From positions 18,290,001-18,354,000 of the forward strand of contig NC_135825.1 of NCBI RefSeq assembly GCF_964213995.1: a stretch of DNA of 64,000 bases, read 5' to 3'. This stretch comes from Mustelus asterias. Its lineage: Eukaryota. Below, piece after piece: positions 1 to 64,000 of this stretch. The notes below the pieces were generated by a model that was not told the DNA's origin, searched no databases, and saw only the letters and a list, made by a program, of their open reading frames with translations. Position numbers and translations under genes: made by a program. How positions within the stretch are numbered: the stretch's first letter is position 1; each line of letters begins with the position of its first letter.

Positions 1-329
1 TCAGATTCCAGCATCCACAGTATTTTGCTTAGGCCTTTTAAAGAATTTGTTTGCTAACTGTTTAAATGTACTGGCTGTAAAAGGCACATTCAGATAGGTT
101 TTCTTGTAAATTTGAAAAGAAAGATGAATTTTGTTATACTGTACAAACTTTTAAAATGTATTGTACTTCAATCTACATAAAGTAATACACACTCTCCAAC
201 TATCACTCATGCATGGGCCAAAATTTTTCAGCCCCGCCAGTGGTGCGAATTGTTGCAGGCCAGATGGAAAATACGGCAAAGCAGTCAAAATTCCATTAGC
301 TTTTGCCAGGAATTTTCCAGCCATGCATG

Positions 330-705
330 CACGCACTCACCCATGCACACAACACAACAATACAGGGACAGACACACACACTCAGCATGCAAGCACAGGA
401 GCAGGGACAGATAAACACACCAACACACAAAAACAGGGACGGACAGACATACAACACACACAAACACAGGGACATAGACACACAACACACAACACAGGGA
501 CAGGGGTATTAGCAGGGTAAATGTGTGGGGTTACGGGCCTGGGTGGGATTGTGGTCGGTACAGACTCGATGGGCCGAATGGCCTCTTTCTGTACTGTAGG
601 GGTTCTATGAATCTATGATTCTATGACACATACACACACATACACATGCACACACGTGCACATGCGCATGCACGCACACACGCATGCACACATACACACA
701 CATCA
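330..705. repeat. Degenerate (CA)n low-complexity tract interrupted by a SINE 3' fragment (about 495-625)
   Basis: acacacaa/acagggac reiterations; SINE tail gggccgaatggcct...tctatgattctatg. Confidence 0.8.
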
Positions 706-944
706 CATTGCAGAAGGGTAGGTTAAATTGATTAAGAGTCTGGAAAAAATCAGTTGTATATCGTTGCTGCAGATTGATGGTTAGATGGTTTCAGACTGAG
801 CTCGAAGGTCTTTCTGGATTCTGTGTCAAGAAAACTTAAAGATGTGGAAGGAGGTTTTCTGTCTTTTCTTGTGCAGCTTCCAAGGTCAGCAGCTGTGGTG
901 TTGATATTTAAGATGCTTCCTGAGGTATGGGTAATCAAAAAACA

Positions 945-1190
945 TGACGTGGAGATGCCGGCGTTGGACTGGGGTAAACACAGAAAGAGTTTTAACAACA
1001 CCAGGTTAAAGTCCGACAGGTTTATTTGGTAGCAAATGCCATTAGCTTTCAGAGCGCTGCTCCTTCGTCAGATGGAGTGGAAATCGGTTTCTACTCCATC
1101 TGACGAAGGAGCAGCGCTCCGAAAGCTAATGGCATTTGCTACCAAATAAACCTGTTGGACTTTAACCTGATGTTGTTAAAACTCTTACTG
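945..1190. mobile_element. Penelope-like palindromic element with hammerhead ribozyme motifs
   Basis: 103-bp inverted arms at 981-1083 and 1088-1190; 12-bp TSD AATCAAAAAACA at 933-944 and 1191-1202. Confidence 0.85.
1096..1132 (+). ncRNA. Minimal type-I hammerhead ribozyme motif (mirror copy on the - strand at 1039-1075)
   Basis: CCAT-CTGACGA-A-GGAGC-agc-GCTCC-GAAA-GCTA-ATGG: conserved core, stem II, palindromic AGCT stem III, stem I CCAT/ATGG. Confidence 0.7.
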
Positions 1191-1954
1191 AATCAAAAAA
1201 CAGGCAGGGAACGAGCTTGCAGAGAGGGCAAGAGAAAGGGTGCAAACTGACTATCCGGCTAGTCTGACTCTGGCTGGCCTGGTACAATGCAGTTTCTTAA
1301 AATACAAAAGGGTTTAGCTTGATTATCACTTGGCATCACTTGGCATCCTCTCATAAACTGGCCAGTTATCCAAACATGGGGCTGGATGTCCCACACCCCA
1401 CGGGACATGTTTTATGGTGGTTGAGTCAATCTGCCATTGGCCAGCGATGGGGCCTTCCAATCCTGCCGCTGCCAATGGGATTTCCCATTGTTTGCATCAG
1501 GGGAGGGGTGGGGGGAGGTGGCAGTTGGGAAGACTGGAAGATCCTGCCGACGGAAATGACCAGAAAATCCTGTCCATGGACATGCTAAACTGGTTTCAAC
1601 CTCACTGTTTAATGGTTATTAGATTATTTGGCTGATGGAGTTTCTTTCTCTGTTGGGGTCAATTGATTTAAAGACTTAGTCCACACTCAGCTGAATTCAC
1701 AGGTAAAATCTGGAGGTGTTGCGAATGATTCAGGTGATGGGCCATCCATGTACATTAATTGCCTCCCATAGGCTGCTCCTAGACAGCCCAGCTCCTTACT
1801 GTTGGCTTTGCAATTTGTAAGATACAGCTCTGTGAATGTTCAGCTATTTTAGGTGCTACTGTTTAAGTCACTTTTCAAATGCTTTTTAAACTAACATACT
1901 GAATGAAGTCATTTTCAATATAAACCATGGGTTAATCAGAATATCAATGATAAT

Positions 1955-3279
1955 AGAGTCATAGAGCGATAGAGGTTTACAGCATGGAAACAGGTCCTTC
2001 GGCCCAACTTGTCCATGCCGCCCTTTTTTTTTAAACCCCTAAGCTAATCCCAATTGCCTGCATTTGGCCCATATCCCATCGTACCCATGTAACTGTCTAA
2101 ACGCTTTTTAAAAGAAAAAATTGTACTTTACTACTACCTCTGGCAGCTTGTTCCAGACACTCACCACCCTCTGCATGAAAAAATTGCCCCTCTGGACAAT
2201 AAAATATACTTTTGTATCTCTCCCCTCTCACCTTAAACCTATGCCCTCTAGTTTTAGACTCCTATATTATTTTATAGACCTCTATAAAATCACCCCTCAG
2301 CCTTCTACGCTCCAGAGAAAGAAGTCCCAGTCTATCCAGCCTCTCCTTATAACTCAAACCATCAAGTCCCGGTAGCATCCTAGTAAATCTTTTCTGCACT
2401 CTTTCTAGTTTAATAATATCCTTTCTATAATAGGGAGACCAGAACTGTACACAGTACTCCAAATATGGCCTTACCAATGTCTTGTACAACTTCAACACGA
2501 TGTCCCAACTCCTGTATTCAATGTTCTGACCAATGAAACCAAGCATGCTGAATGCCTTCTTCACCAGTCTGTCCACCTGGACTCCACTTTCAAGGAGCTA
2601 TAAACATGTGCCCCTGGATCTCTTTGTTCTGTAACTCTCCCCAACGTCCTACCATTAACTGAGTAAGTCCTGCCCTGATTCAATCTACCAAAATGCATCA
2701 CCTCGCATTTATCTAAATTAAACTTCATCTGCCATTCGTCAGCCCACTGGCCCAATTGACCAAGATCCCGTTGCAATCGGAGATAACTTTCTTCATTATC
2801 CACTACACCACCAATCTTGGTGTCATCTGCTAAATTACTAACCATGCGTCCTATATCCTCATCCAAATCATTAATATAAATGACAAATAACAGTGGACCC
2901 AGGACTGATCCCTGAGGCACACCACTGGTCACAGGCCCCCAGTTTGAAAAACAAAGCTCTACAACCACCCTCTGGCTTCTGTCAAGAAGCCAATTTTGTA
3001 TCCATTTAGATACCTCACCCTGGATCCTGTGAGATTTAACCTTATGCAACAACCTACCATACGGTACCTTGTCAAAGGCCTTACTAAAGTCCATGTAGAC
3101 AACATCAACTGCACTGCCCTCATCTACCTTCTTGGTTACCCCTTCAAAAAACTCAATCAAATTTGTGAAACATGATTTTCCACTCACAAAGCCATGCTGA
3201 CTGTTCCTAATCAGTCCTCCTTGCGTCTCTAAATGCCTGTAGATCCTGTTTCTCAAAATACTTTCCAACAACTTACCCA
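1955..3279 (-). mobile_element. 5'-truncated CR1-clade LINE (RT and 3' tail)
   Basis: ORFs 2561..3280 and 2262..2576 ([26 protein letters not shown]); ATAAT TSD at 1950-1954 and 3280-3284; absent from copies A and B. Confidence 0.93.
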
Positions 3280-3305
3280 ATAATGAAATGATAAAACAGG
3301 CTTAC

Positions 3306-3330
3306 CTGTTCCAAGTAGCAGCTTCGCCAT
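3306..3330 (-). CDS. chia: Chitinase copy C, coding exon 1 only (MAKLLLGT); the rest of the gene lies left of the window
   Basis: ATG GCG AAG CTG CTA CTT GGA ACA G|gtaag, 25 nt. Homologous to exon 1 of A and B with the same promoter. Integrity of the remainder cannot be seen. Confidence 0.85.
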
Positions 3331-3560
3331 CTTGCAACTGGGCTGTTGTGGGCATCAACTCTCTCTTTTATACACTGAGTTTATCATTAGTGGTCAATAA
3401 TTCCAAACATCATTAACTTTATCACTGGGAAAAGATTAGTCACAATGGAAAAATAATAGTTCTTATCTTATCTTCCTAACATTATTTTCACCTTCTCATA
3501 AATAACAACCTTTCTCCTCCACAATGTCATTCAGGCTGTTGACCTTCATTGTAACCCCAA
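3331..3560 (-). promoter_or_regulatory. Copy C 5'UTR and promoter: TATA box plus GATA cluster
   Basis: TATAAAA at 3366-3372; WGATAA at 3381-3386 and 3419-3424; tandem AGATAAGATAA at 3463-3473; block conserved in all three copies. Confidence 0.75.
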
Positions 3561-3829
3561 ACGTGTTCCTGTACTTTAACAGAGGCAAGAAAATTGGTGG
3601 AAGCATTGAGGGTCCCATGTTCTTTTACTGTAGGACCAGGAAGAACGGTAATCCTCAGTGCTTCAGCTCTAGGTAGGTATGGAGCTTCTGTTGGTCAGCG
3701 TCATGGTGGGCTGTATGGGTTCAACACAGGATGAGTGAACTGAGCGATTTGAAAATGAAAAACTGATCAAGCAAGACAAGCCAGACCCTCATTCAGATCA
3801 ATTACTTCTACCTATGAATGTTCGTGACA

Positions 3830-4160
3830 TGTGGCTAGCACTGCTGCTTCACAATGCCAGGGACCCGGGTGCAATTCCAAACTTGGGTCACTGTCTGTGT
3901 GGAGTTTGCACATTCTCCCTGTGACTATGTGGGTTTACTCCGGGTGCTCTGGTTGTTTGGAGGTTAGGTTGATTGGTCATACTAAATTGTCCCTTAGTAT
4001 CCAAGGGGTGCCATTTAGGTGGATTGGCCATTATCAATGCACGGGGTTACAGGGTTAGGGAGGGGGATTGGGCTTGGGTGGGGTGCTCTTTCGGAGGGTT
4101 GGTGCTGACTCGATGGGCTGAATGGCCTGTTCTGTACTGTAGGGATTCTATGATTCTGTG
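3830..4160 (+). mobile_element. HE1-type tRNA-derived SINE
   Basis: tagcactgctgc..tcaca..ccagggacccgggt head, core, CR1-like tail ctgtagggattctatgattct. Confidence 0.85.
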
Positions 4161-4914
4161 AATTTCTGACATCAGTGCAAGATTTTAAGCAAGAGGGTGC
4201 ACTTTTAATCAGAAAATCAACGTGCTGGAGAGACAGTCACATTGTGGTAATGTCACTGAACTAGCACACTAAGACTTCGAGGCAGGATTCGAACAGCATC
4301 ATGGTCTCTGGTCATATTTAAATCCAATTAATAAACTTGTCACTATTTCTGAAACTATTGTCATGATTACATGCATTTTTTGTTAAGCAACCATTGGAAG
4401 CTGCATGCAGGGTAGCTGCTAAGAATAGGAGTTGAGTACCTCGCTTCTGCAAATCAGTCTCAACATTGGCCGTTGGATCACAAAGGAAATGGATCTGCAC
4501 CTACATGGAATACGATCCTCCCAGTTATTCTGTGGAACCCAGAAGAGGAAATGTTGCTCCCAGTACCAGGAAAACACTCTCACTCCAGCCCTGAATCTGC
4601 CTGCTTCACTCCTCTGCCACTTGTAGGCAGGCATGGCATCAAAATCACCCAGTGTTGGTTAGGGCAGCATTGAAATTCGTGATTGGTGTGAGTAGCTCCA
4701 CCATTCAATGCAAATAAGAGTGAAGTCTCCATTTCAATGGGGCACAGCATTTATCGATGTTTATTCCATTGGGCTCCTTTTACTGAAATAACTGATTGTT
4801 AAAATTTCACATTATAGCCTGAAGAATAATAAAGATCTGTGGTTCAGAGGATACAATCATTTCTCAAATCTATGAGGGAAATCTAAATTTAATCCAATAA
4901 ACCTGATGTTGGAT

Positions 4915-5130
4915 GTGGATAACCCCCCTAATCTACACATTTTTGGAAATTAAGGGGCAATTTAGCATGGCCAATCCACCTAACCTGCACATCTTTGGAC
5001 TATGGGAGGAAACTGGAGCACCCAGAGGACACCCATGCAGACATGGGGAGAACATGCAAACTCCATACAGTCAGCCAAGGCCAAAATCAAATGCGGGTCT
5101 CTGGTGCCAACCTATGTACCATCATGCCAC
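4915..5130 (-). mobile_element. HE1-type SINE (degenerate)
   Basis: Reverse complement of the same core (gcatggccaatccacctaacctgcacatctttggact). Confidence 0.8.
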
Positions 5131-6446
5131 ATGATTTTTAATCCAAGTCATAAAAATGTGAATTGTAATTTTTTTACAGAATTTGAGCCAACATCAATGA
5201 CGACATCATCAACTACAACTATGGGGTGGAAATTTCTGTCTGGGACTAAGTCCAATGGCAGAAGCGATTAGACAGAGGGATTTCTGCCAGAAAACATGAT
5301 GGGTAAGTGTGCTAAATGGTGCAATGATAAGCGCATTAATTTTGCAGCCGTTCCTTCAGGATCACTGGTCAAAGCCCTGGAACTCCCTCCCTATCAGCAT
5401 TGCATGTGCACCTCCATAACACCGTTTGCATCAAGTCTCGTGGTGTGGCAGGCAGGAAATTGGCTGCCCTGTCATCATATCCAGGCGCCATATTTAAAAG
5501 GCACATGGATCCCCCTTTGTTAATCATGCCAGGACACTTGCAGAAAGATGTGCAGCAGAAGGCAGCAACTCAAGCTCACCAATTCAGCGATGCCTTCCCA
5601 GAGGACTTCCTCCAGACCATCGAGAAAAGGAAGGATTATCCTCTTTCCAAAGAGTGGCAGCAACTGGCCTTCCCACCTGAGCACAGCTGCTTGGGAGAAG
5701 GTCACCGAGGTGGTCGGTGACTATAGGGTGGCCTGCAGTGCAGGAAATGTGCCAATGTCTAATCCACTCTGCTAGGGTATGTGAACCTGTTACTCATTCC
5801 AAACTCACATCACCACTCATTTTGTAATTCAGTCCAGGGATGTGGGACATCACTGTCCAGGCAGCTTTCCTATTGCCCATCTTTAACTGTCTTGCAAAGG
5901 TGGTGGTGTGCATCTTTGTGAACTTCTGCCGTCCATATGCTGTGCTGTTAGGGAGGCAACAGTAGGATTTTGACCCAGCCACAGTGAAGGTTCAGCCATG
6001 GGGTGTGAAGTGCAGGAGCTGTTAATCTCATTTACCTGCTGTCATTGCCCATTTAGAGGCAGCACTCGTGGATTTGGATGCTGATATCAAAGGAGCCTTG
6101 CTGAGTTGCCGCAATGCATCTTGTGCATGGTGCAGACTGCAGAGTCTGAATATTGAAGATGGTGAATGGGGTGCTGATCAAGCGAGTAGAATCACCATGG
6201 GGACTGTCGAGCTTATTACATCTTTATTGAGGTGCACTCATGCAGCCTACTGGAGAGTAATCCATCACAGTCCTGACCTGTGACCTCTACATAGTGGTAA
6301 AGTTTTAGTGAGATGGGCACCAGAATTAGCAGCCTATGACCTGGCCTTTCATCACACTTACTCACAATGAATCCATCAGTCTTCATTCAGGAAAAGACAA
6401 CAGGAAGGAGAGAGAAAGATGGGAGGTGCGTTGCCAGGGCTACTCA

Positions 6447-6775
6447 CAGAATCATTGAATCCTACAGTGCAGAAGGAGGCCATTTGGCCCATTGAGTCTG
6501 CACCAACCACAATCCCACCCAGGCCCTATCCCCGTAACCCCACACATTTACCCTAGCTAGTCCCCCGACACTAAGGGGCAAATTAGCATGGCCAATCTAC
6601 CTAACCCACACATCTTTGGACTGTGGGAGGAAACCAGAGCACCCAGAGGAAACCCACACAGACACACGGGGAGAATGTGCAAACTCCACACAGACAGTGA
6701 CCCAAGGCTGGAATTGAACCCGGATCCCTGGTGCTGTGAGGCAGCAGTGCTAACCACTGTGCCACCATGCTGCCC
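6447..6775 (-). mobile_element. HE1-type SINE, full length
   Basis: Complete head, core and tail on the minus strand. Confidence 0.9.
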
Positions 6776-6999
6776 ACAACCACCGTCACCTGTCACTGCA
6801 TTTGAGCAGCAGGCCGCAAAGGTGGCAGGGGAGGATAGGGACCATATCTGTGCCAAGGGTAATGCCGGCCTCTCCCAACAATCCAATGAGGAAGCATGCA
6901 TTATCCTGAGACCTTCAGAAACTCGAGGTGATTTCTGTGAGAATGTTTGAGCCAGCCCAGACAGTCACATTCTTGAGTTTCTCCATTCCAGGATCCAGG

Positions 7000-7885
7000 A
7001 GTGACAATCTCTTCCAGTACAGTTACAAAACTATCATCTATCCGACAATATGGAAAATTGCTCAGGTATGCCCTGCACACAAGAAACAGGACAAATCCAA
7101 CTCAGCCAATTACTGCCTAATCAATCTACTCTCGATCATCAGTAAAGTGATGGAAGAGGTCTAAAACAATGCTATCAAGCAGCTCCTGCTCAGAATAACC
7201 TGCTCAGTACTGCCCAGTTTGGGTTTTGCCAGGGTCACTCAGCTCTTGGTTCAAACTTGGACGAAAGAGCCGAATTCCAGAGGTGAGGTGAGAGTGACAG
7301 TCCTGGATATCAAGCCTCATTCAACTGAATGTGGCATCAAGAAGCCTGAGCAAAATAAGCCTGTGCGCCATCTAAAAGACACAAGTTAGCAGTGTGATGG
7401 AATACTCCCCACTTGCCTGGATGGGTGCAGCTCCAACAACACTCAAGAAGCTTGACACCGTCCAGGACAAAGCAACCACATCTACATACATCCACTCCCT
7501 CCACCACCGACAGTCAGGAGCAGCAGTGTGTACTATCTACAAGATGCACTGCAGCAATTCACCAAAGATCCTTAGACAGCCTCTTCCAAATCCAAATCCA
7601 CGATCACTTCCATCTAGAAGGACAAGAGCAGCAAATACACGGCAACACCACCATCTGCAAGTTCCCCTCCAAGCCACTCACCATTCTAACTTGGAAATAT
7701 ATTTCCATTCCTTAGCAGTCGCTGGAATTCCCTCCCTAATGGCATTGAGGGACAATCCACAGCACATGGAGTACAGCGATTTAAGAAGGCAGCTCATCAC
7801 CACCTTCTCAAGGGCAACTAGGGATGGGCAACAAATGCTGGCTAGCCAGTGACGCCCATGTCCCACGAATGAATAAAAAAAGAAT
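7000..7885 (+). mobile_element. Degenerate LINE (second CR1/L2-group family), RT fragment and 3' tail
   Basis: YPTIWKIAQVCPAHKKQDKSNSANY, MEYSPLAW; tail gatgggcaa...cccacgaatgaataaaaaaa. Related pieces at 5790-6360(-), 8430-8770(+), 27600-28500(-), 35750-36275(-), 37250-37600(+), 48410-48800(-). Confidence 0.8.
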
Positions 7886-9940
7886 AAGTGGAGACCAGTC
7901 CCCTCCAGTGAAGAAAGCACAAGACCCCAGGCCTCAATGAAGAAAGATGTCTTCTCACCTGTAGACCAGTCACAGCAGTCACCTGCACCCTCCACCAGAC
8001 CAGAGAGACACACACCTCGGTGGGGGGGTCAAAGATTTAGGACAGAATTTTTCGGCTGCGCTTACCTCAAAACTGGAAAATCCCACCCAAGGTCAACAGA
8101 CCTTTGCATGGTCCGCCCCCCAGCCCGCTATGATTCCCATGGTGGATGGGACAGGAAAATTCGTCCCCCTCCCAGCATAGGCTTGGGTTCACTTCATTGA
8201 CAGGGGTCCACAGCAGGCAGAGGCAGCAACAGCCAAGATTCCTGGTAAATCTTACAAAATGAAGATGAATTTGCGAATGCACTGGTTTGCCATTGTATTC
8301 AGTGTGATAATGTAAGATTGTATCTTAAGTAACCACAGTTATATTTTAACATCATTTAATTGATTTGTCATGATAATTACTTGTTTATGAGCAAATTGGT
8401 TTTATGATTAGTAAATATATTAGCAGAGAAGCTCACAGCATCAGCCACATGTGCCATCTACAATATGCACCGCAGCAACACGTCAGGGTTCCGATGGCAG
8501 CATCCTCCAAACCCTACCAGCTAGAAAGACAAGGGCAGCAGATGTACCACCCACAGGTTTCTCTCTAACTGATACAGCAATATCCCATAGAATCAAATTG
8601 CCGTTCCTTCACTATCATTTGTCAAAGCCCTGGAAGTCCCTCCCTAACAGCACCTCCATAACACTGGCTACAACAGTTCAAGAAGGCTGCACACCGTCAC
8701 CGTCTCAAGGGCAATTGAGGATGGGCAAAAAGTAGTAGTTTTGCCAATGACACACACATCCAAAAAAAAGAATAAGTGACAAAAATATCCACATAGGAAG
8801 ATGGGACTTCAACTGGAAGCAGTGTTTTCACAATATAATTAACTGCCAATTCAAATTTTTCCCCACTACATATCTGCCATAAAGATCATTAATTAATCTG
8901 CTACATAAATTCTAAGTTTCATTTTCTCATTGGAAAAACATTGGTTTGATGTGGGCTACAAAATCTCAATTATTTCACTTTCTTTCCTGTATTGAACACA
9001 GAAATGCTTTCCCTGAGATGTGCTGGAATGAGTGTAGATATCGGAGAGCTGTGCTTTGAGTTTGTGTCAAAGTTTCAAATGTCTGTTTCTGCCTTAAACT
9101 GTTACGTTGGAAATGAGTTCATGCTGGTGAAATCCTTTCAACCGATATTGTTGCATTTCATTCATTAAAAACAAAATACCAATAGACCGTTTTCTTAATG
9201 AATCAATGATTTTATTTTGCTGTTTAAACTGCAATTTACATCTTCAGTTGAGACAAAGTAGATGTGGTACATTAATGGTCTTCATCCACAAAGTAGTGTC
9301 ACTTCAGTAATTAAACTGAAGACTGGTAACAGCTTCACTGGTGCCCAACGAAGATTGATGGCAGGCTGGAAAAATAAAGAGTAGTTCAGTGTTCTCTTCT
9401 TAAACAATAATGTTTCACTATCACATCAGTTACATTAAAAACAGTTTCTATATTAGGTCTATTTTTAAAATTATAATTCTTTTCTTGTTTCCTTGCCTTT
9501 CTTCTTCCCCAACAACATATCTTCACCCAACAGAACTGACCAGGACCACACACACACATACACAGAAATACCCAATTCCACAACCAGGTTCTGGAACATA
9601 TATTGAAAAGCAGCTTGGGCTGAAATAAAACTCAGTAACCTTGTTTTATGAAGATGCCATTGCAGATATTTATGATGTCAGAGCTCTGCCACAGGGATTG
9701 CAGTAGTTCAAGATGGTGGCTAATTGAGGATAATTTAGGATGGGCAATAAACAGTGGTTATGACAGGGACTCCCACATCCCATGAACCAATGAGAATCGC
9801 CCCAAAGCAAGAGCACACCATCCATTTCAACCCGATCAACACTCGAAAAATGAACCTACATTCATTTGACACACACACTGTCAGGATTTGTTGGAATTCT
9901 ATACCCAGTGAACTGCGTTTTGTTAACTTTACCCACGTAT

Positions 9941-9946
9941 TTTAAT
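9941..9946 (-). terminator. Candidate poly(A) signal ATTAAA of copy A
   Basis: About 140 nt after the stop, with a GT-rich tract further downstream (about 9868-9880). Confidence 0.5.
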
Positions 9947-10083
9947 CTCCTGATGCATTTCATCAGGCTTTTAGTCGGGTCTACATTGGAATTTCACACA
10001 ACCTCAACATTATTGTTTTCTACAGTTTGTCTTCTCTGAATTGTTACTTACGTTATTAAGCAAGCCTACCTTCTGATTTCTCA

Positions 10084-10556
10084 TTACGCCCAGTTGCAAC
10101 AGCTGCAGGCGGTGTCATAGACCAATCCAGAACCGCAATGTTCCTCGTAGGTCCTTCCATTGACACATTCGTAAAACTTGTTCTTGTCTTTGCGATCAGG
10201 GTAGGTACCATTGGCTTTGCCAACGCAGAACCCACTTCCGCCACCGCCACTTCCACCACCACCACTGCTGCTGCCACCACCACTGCTGCTGCTGCCACCA
10301 CCACCACCGCTGCTGCTGCCACCACCACCACCGCTGCTGCTGCCACCACCACCGCTGCTGCTGCCACCACCACCGCTGCCACCACCACCGCTGCTGCTGC
10401 CACCACCACCACCGCTGCTGCTGCCACCACCGCTGCTGCTGCCACCACCACCGCTGCTGCTGCCACCACCACCGCTGCTGCTGCCACCACCGCCACCACT
10501 AGGAGCCTGAGTAGGAGGAACAGCTGGCGGCAGTGTTGTTTTGGATGGAGCACAAG
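10084..10556 (-). CDS. chia: Copy A exon 11: Pro/Thr hinge, (Gly/Ser)90 linker, CBM14 ([48 protein letters not shown])
   Basis: 473 nt, phase-1 acceptor tttccttctag, 6-Cys chitin-binding domain, TAA at 10084-10086. This frame is not in the ORF track. Confidence 0.95.
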
Positions 10557-13500
10557 CTAGAAGGAAATAAAATTCACAAGTTCATTGCTTGCTGCAAAAT
10601 TAATAGTAAACAAAGTCAAACGTTGTAATGTCAGGGCTGTTGCTGCTTAGAAAATCTCAGGGTAGAACTCAATTCACAAATGTCTTGGTAATTCAGTTCA
10701 GTAAGAGCTACTGGCGAATTCTGATGACAGATCTAATGCTGCCTGAGTCTATTTGTTGGGGTGAAAATTTTGACATGCGATTTAATTATCACTTTATTTT
10801 TAATCAAATTGCACAGTTCTTGAACTCCATCTGATTTTTAAAAAAAGATAAATCTGTATCACAATACTGCTGCCTCACAGTGCCAGGGACACGCGTTCGA
10901 TTCCCGGCTTGTGTCAGAGTCTGTGTGGAGTTTGCATGTTCTCCTCGTGTCTGAGTGGGTTTCCTCCGGGTCTTCCGGTTTCCTCCCACAGTCCGAAAGA
11001 CATGCTGGTTAGGTGCATTGGCCATGGTAAATTCTCCCTCAGTGCACTCGATCAGATGCCAGAGTGTGGCGACTAGAGGATTTTCACAGTAACTTCATTA
11101 CAGTGTTAATCTAAGCCTACTTGTGACTAATAAATAAATAAAACTAAATAAATAAACATCCACTTAAATGACAAAATAATACATTCAGTTTATTTAATTA
11201 TCAATGAGTACTGGATGTAACAACCAGTACAGATTCATGACTTAGCATATTAATATTTTTATGAAAATGTGTTATACAAAATTGACTTTATTACATCCTC
11301 AGCTGGATATATATTAATTTATGATGCCATCATCTGGATATTCACTTTTTTTGAAAAGGACATTTTTCCTTAGCAAAGGATACTGGCTTACAGCAGCTGC
11401 TGCATTGCATTTGTAAAGGGCACAGTTTGCTTTTTATGGAGACCTGGGGATTTCAAAGAGAAGTCACATAATCCAGCTCTTGGGTAAAAAGATACTGGAT
11501 TTTCAACAGTCAAGGAGAGACTGCATCAGAGCCAACAGCCAACCCCATCTCTCTTTCTTCATCAAAGCTGAGCTATTTGTGATTTGAAAATCCCAACAGA
11601 AGAACTTATTGCTGCAAACTGAGAGTGCAAAAAGGAGAATTCCTAATTAAAAACCACAACATCTAGTGAAAACACCAAGATCCAGCAGCTACTGTGGACC
11701 AGGACCAATCAGCTGCAAAGACACATCTGGTCACCATGTGATTTTTTACTTCAGTGAATCTACTTGTTACACTGTCGAGTTTTTTAATAGCTGATACTTG
11801 AAGAGTTTTATTTCCTTTTTGCATTCTTGTCGAGTGGGGCATGGGGTTTCCTGAATCGTGTGCATTGTAGATTGGTTGGACTAGCTAAGAAATGATTGCT
11901 GAGTCATTAGCACATCTAAACAATAACTGGATTATTAGATATAATGACTTACAGGTGCACATATCTAATGCAAGCAACATTATCACTCTTTACTCTTGGC
12001 CATGTGTCCCTTGCATCATCTTTATGGGCAGTGCTCTTTATACCGTCCCACACATTGGACTGGATTATACGGCCTCGCTTGTCCCAAAACAGTAAAATCG
12101 TGCCCGAGGTTAACGGACCTTCCCATTGTCTGCCCCTCACCCACTCCGATTCCCATGGTGGGCGGGCCAGTAAAATTCCGGCCATTACATCTTACTGATC
12201 CAATACTACAATGTGTGTGTTGCCTGTGCATTAGTAAATTTTGTTTTTCATTAGTGAGTATCATAGAATCTCTACAGTGCAGAAAGAGGCCATTTGACCC
12301 ATCGAGTCTGCACTGACCACAATCCCAACTGTACCCTATCCCCGTAACCCATGCATTTACCCAAGCTAATCCCCCTGACACTAAGGGGTAATATAGCATA
12401 GCCAATCCACCTAATGCACACATCTTTGGACTGTGGGAGGAAACCGGAGCACCTGGAGGAAACCCACGCAGACATGGGAAGAATGTGCAAACTCCACACA
12501 GACCCAAGCCCGGGAATTGAACCCGGGTCCCTGGCACTGTGAGGCAGCAGTGCTAACCACTGTGCCACCATGCCGTCCTATTTGGACATAGTTGAGCATT
12601 TTAATATTTTGGTAGTAATTTCTGCATCTTTACCTGAATGAGTTTTAGGAATAAAGATGACACTTTACTTGTTAACTGAAGGAGCCTGGTTGGATTTTTC
12701 CTTGCACCAGGTTATATACAGTTAAACATATTCGAAATTAGCAATTATTAGTTGCTGCCCATACTGACTTTCTGATAGAAACTAGTAATCAGTTCCAAGT
12801 ATAAAGAATGCTGATACCTGCAGAAATTCCAAGCTCAGTGTGCAGCGCATTAATGAGAGGATAAGGCCCTTCGTTGCAGAAAGAACCAGAGAAATCATCC
12901 ATAGCAAGTGTCCACACCATGGCTCCTCCAAAGTTGTTCTTTTTCAACCACTTAGCCTGAAAGACATTGTTCACAACTTTAATTCACAAATTCTTGTTTG
13001 AAAGCAACTTCTATCTCAAATTTAACTTATACTCCCTAGGGTCAGTGTTGGGACCTTTGCTTTCCCTCATATATGTTAAGGACCTAGACCTTGGTATACT
13101 GGGCACAATTTCAAAGTCTGCAGATGACACAAAACCTGACAACATTAGGATCCGGGAGGGGGGAGGATAGTGCAGGATCTCGAAAGTCCAGAGGCAAGTT
13201 GGTGGAAAGGGCATACAGATGGCAGATGAGACTCAATGCAGAGAAAGGTGAAGTAATTCATCTGAGGGGAAGAACATGAAAAGGCAATATAAAACAAAAG
13301 ATACTTATTTGAAGGACCTGGGTATATATGCACCTAGGTAATTTCATTTTGCAGGACAGGTTGAGAGAGCACCCAATAATGGATGGAGTACCCAGGGCAC
13401 AGTATACAAGTACAAAGAGGTTGGGCAGGATTTTACAGTCTCGCTCAGGTGAGATCATAAAATCCCGCCTGAAGCCAACGGGGATTTCTATTCTGGGAAC

Positions 13501-16500
13501 CCGGGGTGGGCAATGTGGTAGGTTTTCACTGCTTATGTTTAACAAGGAGAAGTCAGTAGTTTGGCCTGAGCTGGAGTATTGCGCTCAGTCCTGGATACCA
13601 CCCTTTAGGAAGGACATGAAGGCATTAGAGGATGCGGTAAAGATTCATGAAAGTTGTTCCAAGAAAGAGTAACTTCAGTTATGAAGATTATGGAAATGGA
13701 TTGGAGATGATGGGTCTGTTTCCATTCGAGAAAACAATGCAGAGAAGAGATTTGATAGAGGTGTTCAAAATTATGAGTACAGGACCAAGTAGATAGGGAG
13801 ACACTCCCCACTCGGGAAAGGATTAATCATGAGAGGACACAGATGTAATGTAATCAGTAAGAGAAGCAACAGTCGTATGGGGGAAATCTCTGTCATGCAG
13901 CGAGGGGTTAGGCTCTGGAATGCATTGTCAAGGAGTAAGGGTGGGCAGATGGTACCAGGTGAGTTGCTATTTCAGAGAGCCGGTGTAGATACAATGGGCT
14001 AAATGGCCTCTTTCTGAGCTGTAACGATTTTATGACTCGGTGAAGAATCACGAGTGCCGGGACTTCCAGCTCCTGTTTTCAGGCGGCAGGAATGCCTATG
14101 CGAGCGGAAAATTGAGCAAGAGTCCCAAAACGGCTTTCTCACTGGTGGGATTTCCCTATTTGATTGTCTCCCCCACCCCTCACCCCTCCCCCCCCTACCC
14201 CTCCCCCCTCCAATAACTTAACGGGAATTATGTCTGATTGTCTGCCTGTCTGTTCATGCTGACATGAATCATGACAGGTCTGCCACCTCCCCCTCCACCG
14301 CACCCACTATGGTGTGCATCTGGTGACCAGAACCCACCGGAGGCAGACAGCCCCCACCCGGGAGAGTGTCATGCCTGGGCAATGCCCTGACACTGACCAG
14401 GCACGGCCCCTTGGCCCTGCCCCTTGGCACGAAACAGACACTTCCCCTGTTCCTGCACCCTGGCACACTCGTCAGGCACTTCCCCTTGCAATGCTCCCCA
14501 GCACTATTAAGAGGGGTGTTCCATGAGGGGAGGGGTTGCATGCAGGGGTGGGCTCCATGTCCCTGGATGGGTGGAGGGGGTGTTCCATGTGGGAGGTGCC
14601 AGGATGGTGCTTGTTTTCTTGATTTTTATTTTTTAAATTAGTATGGCCTTCAAAAAAGGTGTCTCATCTCTCAGAAACCTAAGTTATTGGTGGTTCAAGC
14701 TCAGTGAAGAGCCCACCCAGCAGCATGACATCATGGGAAGTGTCCCTTCCACTTTTTTTGGTGTTTGAAAATTCAGCGGGAAAACCCAGCAAGGCAGCCA
14801 GCGGGCAGGTTGCTCTCCACTTTTACTTCCCGAGACAATACTTTGTCAACAAATCGGAAAACTCCAACCTACATAACTGAATACAAAAGGTGACTTGGTG
14901 AAAATGGCCAAAGGTCCTCTGCTAGCTTTGCATGAATAGTGTTTCATTTGACTTTTGTCATAGACCAGGGGCACATGAAATATTTAATGAGTATTGTAAT
15001 GACTTTAAAATAGATATTCCGAATATCATTCCAATTGCTGTGTAAGTATCTGGGAAGTGAGTCATTTCAGAAAATGCCTCTATTTCTGTGATGGACCATA
15101 ATTTGGCTACAAAGAGGTGAGTTAACAGAAATATGAACATCTCCCAACACTCTTACATAAGAGACTAACTCAGAAATAAAAATGTTGGTTAAAGAGCATT
15201 AAATTATCCATGACACATGCTCCACCAAAGCTTTGTGTAATGGTATACTATTCGTTATTCAACTGATCAATATACCAGCATGATTCCAATGCTGATTGCA
15301 ACAAACTAGTTGTATGTTAAAACAAATTTTGCACAAAGCCACCAAATAAAAAGTGTAGAACATCAGCGATACCTTGTCTGTAAAGCTTCTCACATTGTCG
15401 TATCCAACCCATTCCTTCCCTTTATAAGCATACGGAACCACCTGTGGAGCATCCCATTTCTCAGTGCCCCCTTTCAAAAATGAGCAGATCTGTGAGAAGA
15501 GTGAGACATTAGCTTTCAAATCATCCGTTGTCACAAATCATCAGTGGCTTGCAGTGCTTTCAATTTACACTGACAACATTTCTCACTTAATTTTTCTTTA
15601 ATAACTTATTCAGCTACCATTTTCTCTCAGAGTGGAGGCACTGTCCTGTTTTGCTGTTATAAGCATAGTTTTATTCATAAATAGCAAATGCTGACCAATA
15701 TTATCCTTTATTAAAAGGTATTCATTGATTCCTCACACCGCATGTTTCCAATCTGGAAGAGACAAATAAGCGTCCAGACTTTATTCAATAACATGAAAGA
15801 GATTGATTTCAGGAATAGCATCAACACCAGTTTCCTTACCTTTCAAAAAATGTGGAAATCAGTCATCAGTTGGCACACAAACTGCTAAAGATTGGCTGCA
15901 ATATTTGTACAAAACCCCTGAATTTTTCTGTAGGGAGCAAGGTTAAGGAGATAAACTGTTATATCCTTCACTTTACATCCTTGTGTATTTTCTAAGACTG
16001 ACAACAATGGCCAGATGATGAAGGGTGTGACATTTGACAATGGTAGAAATGTCGGTTTCTTTAACAGTAAACCAGATCTTGCTTCAGAGTGAATTGCGCA
16101 GGTAATACGCATTGAAGATTATACTTAAGAGCTGGTTTCTCCCTAATAGCAGAGCTTCTTCTGGACAGGGAAGAGAAAATCCAGAAGGGAAGAGTGGAAA
16201 CCAGTGCTTGTACTATGCTGTAGTTTCACAATAAAACAGTTGTGAATCATCAGAGTGCCTTCTCTGTCTGATTTGATAAATGAATATTCACCTGTAAAAC
16301 ATGGTAGAAGAGGATTGTCCTCAATCTTCTAAAGTGGGAAGATAAAGAAAACAGAAAACAATCTCGGTTTCTGACAAAAGAAAAGATCTCGGTGGGTTTT
16401 AAGGTGAAGTAACTGAGTCACGTTGTAAGATCAGAAACTATGATTACCCACCAGTCCTTTCAGCATTAGATTCATAGGAACAAAATGGAGATGTGGATTC

Positions 16501-19500
16501 GCATCAGTTCTCTAGCTGAAAGGAAGCAAAATATTACACTGAAGAAGTCATAGTCAAAACGTTAACTCTGTTTCTCTCTTTACAGATGCTGCTAGATCTG
16601 CTGAGTTTTTCAGCACTTTCTGTTTCATTTCAGAGTCCCAGAGTTTGGACATCCTTAAAGAGGGTGGTCCTCCCAAATGGAATTGCAGGAATGCATCATT
16701 TCATCAGCAATGACATAGTTCAGAATGACATACTGTTATTGCTGAGTAAGTCTTCAATGATAAAAGCAAAAATGCGTTTGGACATGAAGAATGACAAAGT
16801 ATTTGTGTTCTGTAAACGATGGATTTACAGTTCACGAGATGCAGACATTATTATATTCCGCTGAGAAAACCAGGAGGTTCCCGTCAAGAAGTTCAAGAGG
16901 TATTGTTGACCTCTGGAGATAAGAGTCTGGCTAACAAGAAAAGAATCATCTGGAAATTGCATAAAAGATTTGTCCATCCTTCATCACAAGTTAAAGCTAC
17001 CATTAAAGGAGTGCGGAGTTGTGGATAAAGACTGTGTTCGCAACTGTAGTAGGCACAGTGGTTAGTATTGCTGCCTCACAGCACCAAGGACCCGGGTTTA
17101 ATTCCATCCTCGAGTGATTGTCCATGTGGAGTTTGCACATTCTCCCCGTGTCTGCATGAACTTCCTTCGGGTGCTCTGGTTTCCTCCCCCATTCCAAAGA
17201 TGTGCAGGTTAGGTGGATTGGCCAAGCTGCATTGCCCCTTAGTGTCCCAAGATATATCGCTTCGGGGGAATGAGCGGGGTAAATATGTAGGGTTACGGAG
17301 TAAGCCTGGGCTAGTAGTCAGTGTAGACTCAATGGGCTGAATGGGCATCTTCTATGTTTTTTTGTCATTATAAGGGAAAACTTGTTTTTAAGTTTATTTA
17401 TTAGTGTCACAAATAGGCTTACATTAACACTGCAATGAAGTTACTGTGAAAATCCCCTAGTCGCCACACTTCGCCACCTGCTTGGGTACACTGAGGGAGA
17501 ATTTAGCATGGCCAATGCATCTAACCAGCATATCTTTCGGACTGTGGGAGGAAACCGGAGCACCTGGAGGAAACCCACACAGACATGGGAAGAACGTGCA
17601 GACTCCGCGTAGACAGTGATCCAAGACGGGAATTGAACCCAGGTCCCTGGCACTGTGAGGCAGCAGTGCTAACCACTGTACTACCAGGCATCTTCTTGAT
17701 GCATATGGATGATTTTTTATGGAGGGGCATTAATGACTTTGTAGAAAATGTTATTAGTCAAATTAGGAAGGAATTTCAAATTGGCAGTCAAGCTTCTGGG
17801 TGGGTCTTTCAGGTATATGGGTTTGGAGATTAAGCAGGGTGAATCAGGCGGAATCTTACATCAACAATATTACTTCTTCAATGTCAATCAAAGAACAAAG
17901 AACAATACAGCACAGGAACAGGCCCTTCGGCCCTCCAAGCCCGCGCCGCTCCCCGGTCCAGGATTGAATCCTGAATCCAGGATCCCCGCCCAATTTTCCA
18001 GCCTATCTACATACTAATATCCTATCCACCGAGCTGTCCCTCACAGCTACGATGCTTTGTTCATCACAACCTATTAACTCACCCCCACCCCCCCATTTCA
18101 GACCATGTGATCTCCAGGGAGAGGCGAAAACCCAGAGTGAAAACCCCAGGGCCAATATGGGGAAAAAAAATCTGGGAAATTCCTCTCCGACCCCCTGAGG
18201 CGATCGAAACGAGCAGGAGATCACACTGGCCCTGATCGGAAAATGCTTCCCAACCCTAGTCATTTCCACTTCCACGAACACCATATGAATTCCCTGCCCC
18301 CAAGACAGGTTCCCAACTATCCGCAGTCTCGCTCTGTACTGGCACCAGCAAGATGATCATAGAATGAAGCCTTGAAACGAGAAACAAAGAACAATTAGCC
18401 CGCGCCGCTCCCTGGTCCAAACTAGACCACTCTTTTGTATCCCTCCATTCCCACTCCGTTCATATAGCTGTCTAGATAAGTCTTAAACGTTCCCAGTGTG
18501 TCCGCCTCCACCACCTTGCCCGGCAACACATTCCAGGCCCTCACGACCCTCTGTGTAAAATATGTCCTTCTGATATCTGTGTTAAACCTCCCCCCCTTCA
18601 CCTTGAACCTATGACCCCTCGTGAACGTCACCACCGACCCGGGGAAAAGCTTCCCACCGTTCACCCTATCTATGCCTTTCATAATTTTATACACCTCTAT
18701 TAAGTCTCCCCTCATCCTCCGTCTTTCCAAGGAGAACAACCCCAGTTTCCCCAATCTCTCCTCATAACCAAGCCCCTCCATACCAGGCAACATCCTGGTA
18801 AACCTCCTCTGTACTCTCTCCAAAGCCTCCACGTCCTTCTGGTAGTGTGGCGACCAGAACCGGACGCAGTATTCCAAATGCGGCCGAACCAACGTTCTAT
18901 ACATCTGCAACATCAGACCCCAACTCTTATACTCTATGCCCCGTCCTATAAAGACAAGCATGCCATATGCCTTCTTCACCACCTTCTCCACCTGTGACGT
19001 CACCTTCAAAGATCTGTGGACTTGCACACCCAGGTCCCTCTGCGTCTCTACACCCTTTATGGTTCTTCCATTTATCGTGTAGCTCCTCCCTACATTATTC
19101 CCACCAAAATGCATCACTTCGCATTTATCAGGATTGAACTCCATCTGCCATTTCCTTGCCCAAATTTCCAGCCTATCTATATCCTTCTGTAGCCTCTCAC
19201 AATGTTCCTCACTATCTGCAAGTCCTGCCAGTTTTGTGTCGTCCGCAAACTTACTGATCACCCCAGTTACTCCTTCTTCCAGATCATTTATATAAATCAC
19301 AAACAGCAGAGGTCCCAATACAGAGCCCTGCGGTACACCACTAGTCACAGGCCTCCAGCCGGAAAAAGACCCTTCCACTACCACCCTCTGTCTTCTATGA
19401 CCAAGCCAGTTCTCCACCCATCTAGCCACCTCCCCCTTTATCACATGAGATCCAACCTTTTTCACTAGCCTACCATGAGGGACTTTGTCAAACACTTTAC

Positions 19501-22500
19501 TAAAGTCCATATAGACAACATCCACGGCCCTTCCTTCGTCAACCATTTTGGTCACTTCTTCAAAAAACACCACCAGGTTAGTAAGGCATGACCTCCCTCT
19601 CACAAAACCATGCTGACTATCGTTAATGAGTTTATTCCTTTCTAAATGCGCATACATCCTATCTCTAAGAATCTTCTCCAACAACTTCCCCACCACGGAT
19701 CCCATCACAAGTCGTCCCAGATCAGCTGCTGCCAAGGATGAGATGGAAATAGCTGAGGTGTCTGGTCGGACTGATCAATTGGTTAGGCACACAGAGAAAA
19801 CCAGATGCAAGTTTTGATGTACTCGGATTTAGCCTCGTCATGAAAAATCACTCACCTGATGAAGGAGCAGTGCTCAAAAGCTCATGCTACCAAATAAATC
19901 TGTCAGGCTTTAACCTGGTGTTGAGACTTCTTACTGTGACTATCCCAGTCCAACGCCGACATCTCCACATCATGAAAAATCGGAAAGTGAAGGACATCTT
20001 GAGAGCGGATAAAAGTTTTAGAACATTGAAACTGGGGAAGTGTATGCCAAAGTTCCCAGCTTTGGGTGATCCCAATGATGTGAAATTAATTGTTTTTATT
20101 GATGCCTCACATGCAAACATTGAGGATGGATTTTCCAGGGCAGCAGGATTCGGGATACTTCTTATGTGAGAGAAAGGGAAGTTAGCCCTTCGCACGGAAG
20201 GCAAAGAAAATAAGAAGAGTGGTGAAGAGCACACTAGCCGCTGAAACTCTTGAATTTATTGATCTGTTCATATGGTGTTCAAGATCTTGGAAGAAATGCT
20301 GTATGAAAAATAGACTGGAAGAACAGTAACAATAGAATGTTGCACTGGCAACCGAACTTTGTGGGATAATGTGCATTCTATAAAGTGTGTAAATGAATAG
20401 AGGCTTCGGAGAAACATAGCCAGCTTAAAGCAGATGTTGGAAAGGACAGAAATCTCTAAGGTAGGGTATGTATGTATCAATCATCAATTATCGGATTGTT
20501 TCACTGAGAGGAATGTCTCTACAGAGAAAAATGTTGAAGGTGCTAGAAGAGGAATGTTTCACTGTGTAACAGCGGGGAAACAGAATTAACATCAGAATCA
20601 TTGAAGGAGGCTATTCAGCCCATCGAGCCTGCACCGACAACAATCACACCTAGGTACTATCCCCGTAACCCCACTTATTTACCCTGCTAGTCCCCCTGAC
20701 ACCAAGGGGCAATTCAGTGTAGTCAATCAACCTAACCCACACGTCCTTGGAGTGTGGGAGGAAGAAACACACACAGGCACAGGGAGAAAGTGCAAACTCC
20801 ACACAGTCACCTGAGGCTGGAATCGAACCTGGGTCCCTGGGCGCTGTGAGGCAGCAGTGTTAACCACTGTGCCACCGTGCTGCCCAGGATTGATTTATTT
20901 TTCTATATTTGTACCTGTATACCTTTGCCTAAGTAGAATTGTTTCCGTTTCTTTAAAGAGAGCCAACCTGAAAATGTTAGCAGTGCAGGTCCCTTTAAGA
21001 GTAATCCAAGACAAGTTTAAGAGTGAATCGAGTGAAGCTCATTGAAGCTTCGACATAAGGGTCGGGTATGTCTCTGGACAGGGAGACAATCCAGAAGCCA
21101 AGAGTGGAAACCAAGATGTGAACTGAACAGTAGTATCACAATAAAATAGTTGCGAATCATTGGAATATCTTCTGCTACTTAATTCAATATCTGGATATTC
21201 ACCTGTAAAACAGCATTATATCTCTGTTCATCAGGATATAATGATGCATGTTTCAGCTCCTGTTCTGTTGGTACCTAAGCTGAGTGATGCCATGTGTTGT
21301 GATTATAGCAGAGTCACAGGATCTTCATACATGGGACAGATGATCAGCTGGGTGCCTTTGGCAAGGATTTCAGAATGCACTGCCTGTTTTAACATTTGGC
21401 CATTCTGGAAACTTCCATCACTGCAATTGCAGGGAATAGTGAGCACATGCTTTTAACATACATTTCCCTGTTATTTATTCTGTCCAAGGAAGTTCATCTG
21501 ATCAATGTAATTCCTCACAACACACCTTTAATGTTTTTGGAGCATTAAATTCAGTACTTGGTTGGTTAGTATTTTCAAATATACTATCTTATGGAATAGA
21601 GAAGCTGCCTCAATATCAATACCTCATAATAGGCCAAGATTCCAGCCTGATTGGTGTACTTCCCAGCTGCTCCACGACCAGCTGTATAGGCTCCAACCCC
21701 AGTTTTGGATGAGGCCAGTATGAAGGTATGGCCATATGCAGCAAATCCAACATTCAGTTTCTCTGCAGGAGCTCCCTGTTTTCTCAGGAAATTCATTACA
21801 TAGTCCTACAGGGAAAAAAAAATCGTAAGTGTATGCTCGAAGGGCTTTGCAAACCATATGGCTGAAAACAATAAGACTATTAGAGAAAGGAGCAGAATTA
21901 AGCCATTCAGCCCATCGAGTTTGCTCTGCCATTCAGTCATGGCTGATATGTTTTTCAACACCATTCTCCCACCTTTAGCTTGAAACCTTTGATCCCCTTA
22001 CCAATCAAGAACCCATCTATCTCTGTCTTAAATACACTCAATGACCTAACCCCCGCAGCCTTTTGTGGCAATGAATTCCACAGATTCACCACCCTGTGGC
22101 TGAAGAAATTCCTCCTCATCTCAGTTCTAAAGAGTCGTCCCTTTACTCTGAGGCTGTGCCTTTGGATCCTCATCTCTCCTACTAATGGAAACATCTTACC
22201 CACGTCCACTCTGAAACAGATAGCCTATATTGAAAGTAATAAATATGATTGGATTCTATTTCCAAGAACACTTACCACATTAAAGTAAAGGTTGGTATAA
22301 TGATGATCATTTGGGAGAGGAAAAAGAGGGCTATTTTCTCCAGTGGCAATATTCCAGGATCCAAAGAAATCGTATGTCATCACATTGAAAAAGTCCAAGA
22401 TTCTGGAGGAGAAAGGAATTGAATTAGACTAGAATGAATGGTAATTATCTGACTCATTAAAGGATTGAGGGGTGACAATTGAAATCCTGTCCACAGTCAC

Positions 22501-25500
22501 AGCTGCATTATGATAAATGACAAATGAGAATGAGTTGATGCGTTTGGCTGAGGAAAAAATGTTAGCCAGATTCTTCCTTGAACAATGCCATGGGATCTTT
22601 AACATCTACTTAAGAGATCAGACAGAACTTCAGTTTAGCATCACATCCAAAAGACAAGAGTGCAGCACTAACTGAGCATTGCATAATGATTGAAGAGGGG
22701 GAATCTTAATGCATGGGAACTTTCTTCTTTAACTTAGAGATATCCTCATCTTATAAAAGAGAAAAGAGAAAAGAGGAAGATGTTCTCCTTGTTTCCAAAA
22801 CGACATTCAGCTCTCAATCAAAACTGGTAGAAATATTTCAGAACATGATCATGATCGCATTGCCGTTTTTGGGGATTTGGTGTGAGATTGTTGTTTGCTA
22901 CATTTGCAGACAATGCAGCCGTGTCTATTGTATCCAAAATACTTGATTGACTATGAACATATTTGGGATGCACTGAAGCTATGAAAGGTGGCACATCATT
23001 CAAATCCTTTCTACTATTCACCTTCTGCTTTTCAAATTTTACTACTGAAAGAAAGACACATTTGTGCAATTTTCTCAATATTATCCAAGTTGTGAATTCA
23101 TCATAACAGGGATATTCCCAGCCAATAACCAAACTATCAAACCCAAATCACTGCAAGAAGCTAAATTTAACTCAAGCTCTCTCTCCTCATCTCCCTGCCA
23201 CCCCTGTCCCTCCCTCCACTCTCCCTGTATTTACCCTCCTTTCCATCACCTTGCTTTAAGAACAGGTAGAGTTAGATAAGGTTTTTTATAAGATTCTCTA
23301 TCTCCTTGGCAAAATCCAGTGCTACAGTCACTGCATGACAAATTAGTCATTATTAATGTCTAACTTTGACCCTCAACACTGATAGAAAGTTAACTGTGTA
23401 GAGATTGAAAGCAGGGCCCAATTCTATCCTCACATGGTGACAAGATGCATGCATTTTACATCTGAAATTACAGGACAAAATAGAAATACCAAGAACATAG
23501 CATGACAGTGGTTAGCACTGCTGCCTCACAGCACTAGGGATTGCGTGGGTTTCCTCTGGTGCTCCAGTTTTATCCCACATTCCAAAGATGTGCAGGTTAG
23601 GTTGATTGACAATGCTCAAATTGCCCCTTAGTATCCCAAGATACATAGGTTCAGGGATTAGCAGGGTAAATACATGGGGTTATAGGGTAAACCTGGGCAA
23701 GAGTCGGTGCAGATTCAATGGGCCAAATGGCCTCCTTCTGCACTGTAGTGATTCTATGATCGAACATTGCCTCAGCTGGATTCAGCAAACTCAATACCAA
23801 CTGGAGATTGAATGGAGGACTTTCCAGATCTGGATGGTTCAGCTTTTTAAAAGTTTATTTATTAGTCTTACATTATCCGTACAACGATAAGGCTTACATT
23901 AACACTGCAATGAAGTTACTGTGTAATTCCCCTAGTCGCCACAGTCCAGCACCTGTTCGGGTCAATGTACCTAACCAGCACGTCTTTCAGAATGTGGGAG
24001 GAAACCGGAGCACCCGCAGGAAACCCACGCAGACACAGGGAGAATGTGCAAACTCCACACAGACAGTGACCCAAGCCGGGAATCGAACCCGGGTCCCTGG
24101 TGCTGTGAGGCAGTAGTGCTAACTACCGTGCCCCATGGTGCTACTAACTAGTTAAACTTGCTGAACTAGCAAAGAAGCACAACAAATTATCCCCATAGAC
24201 AGTCCAGTCTAAACAAGTTATCCCCATAGACAGTCCAGTCTAAACAAGTTACTTACTGTCCAAGGTTAGCAACCTCATATCGCATATTGATGTAACCCGG
24301 TGCAGCACCAATTGCAGCTGAAATCAGCATCCTGGGTTTTCCAGAGCTTTTCGCCTCAGCTTCAAAAGCTGCCAACATTTCCTAGAGGTTGAAAATGAGC
24401 AAAGTTTCAGAACCTCACCAAATGGAGGGTTTCAGACACAGGCTAAAGAATTGTCCAGCTTCATAATATATATCCATGACCAAGTGTCTTACAACAATTT
24501 ATCTAATCTAACGGTAAAGCCAGAGGTACGATCAGGCTTAAATGCAGCCCAGATCAATTGTTGTTACGATGTGGAGATGCCGGCGTTGGACTGGGGTAAG
24601 CACAGTAAGAAGTCTCGCAACACCAGGTTAAAGTCCAACAGGTTTATTTGGAATCATGAGCTTTCGGAACGCTGCTCCTTCATCCAAAAGCTAGCGATTC
24701 CAAATAAACCTGTTGGACTTTAACCTGATAGCTCTTACTGCACAGTAGCCAGAACCATGATTAATGAGAATTCAATTAAATTATTTTCATTGAGTAATTT
24801 CATGTGCTTCACATTTAAACATTCCATTTTCATGTTTCGCAAATCCTGCAAACCTGTCTTTTAAAACTGTTTGGGGGTAATCTTACCAAAAAAATTGCTG
24901 AACGAGAGTGAAAACAGGAGAGAAACGTGCCGATTTTTTGGGGCGAGCTCCCAGACGCAATCGGACAGCACGCAGAAAAGAAAGAGCCCAAATGTGATTC
25001 TCAGCAGCAAGGAGGGTGGGCGGAGCTATTCTTGCTGGAATGCCAGCTGATGAGCACTAGGGGCACCATTGCGCAGGTTCCCTGATCTCCCAGATCTGTC
25101 ACTCACCCCCACCACTCCCCTGGATAGATCGCCCCTTCCCTAATTGCTGTCCTGGTCATTGCTCCCTCCCTCACCACCCTCCCCCCAACCCCCAATCACA
25201 GGCCCAGACATTGGAAATCCCACACCCCTTAATCGCTGCCCCGGATGATGCCGATTGCCACCCGCCACCTGCCCCAGCCAGTCACCACCACCCCGATGCA
25301 GAGTGCCCCCAATACTGAGTACCCCCTGCCCTCCCCCCTTCAGAGCTCCCCTTCCAGCCTACCCCCATCATGGCCCCACCCCTGTTATGGGCCCAATTTG
25401 TCAGGCCCCAACCACTACAGGCCCCGCCCCCAAGCCCCATCCGCCACTTAGCACTTCCCAGTGCCCGGTGGCAATCTGGTAGTGCCAGGGTGCCAGACTG

Positions 25501-28500
25501 ACACTGCCTCATGGGCACTGCCCACCCCTGCCCCTGACTATCCAGGGCTTCAATAGCCTGTGGTCCCATCGGTGAGGCCATCACATCTGGTCCCCATTGG
25601 TGGGGACCATCTGTGATCCTCGGTGATGAGGACTTCGACTGGGGAGCAGCTAAGGGCAAATGAGCCCGGAAGATAATGTATTTAAATTGTGTTCTGCACA
25701 TAGACATCGGAAAGGACGTGAAGCTGATTTCACCAGCAGAATGAGGCTGGTAACATCGCAACAGGAGTAAAACAGGGCACGAACACAGTGACCCGATCCT
25801 ACCGGCTTGCCACACCGGTCAACCGGCAGAACGAGCTGATAAGATCGCCCTCTTTAAGTTGATCAGCTTGCAGATCAGCCATGATCCCACTGAATGGCCA
25901 AACAGACTGGAAGTGCTCAATGGCCCATGCCTGTTCTGGCATTCCATGTCCTTGGTGAGGACCTTGGAAAAATATTCAATTTTACAAACACGATAGAAAG
26001 ATGTTTTATTTCAGCAATGAGACTAAGCTTCCTGATCTTACCTTCACCAACACAGTGAAGAGACGTTTGCCTACTGTCCCAGGATATTCCCAGTCAATGT
26101 CCAAACCATCAAACCCATAACCACGCAGGAAGCTAATCACAGACTTGATGAAAATCTGGCGAGTTCCTGCCGAGGAAGCCATGGCAGTGAATCTAGAGGT
26201 GAGTAGAATGTTAAACAAGGTCAGAACTGAAATATTTTGGTTTCATTAATTACAAGTTGAACATTTAAAAGCTTTGACTCTTATTGTTTTATAATATGGG
26301 TAGGGAAGACTATTAATCCAGAAACTCAGCTAATGTTCTGGGAATCCCGCCATGGCAGGTGGTGGAATTTGTATTCAATAAAATATATCTGGAATTAAGA
26401 ATTTACTGATGACCATGAAACCACTGTCGTAAAAACCCTTTAGGGAAGGAAATCTGCCATCCTTACCTGATCTGGCCTACATATGATTCCAGAGCCACAG
26501 CAAGTGGTTGACTCTCAACTGCCCTCCAAGGGCAACTAGGGATGGGCAATAAATGCTGGCCAGCCAGCGACGCCCACATCCCACGAATGAATAAAAACAT
26601 ATATACAAGGAAACAAATTAGAATTTACTAAAAGAAAATTATGAAATGGCCTTGCTCTCTTGCTGCTCTGGATAATCAGTTGAATCAATTTTCACTGAGT
26701 GTATTAATGTAAATAAAGCCTTTATAAAAATAATGCAATATTTCCTTTTAGATATAATCTCATAAATATTGTTTGAATTATATTTTACACACAGTTGAAC
26801 ATAGTCACAGTAAGCTCATTAATGAAAATCTATTACTTGTCAAAAAATACAATTATACTTTCCAAATCTTTGACCCCAGCTTATTTTATATTATGAGCAA
26901 TCGGAAAATAAGCACTTTTCACCCAATATTGAAATAATATATAAAAGTATTTTCATCTTACTTCTGACCGCCAAACTTCCAGCCTCCAATGGACAGGAGC
27001 GTCTTAAGGTTTCCATTTCTGTTATAAGAATGAAGAAATTGTTCTTTCAGAATAAGGAACATAAGCAAATGTATTTATTAAACAACAGCACTGCTGAAAA
27101 TGATTATTGTCTTAATCTTTTTACTGCTTTCTCTTTTTGGGGCTAAATTTTAGTTGAACAGAAATACCTCAGAGCAGAACATAATGTGACACTGGGGGAG
27201 TGAAGGTAAGGTTCAAGCCTTATCCCACAGACTATCTCTCTATCACTGTTATGACATGGAAGGAGGCCATTTGGCCCATTGTGTTTGCACCAGCTCTCCA
27301 AATGAGCACCATGACATTGAACCATTCTCCTGCCTTTTCCCCGTACCTCTGTACATTGTTTCTATTCAGATGATCACCTAACCCCCTCTTGAATGCTTCA
27401 ATTGAACCTGTCTCCACTACATTTCCAGGCAGTGCATTCCAGATTCGAACCACTCGCTGTGTGAAAAGGTTTTTCTCAAATTGCATTTGCTTTAATTGCA
27501 AATCACTCTAAATCTGAGGCCTCTCATTCTCAATCCTTTTACACGAGGGAACAACTTCTCCCTATCTATTCTGTCCTGCCCTTGCATGATTTTGAATATG
27601 GGATGTGGATGTCGCTGGTACTGCCAGCATTTAGTGGTCATCCGTAATTGCGTTTGAGAAGTTGACAGTAGGAGGTCTTGTGGTGCAATGGGAAGTGTCC
27701 CTGCCTCTGAGCCAGAAAATCTGGGTTCAAGTCCCACTGCTGTATTTTATGCCCAAGCTGGGTTCAGTTGGGTGGAATGTGGCAATGCCTCCCTGACCTA
27801 CTCATGGTGGGGGACACAGTTCTGTTGTCTGGACCTGGCTTCGAGCAGAAACTTCAAAATAAGGCTTTTTGTGATCCACTTTCTTGAACTGCTGCCATCT
27901 ATCTGGTGCTGTTAGGAAGGGAATTCCTAAATATTTGTCCAGCAACAGTAGAAGAACAATGATGTTGTTCCAAAACAGGATGTTGTATGGCTTGGAGGGG
28001 AACTTGTAAATGGTTCCCTGGTATGTGCTACCCTTGACCTTCCAGGTGGTAGAAGTCCTGGGTTAGGAAGGTGCAGTCCAAGGAACCTTCATTGGTTGTT
28101 GTAGTGTTCCTTGTTTCTAGCATCCAGTGCTGCCAGTCTGAGTTGGTGTTTGAGGGAGTGAACACAAATTGATGCATTGGGTGCAGACCAAGCAGATTCC
28201 CTTGTACTCGCTGGTGTCAAGTTCTTTCAATGTTGTGTGTTCGAGCTGCACTCTTCCAGACAAGTGGAAAGCATTCCACTACACTCCTGAATTGTGCCTT
28301 ATTGATGGTGGACAGGATTTGAGATGGCAGGAAGTGAGTTACTCACTTCACAATTGCTAGTCTCTGACTGCTCTTGTATCCGCGGTGTTTATACGATTGG
28401 TCCAATTCAGTCTGTGGTCAACAATAACTCCCAATATGTCAATACTGGAGAAAGGGTGGGTGCAGAGGTGCGTATAGAATTGTAATACTATTTGAATGTC

Positions 28501-31500
28501 TTCAATTTTGCCAGGGTTCCTTGATATCACAGTCAGACAAATGTTGCATTGATTACACAGGGGGTCACTCTCACCTTCATGGATTTTGCTGGCAACATGG
28601 ATATTGCAGCTTTGAGTAAACATCAGAAACAAAGCCCTGTAGCAAGTCACCTGGTTGTCCTCTAAGGCAGGAAAGTACAAAGGGCAAGGCAGGAGTTTAA
28701 AAACAAAACCGCTTCACATTGGGCTACAATAATGGGGACCAGTGTCAATTTTGTGAGAATATTTAACACACATTGATTGGATCTTTTTAGCTGGCTGGAA
28801 TAACGAAAATGCAAATGCCATCTCAGTCATTCTGAGTTGCTGAACAGAGTGGAAATTCCAGCTCTCTCCATAGCCCAGTGTTTCTGCACAGATGCGGGTT
28901 TGTACACACTGCATTTTGTACGACACACATGGCAGCCTGTGCACCAGCGTATTCCAGGATTCAGGTGCAAGTGCAACATTTAGTATATGTGGCAAATATA
29001 ATCTAGTTGCACACTAATTAAAATAACTCTCAGTTTACCATCTCAGGGGTTTCAAATTGCAATGTGGAATGAATATAAAGTATTTCCTTGTTTATGTGGC
29101 ACAACATGGTGATACTATGATTGCGCCAGGCATTGTCAGACCCGCTGGGCATTGACTCATCTCTGTCAATGGGACACAAATCAATATAACCCAATTTCAC
29201 CCTTATATCAACATTAGATTAGTTAGATAGTCAACATCTTTTCCCAAAGAGAGGGGATTCTAAAATTAGAGGACACAGGTTTAAGGTGAGAGGGAAGAGA
29301 TACAAGAGGATCCAGAGGGGCAATTGTTTCACACAGAGGGTGGTTAGTGTCTGGAACAAGCTGCCAGAGGTAGTAGTAGAGGCGGGTACAATTTTGTCTT
29401 TTAAAAAACATTTAGACAGTTACATGGGTAAGATGGGTAGAGAGGGATATGGGTCAAACGCGAGCAATTGGGACTAACATAGCAGGTAAAAAAAAGGGCG
29501 GCATGGACATGTTGGGCCGATGGGCCTGTTTCCATGCTGTAAACCTCTATGACTCTATCTATATAACTGGGTCAATCATGTTATATTTCCATATATTGGG
29601 GTAATTTTTCAATGGTATACAGAATACAATAAAGACATTAAACTATATTTAGCATTGCAGGAATGTTCTCAATATTTATGGAAAAAATATACTTGTTTTT
29701 AAGGCTGTTGAATGAGTGGTAGAGTTTCACATCGTTCACTTCAGTGGTAGTGATTTGATTGTGCTTCATTCCAGCGAAAGAGTAGATCACATGTGTGCAC
29801 AAGCAGGGATCCACATTCTCTGGCAAGAACTTCCCCGCTCCTGGTCTGTACTGGGACCAGTTTGTAAAGTAACAAACCAGTCTGTAGGCAGAGCCTGAGA
29901 GTGAGGAGAAAGGAAAATCAGCACTGAGCCTCTACTCATTACATAAAATTCAAAATAGCTCAAAAAGCACAAAAGCTCACCCAGTTCCAGGCACGCCAAC
30001 AAGACCACTGCTGTAATAAAGAATATAGGAGAAGTGTTAAAATGATGATCAAAATATTCTGAAAGGTTTAAGGTTCACTGCAAAAGCTGCAAAATTTTCC
30101 TTCAAGTCATCGTCAAATTGATTATGTTTAAGAAAGTAGCTGAATTAAACTCTACAGACGGATCAATTTTCAAATGCATCTGAAAATATTCAAATGCTAT
30201 TAAGATTTCCATCAATTTGAAATATCCTGCACTGAAATTGAGGTGAATGATAACACCCAAACTGGAATAAACAGAAATTCTGAGAACGAAAGAACAGGTA
30301 GATTTACAAGGTAGAAAAAAAAGAATCTGTACAAAAAGCTGATGCTGTTTGATTCTTCATGGAGATATTTCAGTCAAATGAACAGAAACTGAAATGCCAA
30401 ACAACTTTATGACTACACCCTTGCAAATGAAATTTTCTGGCAAATCACCAATTATCAATGTGGTTGCACAGCATTCCTTTGCTAATTTAAACAATGAACA
30501 GTAGATAGTTAGCTTGCTAGCTTGGATGGCTAGTTAGTGATGCCAACAGCCGCGGGTTCAATTCCCATACTGGCTCAGGTTATTCGTGAAGGCCCTGCCT
30601 TCTCAACCTTGCCCCTCACCTGAGACATGGTGATCCTCAGGTTAAATCACCACCAGTCAGCATATGGTCATCTGGGACGGTAGCAAATTTAGTTTTTAAC
30701 CTAACAATAAGGCATCTTCAAATGATCCATTCCTTTACATTGAGACCTGAACCTGAGAAGGGATTGTCCTCTTTGTTATATTCCCCATTTAAATAGCCTT
30801 ACAATATTCTGAAGGTTGGGTAAAAGGTTGCAGGATGGCTCCATTCTCTTTCTATGCCTCAGTTGATCATAACAGGTCTCTTTAAAGAATCTTCTCACCA
30901 ATTTAATGAGTGTTTAACTGGAGAACGATATATTTTGTGAGAAGTGTTTGTGGACATGCTCATAGTTAGCCATAATCGCTGCTTGTTTGGCTTTGGAGAC
31001 GCTTTGCTCTTCAACATGTCTTTCTGGAAAGTGGGAGTGAACTTTTGAGTTCCTCAGGGACAATTGCATCTCTGAGGATTTTGTGCGTGGGATCTAACTT
31101 TAGCACGCGTATCTATCGATTGAAAACAAGTTGCTTAAGTCTTTCAAACCCAATATAGTTTTGCTCGGGTGACTTGCAGGAAGTTTGGAATTTTTCCCAG
31201 TACACCTCTGGTACCAGCCCATACACACTCTGAAAGCCATCATTGCTCATCTCGTAGTTTGTCGATTCTCATTAAACAATAGGGAATAAACCTCATGGGT
31301 TTTCCCTGTTAATCTGATTTGCAATATTAGGGTCCAAACCTCCACTCGCAACTTCAATCTCATTGTAAATTTTCTGAATGACACAAAAATTGCTTTCATG
31401 TCCTTCTCATTAAGCCTTGGTATCTTAAGAGCTCAATGATCAACCCTAGGTTAGTCATTTACCATACTTGTCTCCAATGGGTACAGCCGATACTTCCCCC

Positions 31501-33981
31501 CTCAGTTCCATCTAGCTTAGCTTCTGCTCTGTTTTTGCCTTTAACTTGCTTTCATAATTTTCCCCTGGAAAGCTCTTTCTCTATTATTAAACTAGAAAGA
31601 GTGCAGAAAAGATTTATTAGGATGCTACCGAGACTTGATTGTTTGAGTTATAAGGAGAGGTTGGATAGACACTGGGACTTTTTTCCCTGGAGCATAGGAG
31701 GCTTAGGGGTGATCTTATAGAGGTCTATAACATAATGAGGGGCATAGATAAAGTAGGTAGTCAACATCTTTATCCAAAGGTAGGGGAGTCTAAAACTAGA
31801 GGGCATAGGTTTAAGGTGAAAGGGGAGAGATACAAAAGGGTCCAGAGGGGCAATTTTTTCACACAGAGGGTGGTGGCTGTCTCAAACAAGGTACCAGAGA
31901 TGGTAGTAGAGGCGGGAACAATTTTGTCTTTTAAAAAGCATTTAGACAGTTATATGGTTAAAATGGGTATAGAGGGATATGGGCCAAACGTGGACAATTG
32001 GGACTAGCTCAGTGGTAAAAAATGAGCAGCATGGACAAGTTGGGCCAAATGGCCTGTTTCCATGCTGTAAGACCTCAATGACTCTCTCTTTTCTGAAATT
32101 CTCCCTCCTGCTTTCTTTTCTGTCCCTTTTTTTGTTTTCCTGGAAATCTCATTCCTCCTTTTTCCATTCTCTCCTGTCTTTTTCTTTCTTCTTTGTTCCT
32201 TGAAATATTGCTTTTACTTTCCAAGGCTCCAGCTGTATCTTTGCTCATTTCAGATTCTATGCCTATCTCATGTTCTTCAGCTTCAACTGAAAAGTGGCCA
32301 GAAGTTCAAGGCTTTTCCTAGCTTTTGAGCAGAATCTCACTCCTAACTGTTCAGCGAAACTCCGTAACTCTTGAATGCAGAAGTGTTCCAAGTTACTTCA
32401 TTCTGCTCCATGAATGGAGACAGTGGTGCAGTGGCATTGTCACTAGACTAGCTTCCAGAATTACTGGTTGGCCCTGGCTTCAAGTCCTGCCATGACAACA
32501 GGTGAAATGTAAATTCCATAAAAACCTGGAATTAAAAGTCTAATGATAACCATAAAACCATTATTGGAAAATCCTATCTGGTTCATCAAATAGGGAAGGA
32601 AATCTGCCATCCTTATCTGGTCTGGCCAATTGGTGACTCCAGATGTGGTTGAATCTTAAATGCCCTCTAAAATGGCCCAGCAAGCCATTCAGTTCAAGGG
32701 CATCCACACCCAATGAATTTAAAAAAAACTATCCTCAAACATGGACTTGTTAAATATTCTAGTTCTGTGGCCTGTTTGGAAGGTTAAAAGTATGCCTAAG
32801 AACCAATTTGATTTCCCACTTCCTATCCCTCATTGTCCATGAATCCAACCACAGACACAGCCCCCAGATTTCCATTAAGTCAGGTGGGAAGAGGGACATC
32901 AGTTGCCCCCTCTTTCCACCACTCCTCAGTTGACCACAACAGGTGTTTTTAAAGTATTTGTTTGCCACTCTCATTGAGTGTTTAAATGCTTAAATGCTGT
33001 GATTATAAAATACACACACAGACATTCCTGTAAATTATAAAAGAAAAGCAAATAGTATTTCTCCAAATCTCACTCACATGAGCATTTAAAATCTCTTGCG
33101 CGCACACACACATGCATACTCACACACATATGTGTACAAACACTCACACAAACATGCACACACACACACATGTCAATTGCATACAGATCTTGTGGATTAA
33201 TAGATTAAATGGTTTCAGATTGGACCCAATGCTACTTCCTGATTCTGCATCAAAATAACTTAAAAATATTTTAATGGACACTTTCCATCTTTTCCTCAGG
33301 AGTCAGCAGCTGCCATGTTAATACTGCCTGCATTGTGTAACTGGATAAAAGACAGACAGGGCACAAGCTTGCAGGACAGTTAAAGAGAGCACGCATGCCA
33401 TCTGAGGGTCTTTCTGATCTCATTCTGACTGGCCTGGGAATTAGCAGCTTTTTAAAAACAAAGAGAGTTAGCTTGCTCATCACATGATCTCCTCTCACTG
33501 ATTGGCCAGTTATCCAAATATGGCTATGCTAAATTCATTTCAATCCCACCGTTTAAAAGTTAGTAAATGATATGGCTGGTGGAGTTCCTTTCTCAATGGG
33601 CATCCATTGTCCAAAGTGGATTGATTCAATTGCTTAGTCCACACACAGCTGGATACACATATCTGGATATGTTGTGAATGACTCAGGAGATGGTCTATAT
33701 TAATTGTCTGTTAAGGGATACTTCTAGACAGCCCAGCTCCTAGTTGATGACTTAGTAATTTGTAAGGTACAGCTTTGTGAAGGTTCAGCCATCTTAGGTG
33801 CTGCCATTTAAGTCACATTTCAAATGCTGTTGTTCAGCCTTTTCAAACTTATCTGCTGGGTTCAACCCATCAATAAATGATGTCATTTTCGACAGAAAAC
33901 ATGGTTTCATTTTCACGGACAGTATCAGAGGTAATGAAATGGTAAAACAAGCTTACCTGTTCCAAGTAGAAGCTTTGCCAT
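10084..33981 (-). CDS. chia: Chitinase copy A (complete, 11 exons, 542 aa): GH18 acidic mammalian chitinase-like, with signal peptide, catalytic domain, 90-aa Gly/Ser linker and CBM14
   Basis: join(33957-33981,29981-30010,29693-29894,26962-27018,26042-26192,24257-24381,22276-22402,21623-21805,15373-15489,12818-12956,10084-10556) = 1629 nt. All introns GT-AG, in frame. Motifs: [45 protein letters not shown]-terminal CSCCNWA. Confidence 0.95.
10231..10500 (-). repeat. Coding trinucleotide-based repeat (GGT/GGC/AGC) encoding the GS linker of copy A
   Basis: 270 nt of acc/gcc/gct triplets on the + strand. Confidence 0.95.
10868..11155 (+). mobile_element. HE1-type SINE variant with (TAAA)n tail
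   Basis: Core plus tail cacagtaacttcatt..aagcctacttgtgactaataaataaa. Confidence 0.85.
12262..12576 (-). mobile_element. HE1-type SINE, full length
   Basis: Complete consensus-like copy. Confidence 0.9.
12818..12956 (-). CDS. chia: Copy A exon 10 ([22 protein letters not shown]...GISA)
   Basis: 139 nt, within ORF 12789..12974. Confidence 0.93.
13035..14035 (+). mobile_element. Old CR1 LINE 3' fragment in intron 9 of A (equivalent to 41640-42830 in B)
   Basis: GSVLGPLL...[15 protein letters not shown]; same insertion point next to exon 10 in both paralogs. Confidence 0.8.
14040..14870. mobile_element. GC-rich non-autonomous DNA transposon/MITE-like insert
   Basis: ccgggacttcc...ggaaaactcc termini; GC-rich interior similar to 24874-25851, 38776-39818 and 42840-43520. 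Confidence 0.5.
15373..15489 (-). CDS. chia: Copy A exon 9 (ICSFLKGG...[13 protein letters not shown])
   Basis: 117 nt, within ORF 15259..15534. Confidence 0.95.
17050..17685. mobile_element. Two HE1-type SINEs tail-to-tail (about 17050-17350 on +, about 17388-17685 on -)
   Basis: Consensus-like heads and cores in opposite orientation. Confidence 0.85.
17890..19698 (-). mobile_element. Young 5'-truncated CR1 LINE with uninterrupted RT C-terminal ORF and long 3'UTR
   Basis: ORF 18422..19735 without stops ([23 protein letters not shown]); (GTTCTTT)n tail at about 17890-17905. Confidence 0.95.
19850..19969 (+). mobile_element. Penelope-like short fragment (single arm, degenerate hammerhead)
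   Basis: ctgatgaaggagcagtgctcaaaagc; TSD TCATGAAAAATC at 19838-19849 and 19970-19981. Confidence 0.75.
20590..20887 (-). mobile_element. HE1-type SINE
   Basis: Consensus-like copy on the minus strand. Confidence 0.85.
21623..21805 (-). CDS. chia: Copy A exon 8 ([17 protein letters not shown]...AYYE)
   Basis: 183 nt, overlaps ORF 21584..21796. Confidence 0.95.
21875..22212 (-). mobile_element. CR1 LINE 3' fragment in intron 7 of A
   Basis: ORF 21955..22209 ([17 protein letters not shown]); absent from the short intron 7 of B. Confidence 0.88.
22276..22402 (-). CDS. chia: Copy A exon 7 ([16 protein letters not shown]...YFNV)
   Basis: 127 nt, MTYD motif, cag/gtaagt. Confidence 0.95.
22580..22690 (-). 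mobile_element. Old SINE fragment resembling the Deu-domain (SacSINE1/AmnSINE-like)
   Basis: gccatgggatctttaacatc...gtttagcatcacatccaaaagac..gtgcagcact resembles the recalled consensus. Confidence 0.4.
23505..24133. mobile_element. Two HE1-type SINEs (about 23505-23760 on +, about 23845-24133 on -)
   Basis: Consensus-like; both absent at the equivalent sites in B. Confidence 0.85.
24187..24248. repeat. Perfect 31-bp tandem duplication next to the exon 6 donor of A
   Basis: ttatccccatagacagtccagtctaaacaag x2. Confidence 0.95.
24257..24381 (-). CDS. chia: Copy A exon 6 ([25 protein letters not shown]...LGQ)
   Basis: 125 nt, hand-translated, tag/gtaagt. Confidence 0.93.
24567..24728. mobile_element. 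Penelope-like palindromic fragment
   Basis: gatgtggagatgccggcgttggactgggg... with a partial inverted arm; absent in B. Confidence 0.8.
24874..25851. mobile_element. About 1-kb non-autonomous DNA transposon with imperfect TIRs
   Basis: gggtaatcttac ... taagatcgccc termini; absent in B; related inverted copy at 38776-39818. Confidence 0.65.
26042..26192 (-). CDS. chia: Copy A exon 5, catalytic motif [11 protein letters not shown]
   Basis: 151 nt, within ORF 26006..26218, tag/gtaag. Confidence 0.95.
26300..26600 (+). mobile_element. Second SINE family (LINE-like tail); other copies at 32420-32730, 34380-34530 and 37810-38150
   Basis: agactattaatccagaaactcagc...tagggaaggaaatctgcc...gatgggcaataaatgctggcc. 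Confidence 0.75.
26962..27018 (-). CDS. chia: Copy A exon 4 ([18 protein letters not shown])
   Basis: 57 nt, SxGGW motif, ag/gtaag. Confidence 0.95.
27235..27600 (-). mobile_element. CR1 3' fragment
   Basis: ORF 27232..27501, [13 protein letters not shown]. Confidence 0.8.
29222..29560 (+). mobile_element. CR1 3' fragment
   Basis: [14 protein letters not shown]; tail ccatgctgtaaacctctatgactct. Confidence 0.88.
29693..29894 (-). CDS. chia: Copy A exon 3 ([18 protein letters not shown]...SLKNK)
   Basis: 202 nt, GH18 N-terminal motif, AG/GT boundaries. Confidence 0.95.
29981..30010 (-). CDS. chia: Copy A exon 2 ([11 protein letters not shown])
   Basis: 30 nt, ttacag acceptor and gtgag donor; hydrophobic signal-peptide core. 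Confidence 0.9.
30505..30695 (+). mobile_element. Third tRNA-derived SINE family (second copy at 44470-44660)
   Basis: gggttcaattcccatactgg..gaaggccc.gccttctcaaccttgcccc..ggttaaatcaccaccagtcag. Confidence 0.7.
30780..33870 (-). mobile_element. Internally deleted Gmr1-like Gypsy provirus in intron 1 of A (5' LTR, PBS, gag remnant, end of 3' LTR)
   Basis: Minus-strand gag remnant [13 protein letters not shown]...[14 protein letters not shown] at about 30950-31260; purine-rich coiled-coil-like region 32090-32300; PBS-like TGGGGGCT at 32859-32866; cctcagttga.ca.aacaggt repeated at about 32925 and 30857. Confidence 0.7.
31582..32087 (+). mobile_element. CR1 3' fragment nested in the Gypsy gag
   Basis: ORFs 31436..31720 and 31735..32007. 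Confidence 0.88.
33957..33981 (-). CDS. chia: Copy A exon 1 (MAKLLLGT, signal peptide start)
   Basis: caagATGG start context, 25 nt, donor gtaagc, TATA box upstream. Confidence 0.9.
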
Positions 33982-34210
33982 CTTGCAGCTGGTGTGTTGT
34001 GGTCATCAACTCTCTCTTTTATATACTGAGTTTATCATTAGTGCTAAATAACTCCAAACACCATTAACCTTATTACTGGTAAAGGGTCAGTCACAATGGA
34101 AAAATAACAGGTCTTATCTTATCTTCATAACATTATTTGCATCACCCTGTGAGTAACCATTTTTCTCCTCTACAATGTTATCTGGATTGTTGACCTTCAT
34201 TGCAACCCCA
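33982..34210 (-). promoter_or_regulatory. Copy A 5'UTR and promoter
   Basis: TATATAAAA at 34017-34025; TGATAA at 34032-34037; tandem GATA at 34114-34124. Confidence 0.75.
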
Positions 34211-34832
34211 GACTTGTTCTTACTTTTTTATACTAGAAACAGGCCAGGGGAGAATTGAGAGACCCATGTTCTTTTAACGTGGGATGGTGATTCCCACCTT
34301 TTAATGTTCCTGACCTGAACTTCTGACATCAGTGCAACCCTTTTCACCAATAGGGTGCACTTTCAAACAGAAAGCTGTACAGTCACACAGTGGTGATGTT
34401 CACTAGACCTGTAATCCAAAGGCCCAAGCTAAGGCTCTGGGTCATGGATTCAAATCCCAGCACAGTTGCTAATTAAATTTAAATTCAGTTAACAACTTTG
34501 GAATTGAAAGATAGTTTCAGTGATGGTGATATGTTTAGCATGTGTTTGGGGGCAAATTAGCTCTGATGGCAGATGTGTGGGTTCAATCAGCATGGGGTTC
34601 AGTCACTAATTGACTTATTTCAGATTTTAACCTGAATTACAATGGAATGATCTGAGGTTAAGCGGCTACAATCATTTCTCAAATTCATGAGGAAAATCTA
34701 AATTTAATCCAATAGAGCTGATGTTGGATGCTTTATTTTTGATGTTTAATGCAAATCATAAAATACTAACTCTAATTTTCTTACAGAATTTGAGCCATCA
34801 ATCAGTTACAGGATCACCAAGGGCAACCATTA

Positions 34833-35235
34833 CATAAGAACATAAGACCTCGGAGCAGGAGTAGGCCATCTGGTCCCTTGAGCCTGCTCTGCCATTCAAT
34901 AAGATCATGGCAGATCTTTTTGTGGACTCAGCTCCACTTACCCACCCACTCACCATAACCCTTAATTTCTTTACTGTTCAAAAATTTATCTATCCTTGCC
35001 TTAAAAACATTCAATGAGGTAGCCTCAACTGCTTCATTGGGCAGGGAATTCCATAGATTCACAACTTCCACAGATTCCTCCTTGACTCAGTCCTAAATCT
35101 GCTCCCCCTTATTTTGAGGCCATGCCTCCTAGTTCTAGTTTCAACTGCCAGTGAAAACAACCTCCCTGCTTCTATCTTATCGATTACCTTCATAATCTTA
35201 TATGCTTCTATAAGATCTCCCCTCATTCCTCTGAA
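34833..35235 (-). mobile_element. CR1 3' fragment
   Basis: cataagaacataag tail, ggagcaggagtaggccat..., decayed ORF2 end. Confidence 0.8.
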
Positions 35236-35239
35236 TGTT

Positions 35240-37000
35240 CCATTCTAGCACTAAGCCCTGTGGTGGAAACAGGAACCCAGAGCATGATGGGTAAGTGCAC
35301 TTAATTGTGCAATGTTCAAATTATTAATTTTGCTGCTGCACAGTTAACGTGACTCACATCTCAGGATAGGGCGGGCAAGAAACTGGTTGCTCTGCCATCA
35401 CGTCCGGGCACCATATTTAAAAGGCACATGGACAGCCCTTTGTTAATCATGCCAGGACACCTGCAGAAAGATGCTCAGCAGACAGCAGCAAATTTTGGCC
35501 CACTTATTGAGGGATGCCTCCCTGGAAGACATCAAGGAGGGAGTGTCCTTTTTCCCAATAATGGTGGGAGCTGGCTCTCCCAACTGACCACAGTGGCCTG
35601 GGAGAAGGTCAGCAAGGTAGTCTGTGCCCATAGGGTGGATAGGAGAACCATCCTCCAGTGCAGGAAATGGGTCAGTGTTGTAGCCCCCTCCACAAGGAAC
35701 ACTGCACTCACTCCAAATTCACACCAACACACTTTTTCTGATTCAGTCATCGGACATGGCCATCACTGTTTAGGCAGAATGTTAGTTGCCCAACTCTGCC
35801 GTGAGAAGGTGGTGGTGTACGGCCTTTCTGAACCGCTGCAGTCTATATGCTGTGCTGTTACGAAGGATTTTGACTGAGCCACAGTGAAGGCACAACCATG
35901 GGTTGTGGAGGGGAGGGAAACCTGCAGGAGCTGCTGTTTACATGTGCTGCTACTAGTGTCCATTTAGCTGACAGCACTCACAGGTTTAGAAGGTAATATC
36001 AAAGGAGCCTTGCTGAGTTGCTGCAATGCACCTTGTACATGGTACACACTGCAGGGACTGAATATCGAAGGTGGTGAATGGGGTGCTGATCAAGCAGGCT
36101 GAATCACCCTGGATGCTGTCTAGATTGTTAAGTCTTTATGGAGCTGCACTCATGCACCCAACTGGAGAGTAATCCATCCCAGTCCTGACCTGTGCCTTGT
36201 ACATGGTGGTAAGGCTTTAGGGAGTCAAGTGGTTAGTTAGGAGCTACAAAATTAGCAGCCTATGCCTGGTCTTTCATCAAATTTGCTCACCATCCATCCT
36301 TCTGCCCTTTGCATAGGAGAAGACAACAGGAGAGAGAAAGAAGACGGGAGATGCATTGCCAGAGCTTTTACCCCTCACTGTATTCGAGCAACAGGCTGCA
36401 GAGATGGCAAGGGAGGATAGGGACCATGTCTGTACCGAGGGTGAGGCCGGCCTCTCCCAATAATCCAGTGAGGAAGCATGCATTATCCTGAGACCTTCAG
36501 AAACTCGAGGTGATTTATGTGAGCAATGTTTGAGCCCAGACAGCCACTCACTCTGGAGTTTCTCCATACCAGGCTCCAGCAAGAATCAGTGGAGACCAAT
36601 CCCCTCCAGTGAAGAAAGCCCAAGAACCCAGGCCTCCTCTTCAGAAGATGTCTTCTCACCTGTAGACCAGTCACAGCAGTCATCTCACCCTCCACTAGCC
36701 CAGAGATACACACCTTGGTGGGTGTTAAATCTAATGTAAGGTCACTTCACCAACAGGGGTCTACAGCAAGCAAAAGCAGGAACAGCCAAAGTTTCTGGCA
36801 CATTGTCCAAAATGAAGATGAATTTGCGAATGCACTGGTTTGCCGTTGTATTGACTGGGATTCATTGTGTTGATATAAGATTGGGCCTTAAATAACCACA
36901 GTTATAGTTTAATATCATGAAACTGATTTTTGTGATAATTACTTGTTTATGAGCAAACTGCTTTGTGATGAATAAATAAATTAGCAAAGATTCTGGGAGC
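35240..37000 (+). mobile_element. Decayed Harbinger-like remnant, paralog of 5220-8420
   Basis: LFP..LTTVAWEKVSKVVCAHRVDRRTILQCRKW Myb-like remnant; co-linear with the upstream region of copy C. Confidence 0.55.
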
Positions 37001-38775
37001 GATTCTCTCAAAAGTGCTGAATTGGCAAGAAAACTGGTGTAAGCCACGACTGTTTTTTCAGTTCAACTTCAGACCTGAATCTCCAGACTCTGTGCAATGC
37101 AGAGGTCACAATCGTGAATCTCATTAAAAGCTTTGGGGATGGGCGGCCGGTGGGGGGGGGGGCTATTCACACCAGAGTCTGACAGTTCCGGAACTTTGTG
37201 CTTGTGCAGTGGCCCCGATTTGTCAGATCACAGTTTGCTGGACAGCTCAATCACTGGCATCAATGTTAGCTACATGTACTATCTACAGGACACACTACAA
37301 CAACTCATTAGGCCTCCATCAACAGTATCTTCTAAATCCACAACCTGTACAGAAGGAAAAGGGCAGCAGACACACGGTTTTACCAGCATCTGCAGGTTCC
37401 TCTCCAACTCATAAGGCATCATCACATAGGAACAAATCACTGTTGCTTCACCATCAGTGGCCAAAATCCTGGAACTCCCTCCCTCTCCATATCATAGACT
37501 GCAGTGCTTCAGGAAGGCTGCTTACCATTATCTTCTCAAGCACAGTTCAGGATGGGAAACAAGTAATAGTCTTGTCAACAATGCTCAAATCCAAAAAAGA
37601 GTAAGAAGTAAAAAATCCCCCATGGGAGATAGGAATCTAACTGAAAGCAATATATTCAAATCAGAAATGAAATGCCAATTAAAACTCCCCCCCCCACCCC
37701 CACCCCCCCCCACCCCACACCCCCAAGCCCCCAAGCCGTAAGCCGTAACTGTCTCACAGACTTAATTAATCTGCTACATAAATGATGAATTTTATTTTCT
37801 CTTGGGAAAAGGGGAGGTGATGGCTTAGTGGTATTATCACTAGACTGTTAATCCAGAAACTCAGCAAACATTCTGAGGACCCGGGTTCGAATCCTGCCGT
37901 GGCAGATGGTGGAATTTGAATTCAATATAAACATATCTGGAATTAAGAATCTACTGATCACCATGAAGCCACTGTCCATTGTTGGAAAAACCCATCTGGT
38001 TCACTAATGTCCTTTAGGGAAGGAAATCTGCCATCCTTACGTGGTGTGGCCTACATGTAACTCCAGAGCCACAGCAATGTGGTTGACTTTCAACTGGGCA
38101 ATAAATGTTGGCCTGCCAGTGACACCCATGTCCCACGAATGAATAAAAAAAATGTTGGTGGGATACAGGGTACCAAAACTCAGCTGGTTTCACTTTCCTT
38201 CCTGTGTTGGACACAGGAATGCTTTCCCTGTGATGTGCTGGAATGAGTGTAGATATCGGAGAGCTGTGCCTTGTCTGTGTGTCAAAGTTCCAAATATCTG
38301 TTTTTGCCTTAAACTGTTATGGTGGAAATGAGTTCTTGCTGGTGAAATCCTTTCAACCGATATCGTTGCATTTCATTCATTAGAAACAAAACACTAATAG
38401 ACAGTTTTTTTAATGAACCAATGATTTTATTTTGCGGTTTAAACTGCAATTCACTCAATCTTCAGTTGAGACAAATTAGATGTGGTACATTAATGGTCTT
38501 CATCCACAAAGTAGCGTCTCTTCAGTAATTAAACTGAAGACCAGTTACAGCTTTACTGGTACCCAACGAAGATTGGCAGCAGCCTAGAAAAATAAAGAGT
38601 ATTTTCATGTTCACTTCTTCTACAATAATGGTTCAATATCACTTCAGCAGCATTTAAAACAGTTTTTATATTAGGTCTATTTTTTTGATTATAATTCTTT
38701 TCTTGTTTCCTTCCTTTCTTCTTCCCCAACAGCACATCCTCACCCAACAGAACTGACCAGGACCACACACACAAG

Positions 38776-39818
38776 CCGCAATCTTATCCGTTCATCCCAC
38801 CAGTCTATCAGCCAGCCTAGCCGGTAAGATTGGATGAGATGCAAAAAATCAGGATCGCGCCCGGTTTTATGCCTCTTGCGATCTTAACAGCACTGATTTG
38901 TCAGGGAAATTGGATTCGCGATCAGAGAGGGCACAAAGCCAATTAAAATATTCATGTCATTAGCAAGTCACAGACGCTATCATCTGGGGTCATTTGAACT
39001 TATCTCCTCACCAGTTGAGGTCCTCACCAGCGAAGATCATGTAGGGTCCCCACCAACGGGGACCAGACCTGATAACTCGCGGGTGAGACTAGAGGCCATT
39101 GAAGCCCCCCAGCTGGTCGGGGATAGGGCTGGGCAGTGTCCGTTGGGCAGTACCAGCCTGGCAGTGCCCACCTAGCATCAGGCACTGCCCACTGGGCACC
39201 CTGACTGTGTCAGGGGCAGTGTCAAGAGAGCAGGACTGTGGGGGCAGGAGGGGTGGGCTGGAGTGGGGTGGGGCTGAGAAGGGGTGGAGCCATGATGGGG
39301 ATGAGGCAGGGAAGCTCCATGGGGGGGGAGGGAAGGGGGAACTCTGCAAGGGGGCATCAATCTGTGGGAGTGGCAATCAAGGGGGTGGGGCTGCAATGTC
39401 CAGACTGGTGACCAGAGTGGGAGGGGAGGGGGTGAGGGGGGCGATGTCCAGGATGGTGACTTGGTGGGGGTGGTGGGGGTATCTCTACAGTGGTGGCGAT
39501 TAACGGGGGGCAATGTCCAAAGAGGTGAATGGGGAGAACAGCACAGGGAGTGATCAACAGGGCAGGTAGGCAGGGTGGCAGGAGATCTCCCAGTCTACTG
39601 GGAGATCAGAGTGCCTGCACAATGGCGCCCCTAGAGCTCAGCAACCAGCTTCACTGACAAGATTAGGCCCCGCCCCACCCTGGTGAGAATTGCATCCGGG
39701 CACTATTTTTTGACTAAGTGCCATAAGATTGCTTTTTTTAAACTCGCCCAAAAAAACGGGTCTGAAACTCTCCCATTTTCTCGCTCATTCACCACTTGGA
39801 ATTCATAAAATTCCACCC
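38776..39818. mobile_element. About 1-kb non-autonomous DNA transposon downstream of B
   Basis: Reverse-complement relative of 24874-25851; empty site at about 9555 downstream of A. Confidence 0.65.
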
Positions 39819-40173
39819 AGAGAATTTCCCAATTCCACAATCAATTCCTGGATCATATGTGGAAAAGTAGCTTGGGCTGAAATAAAATTCAATAACTTTG
39901 TGTTGTGAAAATGTCATTGCAGATGTTTATGATGTCAGAGCATTGCCGCAGGGACTGCAGCAGTTCATGATGGCGGCTAATTGAGGGTAATTAAAGATGG
40001 GCAATAAAATTTGAACTTGCCTGTGACCCACATCCCATGAACCAATAAAAATCACACCAATACAGGAGCATACCACCCATTTCATCCCAACCACAGCTGG
40101 GAGAATGAGTCTATGATCATTTGACACGCACATTGTCACGATTTGATGGAATTCTACAACCAGTGAACTGCGT

Positions 40174-40179
40174 TTTATT
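40174..40179 (-). terminator. Candidate poly(A) signal AATAAA of copy B
   Basis: About 160 nt after the stop, with GT-rich sequence downstream (about 40120-40135). Confidence 0.55.
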
Positions 40180-40340
40180 AAGTTTTGCCCATATATGTTT
40201 ATCTCTTGATGCATTATTTCAGGATTTGCAATAAAGTCTACATTGATATTTTACACAAGCTCAACATTGTTGTATTTCACAGAATATCTGCTTTGAACTG
40301 TTGTGTTGGTTATTAAGCAAGCTTACCTTCTGCTTTCTCA

Positions 40341-40732
40341 TTACGCCCAGTTGCAACAGTCACAGGAAGGATCAAAGACTAATCCGGAAGCGCAACTCTC
40401 CTGGTAGGTCCTTCCATTGACACATTCGTAAAACTTGTTCTTGTCTTTTGGATCAGCATAGGTACCACTGGCTTTGCCGGCGCAGAATCCACTTCCGCCA
40501 CTGCTGCCGCCACCACTTCCACCACCACTGCTACCGCCACCACCACTGCTACCGCCACCACCACTGCTACTGCCACCACCACCACCACTGCTACTGCCAC
40601 CACCACCACTGCTACTGCCACCACCACCACCACTGCTACTGCCACCACCACCACCACTGCTTCCGCCACCACCACTCGGGGCCTGGGTAGGAGGAACAGC
40701 TGGCCGCAGTGTTGTTTTGGATGGAACACAAG
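40341..40732 (-). CDS. chia: Copy B exon 11: hinge, (Gly/Ser)63 linker, CBM14
   Basis: 392 nt; [48 protein letters not shown]. Confidence 0.95.
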
Positions 40733-43700
40733 CTAGAAGGAAATAAAATTTGCAAATTCATTTCTTTCTTCAAAATTAGTCGCAAACAAAGATGAACATT
40801 GCAAAGTCAAGGGCTGTTGCTGCTTCAAAAATCTCAGGGTAGAACTCAATTGCTTACAGTATCAGGAACAAACTTTTTGCAAATTCAGTCCAATAAGAGC
40901 TACTGACAAATTTGTGTGACATATCCATTTCTGTCTGGACTCTATATGATTTTACGTCAAGTTACACAAAATGTATGGAAGGTGTTATTGAATCACATCT
41001 ATTAATAACTTGATAAATTTGGATTAAAATTTTCACAGTGACTTCATTGCAGTGTTAATGTAAGCCTGCTTGTGACACTAATAAATAAACTTTAAACTTT
41101 AAAACTTTATTCTTTTAAATAAGAATGAGAGAGAGCGGAATGAACTCACACCTGCAATCGTGGTTGTAACAACATATGAATATGTTTCAATAGTTAAATT
41201 GTGTGCCGCATCTTATTTTACACATGTGATGCTTGTAGACATTCAGCAATATTCTACGAATCAAATTTCTGTGGCTCCAACAATGTTGATATTGAAAAAA
41301 ATTTAGGTGCTCATAATAATTGCTCTGTATAGGTTGCTCTGTAATAGTTGTTAGCTGCTGCCCACGCTGACTTTGTGGCAGAAACTAGTGATAAGCTGCA
41401 AATATAAAGAATCCTGATACTTACTTGATGAAATTCCAAGCTCAGTGTGCAGCGCATTAACAAGAGGATAAGGCCCTTCGTTACAGAAAGAACCAGAGAA
41501 ATCATCCATAGCAAGAGTCCATACCATGGCTCCTCCAAAGTTGTTCTTTTTCAGCCACTCAGCCTGAAAGACATTGTTCACAACTTTAATTCACAAATTC
41601 TTGTTTGCAAACAATTTTTGCCCCAAATAGAACTTACTCTCCCTGGGAGAAGTATTCAGACTCTTGCTTTTCCTCATGTTTATTAATGACCTAGAACTTG
41701 GTGTACTGGGCACAAGTTCAAAGTCTGAGGGTAATGCAACAGTTGAAAGCATTGTGATCCGTAAGGAGATAGTAGGATCTCAAAAGGCCATTGGTAAATT
41801 GGTGGAATGGGCAGACAGGTAGCAGATGAGGTTCAATGCAGAGAAATGTGTGTGACATTCATTCTAATAGGAAAACATGGAAAGACAATATATCTTTAAT
41901 AGGGAGGAATAGGAGTAGGGTGTATATGTGCCTAAGCCATTGAATCCATGATGTGGAGATGCCAGTGTTGAACTGGGGTGGACACAGTAAGGAGTCTCAC
42001 AACACCAGGTTAAAGTCCAATAGGTTTATCTGGAATAACGAACTTTCGGAGCGCTGTTCCTTTCATCAGGAGAATGGACTCACCTGATGATGGAGCAGTG
42101 CTCCAAAAGATCGCGATTCCAAATAAACCTGTTGGACTTTAACCTGGTGTTGTGAGACTTTTTACTAAGTCATTGAATTCAGCAGGACAGATTGAGAGAG
42201 TTGTTAATATAGTACACGGTATATTAGGCTTTATTAAAAGAGACATAGATCACAAGCACAAGTTATGTTTACCTTGCTTGGCCTTAGCTGGAGTGTTGCG
42301 CTCAGTTCTGGGCACTGCACTTCAGGAAGGATATGAAGGCATTAGAGGGTGCAGAAAAAGATTCACAGGAATGGTTCCAGGGTAGAGAAACTTCAGCTTT
42401 GAAGATTATGAAGATAGATTGGAGAAGTTGGGACTGTTTTGTTTGCGAAAAGAATAATGATTGGAGATTTGATAGAGGTACTCAAAATCATGGGTGGTCT
42501 GGACATACTAGATAGGGAGAAACCTTCCACGTGTGAAATGTCCAAGAACAAGAGGGCACAGATTTAAAGAAATTGGACAAAGAAACAGAAGTAATATAAG
42601 GAAAAATCTTTTCATGCAATGAGTGGTTAAGGTGTAAAATTCCCTGGCCTAAGAATGTGGAGGAGGAAAGTTAGATTGAAGGATTCAAATTACTGGTATC
42701 CCTAAAGGGTGAATGTGCAGGGTTACAGGGAGAAAGTAGGGGAATGGCACTCGGTGAATTGTTCATCCGGAAAGGTGCTGCAGACACAGTGGGCCAAATG
42801 ACCTCCTTTTGTGCCATAACAATGATTTTGTATATATGTACTACAGGCAGAACCTTACAATATTTTTTCAGAGTTTCAGTTTCTGTGAGAAAACTAATGT
42901 GGGACTCTCCACCTGCACAGCCGAGTCTTCTTTCCAGATTCTTTGGCCCTTTGTGCACAGAGGATCTGGGGCCATAGCCTTTGCCGTCATTCTGGCATGG
43001 CTGAGCCCATTGGATCCCCATGGACTCGGGGTCTCCCCCACAAGCATCAGGGCAAGCCCCCCCAAACACAGGAATCATGGCGATCACCCCCATGCACAAG
43101 CAATGGGGCAACTCCTCCACAACAAGCATTGGGCCGCACCCCTCTCCCCACCGGACAGACATCAGTGTGACACCCAATCACATAAGGGGAACTCCCTAAT
43201 GGCATACCCAAAGAGCTGAGCCAGGTTGACACTGCCATTGTACCAAGGGGCAATGCCAGGGCACTGTCTGGGCATGCCCCTCTCCCGCCAGGGGCTATAT
43301 TTAGCTATATTCCCTCAGTGGAATATATTGCAGGAAAGCCCTATCATTGTATTTATTAAAACTTATTGAAATTAGGTTCCCATTTCAGGTGGGAGGTAAC
43401 AGATATGAAAAATCGGGAACAAAATCTTGCCGGTGAGAATTTAATTTCCCAACTCTCACGCAATTTTGGGCCTAGATCAACATTCATACCAACAGCCAAT
43501 GCAGGCTCAAAGTTGCCCCCTGCATAACTGAATACAAAAAGCAGCTTCTCAACTTGTGAAAATGACCAAAGGTCCTCTGCTAGCTTTGCATGAACACTGC
43601 TTCATTGGACTTTTGTCATAGACCAGGGGACGTGGAAATATTTCCTATGGTGACCATTAAAATAGATTTTCCAGATATCATTGTTAACACTGTGTAAGTG

Positions 43701-46700
43701 ACTGTGAAATGAGTATTTGAGAAAATGTATGTGTTCCTGTCATTGAGTACAAAGGGGTGAGTTAACAGGAAAATCTTGTTCCAATATTCTAGCATAAGAG
43801 ACTAAATCAGAAATAAAATGGTGGTTAAAACACATCAAACAAGATAGCTCACCCATGATGCATACTTCATAACCATTTGTATAATAGTGTAATATTCCAG
43901 TTATTCAATTGATGGGTGTAGCATCATGATTCCAATGCTGAATGCGACAAACTTGCTGTACATTGAAACAGATTTTGTACAAAACCACCAAATAAAAAGT
44001 GTCAAACATCAAAGATACCTTGGCTGTAAAGCTTCTCACATTGTCGTATCCAACCCATTCCCTCCCTTTGTAACCATATGGAACCACCTGTGGAGTATCC
44101 CATTTCGAAGTGCCATCTTTCAAAAATGCACAGATCTGTGAGAAGAGTGAGACATTAGCTTTCAAATCATCAGTGGTTTGTAATGCTCTCAATATACACT
44201 TATTTCATTTTTCTTTAATGATTTATTTAGCTACCGTTTTCTCTCAGACTCGGGGCATTTCTTTTCCACTGTTGAAGAAATATTTTTAATCATAATTAGC
44301 AAATGCTGACTAATATTATCCTTAACTAAAAGATATTCAATGATTCCTCACCCTGCATGGTTTCCAATCTGAGGCACAAGAGGTGCCAAAGAAACATCCG
44401 GATTTTACCTGAGCACATGATAAAGTGATTGATTTAAAGAATAGCATCAACACCAGCTTCCTTGGCGTTTTGGGGATCAGTTTAGTTCAGTTGGCTGGAC
44501 AGCTGATTAGTGATGCAGAGTGATTCAATAGCACAGATTCAATTCCCATACTGACTGAGATAATTCATGAAGGTCCGCCTTCTCAACCTTGCCCTTTGCC
44601 TGAGGTTAAATCACCACCAGTCAGTACCTATGGTCATCTGGGACTATGGTGACTTTAGCTTTCTAACAGTATGTAAATCAGTCATAGCTTGGCGCACACA
44701 CACTGCTAAGGATTGACTATACAAAGACCCCTGGAATTTTCTGCAGGGAAGAAGGTTGGGGATATAAAAGGTTATATCCTCTATTTTGCCTCCTTGTGTA
44801 TTTTCCAGGACTGACAACAATGGCCAGGATAAGACAGTCAAACACCTTCCGATGATGGAGGGTGTGACATCTCTCTTCATCAGGGCATGGAAACCTTCAT
44901 CATTTGAGATGCACAAGAGTAGTAAGTGGGTGTTTTTAAAATACATTTTAACATGTTACTTAATCTGCCTGAAGACGTTCATATGATTGAGGCAATCTCT
45001 CACAGCGAAGTTTGAGCTTGTTGGGGTGTAGGGGCAGCACGGTGGCACAGTGGTTATCACTGCTGCCTCACAGCATCAGGGACCTGGGTTCAATTTCCGG
45101 CTTGGGTCACTGTCTGTGCGGAGTCTGCACGTGTCTACGTAGGTTTCCTCCGGATGCTCTGGTTTCTTCCCATAGTCTGAAAGACGTGCTGATTAGATGC
45201 ATTGGCCATGCTAAAATTCTCTCTCAGTGTATCTGAACAGGCGCCGGAGTGTGGCGACTAGCGGATTTTCACTGTAACTTAATTGAAGTGTTAATGTAAG
45301 CCTACTTGTCACACTAATAAATAAATGAATATAAGTCAGTATTTGTTTGGTTGGTACTTTTGGATATAAACTCTTATGGAATAAAGAAGCTACCTCATAA
45401 TAGGACAAGATTCCAGCCTGTTTGGTGTACTTCCCAGCTGCTCCAGCTCCTTCTGTAAAGGCTCTAATCCCACTGCTGGATGAGACCAGTTTGAAGGTAT
45501 GGCCATATGTAGCAAATCCAACGTTCAGCTTCTCTGCAGGAGCTCCCTCTTCTCTCCAGTGTATCATTGTATAATTCTACAGAATGAAACATGAAAGGCT
45601 TTGCATTCCATGGAGTTGAAGATAGTTACCCATTTGAAATAATAAATATGATTGGATTCTATGTTCAAGAACACTTACCACATTAAAGTAAAGGTTGGTG
45701 TAGTGTCTGAAATTTGGGAGAGGATAAAGAGGACTATTTTCTCCAGTGACACTATTCCAGGGTCCAAAGAAATCGTATGTCATCACATTGAAAAAGTCCA
45801 AGATTCTGAGTGAAAAGAGATCTGAGTTACACTGATACATTGTTCACTAAAATAAATGGTAATCACCTAACTTATTAAATGAATGAGCTCTGACAATGGA
45901 AACTATAGGATATAAATAATATGGGGCCTTGCATTTAAACAAGATCTTGCGTAGCCTCAGAGTATCCCAAATCAGTTCACAGATGCTGAATTACTTTCAA
46001 CATTGGGGTTCCCTGGCTTTGCTCGCCATCCAGGTCATCAAGTCCCAGAAATGGACGTTTGCCTGCACCCTGCATAACAGACCGGAAATTCCTGTCCACA
46101 ATTAATGTCACATTGAGATAAATGCAGTTGAAAAAGAAGAGAGTAACAATTTATCCTTGTTTAGAAAACAGCATTTATCTCTCAATCAAAAACAGCAGAA
46201 AAGATTTCAGGATATCTGGTCATGATCTTGTTGCTGTTTCTGAGGATTTGGTGTGAGTTTGTTGGTTGCTGCATTTCCAGACAATACAGCTGTGTCTACT
46301 GTATCCAAAATACTTCATTGACTATGAACATATTCAGGATGCACTGAATCTGTGAAAGTGGCACATCAAATTATTTTTATTATTCACCTTCTGCTTTTCA
46401 TATTTTATATTCAGTTAGAAAAAGATATATTCATACAACTTTCTCAACTTTACCCAAGTTGTGAACACAGCATAACTGGGATATTCCCAGCCCATGACCA
46501 AACTAACAAAACCCAAAACATGGGAGATAAATTCAACCTCTCTTCATCTCCCTTGAACACTTTCCATACTTCAACCTGCTGCCTCTGTCCCTCCCTCCAT
46601 TCTCCCTGCACTCACTCTCCTCTCCGTCACATTACTTCAAGAACTGGCCAAAGGTTTTTTTTATATGATTCTCCATCTTTCTGGCAAATTAGTGTGTGAC

Positions 46701-49700
46701 AGACACTGCATGACAAACTGATAATTATTGATGTCTAACTTCGAGAGTCAACACTGATAGACAATTAACTGTGCAGATATTGAAAACAAAGCCCAATTCT
46801 ATCCTCACATGATGACCAGATGCATGCGCTTTACGTCCGAAGTTACAGGACAAAATGAAAATACCAAGAACCTTTAACATTATCTCAGCTGGATTCAGCC
46901 AACTGGAGATTCAACGGAGGGCCTTCCAGGTCCAGATGTTTCAGCTGCTAACCAGTTAAACTTGCTGAATTAGCAAGTAAACACAAAACAATTCTCTTCA
47001 TAGAGTCCTGTGCAATGAACATGTTACTTACTGTCCAAGCTGAGGAACCTCATATCGCTGAGTAACGAAACCTGGTGCAGCAGAAACTGCAGCTGAAATC
47101 AGCATTCTGGATTTTCCAGAGCTTTTCGCCTCAGCTTCAAAAGCTGCCAACATTTCCTAGAAGTTAAAAATGAATAAAGTTTCTCTCAGCAACAAATTTT
47201 CACCAAATGGAGGGTTTCAAACACAAACTAAAGAATTGTCCAGCTTCATAATATGTAACCATGGCCAAGTGTCTTACAATAATTTATCTAACCTGACAGT
47301 AAAGTCAGAGGTAGGATCAGGTTTAAATGGAACCTAGACCAATAGCTCTTCCTGCACAGTAGCCAGAACAGTGATTAATGAGGATGCAATGAAATTATTT
47401 TCATTGTTTAAATGCATGTGTTTCACATTTAAAAATTCCATTTTCATGTTTCACAAATGCTACAAAACTGTCTTTTAAAACTAAGTTGATGAGCTTAATG
47501 ATCAGCCATGGTCTTATTGAATGGCCAACAGGCTGGAAGAAGTCAGTGTCTGTGCCTGTTCCAATGTTCCATATCCTTAGTGAGAACTTTGAGAGAAAAT
47601 TTAAATTTACAAAAAGAGTTGAATGATGCTTTATTTTAGCTACTAGACCAAGCATCCTGTTAAATAAATTTCCCCCTACCTTTACCAACAGAGTGAAATG
47701 AGGTTTGCTTCCTCCCACGGGAAATTCCCAGTCAATATCCAAACCATCAAACCCATAACCGCGCAGGAAGCCAATCACAGATGTGATGAAAATTTGGCGA
47801 GTTTCTGATGAGGAAGCCATTGCGGAGAACCTAGAGGAGAGTAGAATATTTAACAAAGTCAGAATTGGTGTAATTTAGTTTCAGTAATTACCATCTGCAC
47901 CTTTAAGAGCTCTGAATCATTTGCAATTTCAAAATATTCAAGGAAACCAATTACAATTTACTCAAAATGTAAGTTGTGTACTTATCAAAATCTATAGAAG
48001 AATTATTTCCAAATCTATCTATACTTTATATTATGAGCAAAAGGAATAGAAGCACTCTTCACCCACTACTGAAAGAAAATATTTTCATCTTACTTCTGAG
48101 TTCCAAAGTTCCAGCCTCCAATGGACAAGAGAGTCTTAAGGTTTCCATTTCTGTTGTAAGAATGAAGAAATTGTTTTTTTCAGTACAAGGAACATAAGCA
48201 AATGCATTTGTCAACACAACAGCACTGCTGAAAATCCTTATTGCCCTAATCTTTTGACTGCTTTCTCCCTTTGGTGCTAAATTTTAATTGAACAGAAATC
48301 CCACAGTGCAGAACAAACATCTCACAACACGATGAACCACAGAGAATAAGATTCATGCGGGGATGTCCCACAGTCCCACAAAAATAAAATATCTTTATTA
48401 TATTCTTTCAAGTAATGTGGGCATCACTGGTTATGCCAGCATTTGTTGGTTATTCCTAATTGCACGTGCAAAGATGGCAGTAGGAGGTCTTGTGGTACAA
48501 TGGGCTGTGTCCCTGCCTTTGAAACAGAAACTACAGGTTCAATTCCCACTCCAGGATCTGGTGACTGAGGCAAATGCATTCATAATGCAGGCAAATCTGG
48601 TTTGACCTTTTCCTGGCTGGGCTGGTGGACTGGGGCAATGCTCCTTGTCCTATCCGGTGTGGAGGACACAGCAATGGACATTAGGCCTGACTTCAGGCAG
48701 ATGCAGATGCTGGTAGTCATCCAACTTCTTGAACTGCTGCCATCTATCTGGTGCAGTAATTCTCCCAGCTCTGTTCGGAAGAGAATTCCAGAATTTTAAG
48801 GAGAAGGAACGGAGATCTAACTTCTCAGTTCAATCTCCCACCTCAAGGATCTTTGCCATGCTAAATGAATATTAGGTGTTAAAAGCAAAATACTGCAGAT
48901 GCTGGAATCTGAAATAAAAACAGAAAATGCTGGAGAGTCTCAGCAGGTTTGACCAATTCTGGGGAGGGAGAATAAAGCTAACGTTTCAAGTCTGGATCAT
49001 CCAGACTCAAAGCATTCACTCTATTCTCTCTCCACAGATGCTGTCAGACTTGCTGTGAATATAACACATTTTCTTGTTTATGTGGCTCCACATGGTGATA
49101 TCATGATTATGTCAGACATTGTTAGACCCATTGGGCATTGACTCATCTCTGCCAATGGGACACAAATCAACGTAACCCAGTTTCACCCATACATCAGCTA
49201 TCTGACTGGGTCAGTCATGTTAGATTACATATAATTTGGCATAATTTTTCAAAGTGCTACAAAATATAGTAAGGACCAAATATATTTAGCATTGCAGGTA
49301 GGTTCTCGATATTTATAAAATAATTATACTTGTTTTTAAGGCTGTTGAATGAGTGGTAGAGTTTCACATCGTTCACTTCAGTGGTGGTGATTTTATTGTC
49401 CTTCATCCCGGCGAAAGAGTAGATCAGATGTGTGCACAAGCAGGGATCCACATTCTCTGGCATGTACTTCCCCTCTCCTGGTCTGTACTGGGACCAGTTT
49501 GTAAAGTAACAAACCAGTCTGTAGGCAGAGCCTGAGAGTGAGGAGAAAGGAAGATCAGTACTGAGCCTCTACACATTAGATAAAATTCAAAATAGCTTGA
49601 AAAGCACAAAGACTCACCCAGTTCCAGGCACGCCAACAAGACCACCACTGTAATAAAGAATATAGGAAAAGTGTTAAAACTGTGATCAAAATATGCTGAA

Positions 49701-52700
49701 AGGTTTAAGGGTTCAGGACAATGTTATTATATGAGTGAATGGGAACCATTAAGAATCAATCCCTGGTCAAACTCTTCTCTTCACCTATTTGCTGCCCTTT
49801 GGTGAGATCTTCGACAATCACAGGGGTCCAGATCTACACATCCATTGATAATACCTAGCTCTACATCATCAATACCCTCCTCTCCTCTGCCTCTGTACGG
49901 TCAGATTATTTGCCCAACTATCAGTCTGGGATGACCCACAATTTTTTCCCGTTAGTCGTTACATAGAGACATATGAATTAGGAGGAGGAATAGGCAGACT
50001 CTGCTTCCACTGCCTTTTCAGGAAGAGAGTTCCAAAGATTTACAGGCCTCTGAGAGAAAACATTTCTCCTCATCTTGGTCTTAAATGAGCAATCCCTTAT
50101 TTTTAAACAGTGACCCTTTGTTCTCGATCCAACAAGAGAAAGCATCCTCTCCACCTCCACCCTGTCAATATCCCTCAGGGTTTAAAGATTTTGGTGAAGT
50201 CACCTCTCACTCTTCTCAACTCTTGTGGATAAAAAGCTAATCTATCCAACCTTTTCTCATAAAACAACCTATTCCTAGTAATAGTCTAATAAATCTCTGA
50301 ACTGCTTTGAACACATTTACATCTGCCCTTAAATAAGGAGACCAATACTGTAAACAATACTCCAGATGTGGTCTCACCATTGCCCTGTACAACCTCTCTA
50401 CTTTTGTAATCAATTTTCCTCACAGTAAGTGATAACATTTTATCAGCGTTCCTAATTATTTGCTGTGCCTGTATACTAGCCTTTTTGTGATTCATGCACT
50501 AGGACACCCAGATCCCTTTGCACCTCAGAGCTTTGCAAACTCTCACCATTTAGATAAGTTTATTTTTAATTCTCCCTGCCAAAATGGACAATTCCTCATT
50601 TAAATCATTTATGTTCCATTTGCCAGTGTTTTGTCCACTCACTCAACCCATGTCCCTTTGTGGCCTCCTTACATCATCTTAAAAATTTATTTTCCTACCT
50701 ATCTTTGTGTCATCAGCAAGTTTAGCAACCATACCATCAGTCTATTCATCCAACTCATTTATATTAATTGTAAAAAGTTGAGGTCCCAGCTCTGTGGCAC
50801 ACCACATGTCAGACAGAATTCATTATCTACAGTCCCTGTCGCCAACTTCACCACCAGTTCTTTCCTGTTTACTGTCTCAGACTGAACCAGGTTGCTCACC
50901 AGCTCATGTCCTATTCAGTGCCCAGTTGAGCTTCCAAACCTATATTGTCTGAATTGCAATGACAGCCTATTTTTCACCTCAATAACACGGTCCAACCTCT
51001 CCCCTATCTCAGCCCATCTTCAGCAAAAAGCATTATGTACAATTTTGTCATTTCCAAGATCAGTAAGGTAGTAATTAGACCAGTCCATCTCGGAGTTGGG
51101 CCTTGGGCTTTATCTATATCGTTTGGATGAGCTGTCAGGTTCAGTCCTGACTCCACAGCTCATTCACCCCACAGGAGAAACACATTTTGGGCAATGAGGG
51201 AGGGACGGGGGTGCATCTCCTAGTGTGTGATGTTTGGGGCAGGACCTCCTAGTTCTACAGAAATTGAGTGATTTTCTACATTAAAAGCATTATACAGATG
51301 TGACTTATTCTTGCTTTAGTTTATATCCTCTGAATCATTCCTCTACCTCAGATATCAACTTTTCAATTCTTTAATTCTGATTCTAAGTATTAATGTAAAA
51401 CAGTTCAAATGTTAAAGACTGCAAAATTTTCTTTCAAGTTGCTGTGCAACTGATTGTTTAACAGATCAGCTATATTAAACTCTGCAGATGGATCGATTTT
51501 CAAATCCATCTGAAAATATTAAAATGCTACCAAGATGCTCATAAACTTGAAATATCCTGCACTGTAATTGAGCTCACTCAAATTTGTCTGAGAACAAAAT
51601 AACAGTATAATTACAAAGTAGAAAGAATATAGCCAAATAGTTGATGCTATTTGATTATCCATGGAAATATTTCAGTCAAATGAAGAGAAATTGAAATGCC
51701 AAACAACTTTCTGACTGCACCCTTGCAAAGGAAATGTTCTGGGGCAGATCACCCATTAACAATGTGGTTGTATGGCATTCCTTTGCTAATTTAACCACTT
51801 AATGATAAATAGATTACATTGCTAAAAATGCCATACAAAGTAATTCCTCACATTTCTACCACTTATCGCTCGCTATAATCTAATTTTATTTTCATTAACT
51901 TCACTGTAAGTTAGAAATGGAATTGGGTAAACCTGGAACCATCACATTTGGACTTTGATGTTATTTTGCATGACTACACAAACATTCAGATGCATGTTAC
52001 TTTCAAAAAGCATTTAGTGGGGGAACAGCAGGTGGGAGAATCCAAAAGGTTGTTGGATTTGAACAAAACATGCACCTGTCAGCAGGCTACCCAACAATAA
52101 GTCATCTTCAAGTAATGCAGCAAATAATCCACTCCTTTATAATTAGGCTTGAACTTGAGAAGGGAATCTCCTCTTTCTTCTATTCCCCATTTAATTCCCA
52201 AGGCTCCACTTACAAAACTGATCTTTCAGTATTCTTAAGTGGCAGAATGTCTCCATTCTCTTTCCACCCCTCAGTTGATCACAACAGGTGTTCTTAAAGA
52301 ATCTTCTTGTCAATTCAATAAATTTTTAACTGTTGAAGTGCTGTGGCTGTGAAATGCACACGTAGACAGGTTTTCCTCTTCGCTTTATAAGAAAAGCAAA
52401 GAATATTTATTGTAGTTTTGCAGCATGTATTCTACACCGGTCTAAATGAAATCATAGGTACACTCCAAGTTATATGCGCACATGGACTGAGATTTTCCAG
52501 TTCCACACGTGTGGAATCCATCACAAACCAGACTGAAAAATTAGTGAGGCAGCCACATGTCCATTGACTTTTGGCAGGAATTTTCCAACAGGCACGCTTC
52601 ATTAGCTGGGATTTTCCAATTCCTGGTTTCATCAGGCAGGTTTGACGATGGGCATGAAAAATTTCATGAGTATCCCAAAGTCATGGGGTGGAGTTTTCTC

Positions 52701-55700
52701 ATTTTCCTGCACAGTAGCACAACAGATAGGTATAACAGGGTGGAAGCCGCCACCCCCAAGGATGGCTTCCTGTACCATATTTTTAGCCACTTAGGCAAAA
52801 AGAAAGTTAAGGGGCTGGTCCCACCATGTCATGCTGGCGGGACCCATCAGCCACCTAAGTTTATAAAAGATTGGGACATCCTGATCTTAAAAAATTGAAA
52901 TAGAAACTCCCGGCCATGCAGCCCGCTCCCATCAATGAACTCACACACTTCCCACCCCGTCCACCCCCTCCCAATCATACAAAGGATGCAGTGAGTGAGA
53001 ATTGTATTTATTTGTGGTGAACACTGTCTACAAGTACTTAACATCCATGCCCACACTATGCAAATAGAGCTTCTTAACCTGTTCAACCCGGCCGCTACAT
53101 TTTGGTGCATCCCCAATATTCAAAGCGGAGGTAGAGGCGGCCTGCTGTCTGCCATGCCCTGCTGTCTGATATGATCTTGCCGCGTGGCAGTGCCACCCTC
53201 TTGGCCTGTGCAGCTTGAGCTGAGGCAGTTACAGGGAGAGGGGGTTCAGATGGATGGGATACTCCTGGAGTCGCCTGAGTGGATGGTCCCGGGGTTGTAC
53301 GCCAGCTTCTCCTTGTCTCTTTGGCTGCCTGAGGACTTCTGACTTCTTTCATGGGCTAGAGGGACAGCTGGAGTGAGCTCAGAAAGCCAACCATGGTGTG
53401 CCTCTGCGTTGTGGAGGGTGTGGGTGAAAGCTATGATGTTTCTTCAATCTCTACATCAAGGCAATCATCTGTGGTGGTCTCAGAACTGTCTTGGACCTGG
53501 CTAGTGCACTTCTCGAGTTGCTTCCCAAATGCGCCTGTAAAGAAGAGAGACTTAATTCGTGCTTGGCAGAGGTCTTTAGAAACAGGAGATATGACTCACA
53601 TCAGTGTTGTGTGATGTATGATGCTGTGCTGGATCCTCACTTGGTTTATCGCCACGTCCCTCACCATCAGAGTGGTCAGTTTCCACTTCAGCCAACTGGA
53701 GGGCATTTTCATTGAAGATCGTGGGGGATTTTATCTCAGGCATCCCTCCACCCATCTGAGATTTCTCATAAAAACTCTACAGTGCAGAAGAAGGCCATTC
53801 AGCCCATCAAGTCTGCACCAACTCTCCGATAGAGCATCTTTCCCAGGCCCACCCCCCCCCCCCATCCCTGTAACCCCACGCATTATTAACTCCACTAATC
53901 CCCTAACCTGCACATCTTCAAACACTAAGGGGCAATTTAGCATGGCCACTCCACCTAACCTGCATATCTTCACACTGTGGAAGGAAACTGGAGCACCACA
54001 AGAAAACCCACACAGACACGGGGAGAATGTGTAAACTTCACACAGTCACCCAAGCCGGGAATTGAACTCAGGTCCTTGGAGCTGTGAGGCAGCAATGCTG
54101 ACCACTGTGCCACCGTGCCACCCATCATGATTTTCAAATCCTTCCATGGCCTCACCCCTCCCTATCTCTGTGATTTCTCCCTGCCCCACAGCCCCCTGAG
54201 ATTGCTGCACTCTCATTCTGACCGATTCCTGATTTCAATTTCTCCACCATTAGTGCCTGTCCTCTTAACTGCCTGGAACCTAAACCCTGGAATTCCTTCC
54301 CAAAATCTCTGTGCCTTTCCTCTAATGGCCCAATTTCAGGCACTATCCTAAAACCTACCTCTTTGACCAAGCTTTTGGTCATCTGCCCTAATACCTCATG
54401 CCACGGTTTGTTTTGCAATGCTCCAGTGAGATGTTAAAGGGACTCTACCAATGCAGGTTGTTGTTGCAGCACTCCATCTGTTCCATCTTAAACTACATTT
54501 TCAATGTTACTAGTATTTAATGGCAGGAATGTTCATTCTCGGTGTGCTTTTATTTGCGGAATTTATTAGAAAGCTTAATTTCACAGAAATGTTCAAGGCT
54601 GGAATGGAACCCAGGTCCCTGGCACTGTGAGATAGCATTGCTAACCACTGTGCCACCGTGCCGCTCTCTTGTTGAGAGCCAACTTGTCCTGCATGAAAAT
54701 AGATAGACAGAGTGTAAGCAGGACACGTGTCAGGGCAGATGATGAGAATGCCTGGCATGTGTGGATGGTGAGTGGGAGCAGTGAGGTGATGAGTTCACAG
54801 AGGGAGATGAAGATTTGCATGGGAGAGCGAGTGGCTGTGTCCCTTGAGCTGGGCGGTGAGTGACCCCCCTGTGTATGTCTAATGGGTATGAGAGTGCATG
54901 AGATGAGAGTGTTGGGAGAAATCACTTATCCTGGCAGAACGGAGATCATTCATGCTTTTGTAGCAATGGATCCTTGCCCCCCTCTGCAGGGAGTTGGTGA
55001 TGGCTACCACTGCCTCTGTGCTGGCTTATTGTTCCGGCTCGATGGTCTCCTCCCTGTGCGGAGGTACAGGATGTTATGTCATCCCTCCACTACATCCAGC
55101 AGTCTGCAGAGGGTGGCATCAGAAAAATCAGAAAACTTGGGTGCAGCCTCCCTTCCAGCCATCAGCTGACACCCTGACCAAAATGAAGTGGTTGGTGAGC
55201 GTCGGGGCAGTCGTTAATGTAGCACCCCCATCATTAACATGCTAAGGTAATGGCAGGACAGGCGAATCAGAAGGCACCCACTCGCGAACCAGCATGAATC
55301 CCATGGGCTCAAATTGTTATTTCTATGTGCCATACATTACAGCGAGAATATTAACCATAACCATTGGGTTGACACCGCTTTTCCTGCCCACCATCGGTCC
55401 TTGTCAATTTCCAGCAAAATTCCGCCCTTAGACACAGAAGTACATTACAATGTGGAAGTGTAAGTTAAATAGTTTAAGAATCCAATACCGTCAATTAAAT
55501 ATGGCTGCTGCAGATTGATGGGTTGGGTGGTTTCAGACTGGGCTTGATTGTCTTTCCAGATTCTGTATCAAGACAATTTAAACTTGGAGGTTTCCTGTCT
55601 TTTTTCTGGAACTTCTGGAGTCAGCAGTTACTGCATTAATATTTAAGATTCTGCCTGAGATTTGTGGTTGATCCAAAGACAAGCTTGCAGAACAGCTGGA

Positions 55701-58700
55701 GGTAGAGAGACAGCACCAACTGACCATCCTTCTAGTCTCACTCTGTACTGATCTGGAACAAAGTAGTTTCCTTAAACACATGAACCCTTCTCACAAGTTG
55801 TTGCGTTTCTCAAACGTGGTCACAGGAAGCTGGTTTCAAGTCCACTGTTTAAAAATGATTTCAATATAAGGCCAATGGCATTCCTTTCTCAGCCACAGCC
55901 ATTGGCCAAAGTGATTGAACCTAATGGCTTGGTCCACAACCAGCTGAATCCATTGGTTATGTCTGGATGTTTTATGAATGGTTTAGGAGATGAGTCCTCT
56001 GAGGAATCCTCTGGCCGTTCATGCCCCACCGCTGCTGCTGGCGAGGACGGGGAATTTGGTGCTCAGCCACAGAATCCCACTGGTGTGAATGGCCGGAGAA
56101 AATCGTCCACACTGATTGAAGGTGGTTATCTCTAGTGGGCCACTTCTAGACATTTTGGCGCCTTGCTAATGGCTTTGTAATTTGTAGGGTACAGCTAGAG
56201 AACCACAGAAAAGTCATGCACTGAAAGCAGCCAATCAGTCCATCATGTCAGTGCTAGGCAAAAAATAAAAAGCTAGCCTCCCATTCTTATCCCATCTTCC
56301 AGCACTTTGTCCATGATCTGCAGGTTTCAGCACTTTGGGTGCAGATCCAGGTACCTTTCAATGAGTTGAGGGTCTTAACCACCGAATCAGACAATGAATT
56401 CCAAACACGCACCACACTCTGGGTAAAGGAGTTTACCTCATGTCCACTCTAAACCTTTTACCACTCACTTTAAATCTGTGCCTCCTGATAATTGACCTCT
56501 CTGCTAGGGGAAGTAGGACATCCTTGTCTACTCTATATGGACAGGTCATAATTTTGTACATCTCAATCAGCTTACCCCTCAGCCTCCTCAGTTCTAAGGA
56601 AAACAATCCCAACCTAACTAAACTTTCTTCATAACTGCAGTTTTCAAACCCTGGCAACATTCTTGTAAATCTCCTCTGTACTCTCCCCAGAGCAATTGTG
56701 TCCTTCCTGTAATGTGGTGACTAGAACATTACACAAAATTCTAGCAGTGGCCTAGGCAACTGTTTATACAATTCCAGTGTTACATCCCTGCTTTTGTATT
56801 CTATACCTTGCCCAGTAAGGGAAAGCATTCCATATGCTTTCTTGAACCACCTTGTCCACCTGTCCTGCCACCTTCAGGGACTTGTGGACATGTACTCTAA
56901 GGTCGCTCACTTCCTCAACCTCTCTCAATATCTTCCCATTTATTGAATATTCCCTTGCTTTGTTTAGCCTCCCCAAATATATTACATATGATTTTTTCTG
57001 GATTGAATTCCACTTCCCACTTCTCTGCCACTCAACTAAACCATTGATCTCATTCTGGAATCGACAATTATCCTTTTCACTGTACAACCAGTTTTCGTGT
57101 CATCGACAAATGTCCCAATCATGACATCAAAATATACAACAAGCAACAATGGCACCAACACTGAGCCCAATGAAATACCACTGGAAACCACCTATCAGCA
57201 ATTACCCTTAGTTTCCTGTTGCTGAGCCAATTTTGGACCCAATTTGCCACTTCCCTTATATCCCATGGGCTTTTATTTTTCTGACCAGCTTGCCATGTGG
57301 GACCTTGTCAAGTGCCTTATTGAAATCCAGGTAGACTGCATCCACTGCACTACCTTCATCAATCTGAGGATTGGAAATGATCCTCAGAGCATCTATTATT
57401 TCCTCCTCGGCTTTCTTTAAGAAATTGAGATACAATCCATTCAGTCCTGATGATTTATCCACCTTCAAGTTTGTCAGGTCCTCCATTACTTGCTCCCTCA
57501 CTATGCTTATTGTATCTAATATTCTATACTCCTCCTCTTTAACTAGAATGTCTGCATCAGTCCTCTCCTGAAGACAGAAACAAAATACTTATTGAGAACC
57601 CTACCCACATCTACAGCAACAGTGCACGAGTTACCATGTACATCTCTCATAGGCCCTATCCTTTCCTTAGTTATTCTCTTGCTGTTAATGTACTGGTAAA
57701 ACATCTTTGGGTTTACTTTGATTTTACCTGCCAATTTTTTTGTACCCTATCTTTGCTTTCCTACTTTCCATTTTTTATTGACCCTGTACATTCTACACTT
57801 AAGTTTTTTGCGGCTATCATAAGCCTTCTGCTTTATCTTATTTTGTATGCATCTATATAACAGGAGGCTCCAGATTTAGCAATACCATCCTGTCTTTGTG
57901 CGGACAGGTCTACACTGTGCCCGTAGAATCTTGCCTTTGAATGTCTCCCAGTGGTCTGTCACTGCTTTCCCTTCAAGTAGCTGCAGCCAGTCCACATTCA
58001 CAAGATCATCTCTCAGCTTTGTAAAATTTGTCTTCCCCCAATTTAGAAATTTTACTCCTGTTCTGACCTTACCTTTTATAATATTGATGCTAAATCTAAC
58101 CATTATGCTCACTATTTTCAAAATGGTCCTCCGTTGCTACTTCATCCACTTGCCCAGCTTCATTTCTTAAAACTAAGTCTAGAATTGTGTTCCTTCTCAT
58201 TGGGCTTGTTTCGTGCTGGCTGAAAAAATTCTCTTGAAAGCAGTTCAAGAATTTCATGCCCTCTGTGCCCTTCACACTATTTGTATCCCAACTGATATTA
58301 TGATAGTTGAAGTACCCAACTATTATTGTTTTTGCACTCAGAACTTTGCCTACATGTTTGCTCTTCCATATCCCTCTCACCATTTGGAGGCCAACAGATG
58401 TTTTTTATGAATGGAAAATGATTTCCAGTGGTGTTCCATGGGGCTCCGTATTGGGGCCATTGTTGTTTGTTGTATATATAGGTGCCATGATTGGGAAATT
58501 TGGAGATTTGATACGAAAATTGGCCATGGAGTGAAAAGTGTCCCAGTAGTGTGGTTGCCCCTTTTTTATTTCTGAGCTCAACACATAAGGTCTCAGTCGA
58601 TTCATTTAACATATCATCCCTCCTTACGGAAGTAATTGATTCTCTTTTTTAAAGTTTAAGTTTTTAAAAATTTGATATAAGTAATAATCCTACCAATTTT

Positions 58701-61700
58701 CGTGCCATCCACTTCTTGATCATACTCCCTACATTTAAGTCCAAGTCATTAATGTATACCACAAATAGCAAAGGTCGTAACACCAAACTCTACAAAACCT
58801 CACTGAAGAAAGACTTCCAGTCACAGAAACATTCCTCTACCATCACCCTCTGCTTCCTTGTCTCAGCCAATTTTGGATCCAATGTATCACTTTTCCTTTG
58901 ATCCCATAGCCCATACTTTCTTGACCTGTCTGCCATGAGCGACCAAATTAAAAGCCTTGCTAAAGTCCATATGAACCAGATCAAATGCACTATTCTCATC
59001 AACACTCCTGGCTCCCTCCTCAAAAAAATGATGAAATTAGTTAAACATGATCTTCCCTTCACAAGTCCATGCTAACTAACCCTGATTAATCTCTGCCTAT
59101 CGAAATGTAAATATATTCTGTCCCTCAGAATTCTTTCTAGTAATTTAGTTGGGACATTTCTAACTCAAAAGGCATAACTCAAGATTGGAATAAGCTCTCT
59201 GGCATGTCAAAAACTAAGGCCTTTTCAGCTTGAGTGCTGAAGGAAGCTTGCCAATATCCTTTTAACAAGTCTAACTTAGTGACATAAGTGAAGATTTTTA
59301 GTCCGTCAATACAGTCCTCCAGGTCAGATATCAAGTATAAGTCTGCTCTATATTAAACTTTTCTGTAATCAGTGCAGAGCCTTGTTGAGACATTGGACTT
59401 TGGCACAAGAAAAATCAGAAAACTCAATCTGCTGTGGCTCATCTCCATCAGGAAGCTTCTATTTAATTTCTTTCTGAACTTTTGCCAATTTTGCAGAACT
59501 TAAGCAATAGGGACTTTGTTTTAGAGTTATAGAATCATAGAAGTTTACATCATGGAAACAGGCCCTTCAGCCCAACTTGTCCATGCTGTCCTTTATTTAC
59601 CACTGAGCTAGTCCCAATTGCCCGTGTTTGGCCATATCCCTCTATACCCATCTTACCCATGTAACTGTCTAAATGCTTTTTAAAAGACAAAATTGTACCC
59701 ACCCCTACTACTACCTCTGGCAGCTTGTTCCAGACATTCATCACCCTCTGTGTAAAAGAATTGCCCCTCTGGACCCTTTTGTATTTCTCCCCTCGCACCT
59801 TAAACCTATGCCCTCTAGTTTTAGACTCTACTTTTGGTAAAAGGTGTTGACTATCTCGCTGATCTATGCCCCTTATTATTTTATAGACCTCTATAAGATC
59901 ATCTTGGGAGGTGTTGCTCTTACATCTGCATTGTGTAGAGCAGGTGTTATATATGTTGGGGTGTAGTCCCTTTAAGGGTGACCCGGGGTGTGGTGTGATC
60001 TGCCCAGGAACAACCCTGAGAGGGCAGTTGTGATTTGGAGTGTGGAGCGAGTAAGACTGCAATAAATACCTGTCTTCCCTGACATCTGTCTGTGAAGTGA
60101 GTTCTTCAGGGTACTCCTCAGCAGTAAAAAATTTAACAGCAGGGTCCTGCATCCTGGCCTAGATCTTTTTAAACAATGAAATCATCTCTGTTAAGTCACC
60201 TCTCTCTTCTGTGTCTAAGTAACACAGCATCGTGCCCAGCCTCCCTAACATTTCAGTGCTGGTGAACTGTCAGGATTTTGATTTGATTTATTATTGTCAC
60301 ATGTATTGGGATACAGTGAAAAGTATTGTTTCTTGCACGCGATACAGACAAAACATATTGTTCATAGAGTGCATAGGGGAGAAGGAAAGGAGAGGGTGCA
60401 AAATGTAGTGTTACAGTCATAGCTAGGGTGAAGAGAAAGATCAGAAGAGATTTAAAGAAAGCATTATTAGGAAGTCTAAAGGAGTTAGAGTTAAGTTTTA
60501 TGAGCATTGATTTAGAGGGTATGCTGGGGCCAGCTCACAAGAAGTCACCACACTCTGACGCCATCTTCCGCATTTTTTCTGCACAGTTGGGGGTTCAAAT
60601 TGGTAATAGTTCAGGCTTTCTTCTCCCACTCTTCCACTTGCCTGCTCTTTCCTCACTCTCTGGCATAGCTGTGCATGTATGTCCTCTTCCCGGTTCTAAT
60701 ACCACTCTAACATCCTTTGTTTTTTCCTATGGTCTAGAGTTAAACAGAACAATTCACTTCTTCAATGAGTGGGAATGGAGGGATACAAAAGAATGGTCTA
60801 GTTTGGACCAGGGAGTGGCGTGGGCTTGGAGGGCCGAAGGGCCTGTTCCTAAGCTGTATTGTTCTCTGTTCTTTGTTCTTTGTTCAATCCTGTTTGCTAC
60901 ACTTATGCCGTTTGTTTTTTTTTAGGATAAAGTCATGTCCATCCATTGGAATTTCATGGGAAATCCTCAATATTTCCCTAGAGTATCTCAGAGGCATTAT
61001 TACATGGTGGACCACAGTCAAGTCTTCAGCCACAGCCAATGAGGCTGTCTCCAATTCCTCAAGAGAAGTACATCCTTTAAGTAGCAGTACTCCTGAACCG
61101 TCTCTGCATCAGATTCAGCTGGGGCATTCTGTGCTAACTTTTTCAACAAGGCTGTTGGCTTATAGGGCCTTGTCCAAGGAAAACAGCTTATGAATCCTTT
61201 ATTTAGAGCCTGTCTTGTCAGCTGTGCTTTCTGTCAAGTCCCTTTTGCATGTACCAATCTGATGTACCCTGACAAAACATACACATTTTCCATTTAATTT
61301 CCAGTTTGGAGATGGTCTGCTTTGTTACAATGGAAGCACACAGGGTTGTCAGTCATCGCTGCTGTTCACAGCACCTTCCTTTTCAGTATGAGGAGGGCCC
61401 CCTGTGTTCCCATTTCTACTTTCTGACCTATGGCAGCTTATTCTCCCGTCACTCTCTCATCTTCTGTCCGTTTTGGGATTTTGGATGTGATTATGGAAGA
61501 AATCCGCTTGGGAAAAGTGTTTGTGGACATGCTCATAGTCAGCCACAATCACTGCTTGATTGACTTTGGAGACACTTTGCTCTTCAACATGTGGGACAAG
61601 TATCCCACCCAGGTCCTATACAAAGATAGGGTCTTCGTGGGATTGTGGTTGTTGCAGGCTCAATGGGCCAAATGGCCTTTTTCTGCACTGTAGGGATTCT

Positions 61701-62527
61701 ATGATTCTATTCTATGATAAGTACATAAGAGTGCTTACAAACACACATATACATGTTCAAAACAGTCAATTGTAGGTTGATGCTTTGGATAGTTTCAGAC
61801 TGGATTCAATGTTCTTTCCTGATTCTGCATCAAAGCAAGTTAAAGATGATTATAGATGATTTCCGTCTTTTCTTCTGCAATCAGCAGCTGCATTTTGATA
61901 TTGAAGATGCTGCCTGCATTGTGTGGCTGGTCAAAAGACAGGCAGGGGACAAGTTTGCAGGACAGTGAGAGAGAGAGGGTACCAACTGAGGGCCTTTCTT
62001 ATCTCACTCTGACTGGCCTAGAACAAAACAGTTTCTTAAACACAAAGAGGGTTAGTTTGCTCATCACATGATGTCTGCTCACAAACTGACCAGGAATCCA
62101 ACATGGTCATATGAAACTAGTTTCAAAACATTTAAATTATAAAATGGTGGTATAAAAGTGGAGTACCTTCCTCAATCAGGATTCACTGTTCAACATAAAT
62201 GATTCAATGGTTTGACCCACACTCAGCTGAATCTATAGGTTATATCTGGATGTGTTGTGAATGCATCATTCATCTATGTTAATGGGCTACCTCTAGTCAA
62301 CCCAGGTCCTTACTGATGGCTTTGTAATTTGTAAGGTACAGCTATGTGAATGCTTGGCCATCTCAGGTGCTGCAGTTTAAGTCACTTTTCAAATGCTTTT
62401 GTTCAGCCAATTGAAACTTATATACTGGGTTCAGCCCCTCAATGATATAAAGCATGCATTTAAAGCAATATCAAAGGTAATAAAATGGTAAAATAGGCTT
62501 ACCTGTTCCAAGTAGAAGCTTTGCCAT
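40341..62527 (-). CDS. chia: Chitinase copy B (complete, 11 exons, 515 aa): GH18 acidic mammalian chitinase-like, with 63-aa Gly/Ser linker and CBM14
   Basis: join(62503-62527,49618-49647,49330-49531,48094-48150,47680-47830,47032-47156,45679-45805,45394-45576,44019-44135,41425-41563,40341-40732) = 1548 nt. Exons 1-10 are the same size as in copy [12 protein letters not shown]; ends GLVFDPSCDCCNWA like mammalian AMCase. Confidence 0.95.
40488..40676 (-). repeat. Coding repeat (GGT/GGC/AGT/AGC) encoding the GS linker of copy B
   Basis: 189 nt of acc/gcc/act/gct triplets on the + strand. Confidence 0.95.
41425..41563 (-). CDS. chia: Copy B exon 10
   Basis: 139 nt, [15 protein letters not shown]..., donor gtaagt. 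Confidence 0.93.
41949..42164. mobile_element. Penelope-like palindromic element nested in CR1
   Basis: Inverted arms aacaccaggttaaagtccaa / ttggactttaacctggtgtt; imperfect TSD ctaagYcattgaatYca at 41932-41948 and 42165-42181. Confidence 0.8.
44019..44135 (-). CDS. chia: Copy B exon 9
   Basis: 117 nt, ICAFLKDG...SFTAK. Confidence 0.95.
45030..45325 (+). mobile_element. HE1-type SINE, (TAAA)n-tail variant
   Basis: Consensus-like copy. Confidence 0.85.
45394..45576 (-). CDS. chia: Copy B exon 8
   Basis: 183 nt, NYTMIHWREEGAPAEKL...SYYE. Confidence 0.95.
45679..45805 (-). CDS. chia: Copy B exon 7
   Basis: 127 nt, [27 protein letters not shown]. Confidence 0.95.
47032..47156 (-). CDS. chia: Copy B exon 6 ([25 protein letters not shown]...LGQ)
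   Basis: 125 nt, tag/gtaagt. Confidence 0.93.
47680..47830 (-). CDS. chia: Copy B exon 5, catalytic motif [11 protein letters not shown]
   Basis: 151 nt, within ORF 47401..47856. Confidence 0.95.
48094..48150 (-). CDS. chia: Copy B exon 4 ([18 protein letters not shown])
   Basis: 57 nt, ag/gtaag. Confidence 0.95.
48879..49060. mobile_element. Second Penelope-like family, palindromic fragment (related pieces at 1-30 and 16535-16632)
   Basis: aaaagcaaaatactgcagatgctggaatctgaaataaaaacagaaaatgctgga... with partial inverted arm. Confidence 0.6.
49330..49531 (-). CDS. chia: Copy B exon 3
   Basis: 202 nt, [41 protein letters not shown]. Confidence 0.95.
49618..49647 (-). CDS. chia: Copy B exon 2 ([11 protein letters not shown])
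   Basis: 30 nt, ttacag/gtgagt. Confidence 0.9.
49960..50830 (-). mobile_element. Degenerate CR1 fragment
   Basis: ORF 49978..50160, [17 protein letters not shown]. Confidence 0.8.
52486..55430 (-). mobile_element. Decayed Harbinger-like element inside the 3' LTR, with nested SINE (53765-54120), L2-like piece (54120-54465) and SINE head (54595-54665)
   Basis: Minus-strand Myb-like remnant AAPKFSD..ATLCRLLDVVEG...SMNDLRSAR at about 54930-55160. Confidence 0.55.
56196..59145 (-). mobile_element. Long degenerate CR1 LINE (endonuclease to RT), rearranged or nested
   Basis: ORF fragments ETLCVELRNKKG, ILDLVL, KVNPKMFYQYI, LDFNKALDKVPH, LGLFSLELRRLRG. Confidence 0.88.
59523..59900 (-). mobile_element. 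CR1 3' fragment
   Basis: C-terminal half of ORF 59550..60152 (DLIEVYKII...FTQRVMNVWNKLP). Confidence 0.88.
59945..60138 (+). mobile_element. Solo LTR (194 bp)
   Basis: TGTTA...TAACA termini, internal AATAAA, perfect 5-bp TSD GCAGG at 59940-59944 and 60139-60143. Confidence 0.85.
60745..60885 (+). mobile_element. Very short CR1 3' end, same family as 17890-19698
   Basis: ggagggatacaaaag..tggtctagtttggaccagggag...(gttcttt)n. Confidence 0.8.
62503..62527 (-). CDS. chia: Copy B exon 1 (MAKLLLGT)
   Basis: 25 nt, identical to copy A exon 1, gtaagc donor. Confidence 0.9.
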
Positions 62528-62750
62528 CTTGCAGCTGGTGTGTTGTGGGCATCAACTCTCTCTTTTATACACTGAGTTTATCATTAGTGCTCAATAATTC
62601 CAAACATCATTTACCTTATCACTGGGAAAGGGTCAGTCAATGGAAAAATAACAGTTCTTATCTTATCTTCATAACATTATTTATACATAAGGCACTACTT
62701 ATATCTTTTACAATGTAATCTAGATTGTCGACCTTCATTGTAATGCCAAA
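62528..62750 (-). promoter_or_regulatory. Copy B 5'UTR and promoter
   Basis: TATAAAA at 62563-62569; GATA sites at about 62578, 62616 and a tandem pair at about 62658-62668. Confidence 0.75.
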
Positions 62751-62869
62751 CCTGTTCTTGAACTAGAAACAGGCCAGGAAATTGGCGGGAAGAGTTGAGT
62801 GGCCCATGTTCTTTGACGTGAGATCAGGAAGAACAGGAATGCTCAAGGCTTCAGATCTAAGTTGGACAT

Positions 62870-63620
62870 GCAGTGAGAAACATGGGAACATCAGTCAGAG
62901 TTGTCAGAGGCCTCGAACAAGGTGACATAAGTAATGGAAGAGTCTATCTTTTTGCTTTCTAATGTCATGGTTCCGGCATGTGAATACATCAAAGTTTCCA
63001 CGGAGAGGATCATGGATGCCATGGAGAACCATGTCCAGCAGAACACGCGGTTTTTACCAGGAATGCTCTCGGGAATGCAGTATATCCCTGCAGCCATGGC
63101 CGTGTTCCAGCAGCAACTAGGTGAGAAGGGAACAGGCCATCTCGATCTCCCATAATGTGCTGCTTCTCCGCAAGGAGTCAGGGAGGGGCCCTCAGGCACC
63201 CAAAGGGAGGAAGAGTATCAGTTGGACACCCCAGGTCATCCCACTCAGGATATTTCAAGACTGTTCTGACTTTCCTAAACCCCTCTGGTCTGTGACCAGA
63301 TCAACTTCAGCTGCTCAGGGCAAGAATGTATCACCTACCCATGAAGAGGAGTTCCAAAGCTCCTGTTAGGCTGAGACCTAAAGAAGATGGCACCAAAGTC
63401 ATCATGAACAAGATGGCAGAGTCAGCAGGCAACCTCCACCTCTGCTGAGTGTGTTGGCGATGCATCTAAATTTAGCGGTTGAATTAGAAAGATTAAGAAG
63501 TTCTGAATTCACACTGGTGGGGCTAGTATATAATCACTGTTTATCATTTGAACATTTGTCAATATATATTACCTTGCCCTTTCTGTATGTTTTCTCGATT
63601 CATTCATGTAAGCACCAACC
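62870..63620 (+). mobile_element. Probable Harbinger-like remnant upstream of the copy B promoter
   Basis: Decayed low-complexity coding-like sequence resembling the C-terminal part of the other remnants; weak evidence. Confidence 0.35.
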
Positions 63621-64000
63621 CTTCCAGGTTCATAGAAGACCAAGGATGGGTATCCCATCCCTCACTTCTCTGCGGTGTCACTGCTCTTTGATAAATGTGT
63701 GAAAAACTTCCCTCTATCACTATTCCGCTTACCTCCACTTCTCTCAATGCCGTTTACATGAATCTTTGCCTTGTCCTAATGGAAAGACAAACTACATGAG
63801 TATTTGTTGGGGATGGCCATGAACCCAGGAGGATGGAAATTTGAAGTTGCGAGTTGGCAGTCATTCACCTGCCTCTTGTGGAATCCGCTTTTCTCTCTTC
63901 CCTCATCCTTCATTCGGGGCCAGTCATTTAAAATTGAGGTGTGTAGAAATTTCTTCTTGTGGTGAGTGGTAAATCTCTGGAATTCTCTGCCCCAAAGGGG

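What the first reader, a model, noticed from the sequence alone, without database searches (positions are those of the whole stretch)
3306..62527. Tandem array of at least three acidic-chitinase paralogs with about 30-kb periodicity
Seen: three homologous promoter + exon 1 blocks (ATGs at 3330, 33981, 62527; spacings 30,651 and 28,546 bp) and two complete, intact 11-exon genes. The intergenic spacers are also co-linear (about 3400-10080 vs 34030-40340) and share TE remnants, so whole units were duplicated. Known: GH18 + CBM14 with the extra Cys pair (DPCLC and the Cys opening the last exon) is AMCase/CHIA-type, and CHIA copy number tracks chitin-rich diets in mammals. Inference: a lineage-specific gastric chitinase expansion in a crustacean-eating shark. 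Micro-exons (25/30/57 nt) and a 13-kb intron make it easy to mis-annotate.
Basis: partly seen in the sequence, partly recalled or inferred. Interest (0 to 1): 0.7.

Follow-up and report, generated by a model that had tools for sequence, protein, structure and literature searches.

The report
Ancient 27-gene shark chitinase cluster
This shark DNA holds three neighbouring genes for chitin-digesting enzymes inside a cluster of 27 related genes; they likely work in the stomach, but they split apart before catsharks and houndsharks did, so they are not a recent adaptation of one crab-eating species.

Summary
There are three minus-strand chitinase genes (ATGs 3330, 33981, 62527); two have 11 intact coding exons in the window. 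They are 3 of 12 co-oriented copies in a 1.35-Mb cluster of 27 GH18 loci: 14 CHIA-clade genes, 4 other genes with an intact catalytic motif, 8 with a damaged motif, and 1 pseudogene.

The 14 form a shark/ray clade sister to bony-vertebrate CHIA, so "CHIA-type" stands. "Lineage-specific" fails for these three: A and C each pair with a catshark ortholog (AU p=1e-6 against one clade). Younger duplications lie elsewhere in the cluster.

New details: the window genes belong to a shark subfamily with a 5-residue deletion beside the catalytic Glu (the Arg145 loop) and Trp71 replaced. All 12 copies have a predicted 12th, non-coding exon. The cluster also holds a shark-only clade of likely inactive chitinase-like lectins.

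Gastric expression is inferred; no RNA run was available, and the diet link is untested. My 9 paper searches found no description of this cluster. The scan earlier noted a young chitinase array in another shark.

The parts
3306..3330 (-). Gene C (g12) coding exon 1, 25 nt; the rest of the gene lies left of the window (G000:C25:18288364->18271615) and is intact
   Evidence: catalytic domain 100% identical to P0076 over 366 aa
3331..3430 (-). Gene C proximal promoter and 5' UTR: two WGATAA motifs and a TATAAAA box
   Evidence: function inferred
2561..3301 (-). LINE-type reverse-transcriptase remnant in intron 1 of gene C
   Evidence: PF00078, E 7.6e-27
9190..9365 (-). Predicted non-coding exon 12 of gene A (acceptor before 9365, AATAAA at 9216-9211; donor after 10070; 704-nt intron; 3' end approximate)
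   Evidence: same arrangement in 12 of 12 copies; no transcript seen
10084..10556 (-). Gene A exon 11: Cys387, Pro/Thr stretch, 90-residue Gly/Ser linker (tandem repeat 10232-10497), CBM14, stop
12818..12956 (-). Gene A exon 10 (139 nt)
15373..15489 (-). Gene A exon 9 (117 nt)
18422..19774 (-). LINE-type reverse-transcriptase remnant in intron 8 of gene A
   Evidence: PF00078, E 8.2e-31
21623..21805 (-). Gene A exon 8 (183 nt; carries the His269 equivalent)
22276..22402 (-). Gene A exon 7 (127 nt; Asn at AMCase His208; Tyr212, Asp213 and Trp218 kept)
24257..24381 (-). Gene A exon 6 (125 nt)
26042..26192 (-). Gene A exon 5 (151 nt, against 166 in full-loop paralogs): intact DxDxE followed by a 5-codon deletion
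26962..27018 (-). Gene A exon 4 (57 nt)
29693..29894 (-). Gene A exon 3 (202 nt; DPCLC; Val at AMCase Trp71)
29981..30010 (-). Gene A exon 2 (30 nt, signal-peptide region)
33957..33981 (-). Gene A (g13) exon 1 (25 nt)
33982..34081 (-). Gene A promoter and 5' UTR: proximal WGATAA and TATA box; the distal GATA is changed
38405..38583 (-). Predicted non-coding exon 12 of gene B (AATAAA at 38431-38426; donor after 40327; 1,743-nt intron; 3' end approximate)
   Evidence: no transcript seen
40341..40732 (-). Gene B exon 11: 63-residue Gly/Ser linker (repeat 40498-40676), CBM14, stop
41425..49647 (-). Gene B exons 2-10: 49647-49618, 49531-49330, 48150-48094, 47830-47680 (DxDxE plus 5-codon deletion), 47156-47032, 45805-45679, 45576-45394, 44135-44019, 41563-41425
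49648..62502 (-). Gene B intron 1, 12,855 bp, rich in repeats
62503..62527 (-). Gene B (g14) exon 1 (25 nt)
62528..62627 (-). Gene B promoter and 5' UTR: two WGATAA motifs and a TATA box

Best explanation
The three genes are intact CHIA-type chitinase paralogs in an old shark gene cluster that has grown by repeated tandem duplication, and they likely encode secreted stomach enzymes that would digest dietary chitin with altered substrate grooves. Shown: gene structure, intact D136-D138-E140 motif, Gly/Ser linker and CBM14, a cluster of 27 loci, orthology of A and C with catshark genes, and younger duplicates elsewhere in the cluster. Inferred: unequal crossing-over as the copying mechanism; secretion and gastric expression; catalysis by the standard substrate-assisted GH18 mechanism; and a changed cleavage pattern or pH profile caused by the 5-residue loop deletion after Glu140 and the loss of Trp71, which would let the paralogs share the work instead of only adding dose.
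For: Intact ORFs and splice sites. GH18 + CBM14. AlphaFold model (pLDDT 84) matches AMCase with rmsd 1.4-1.6 A for most AMCase entries. Catalytic and cleft residues D136/D138/E140, W31, W99, Y212, D213, W218, W360 are present in A, B and C (roles from PMC11182645 passages). Trees: CHIA clade 100/98, shark/ray subclade 100/99; A + catshark P0029 100/98, C + catshark P0126/P0450 99/96; AU tests reject one clade for the three copies (p 1.1e-6), for g12-g15 (3e-5) and for g12-g23 (6e-9). dS is 0.17-0.24 and non-coding identity about 78% for the window copies, against dS 0.03-0.08 and 93-96% for young pairs. dN/dS of 0.5-0.6 shows purifying selection with fast change; it is highest in the two loops next to the deletion (1.25-1.38 of gene-wide dS, 9-11 codons each, not significant). 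A fragment carrying only exons 1-3 lies between the near-identical g17 and g18, as expected from unequal crossing-over. For a gastric role: CHIA genes are stomach-specific in salmonids and other vertebrates (PMC10234404 passages); a chitinase was cloned from blue shark stomach (cited in PMC4728518), and the blue shark record P0090 groups with g19/g20 (99/80); a proximal GATA motif is kept in 12 of 12 promoters; His269, which tunes chicken Chia to low pH (PMC13029220 passages), is kept in 14 of 14.
Against: No transcript or protein evidence was seen for A, B or C. The two cloned-type records (blue shark P0090, Mustelus manazo P0465) match full-loop copies g19/g20 and g22, not the short-loop copies in the window. 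Two of the three residues tied to AMCase pH specificity are absent (Arg145 deleted, His208 is Asn), and the catalytic domains have computed pI 7.6-8.9 against 4.9-5.3 for two mammalian records and one chicken record. No catshark ortholog of B was found; B pairs weakly with g15 (88/43). Pooled cleft-loop dN/dS is below 1 (0.63, CI 0.43-0.89), so positive selection is not shown. One origin for the short-loop class had 93% support in the quick tree but was unresolved in the careful tree.
Confidence: 0.75

Rival explanations
1. Diet-driven expansion specific to the crab-eating smooth-hound lineage: selection for more gastric chitinase multiplied CHIA in this lineage.
For: Two Mustelus species feed mostly on benthic crustaceans (PMC7335154 abstract). 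Young duplicates exist in the cluster: g17/g18, g19/g20, g21-g23. There are 14 CHIA-clade genes here, while one bamboo-shark contig carries chitinase models under locus tags 7931, 7936, 7940 and 7941, which suggests a smaller cluster. CHIA number tracks invertebrate diet in mammals (PMC5955627 passages).
Against: The window's own copies predate the catshark split. At least 7 CHIA-clade lineages are shared with catsharks (g01/02, g12, g13, g16, g17/18, g19-23, and by position g14/15). Catsharks have their own duplicates (6 S. canicula and 8 S. torazame rows). Short-loop genes also occur in basking, white, epaulette, bamboo and sevengill sharks. Counts for other species are lower bounds from capped searches.
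Confidence: 0.25
2. Near-neutral birth and death in a duplication-prone locus: extra copies persist through dosage and drift with relaxed selection, and the loop changes carry no special function.
For: The cluster contains a pseudogene (g05), three fragments and copies with lost or broken CBM14 exons. dN/dS is 0.5-0.6 with no significant excess over 1. Other sharks show independent young arrays (near-identical sawshark records).
Against: 14 of 14 CHIA-clade genes are intact. A and C have been kept one-to-one with catshark genes. The deletion is shared across four shark orders. Promoters (82-94% identical in six pairs) and the predicted exon 12 (88-96%) are far more conserved than introns (about 77%).
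Confidence: 0.2
3. The short-loop copies act outside digestion: in mucosal defence against crustacean or fungal parasites, or in remodelling the shark's own chitin.
For: Chitin occurs in the ampullae of Lorenzini and in fish gut, and salmonid chitinases have been linked to louse infestation (PMC10234404 passages). The short-loop copies lack Arg145 and His208 and have basic pI. The same cluster holds lectin-like genes.
Against: Their proximal promoters are 83-92% identical to those of the full-loop copies that match cloned-type records, which suggests shared regulation. His208 is also Asn in those full-loop copies and in Polypterus.
Confidence: 0.12
4. Assembly artefact: haplotypes or repeats placed in tandem.
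For: One false-looking 7-kb duplication (98.7% identical) spans a 200-N gap inside g16, and an unplaced contig (C3552) repeats g09.
Against: The window has no N. A, B and C differ by 17-22% in protein and about 22% in aligned non-coding DNA. Two independent runs' contigs cover gene B with 0-1 differences in the listed long pieces.
Confidence: 0.01

Closest known systems
Vertebrate CHIA / acidic mammalian chitinase (GH18 + CBM14), including the five-paralog placental CHIA cluster
   Same: [quoted passage not shown] DxDxE, W31/W99/W218/W360, H269 and C49 are present. About 60% identity and the same fold. Clustered paralogs.
   Different: 14 CHIA-clade genes against at most 5 in placentals. The shark/ray clade has no one-to-one orthologs in bony vertebrates. 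His208 is Asn. Seven copies lack 5 residues after Glu140 and have Trp71 replaced. Gly/Ser linker of 5-90 residues. Predicted non-coding exon 12. Basic pI.
Fish stomach chitinases AFCase-1/AFCase-2 and single cloned shark chitinases (Prionace glauca, Mustelus manazo, Heterodontus japonicus records)
   Same: Same architecture. Isozymes with different cleavage patterns share the stomach in teleosts (PMC4728518 passages). P0090 is 93% identical to g19/g20 and P0465 is 99% identical to g22.
   Different: All three shark records are full-loop type; none is of the window's short-loop type. They are single sequences, whereas the genome holds 14.
Mammalian chitinase-like lectins (CHI3L1/2, Ym1/2, OVGP1)
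   Same: Loss of the catalytic Glu or Asp in duplicated GH18 genes within a chitinase cluster.
   Different: Applies to neighbours outside the window. The shark clade (18 rows, 100/100; 17 lack Glu140, mostly Arg) nests among active shark genes g07/g08/g11 and apart from the one rodent and one lizard CHI3L-like domain in the tree.
Chitinase expansions in Atlantic salmon and crab-eating frog
   Same: Many GH18 paralogs, with a digestive role proposed.
   Different: Salmon has 10 CHIA-annotated genes, only 3 in the CHIA clade, largely from genome duplications (PMC10234404 passages). The frog count is 15 transcripts with no genome map (PMC13673647 passages). Here there are 27 loci in one 1.35-Mb tandem cluster.

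Membership tests
GH18 chitinase (active) | TIM-barrel GH18 domain | tested here: met
   PF00704 E 6e-97; the model matches AMCase and CHIT1 structures
GH18 chitinase (active) | DxxDxDxE with catalytic Glu; Tyr212/Asp213; cleft Trp31/99/218/360 | tested here: met
   All present in A, B and C
GH18 chitinase (active) | Measured chitin hydrolysis | not testable with these tools
   Needs an enzyme assay
CHIA clade | Groups with vertebrate CHIA, not with CHIT1 or CHIO | tested here: met
   100/98; 99 SH-aLRT
CHIA clade | 11 coding exons, catalytic motif in exon 5, CBM14 with six Cys in exon 11 | tested here: met
CHIA clade | Extra Cys49 with a partner Cys at the start of the last exon | tested here: met
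   Cys49 and Cys387 present; not diagnostic in sharks, as non-CHIA loci carry Cys49 too
CHIA clade | Conserved chromosomal neighbourhood | tested here: inconclusive
   A BTG-family gene lies 0.13 Mb from one end and the only PF05405 (ATP5PB-like) locus 1.05 Mb from the other; that these flank human CHIT1 and CHIA is recalled; no DENN match nearby
AMCase in the strict sense (acid-active) | pH triad Arg145/His208/His269 | tested here: not met
   Arg145 deleted, His208 is Asn, His269 kept (triad as cited in PMC11182645)
AMCase in the strict sense (acid-active) | Acidic pH optimum and stomach expression | not testable with these tools
   No expression data or assay available for these genes
Lineage-specific (houndshark-only) expansion | Copies form one clade that excludes other families' genes | tested here: not met
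   AU p 1.1e-6 (A, B, C), 3e-5 (g12-g15), 6e-9 (g12-g23)
Chitinase-like lectin (neighbours g03, g04, g06, g09, g10, g24, g26, g27) | Catalytic motif substituted in an otherwise open frame | tested here: met
   8 of 27 loci; g10 lacks exons 3-4 next to an assembly gap
Chitinase-like lectin (neighbours g03, g04, g06, g09, g10, g24, g26, g27) | Binds carbohydrate without hydrolysing it | not testable with these tools
   Needs binding and activity assays; some copies also lack Trp31 or Trp360

The most novel reading that the evidence does not exclude
Sharks carry an undescribed GH18 radiation, larger than any vertebrate set in the papers I read, that repeats the mammalian story independently in one cluster. 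It comprises (i) a short-loop CHIA subfamily whose remodelled groove cuts chitin differently from known AMCases, (ii) a shark-only family of catalytically dead chitinase-like lectins that arose separately from CHI3L1/Ym1, and (iii) continuing copy gain whose extent tracks crustacean feeding across sharks.
Probability: 0.35. Interest if true: 0.7.

Novelty: new variant of a known kind. Interest (0 to 1): 0.5.

Why it matters
CHIA copy number is used as a genomic marker of chitin-rich diet in mammals, where it ranges from 0 to 5. A shark locus with 14 intact CHIA-clade genes, of mixed ages and partly orthologous across shark families, allows the same test in a much older lineage, and warns that old copies cannot be read as recent dietary adaptation. 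The short-loop paralogs are natural variants at residues tied to AMCase pH and substrate behaviour. The lectin-like clade would be an independent origin of chitinase-like proteins. The locus is also prone to mis-annotation: a linker cut from A's record, B apparently missing, and a predicted UTR exon.

Tried and rejected
Expression: no RNA holder was listed for gene B. Contigs of two runs laid on 40000-49700 looked genomic and showed no splice joints among the rows displayed. This is not evidence either way.

Folding: the single-sequence fold of P0012 failed (pLDDT 33) and was replaced by an alignment-based fold.

The 93-row careful tree did not finish, so one search is the quick tree; searches are careful LG+G4 trees on 60 and 73 chosen rows. 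g05 (pseudogene) was left out of all trees, isoforms and short fragments were dropped, and only a subset of bony-vertebrate hits was used.

Selection: positive selection on cleft loops was not shown (pooled 0.63, CI 0.43-0.89), and no codon-model program was available.

Other negatives: Rfam found 0 matches in the window. There is no DENN-family marker near the cluster. The idea that 8934-9556 is a dispersed transposon was rejected: 15 of 15 genome matches lie in the cluster (that search skips very common words). Strict 30-kb periodicity, an assembly artefact and the Cys pair as a CHIA diagnostic were all rejected.

Papers: Olland 2009 (PMC2760363) and Hussain & Wilson 2013 (PMID 23558346) were not held, so I could not check whether the latter already treats shark GH18 genes. 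Nine searches were run (the last two topics were AMCase residues and diet); none listed a paper on a shark chitinase cluster. The library lacks most subscription journals, and supplements of shark genome papers were not opened.

Full report
OBSERVATION. The three ATGs are at 3330, 33981 and 62527 on the minus strand, 30,651 and 28,546 bp apart. Exons were placed from six-frame comparison and AG/GT boundaries. Gene A (33981->10084) gives 542 aa and gene B (62527->40341) 515 aa. Each has 11 coding exons (25, 30, 202, 57, 151, 125, 127, 183, 117, 139 nt plus the last), 10 of 10 GT-AG introns and no internal stop; intron 1 of B is 12,855 bp. They are 82.9% identical over 404 aa. The proteins have a hydrophobic N-terminus, a GH18 domain, a Pro/Thr then Gly/Ser linker (90 residues in A, 63 in B) and CBM14. 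Gene C has only exon 1 in the window; the rest is intact next door. The spacers align co-linearly over 3.8 kb of 6.4-6.8 kb at 78.6%. Of 9 co-linear blocks tested, one is clearly a dispersed repeat. The two LINE RT remnants found are in different introns of different copies.

THE CLUSTER. The window is G000:C25:18,290,001-18,354,000. Of 90 genome matches to PF00704, 88 lie at C25:17.64-18.98 Mb and 2 on a small contig that repeats one locus; an exon-3 search gave 27 of 28 matches there. I fetched 17.59-19.05 Mb and modelled 27 loci plus three fragments. Of the 27, 26 have no stop in the exons 3-10 that were found; g05 is a pseudogene, and g10 lacks exons 3-4 beside a 200-N gap. Twelve co-oriented genes (g12-g23, 18.27-18.65 Mb; C=g12, A=g13, B=g14) share promoter, signal exons and a Gly/Ser linker of 5-90 residues; their spacing is 21-47 kb. 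D136/D138/E140 is intact in 18 of 27 loci (g01, g02, g12-g23, g07, g08, g11, g25) and altered in 8 open-frame loci. A BTG-family gene lies at 17.51 Mb and the only PF05405 locus at 20.03 Mb; from recall these are neighbours of human CHIT1 and CHIA. One 7-kb repeat across a gap in g16 (98.7% identical) looks like an assembly error and was counted once.

IDENTITY. Records labelled Mustelus asterias are 100% identical over the aligned catalytic domain to 10 loci (g01, g06, g12, g13, g15, g16, g18, g19, g20, g21). P0012 equals gene A minus 80 linker residues, and the only 240-nt cuts that reproduce it have TA..GG or AG..GT ends, not GT..AG. No retrieved record is closer than 83% to B. The best solved-structure hits are mouse and human AMCase (E 1e-158 to 4e-154, against 1e-144 for CHIT1). 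The alignment-based model (pLDDT 84) superposes on them.

AGE. In a 73-row tree, 7 of the 14 CHIA-like genes were included; they fall with three shark and ray records in a clade (100/99) sister to bony-vertebrate CHIA (joint clade 100/98). The quick 93-row tree places all 14 there (99). In a 60-row tree, A pairs with catshark P0029 (100/98), C with catshark P0126/P0450 (99/96), g16 with P0141 (93/96), g17/18 with five catshark rows (91/92), g19/20 with blue shark P0090 (99/80), and B weakly with g15 (88/43). dS is 0.17 (A-B), 0.20 (C-B) and 0.24 (C-A), against 0.03 (g17-18), 0.06 (g19-20) and 0.06-0.08 (g21-23); aligned unit DNA is 77-78% identical against 93-96%. So the window's copies predate the catshark-houndshark split (Jurassic, from recall), while about five to six duplications elsewhere are younger. 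The family is shark/ray-specific but not smooth-hound-specific. Catsharks gave 6 and 8 CHIA-clade rows, and bamboo-shark locus tags 7931, 7936, 7940 and 7941 on one contig follow the same order as g27, g19-23, the lectin-like genes and g01/02. These counts are lower bounds.

WHAT IS DIFFERENT. In AMCase numbering, g12-g18 (7 of 14) have a 151-nt exon 5 that removes five residues after Glu140, including the Arg145 loop, and have Val or Ala at Trp71; g16-g18 also lack Trp218. The deletion occurs in catsharks and in basking, white, epaulette, bamboo and sevengill sharks. A single origin was supported (93) and unresolved. His208 is Asn in all 14 and in every shark or ray CHIA row; His269 is kept in 14 of 14. 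Arg145, His208 and His269 are cited as the AMCase pH triad, and Trp31/360/99/218 as the -3/-1/+1/+2 stacking residues (PMC11182645, passages); His269 tunes chicken Chia to pH 2 (PMC13029220, passages). dN/dS is 0.5-0.6 among g12-g15, highest in the two loops around the deletion (1.38 and 1.25 of gene dS, on 9 and 11 codons) but 0.63 (0.43-0.89) for all eight cleft loops. The most conserved 'spacer' block (8934-9556, 38148-38773) has 15 of 15 genome matches inside the cluster and follows every one of the 12 genes. In 12 of 12 copies an AG|GT donor lies 11-14 nt after the stop (seen directly for g12, which my pattern missed), and a pyrimidine-AG acceptor with AATAAA 148-152 nt later lies 0.66-7.9 kb downstream. 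I infer a non-coding exon 12. The intron side of this block is also 81-94% conserved, so gene conversion or a regulatory element may contribute. Promoters keep a proximal WGATAA in 12 of 12 copies, a distal one in 10 of 12 and TATAAAA in 9 of 12.

NEIGHBOURS. g03, g04, g06, g09 and g10 form, with 13 records from catsharks, white, basking, bamboo and whale sharks, a clade (100/100) nested among active genes g07/g08/g11; 17 of its 18 rows lack Glu140. It is separate from the single rodent and lizard CHI3L-like domains sampled, which points to an independent origin of chitinase-like lectins; sampling of mammalian lectins was thin. No locus grouped with the three mammalian CHIT1 rows.

MECHANISM. 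Shown: intact duplicated genes, catalytic residues, mixed ages, and a 5'-only fragment between the near-identical g17 and g18. Inferred: unequal crossing-over copied whole units; the products are secreted; CBM14 on a long flexible linker holds the enzyme on chitin while Asp138/Glu140 drive substrate-assisted hydrolysis (established for GH18); and the short-loop copies cut with a different register or pH profile, as teleost AFCase-1 and -2 do (PMC4728518, passages). The stomach is the likely site: CHIA is stomach-specific in salmonids (PMC10234404, passages), a chitinase was cloned from blue shark stomach (cited in PMC4728518; I assume it is P0090), and a Mustelus manazo record is 99% identical to g22 (tissue not seen). 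Both are full-loop genes, so expression of A, B and C remains untested. Smooth-hounds eat mostly benthic crustaceans (PMC7335154, abstract; two other Mustelus species), but the diet link cannot be read from copies shared with catsharks.

COMPARISON AND NOVELTY. Placental mammals have at most five CHIA genes, tracking invertebrate diet (PMC5955627, passages). Salmon has 10 CHIA-annotated genes, three of them in the CHIA clade. The crab-eating frog has 15 unmapped transcripts (PMC13673647, passages). Most of these shark genes are already auto-annotated as 'acidic mammalian chitinase-like', and tandem chitinase clusters are a known kind of system. My searches listed no paper on this cluster, the short-loop subfamily or the shark lectin-like clade; Hussain & Wilson 2013 could not be read. 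The scan's notes held nothing on this genome and two notes on other elasmobranchs. Verdict: real, much larger than reported, CHIA-type, old rather than species-specific; a new variant of a known kind, interest 0.5.

Noticed in passing
G000:C25:17,741,651-18,191,253 (g03, g04, g06, g09, g10; loci among L101-L120, L081-L100, L001-L011): Shark-only clade of GH18 genes without the catalytic Glu (mostly Glu->Arg), with open frames and relatives in six other shark species; likely chitinase-like lectins of independent origin.
   Followed up: partly
window 8934-9556 and 38148-38773: Non-coding block 84-93% identical between older copies, found after all 12 genes; holds a predicted 3' UTR exon, but its intron side is conserved too (gene conversion or a regulatory element).
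   Followed up: partly
G000:C25:18,698,474-18,985,041 (g24, g26, g27): Divergent genes with altered catalytic motifs (DLHWE, DIVWD, NLDWK); g24 and g26 show more than one CBM14-like repeat in the last exon; g24 and g27 have orthologs with the same motif in carpet sharks.
   Followed up: partly
G000:C25:18,397,000-18,412,000 (g16): Exons 4-6 and part of exon 7 are repeated at 98.7% identity across a 200-N gap; probably an assembly error.
   Followed up: partly
G000:C25:18,458,700-18,463,237: 5' fragment (promoter, exons 1-3) of a g16-like gene between g17 and g18, marking a roughly 47-kb segmental duplication.
   Followed up: partly
G000:C3552 (unplaced contig): Repeats exons of g09 with the same scores; probably an alternate haplotype. 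Not fetched.
   Followed up: no
window 10232-10497 and 40498-40676: The Gly/Ser linker repeat varies from 5 to 90 residues among the 12 copies; the database model of gene A cuts 80 of them.
   Followed up: yes
P0130, P0066 (white and basking shark records): Their short-loop proteins are annotated without CBM14, and the white-shark one has His at Cys49; possible decay or truncation in lamniform sharks.
   Followed up: no
G000:C25:17,993,197-17,993,372 (g07) and g25: g07 has two stops in its CBM14 exon and no exon 11 was found for g25: catalytic-domain-only forms.
   Followed up: no
window 2561-3301, 18422-19774, 56546-59137: Related LINE-type remnants in different introns of C, A and B; a SINE-like family of about 300 bp recurs more than ten times in the window.
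   Followed up: partly

What the first reader, a model, noticed from the sequence alone, without database searches (positions are those of the whole stretch)
10231..10500. Extreme pure Gly/Ser tether (90 aa) between the catalytic domain and CBM14 in copy A
Seen: 270 nt encoding only G and S (G3-5S3 units), in frame with the CBM14. Known: mammalian AMCase has a much shorter Ser/Gly-rich hinge, roughly 20 residues from memory. Inference: a natural analogue of engineered (G4S)n linkers. It has no aromatic, Leu, Lys or Arg residues, so it offers no preferred pepsin or trypsin sites and would give the catalytic domain long reach on insoluble chitin. The repeat is probably length-polymorphic.
Basis: partly seen in the sequence, partly recalled or inferred. 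Interest (0 to 1): 0.7.

Follow-up and report, generated by a model that had tools for sequence, protein, structure and literature searches.

The report
Extra-long Gly/Ser hinge in shark chitinase
One of twelve side-by-side chitin-digesting enzyme genes of a shark has a 90-residue glycine/serine hinge, the longest of a series (5 to 90) likely made by DNA slippage; it is an extreme length of a hinge already known from vertebrate stomach chitinases, and any benefit is untested.

Summary
In detail: window 10231-10500 (minus strand) is 90 codons of only Gly (55) and Ser (35), in frame in the last exon of an intact 11-exon GH18+CBM14 chitinase (542 aa). It is the top of a length series. Twelve tandem paralogues carry 5, 7, 9, 12, 14, 29, 29, 31, 40, 63, 75 and 90 residues, and three near-identical sister genes have 7, 31 and 75, which points to fast microsatellite slippage. 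No other chitinase examined exceeded a pure run of 34 (138 sequences). The RefSeq model of this gene omits 80 of the 90 codons at a non-canonical junction. No in-frame GT/GC-AG intron fits inside the repeat, and short-read contig ends agree with the assembly at both ends. The inner 181 nt and the mRNA could not be tested. A polymer estimate gives about twice the typical reach of a 20-residue hinge. Pepsin removes the binding domain of mouse and pig enzymes. The long-reach idea is already published for sardine. Best reading: a tolerated, slippage-expanded flexible tether; adaptive tuning is possible but unshown.

The parts
10231..10500 (-). 90-codon pure Gly/Ser run (compound GGT/GGC/AGC microsatellite, 13 units)
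10087..10230 (-). CBM14 chitin-binding module (Pfam match 10227-10087), followed by TAA at 10086-10084
10501..10554 (-). Cys/Pro/Thr stalk of the hinge, 18 residues, contains one Lys and one Leu
10084..10556 (-). Coding part of last exon (exon 11) of chitinase copy A, AG acceptor
10261..10500 (-). 240 nt absent from RefSeq model XP_078054039.1; ends AG..GT (or TA..GG if shifted by one), not a canonical intron
12818..30010 (-). Exons 2-10 of copy A (30010-29981, 29894-29693, 27018-26962, 26192-26042, 24381-24257, 22402-22276, 21805-21623, 15489-15373, 12956-12818): rest of signal peptide and GH18 domain with FDGLDIDWE; all GT-AG
33957..33981 (-). First coding exon of copy A (assigned by position; an identical 25 nt at 62527-62503 is assigned to copy B)
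40488..40676 (-). 63-codon Gly/Ser run of copy B, different unit (AGT AGC AGT instead of AGC AGC AGC)
40341..62527 (-). Chitinase copy B, 11 exons, 515 aa, no internal stop, 83% identical to copy A over residues 1-385

Best explanation
The stretch is a 90-codon Gly/Ser hinge in frame between the catalytic domain and the chitin-binding module of an intact shark chitinase gene; it likely grew by slippage of a GGT/GGC/AGC microsatellite and is predicted to act as a floppy tether whose extra length is tolerated rather than needed. Mechanism: CBM14 holds the enzyme on chitin and the disordered hinge lets the GH18 domain sample the surface nearby (family knowledge; inferred for this protein). Slippage in units of three bases keeps the frame and yields only Gly or Ser, so gains and losses cost little. 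Going from 20 to 90 residues would about double the typical distance and lower the local concentration of the catalytic domain about tenfold, still millimolar (estimate). Shown: sequence, gene structure, paralogue series, tree. Inferred: slippage, retention in mRNA, disorder, neutrality, stomach expression.
For: Intact gene, 10 of 10 introns GT-AG, DxDxE motif present, 542 aa. Twelve paralogues on one strand in G000:C25:18.27-18.64 Mb have runs of 5, 7, 9, 12, 14, 29, 29, 31, 40, 63, 75, 90 (the 40 includes one Asn, the 12 one Ile). L002, L003, L007 form one clade (100/100, end branches 0.021-0.046 in intron DNA) yet carry 75, 31 and 7; L005/L008 (0.02, 0.018) carry 29 and 14. Repeat units differ by copy (AGC AGC AGC in copy A, AGT AGC AGT in copy B and L004, GGA AGC in L002), so long runs arose more than once. 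The closest catshark protein (100/97) has 20. All 43 GT and 44 GC in the repeat are phase 1 and all 35 AG end in phase 2, so no in-frame canonical intron fits inside it. Contigs of run X1 end at 10282 and 10464, exactly where the assembled sequence predicts. Directly submitted shark chitinases keep runs of 24 and 18 (P0125, P0016). Loss of the binding domain leaves chitin degradation in pig and mouse enzymes (PMC6821832, PMC5121897), which fits weak constraint on the tether.
Against: RefSeq XP_078054039.1 has only 10 Gly/Ser residues here; its basis could not be seen. The inner 181 nt of the repeat are not spanned by any contig laid, and the array holds a 55-nt exact internal repeat, so the exact length rests on the assembly. 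X1 may be the assembly's own source. Neutrality is not shown: three intact-looking genes reach 63-90 while no other chitinase examined passes 34, which could reflect selection. In a bacterial two-domain LPMO linker length changed performance (PMC10598543).
Confidence: 0.65

Rival explanations
1. Adaptive tether series: the gene array keeps short, medium and long tethers because different lengths suit different chitin surfaces in prey cuticle, and the 90-residue form is selected for wide reach.
For: Long runs arose at least three times in one array; copies A and B are intact and the 75-residue gene shows exons 2-10 without stops in the aligned exon parts; catalytic loops also differ between paralogues. 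Sardine authors propose the same for their long linkers (PMC4728518); linker length affects an LPMO (PMC10598543).
Against: Tenfold length differences between near-identical sister genes are what slippage alone gives. Reach grows only with the square root of length. In the LPMO the longer variant performed worse than wild type. The sardine claim was not tested with linker variants in the passages read.
Confidence: 0.2
2. The protein does not carry the long hinge: either the 240 nt are removed from the mRNA as in the RefSeq model, or the assembly has inflated the array.
For: RefSeq model lacks 240 nt; two RefSeq isoforms of a sister gene also lack 33 and 57 nt inside their repeat, both with a possible GT-AG reading; 55-nt exact internal repeat; GC..AG pairs with donors upstream of the repeat (10531, 10528) would keep the frame.
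Against: Only two junctions reproduce the model and both are non-canonical. 33- and 57-nt gaps are below usual vertebrate intron size (own knowledge) and look like alignment gaps across alleles or paralogues. Seven of ten models in the block keep their repeat whole, including 40 and 29 residues. The X1 contig runs 52 nt into the repeat from the CBM14 side, 22 nt past the model's junction, and 37 nt from the other side, as predicted from the assembly (judged from contig lengths, letters not shown). The array is imperfect, with stretches of unique 31-mers.
Confidence: 0.1
3. The run is a glycosylation scaffold: Ser residues carry O-xylose/glycosaminoglycan or other O-glycans that stiffen and shield the hinge in the stomach.
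For: 3 GSG motifs and 14 SG pairs in the run (read); GSG in engineered Gly/Ser linkers is O-xylosylated at about 3-30% in mammalian cells (PMC5240648, passages).
Against: Only 3 of 13 units are G4S; no acidic residues nearby, which glycosaminoglycan attachment usually favours (own knowledge); no protein data.
Confidence: 0.05

Closest known systems
Acidic (mammalian) chitinase, CHIA/AMCase, and fish stomach chitinases AFCase-1/-2 (GH18 + linker + CBM14)
   Same: Signal peptide, GH18 with DxDxE, Pro/Thr stalk, Gly/Ser run, C-terminal CBM14; 59-61% identity to two mammalian and one teleost enzyme.
   Different: Gly/Ser run 90 against median 12-12.5 and maximum 34. Arg145 position lost in a 5-residue loop deletion and His208 is Asn; His269 kept. 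Sits in a chondrichthyan clade of many tandem copies.
Sardine SmeChi-1 and SmeChi-2, 'long linker' stomach chitinases (PMC4728518; passages and section 2.5 read)
   Same: Fish GH18+CBM14 chitinases with lengthened linkers (505 and 528 aa); same wide-reach proposal.
   Different: Copy A is longer (542 aa). The sardine linker composition is in a figure that could not be seen, so whether it is pure Gly/Ser is unknown to me.
Engineered (G4S)n linkers
   Same: Only Gly and Ser; three exact G4S units.
   Different: Ten of 13 units have 3-4 Ser; natural origin by repeat slippage (inferred).
Predicted multi-CBM14 protein of the butterfly Parnassius mnemosyne (CAK1580890.1, P0267)
   Same: Pure Gly/Ser tracts next to CBM14 modules, one of 221 residues.
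   Different: No GH18 domain; tracts space binding modules; itself only a gene prediction.

Membership tests
GH18 chitinase with CBM14 (vertebrate CHIA/CHIT1 type) | GH18 domain with intact DxxDxDxE motif | tested here: met
   FDGLDIDWE in copies A and B; PF00704 on P0001 and on copy B exons
GH18 chitinase with CBM14 (vertebrate CHIA/CHIT1 type) | C-terminal six-Cys CBM14 | tested here: met
   PF01607 E 1.6e-9 above cut-off; match to chitotriosidase CBM14 structure 6so0, E 1.7e-13
GH18 chitinase with CBM14 (vertebrate CHIA/CHIT1 type) | Uninterrupted reading frame with canonical splice sites | tested here: met
   11 exons, 1629 nt, one terminal stop, 10 of 10 introns GT-AG
GH18 chitinase with CBM14 (vertebrate CHIA/CHIT1 type) | Chitin hydrolysis by the protein | not testable with these tools
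   needs an assay
AMCase / AFCase-1 subtype | Arg145, His208, His269 linked to acid activity (PMC10761930 section 'Sequence analysis') | tested here: not met
   Arg145 position is Val beside a 5-residue deletion, His208 is Asn, His269 present; positions read off mammalian and teleost rows of the alignment. Lowers the claim 'is an AMCase', not 'works like a gut chitinase'
CHIA orthology group | Groups with CHIA to the exclusion of CHIT1 and CHIO | tested here: inconclusive
   35 chondrichthyan rows form one clade apart from 11 bony-vertebrate rows (100/100), but the tree held no CHIT1 or CHIO outgroup and is midpoint-rooted
CHIA orthology group | Stomach-specific expression (PMC10234404, passages) | not testable with these tools
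   no RNA holder listed
Coding microsatellite (slippage repeat) | Tandem short units, in-frame length variation between close relatives | tested here: met
   7/31/75 and 14/29 in tight clades
Coding microsatellite (slippage repeat) | Length polymorphism among individuals | not testable with these tools
   only k-mer contigs were available; they break inside the array
Spliceosomal intron or exitron (RefSeq's 240-nt gap) | GT-AG, GC-AG or AT-AC ends | tested here: not met
   only AG..GT or TA..GG reproduce the model

The most novel reading that the evidence does not exclude
A coding microsatellite acts as a length dial across a 12-gene shark chitinase array, giving the animal a selected library of tethers from 5 to 90 residues on diversified catalytic domains, and automated annotation hides the long members (the longest is trimmed; no model of the 63- and 75-residue genes was returned).
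Probability: 0.15. Interest if true: 0.55.

Novelty: new variant of a known kind. Interest (0 to 1): 0.28.

Why it matters
Why linkers of modular carbohydrate-active enzymes vary in length is described as largely enigmatic (PMC10598543, abstract passage). This array offers a natural series, including three close sister genes with 7, 31 and 75 residues, in which tether length can be tested almost alone. It also shows that a public model trims such a repeat (80 of 90 codons missing), so protein databases probably undercount long hinges. If the length is neutral, it is only a tidy example of microsatellite drift in a disordered hinge.

Tried and rejected
Sequencing runs: no RNA holder listed (21 runs, none on record as RNA, all kept as contigs), so expression and splicing were not testable. 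The four runs laid (X1, X3, X4, X5) were laid on the two flanks only; X1 covers intron and downstream DNA, and uncovered parts of X3 and X4 prove nothing. X3's contig ending at 10282 has depth 3.7 and is weak. A search with the linker+CBM14 region of P0002 gave 10 hits among 7989 candidates and no longer hinge; low-complexity words crowd such a search. A search of 1.84 billion representatives returned mostly multi-CBM14 proteins; 1 of the 150 listed (of 551) had a pure run of 40 or more and it is not a chitinase. P0283 (569 aa, stingray) is long through an N-terminal extension, not its hinge. One search had off-by-one exon bounds (false stops in copy B) and was redone. In one search the row for P0027 failed to map and was set aside; L014 was lost by the pattern (12 of 13 rows), 18 of 120 rows had no parsable anchor or CBM14. 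The CBM14+3' tree was mostly unresolved (2 of 9 branches starred). Other reading frames of the repeat (plus-strand Ala/Thr, Pro/Leu, His/Cys; minus-strand Val/Ala, Trp/Gln) were rejected: only the Gly/Ser frame joins a spliced GH18 gene to CBM14. Ten paper searches listed no paper on shark chitinase hinges or on this array; the library lacks most subscription journals, including the blue shark cloning paper seen only as a reference. No supplements were opened. PMC5532213 (one passage) added nothing. Earlier findings of the scan: none. No structure prediction was run, since a Gly/Ser run gives no fold to test.

Full report
Observation. The reverse complement of window 10231-10500 is 90 codons that give only Gly (55) and Ser (35); every Ser is AGT or AGC. 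The run consists of 13 units (nine G3-5S3, one G5S4, three G4S) with a leading Ser and trailing Gly. It lies in a stop-free minus-strand frame ending in a CBM14. In the 64-kb window, arrays of this type occur only here and at 40498-40676, the matching place of a second gene.

The gene. A homology search returned a protein identical over the CBM14, named acidic mammalian chitinase-like of Mustelus asterias, XP_078054039.1. Mapping it to the window gave the exons. Copy A has 11 coding exons from 33981 to 10084, all 10 introns GT-AG, 542 aa, one terminal stop and FDGLDIDWE; copy B (62527-40341) is also intact, 515 aa, with 63 Gly/Ser, and 83% identical over residues 1-385. An 18-residue Cys/Pro/Thr stalk with one Lys and one Leu precedes the run and Phe follows it.

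The array. The own genome gave 23 CBM14-exon matches (20 on C25) and 27 catalytic-exon matches (26 on C25); these are lower bounds and not copy numbers. Twelve genes lie on one strand at C25:18.27-18.64 Mb. Their runs are 40, 90, 63, 29, 5, 9, 12, 14, 29, 7, 31 and 75 residues in order along the contig (the 40 includes one Asn, the 12 one Ile). The units differ by copy. In a tree of intron end and exon start (12 of 13 rows), L002, L003 and L007 form one clade (100/100; end branches 0.021-0.046) with 75, 31 and 7 residues, and L005 and L008 another with 29 and 14; copy A is outside both. In a tree of 46 catalytic domains the closest relative of copy A is a catshark protein with 20 (100/97). Length therefore changes fast and long runs arose more than once, as expected from slippage of a trinucleotide-based repeat (inference).

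How extreme. Of the best 120 of 1335 homologues, 102 could be parsed: median longest Gly/Ser run 12, maximum 34. With a looser pattern over all 296 proteins held, 138 parsed: median 12.5, maximum 34, none of 40 or more. Sardine chitinases reported as having the longest fish linkers are 505 and 528 aa (PMC4728518, section 2.5); copy A is 542 aa. The comparison is biased, because models can trim such repeats and no model of the 63-, 75- or 31-residue genes appeared among the hits or cluster members listed. Outside chitinases, a predicted butterfly multi-CBM14 protein has a 221-residue (G4S)n-type tract.

Is it in the protein? The RefSeq model has only 10 Gly/Ser residues: it lacks 10500-10261. 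An exhaustive search found two junctions that reproduce it, AG..GT and TA..GG, neither canonical; within the repeat all GT and GC are phase 1 and all AG end in phase 2, so no in-frame canonical intron has both ends inside. 73 in-frame GT/GC..AG pairs exist in the exon before the CBM14, all with donors upstream of the repeat; none gives the model. Of ten models mapped in the block, seven match the genome and three have gaps inside the repeat (240, 57, 33 nt). Directly submitted chitinases of Mustelus manazo and blue shark, likely cDNA-derived (inferred from accession type), keep 24 and 18 residues. I read the 240-nt gap as an annotation artefact or a shorter allele, but no RNA could be examined.

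Is the assembly right? From the assembled paralogues, a 31-mer graph predicts contig ends at 10282 and 10464. Run X1 has a contig from 10163 of 120 letters (end 10282) and one reaching 37 letters before 10501 (start 10464). This supports both ends (89 of 270 nt) and argues against a genomic 240-nt deletion in that sample, judged from lengths only. X1 may be the assembly's own source. The inner 181 nt were not spanned; the array holds a 55-nt exact internal repeat. A run of another organism (X5) also continues 30 letters into the hinge side and stops.

Mechanism. By family knowledge the CBM14 anchors the enzyme and the hinge tethers the GH18 domain. A worm-like-chain estimate (0.38 nm per residue, persistence length 0.4-0.5 nm, assumed) gives 34 nm contour and 5.2-5.8 nm typical distance for 90 residues against 2.4-2.7 nm for 20, with local concentration falling from about 34 to 3 mM. 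The gain in reach is about twofold. The run adds no preferred pepsin or trypsin site, but sites at its borders remain, and in mouse and pig pepsin releases the catalytic domain and degrades the binding domain while activity persists (PMC5121897, PMC6821832, passages). This fits a weakly constrained tether. Against neutrality: three apparently intact genes reach 63-90, and linker length changed performance in a bacterial LPMO, where the longer variant was worse (PMC10598543, passages). O-xylosylation at the three GSG motifs is possible by analogy with engineered linkers (PMC5240648, passages) but untested.

Comparison. The gene is a member of the vertebrate GH18+CBM14 chitinases. It should not be filed as AMCase/AFCase-1 type in the strict sense: of the three acid-activity residues named in PMC10761930 (section read) only His269 is kept. 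CHIA orthology was not resolved for lack of an outgroup, and stomach expression is inferred from relatives (PMC10234404, passages). The wide-reach idea for long fish chitinase linkers is published (PMC4728518, passages). Ten literature searches listed nothing on shark hinges or this array, within a library that lacks most subscription journals.

Verdict. Real, the longest chitinase Gly/Ser run among those examined, but a quantitative extreme of a known hinge, best explained by repeat slippage (0.65). Adaptive tuning 0.2, absent from the protein or misassembled 0.1, glycan scaffold 0.05. Interest 0.28; the paralogue series is the part worth following.

Noticed in passing
G000:C25:17.6-19.0 Mb: Large chitinase cluster: 26 catalytic-exon and 20 CBM14-exon matches on this contig, on both strands, with a 12-gene tandem block at 18.27-18.64 Mb.
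   Followed up: partly
window 26042-26191 (copy A exon 5) and 47680-47830 (copy B exon 5): The loop after the catalytic Glu is 5 residues shorter and altered ([17 protein letters not shown] against DWEYPGSRGSPP), shared with the catshark relative of copy A; several paralogues have other variants, suggesting diversified substrate clefts.
   Followed up: partly
L005 (G000:C25:18560972 region): Two RefSeq isoforms differ from the genome by 33- and 57-nt gaps inside the Gly/Ser repeat; neither keeps the genomic 29 residues. May reflect alleles or misaligned reads.
   Followed up: partly
window 40341-62527; L002; L003: No protein model of copy B or of the 75- and 31-residue genes appeared among the hits or cluster members listed, though copy B is intact and the other two show exons 2-10.
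   Followed up: partly
G000:C3552:28863-29003 and 4620-4742: Small contig gives the same CBM14 exon translation and the same scores as C25:18110590 and 18134821; possibly a leftover haplotig.
   Followed up: no
G000:C25:18401430 and 18408987: Two equal-scoring catalytic-exon matches 7.5 kb apart upstream of one CBM14 exon; possible internal duplication.
   Followed up: no
L018 (G000:C25:18984784): A CBM14 exon whose frame continues past the module into a Thr/Pro-rich stretch, unlike the terminal CBM14 of the other copies.
   Followed up: no
P0267 (CAK1580890.1): Predicted butterfly protein with 20 CBM14 matches spaced by Gly/Ser tracts, one of 221 residues of nearly pure (G4S)n.
   Followed up: partly
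window 2561-3301 and 18422-19774: Open frames resembling LINE reverse-transcriptase fragments (recognised from recall, not searched), the second inside intron 8 of copy A.
   Followed up: no
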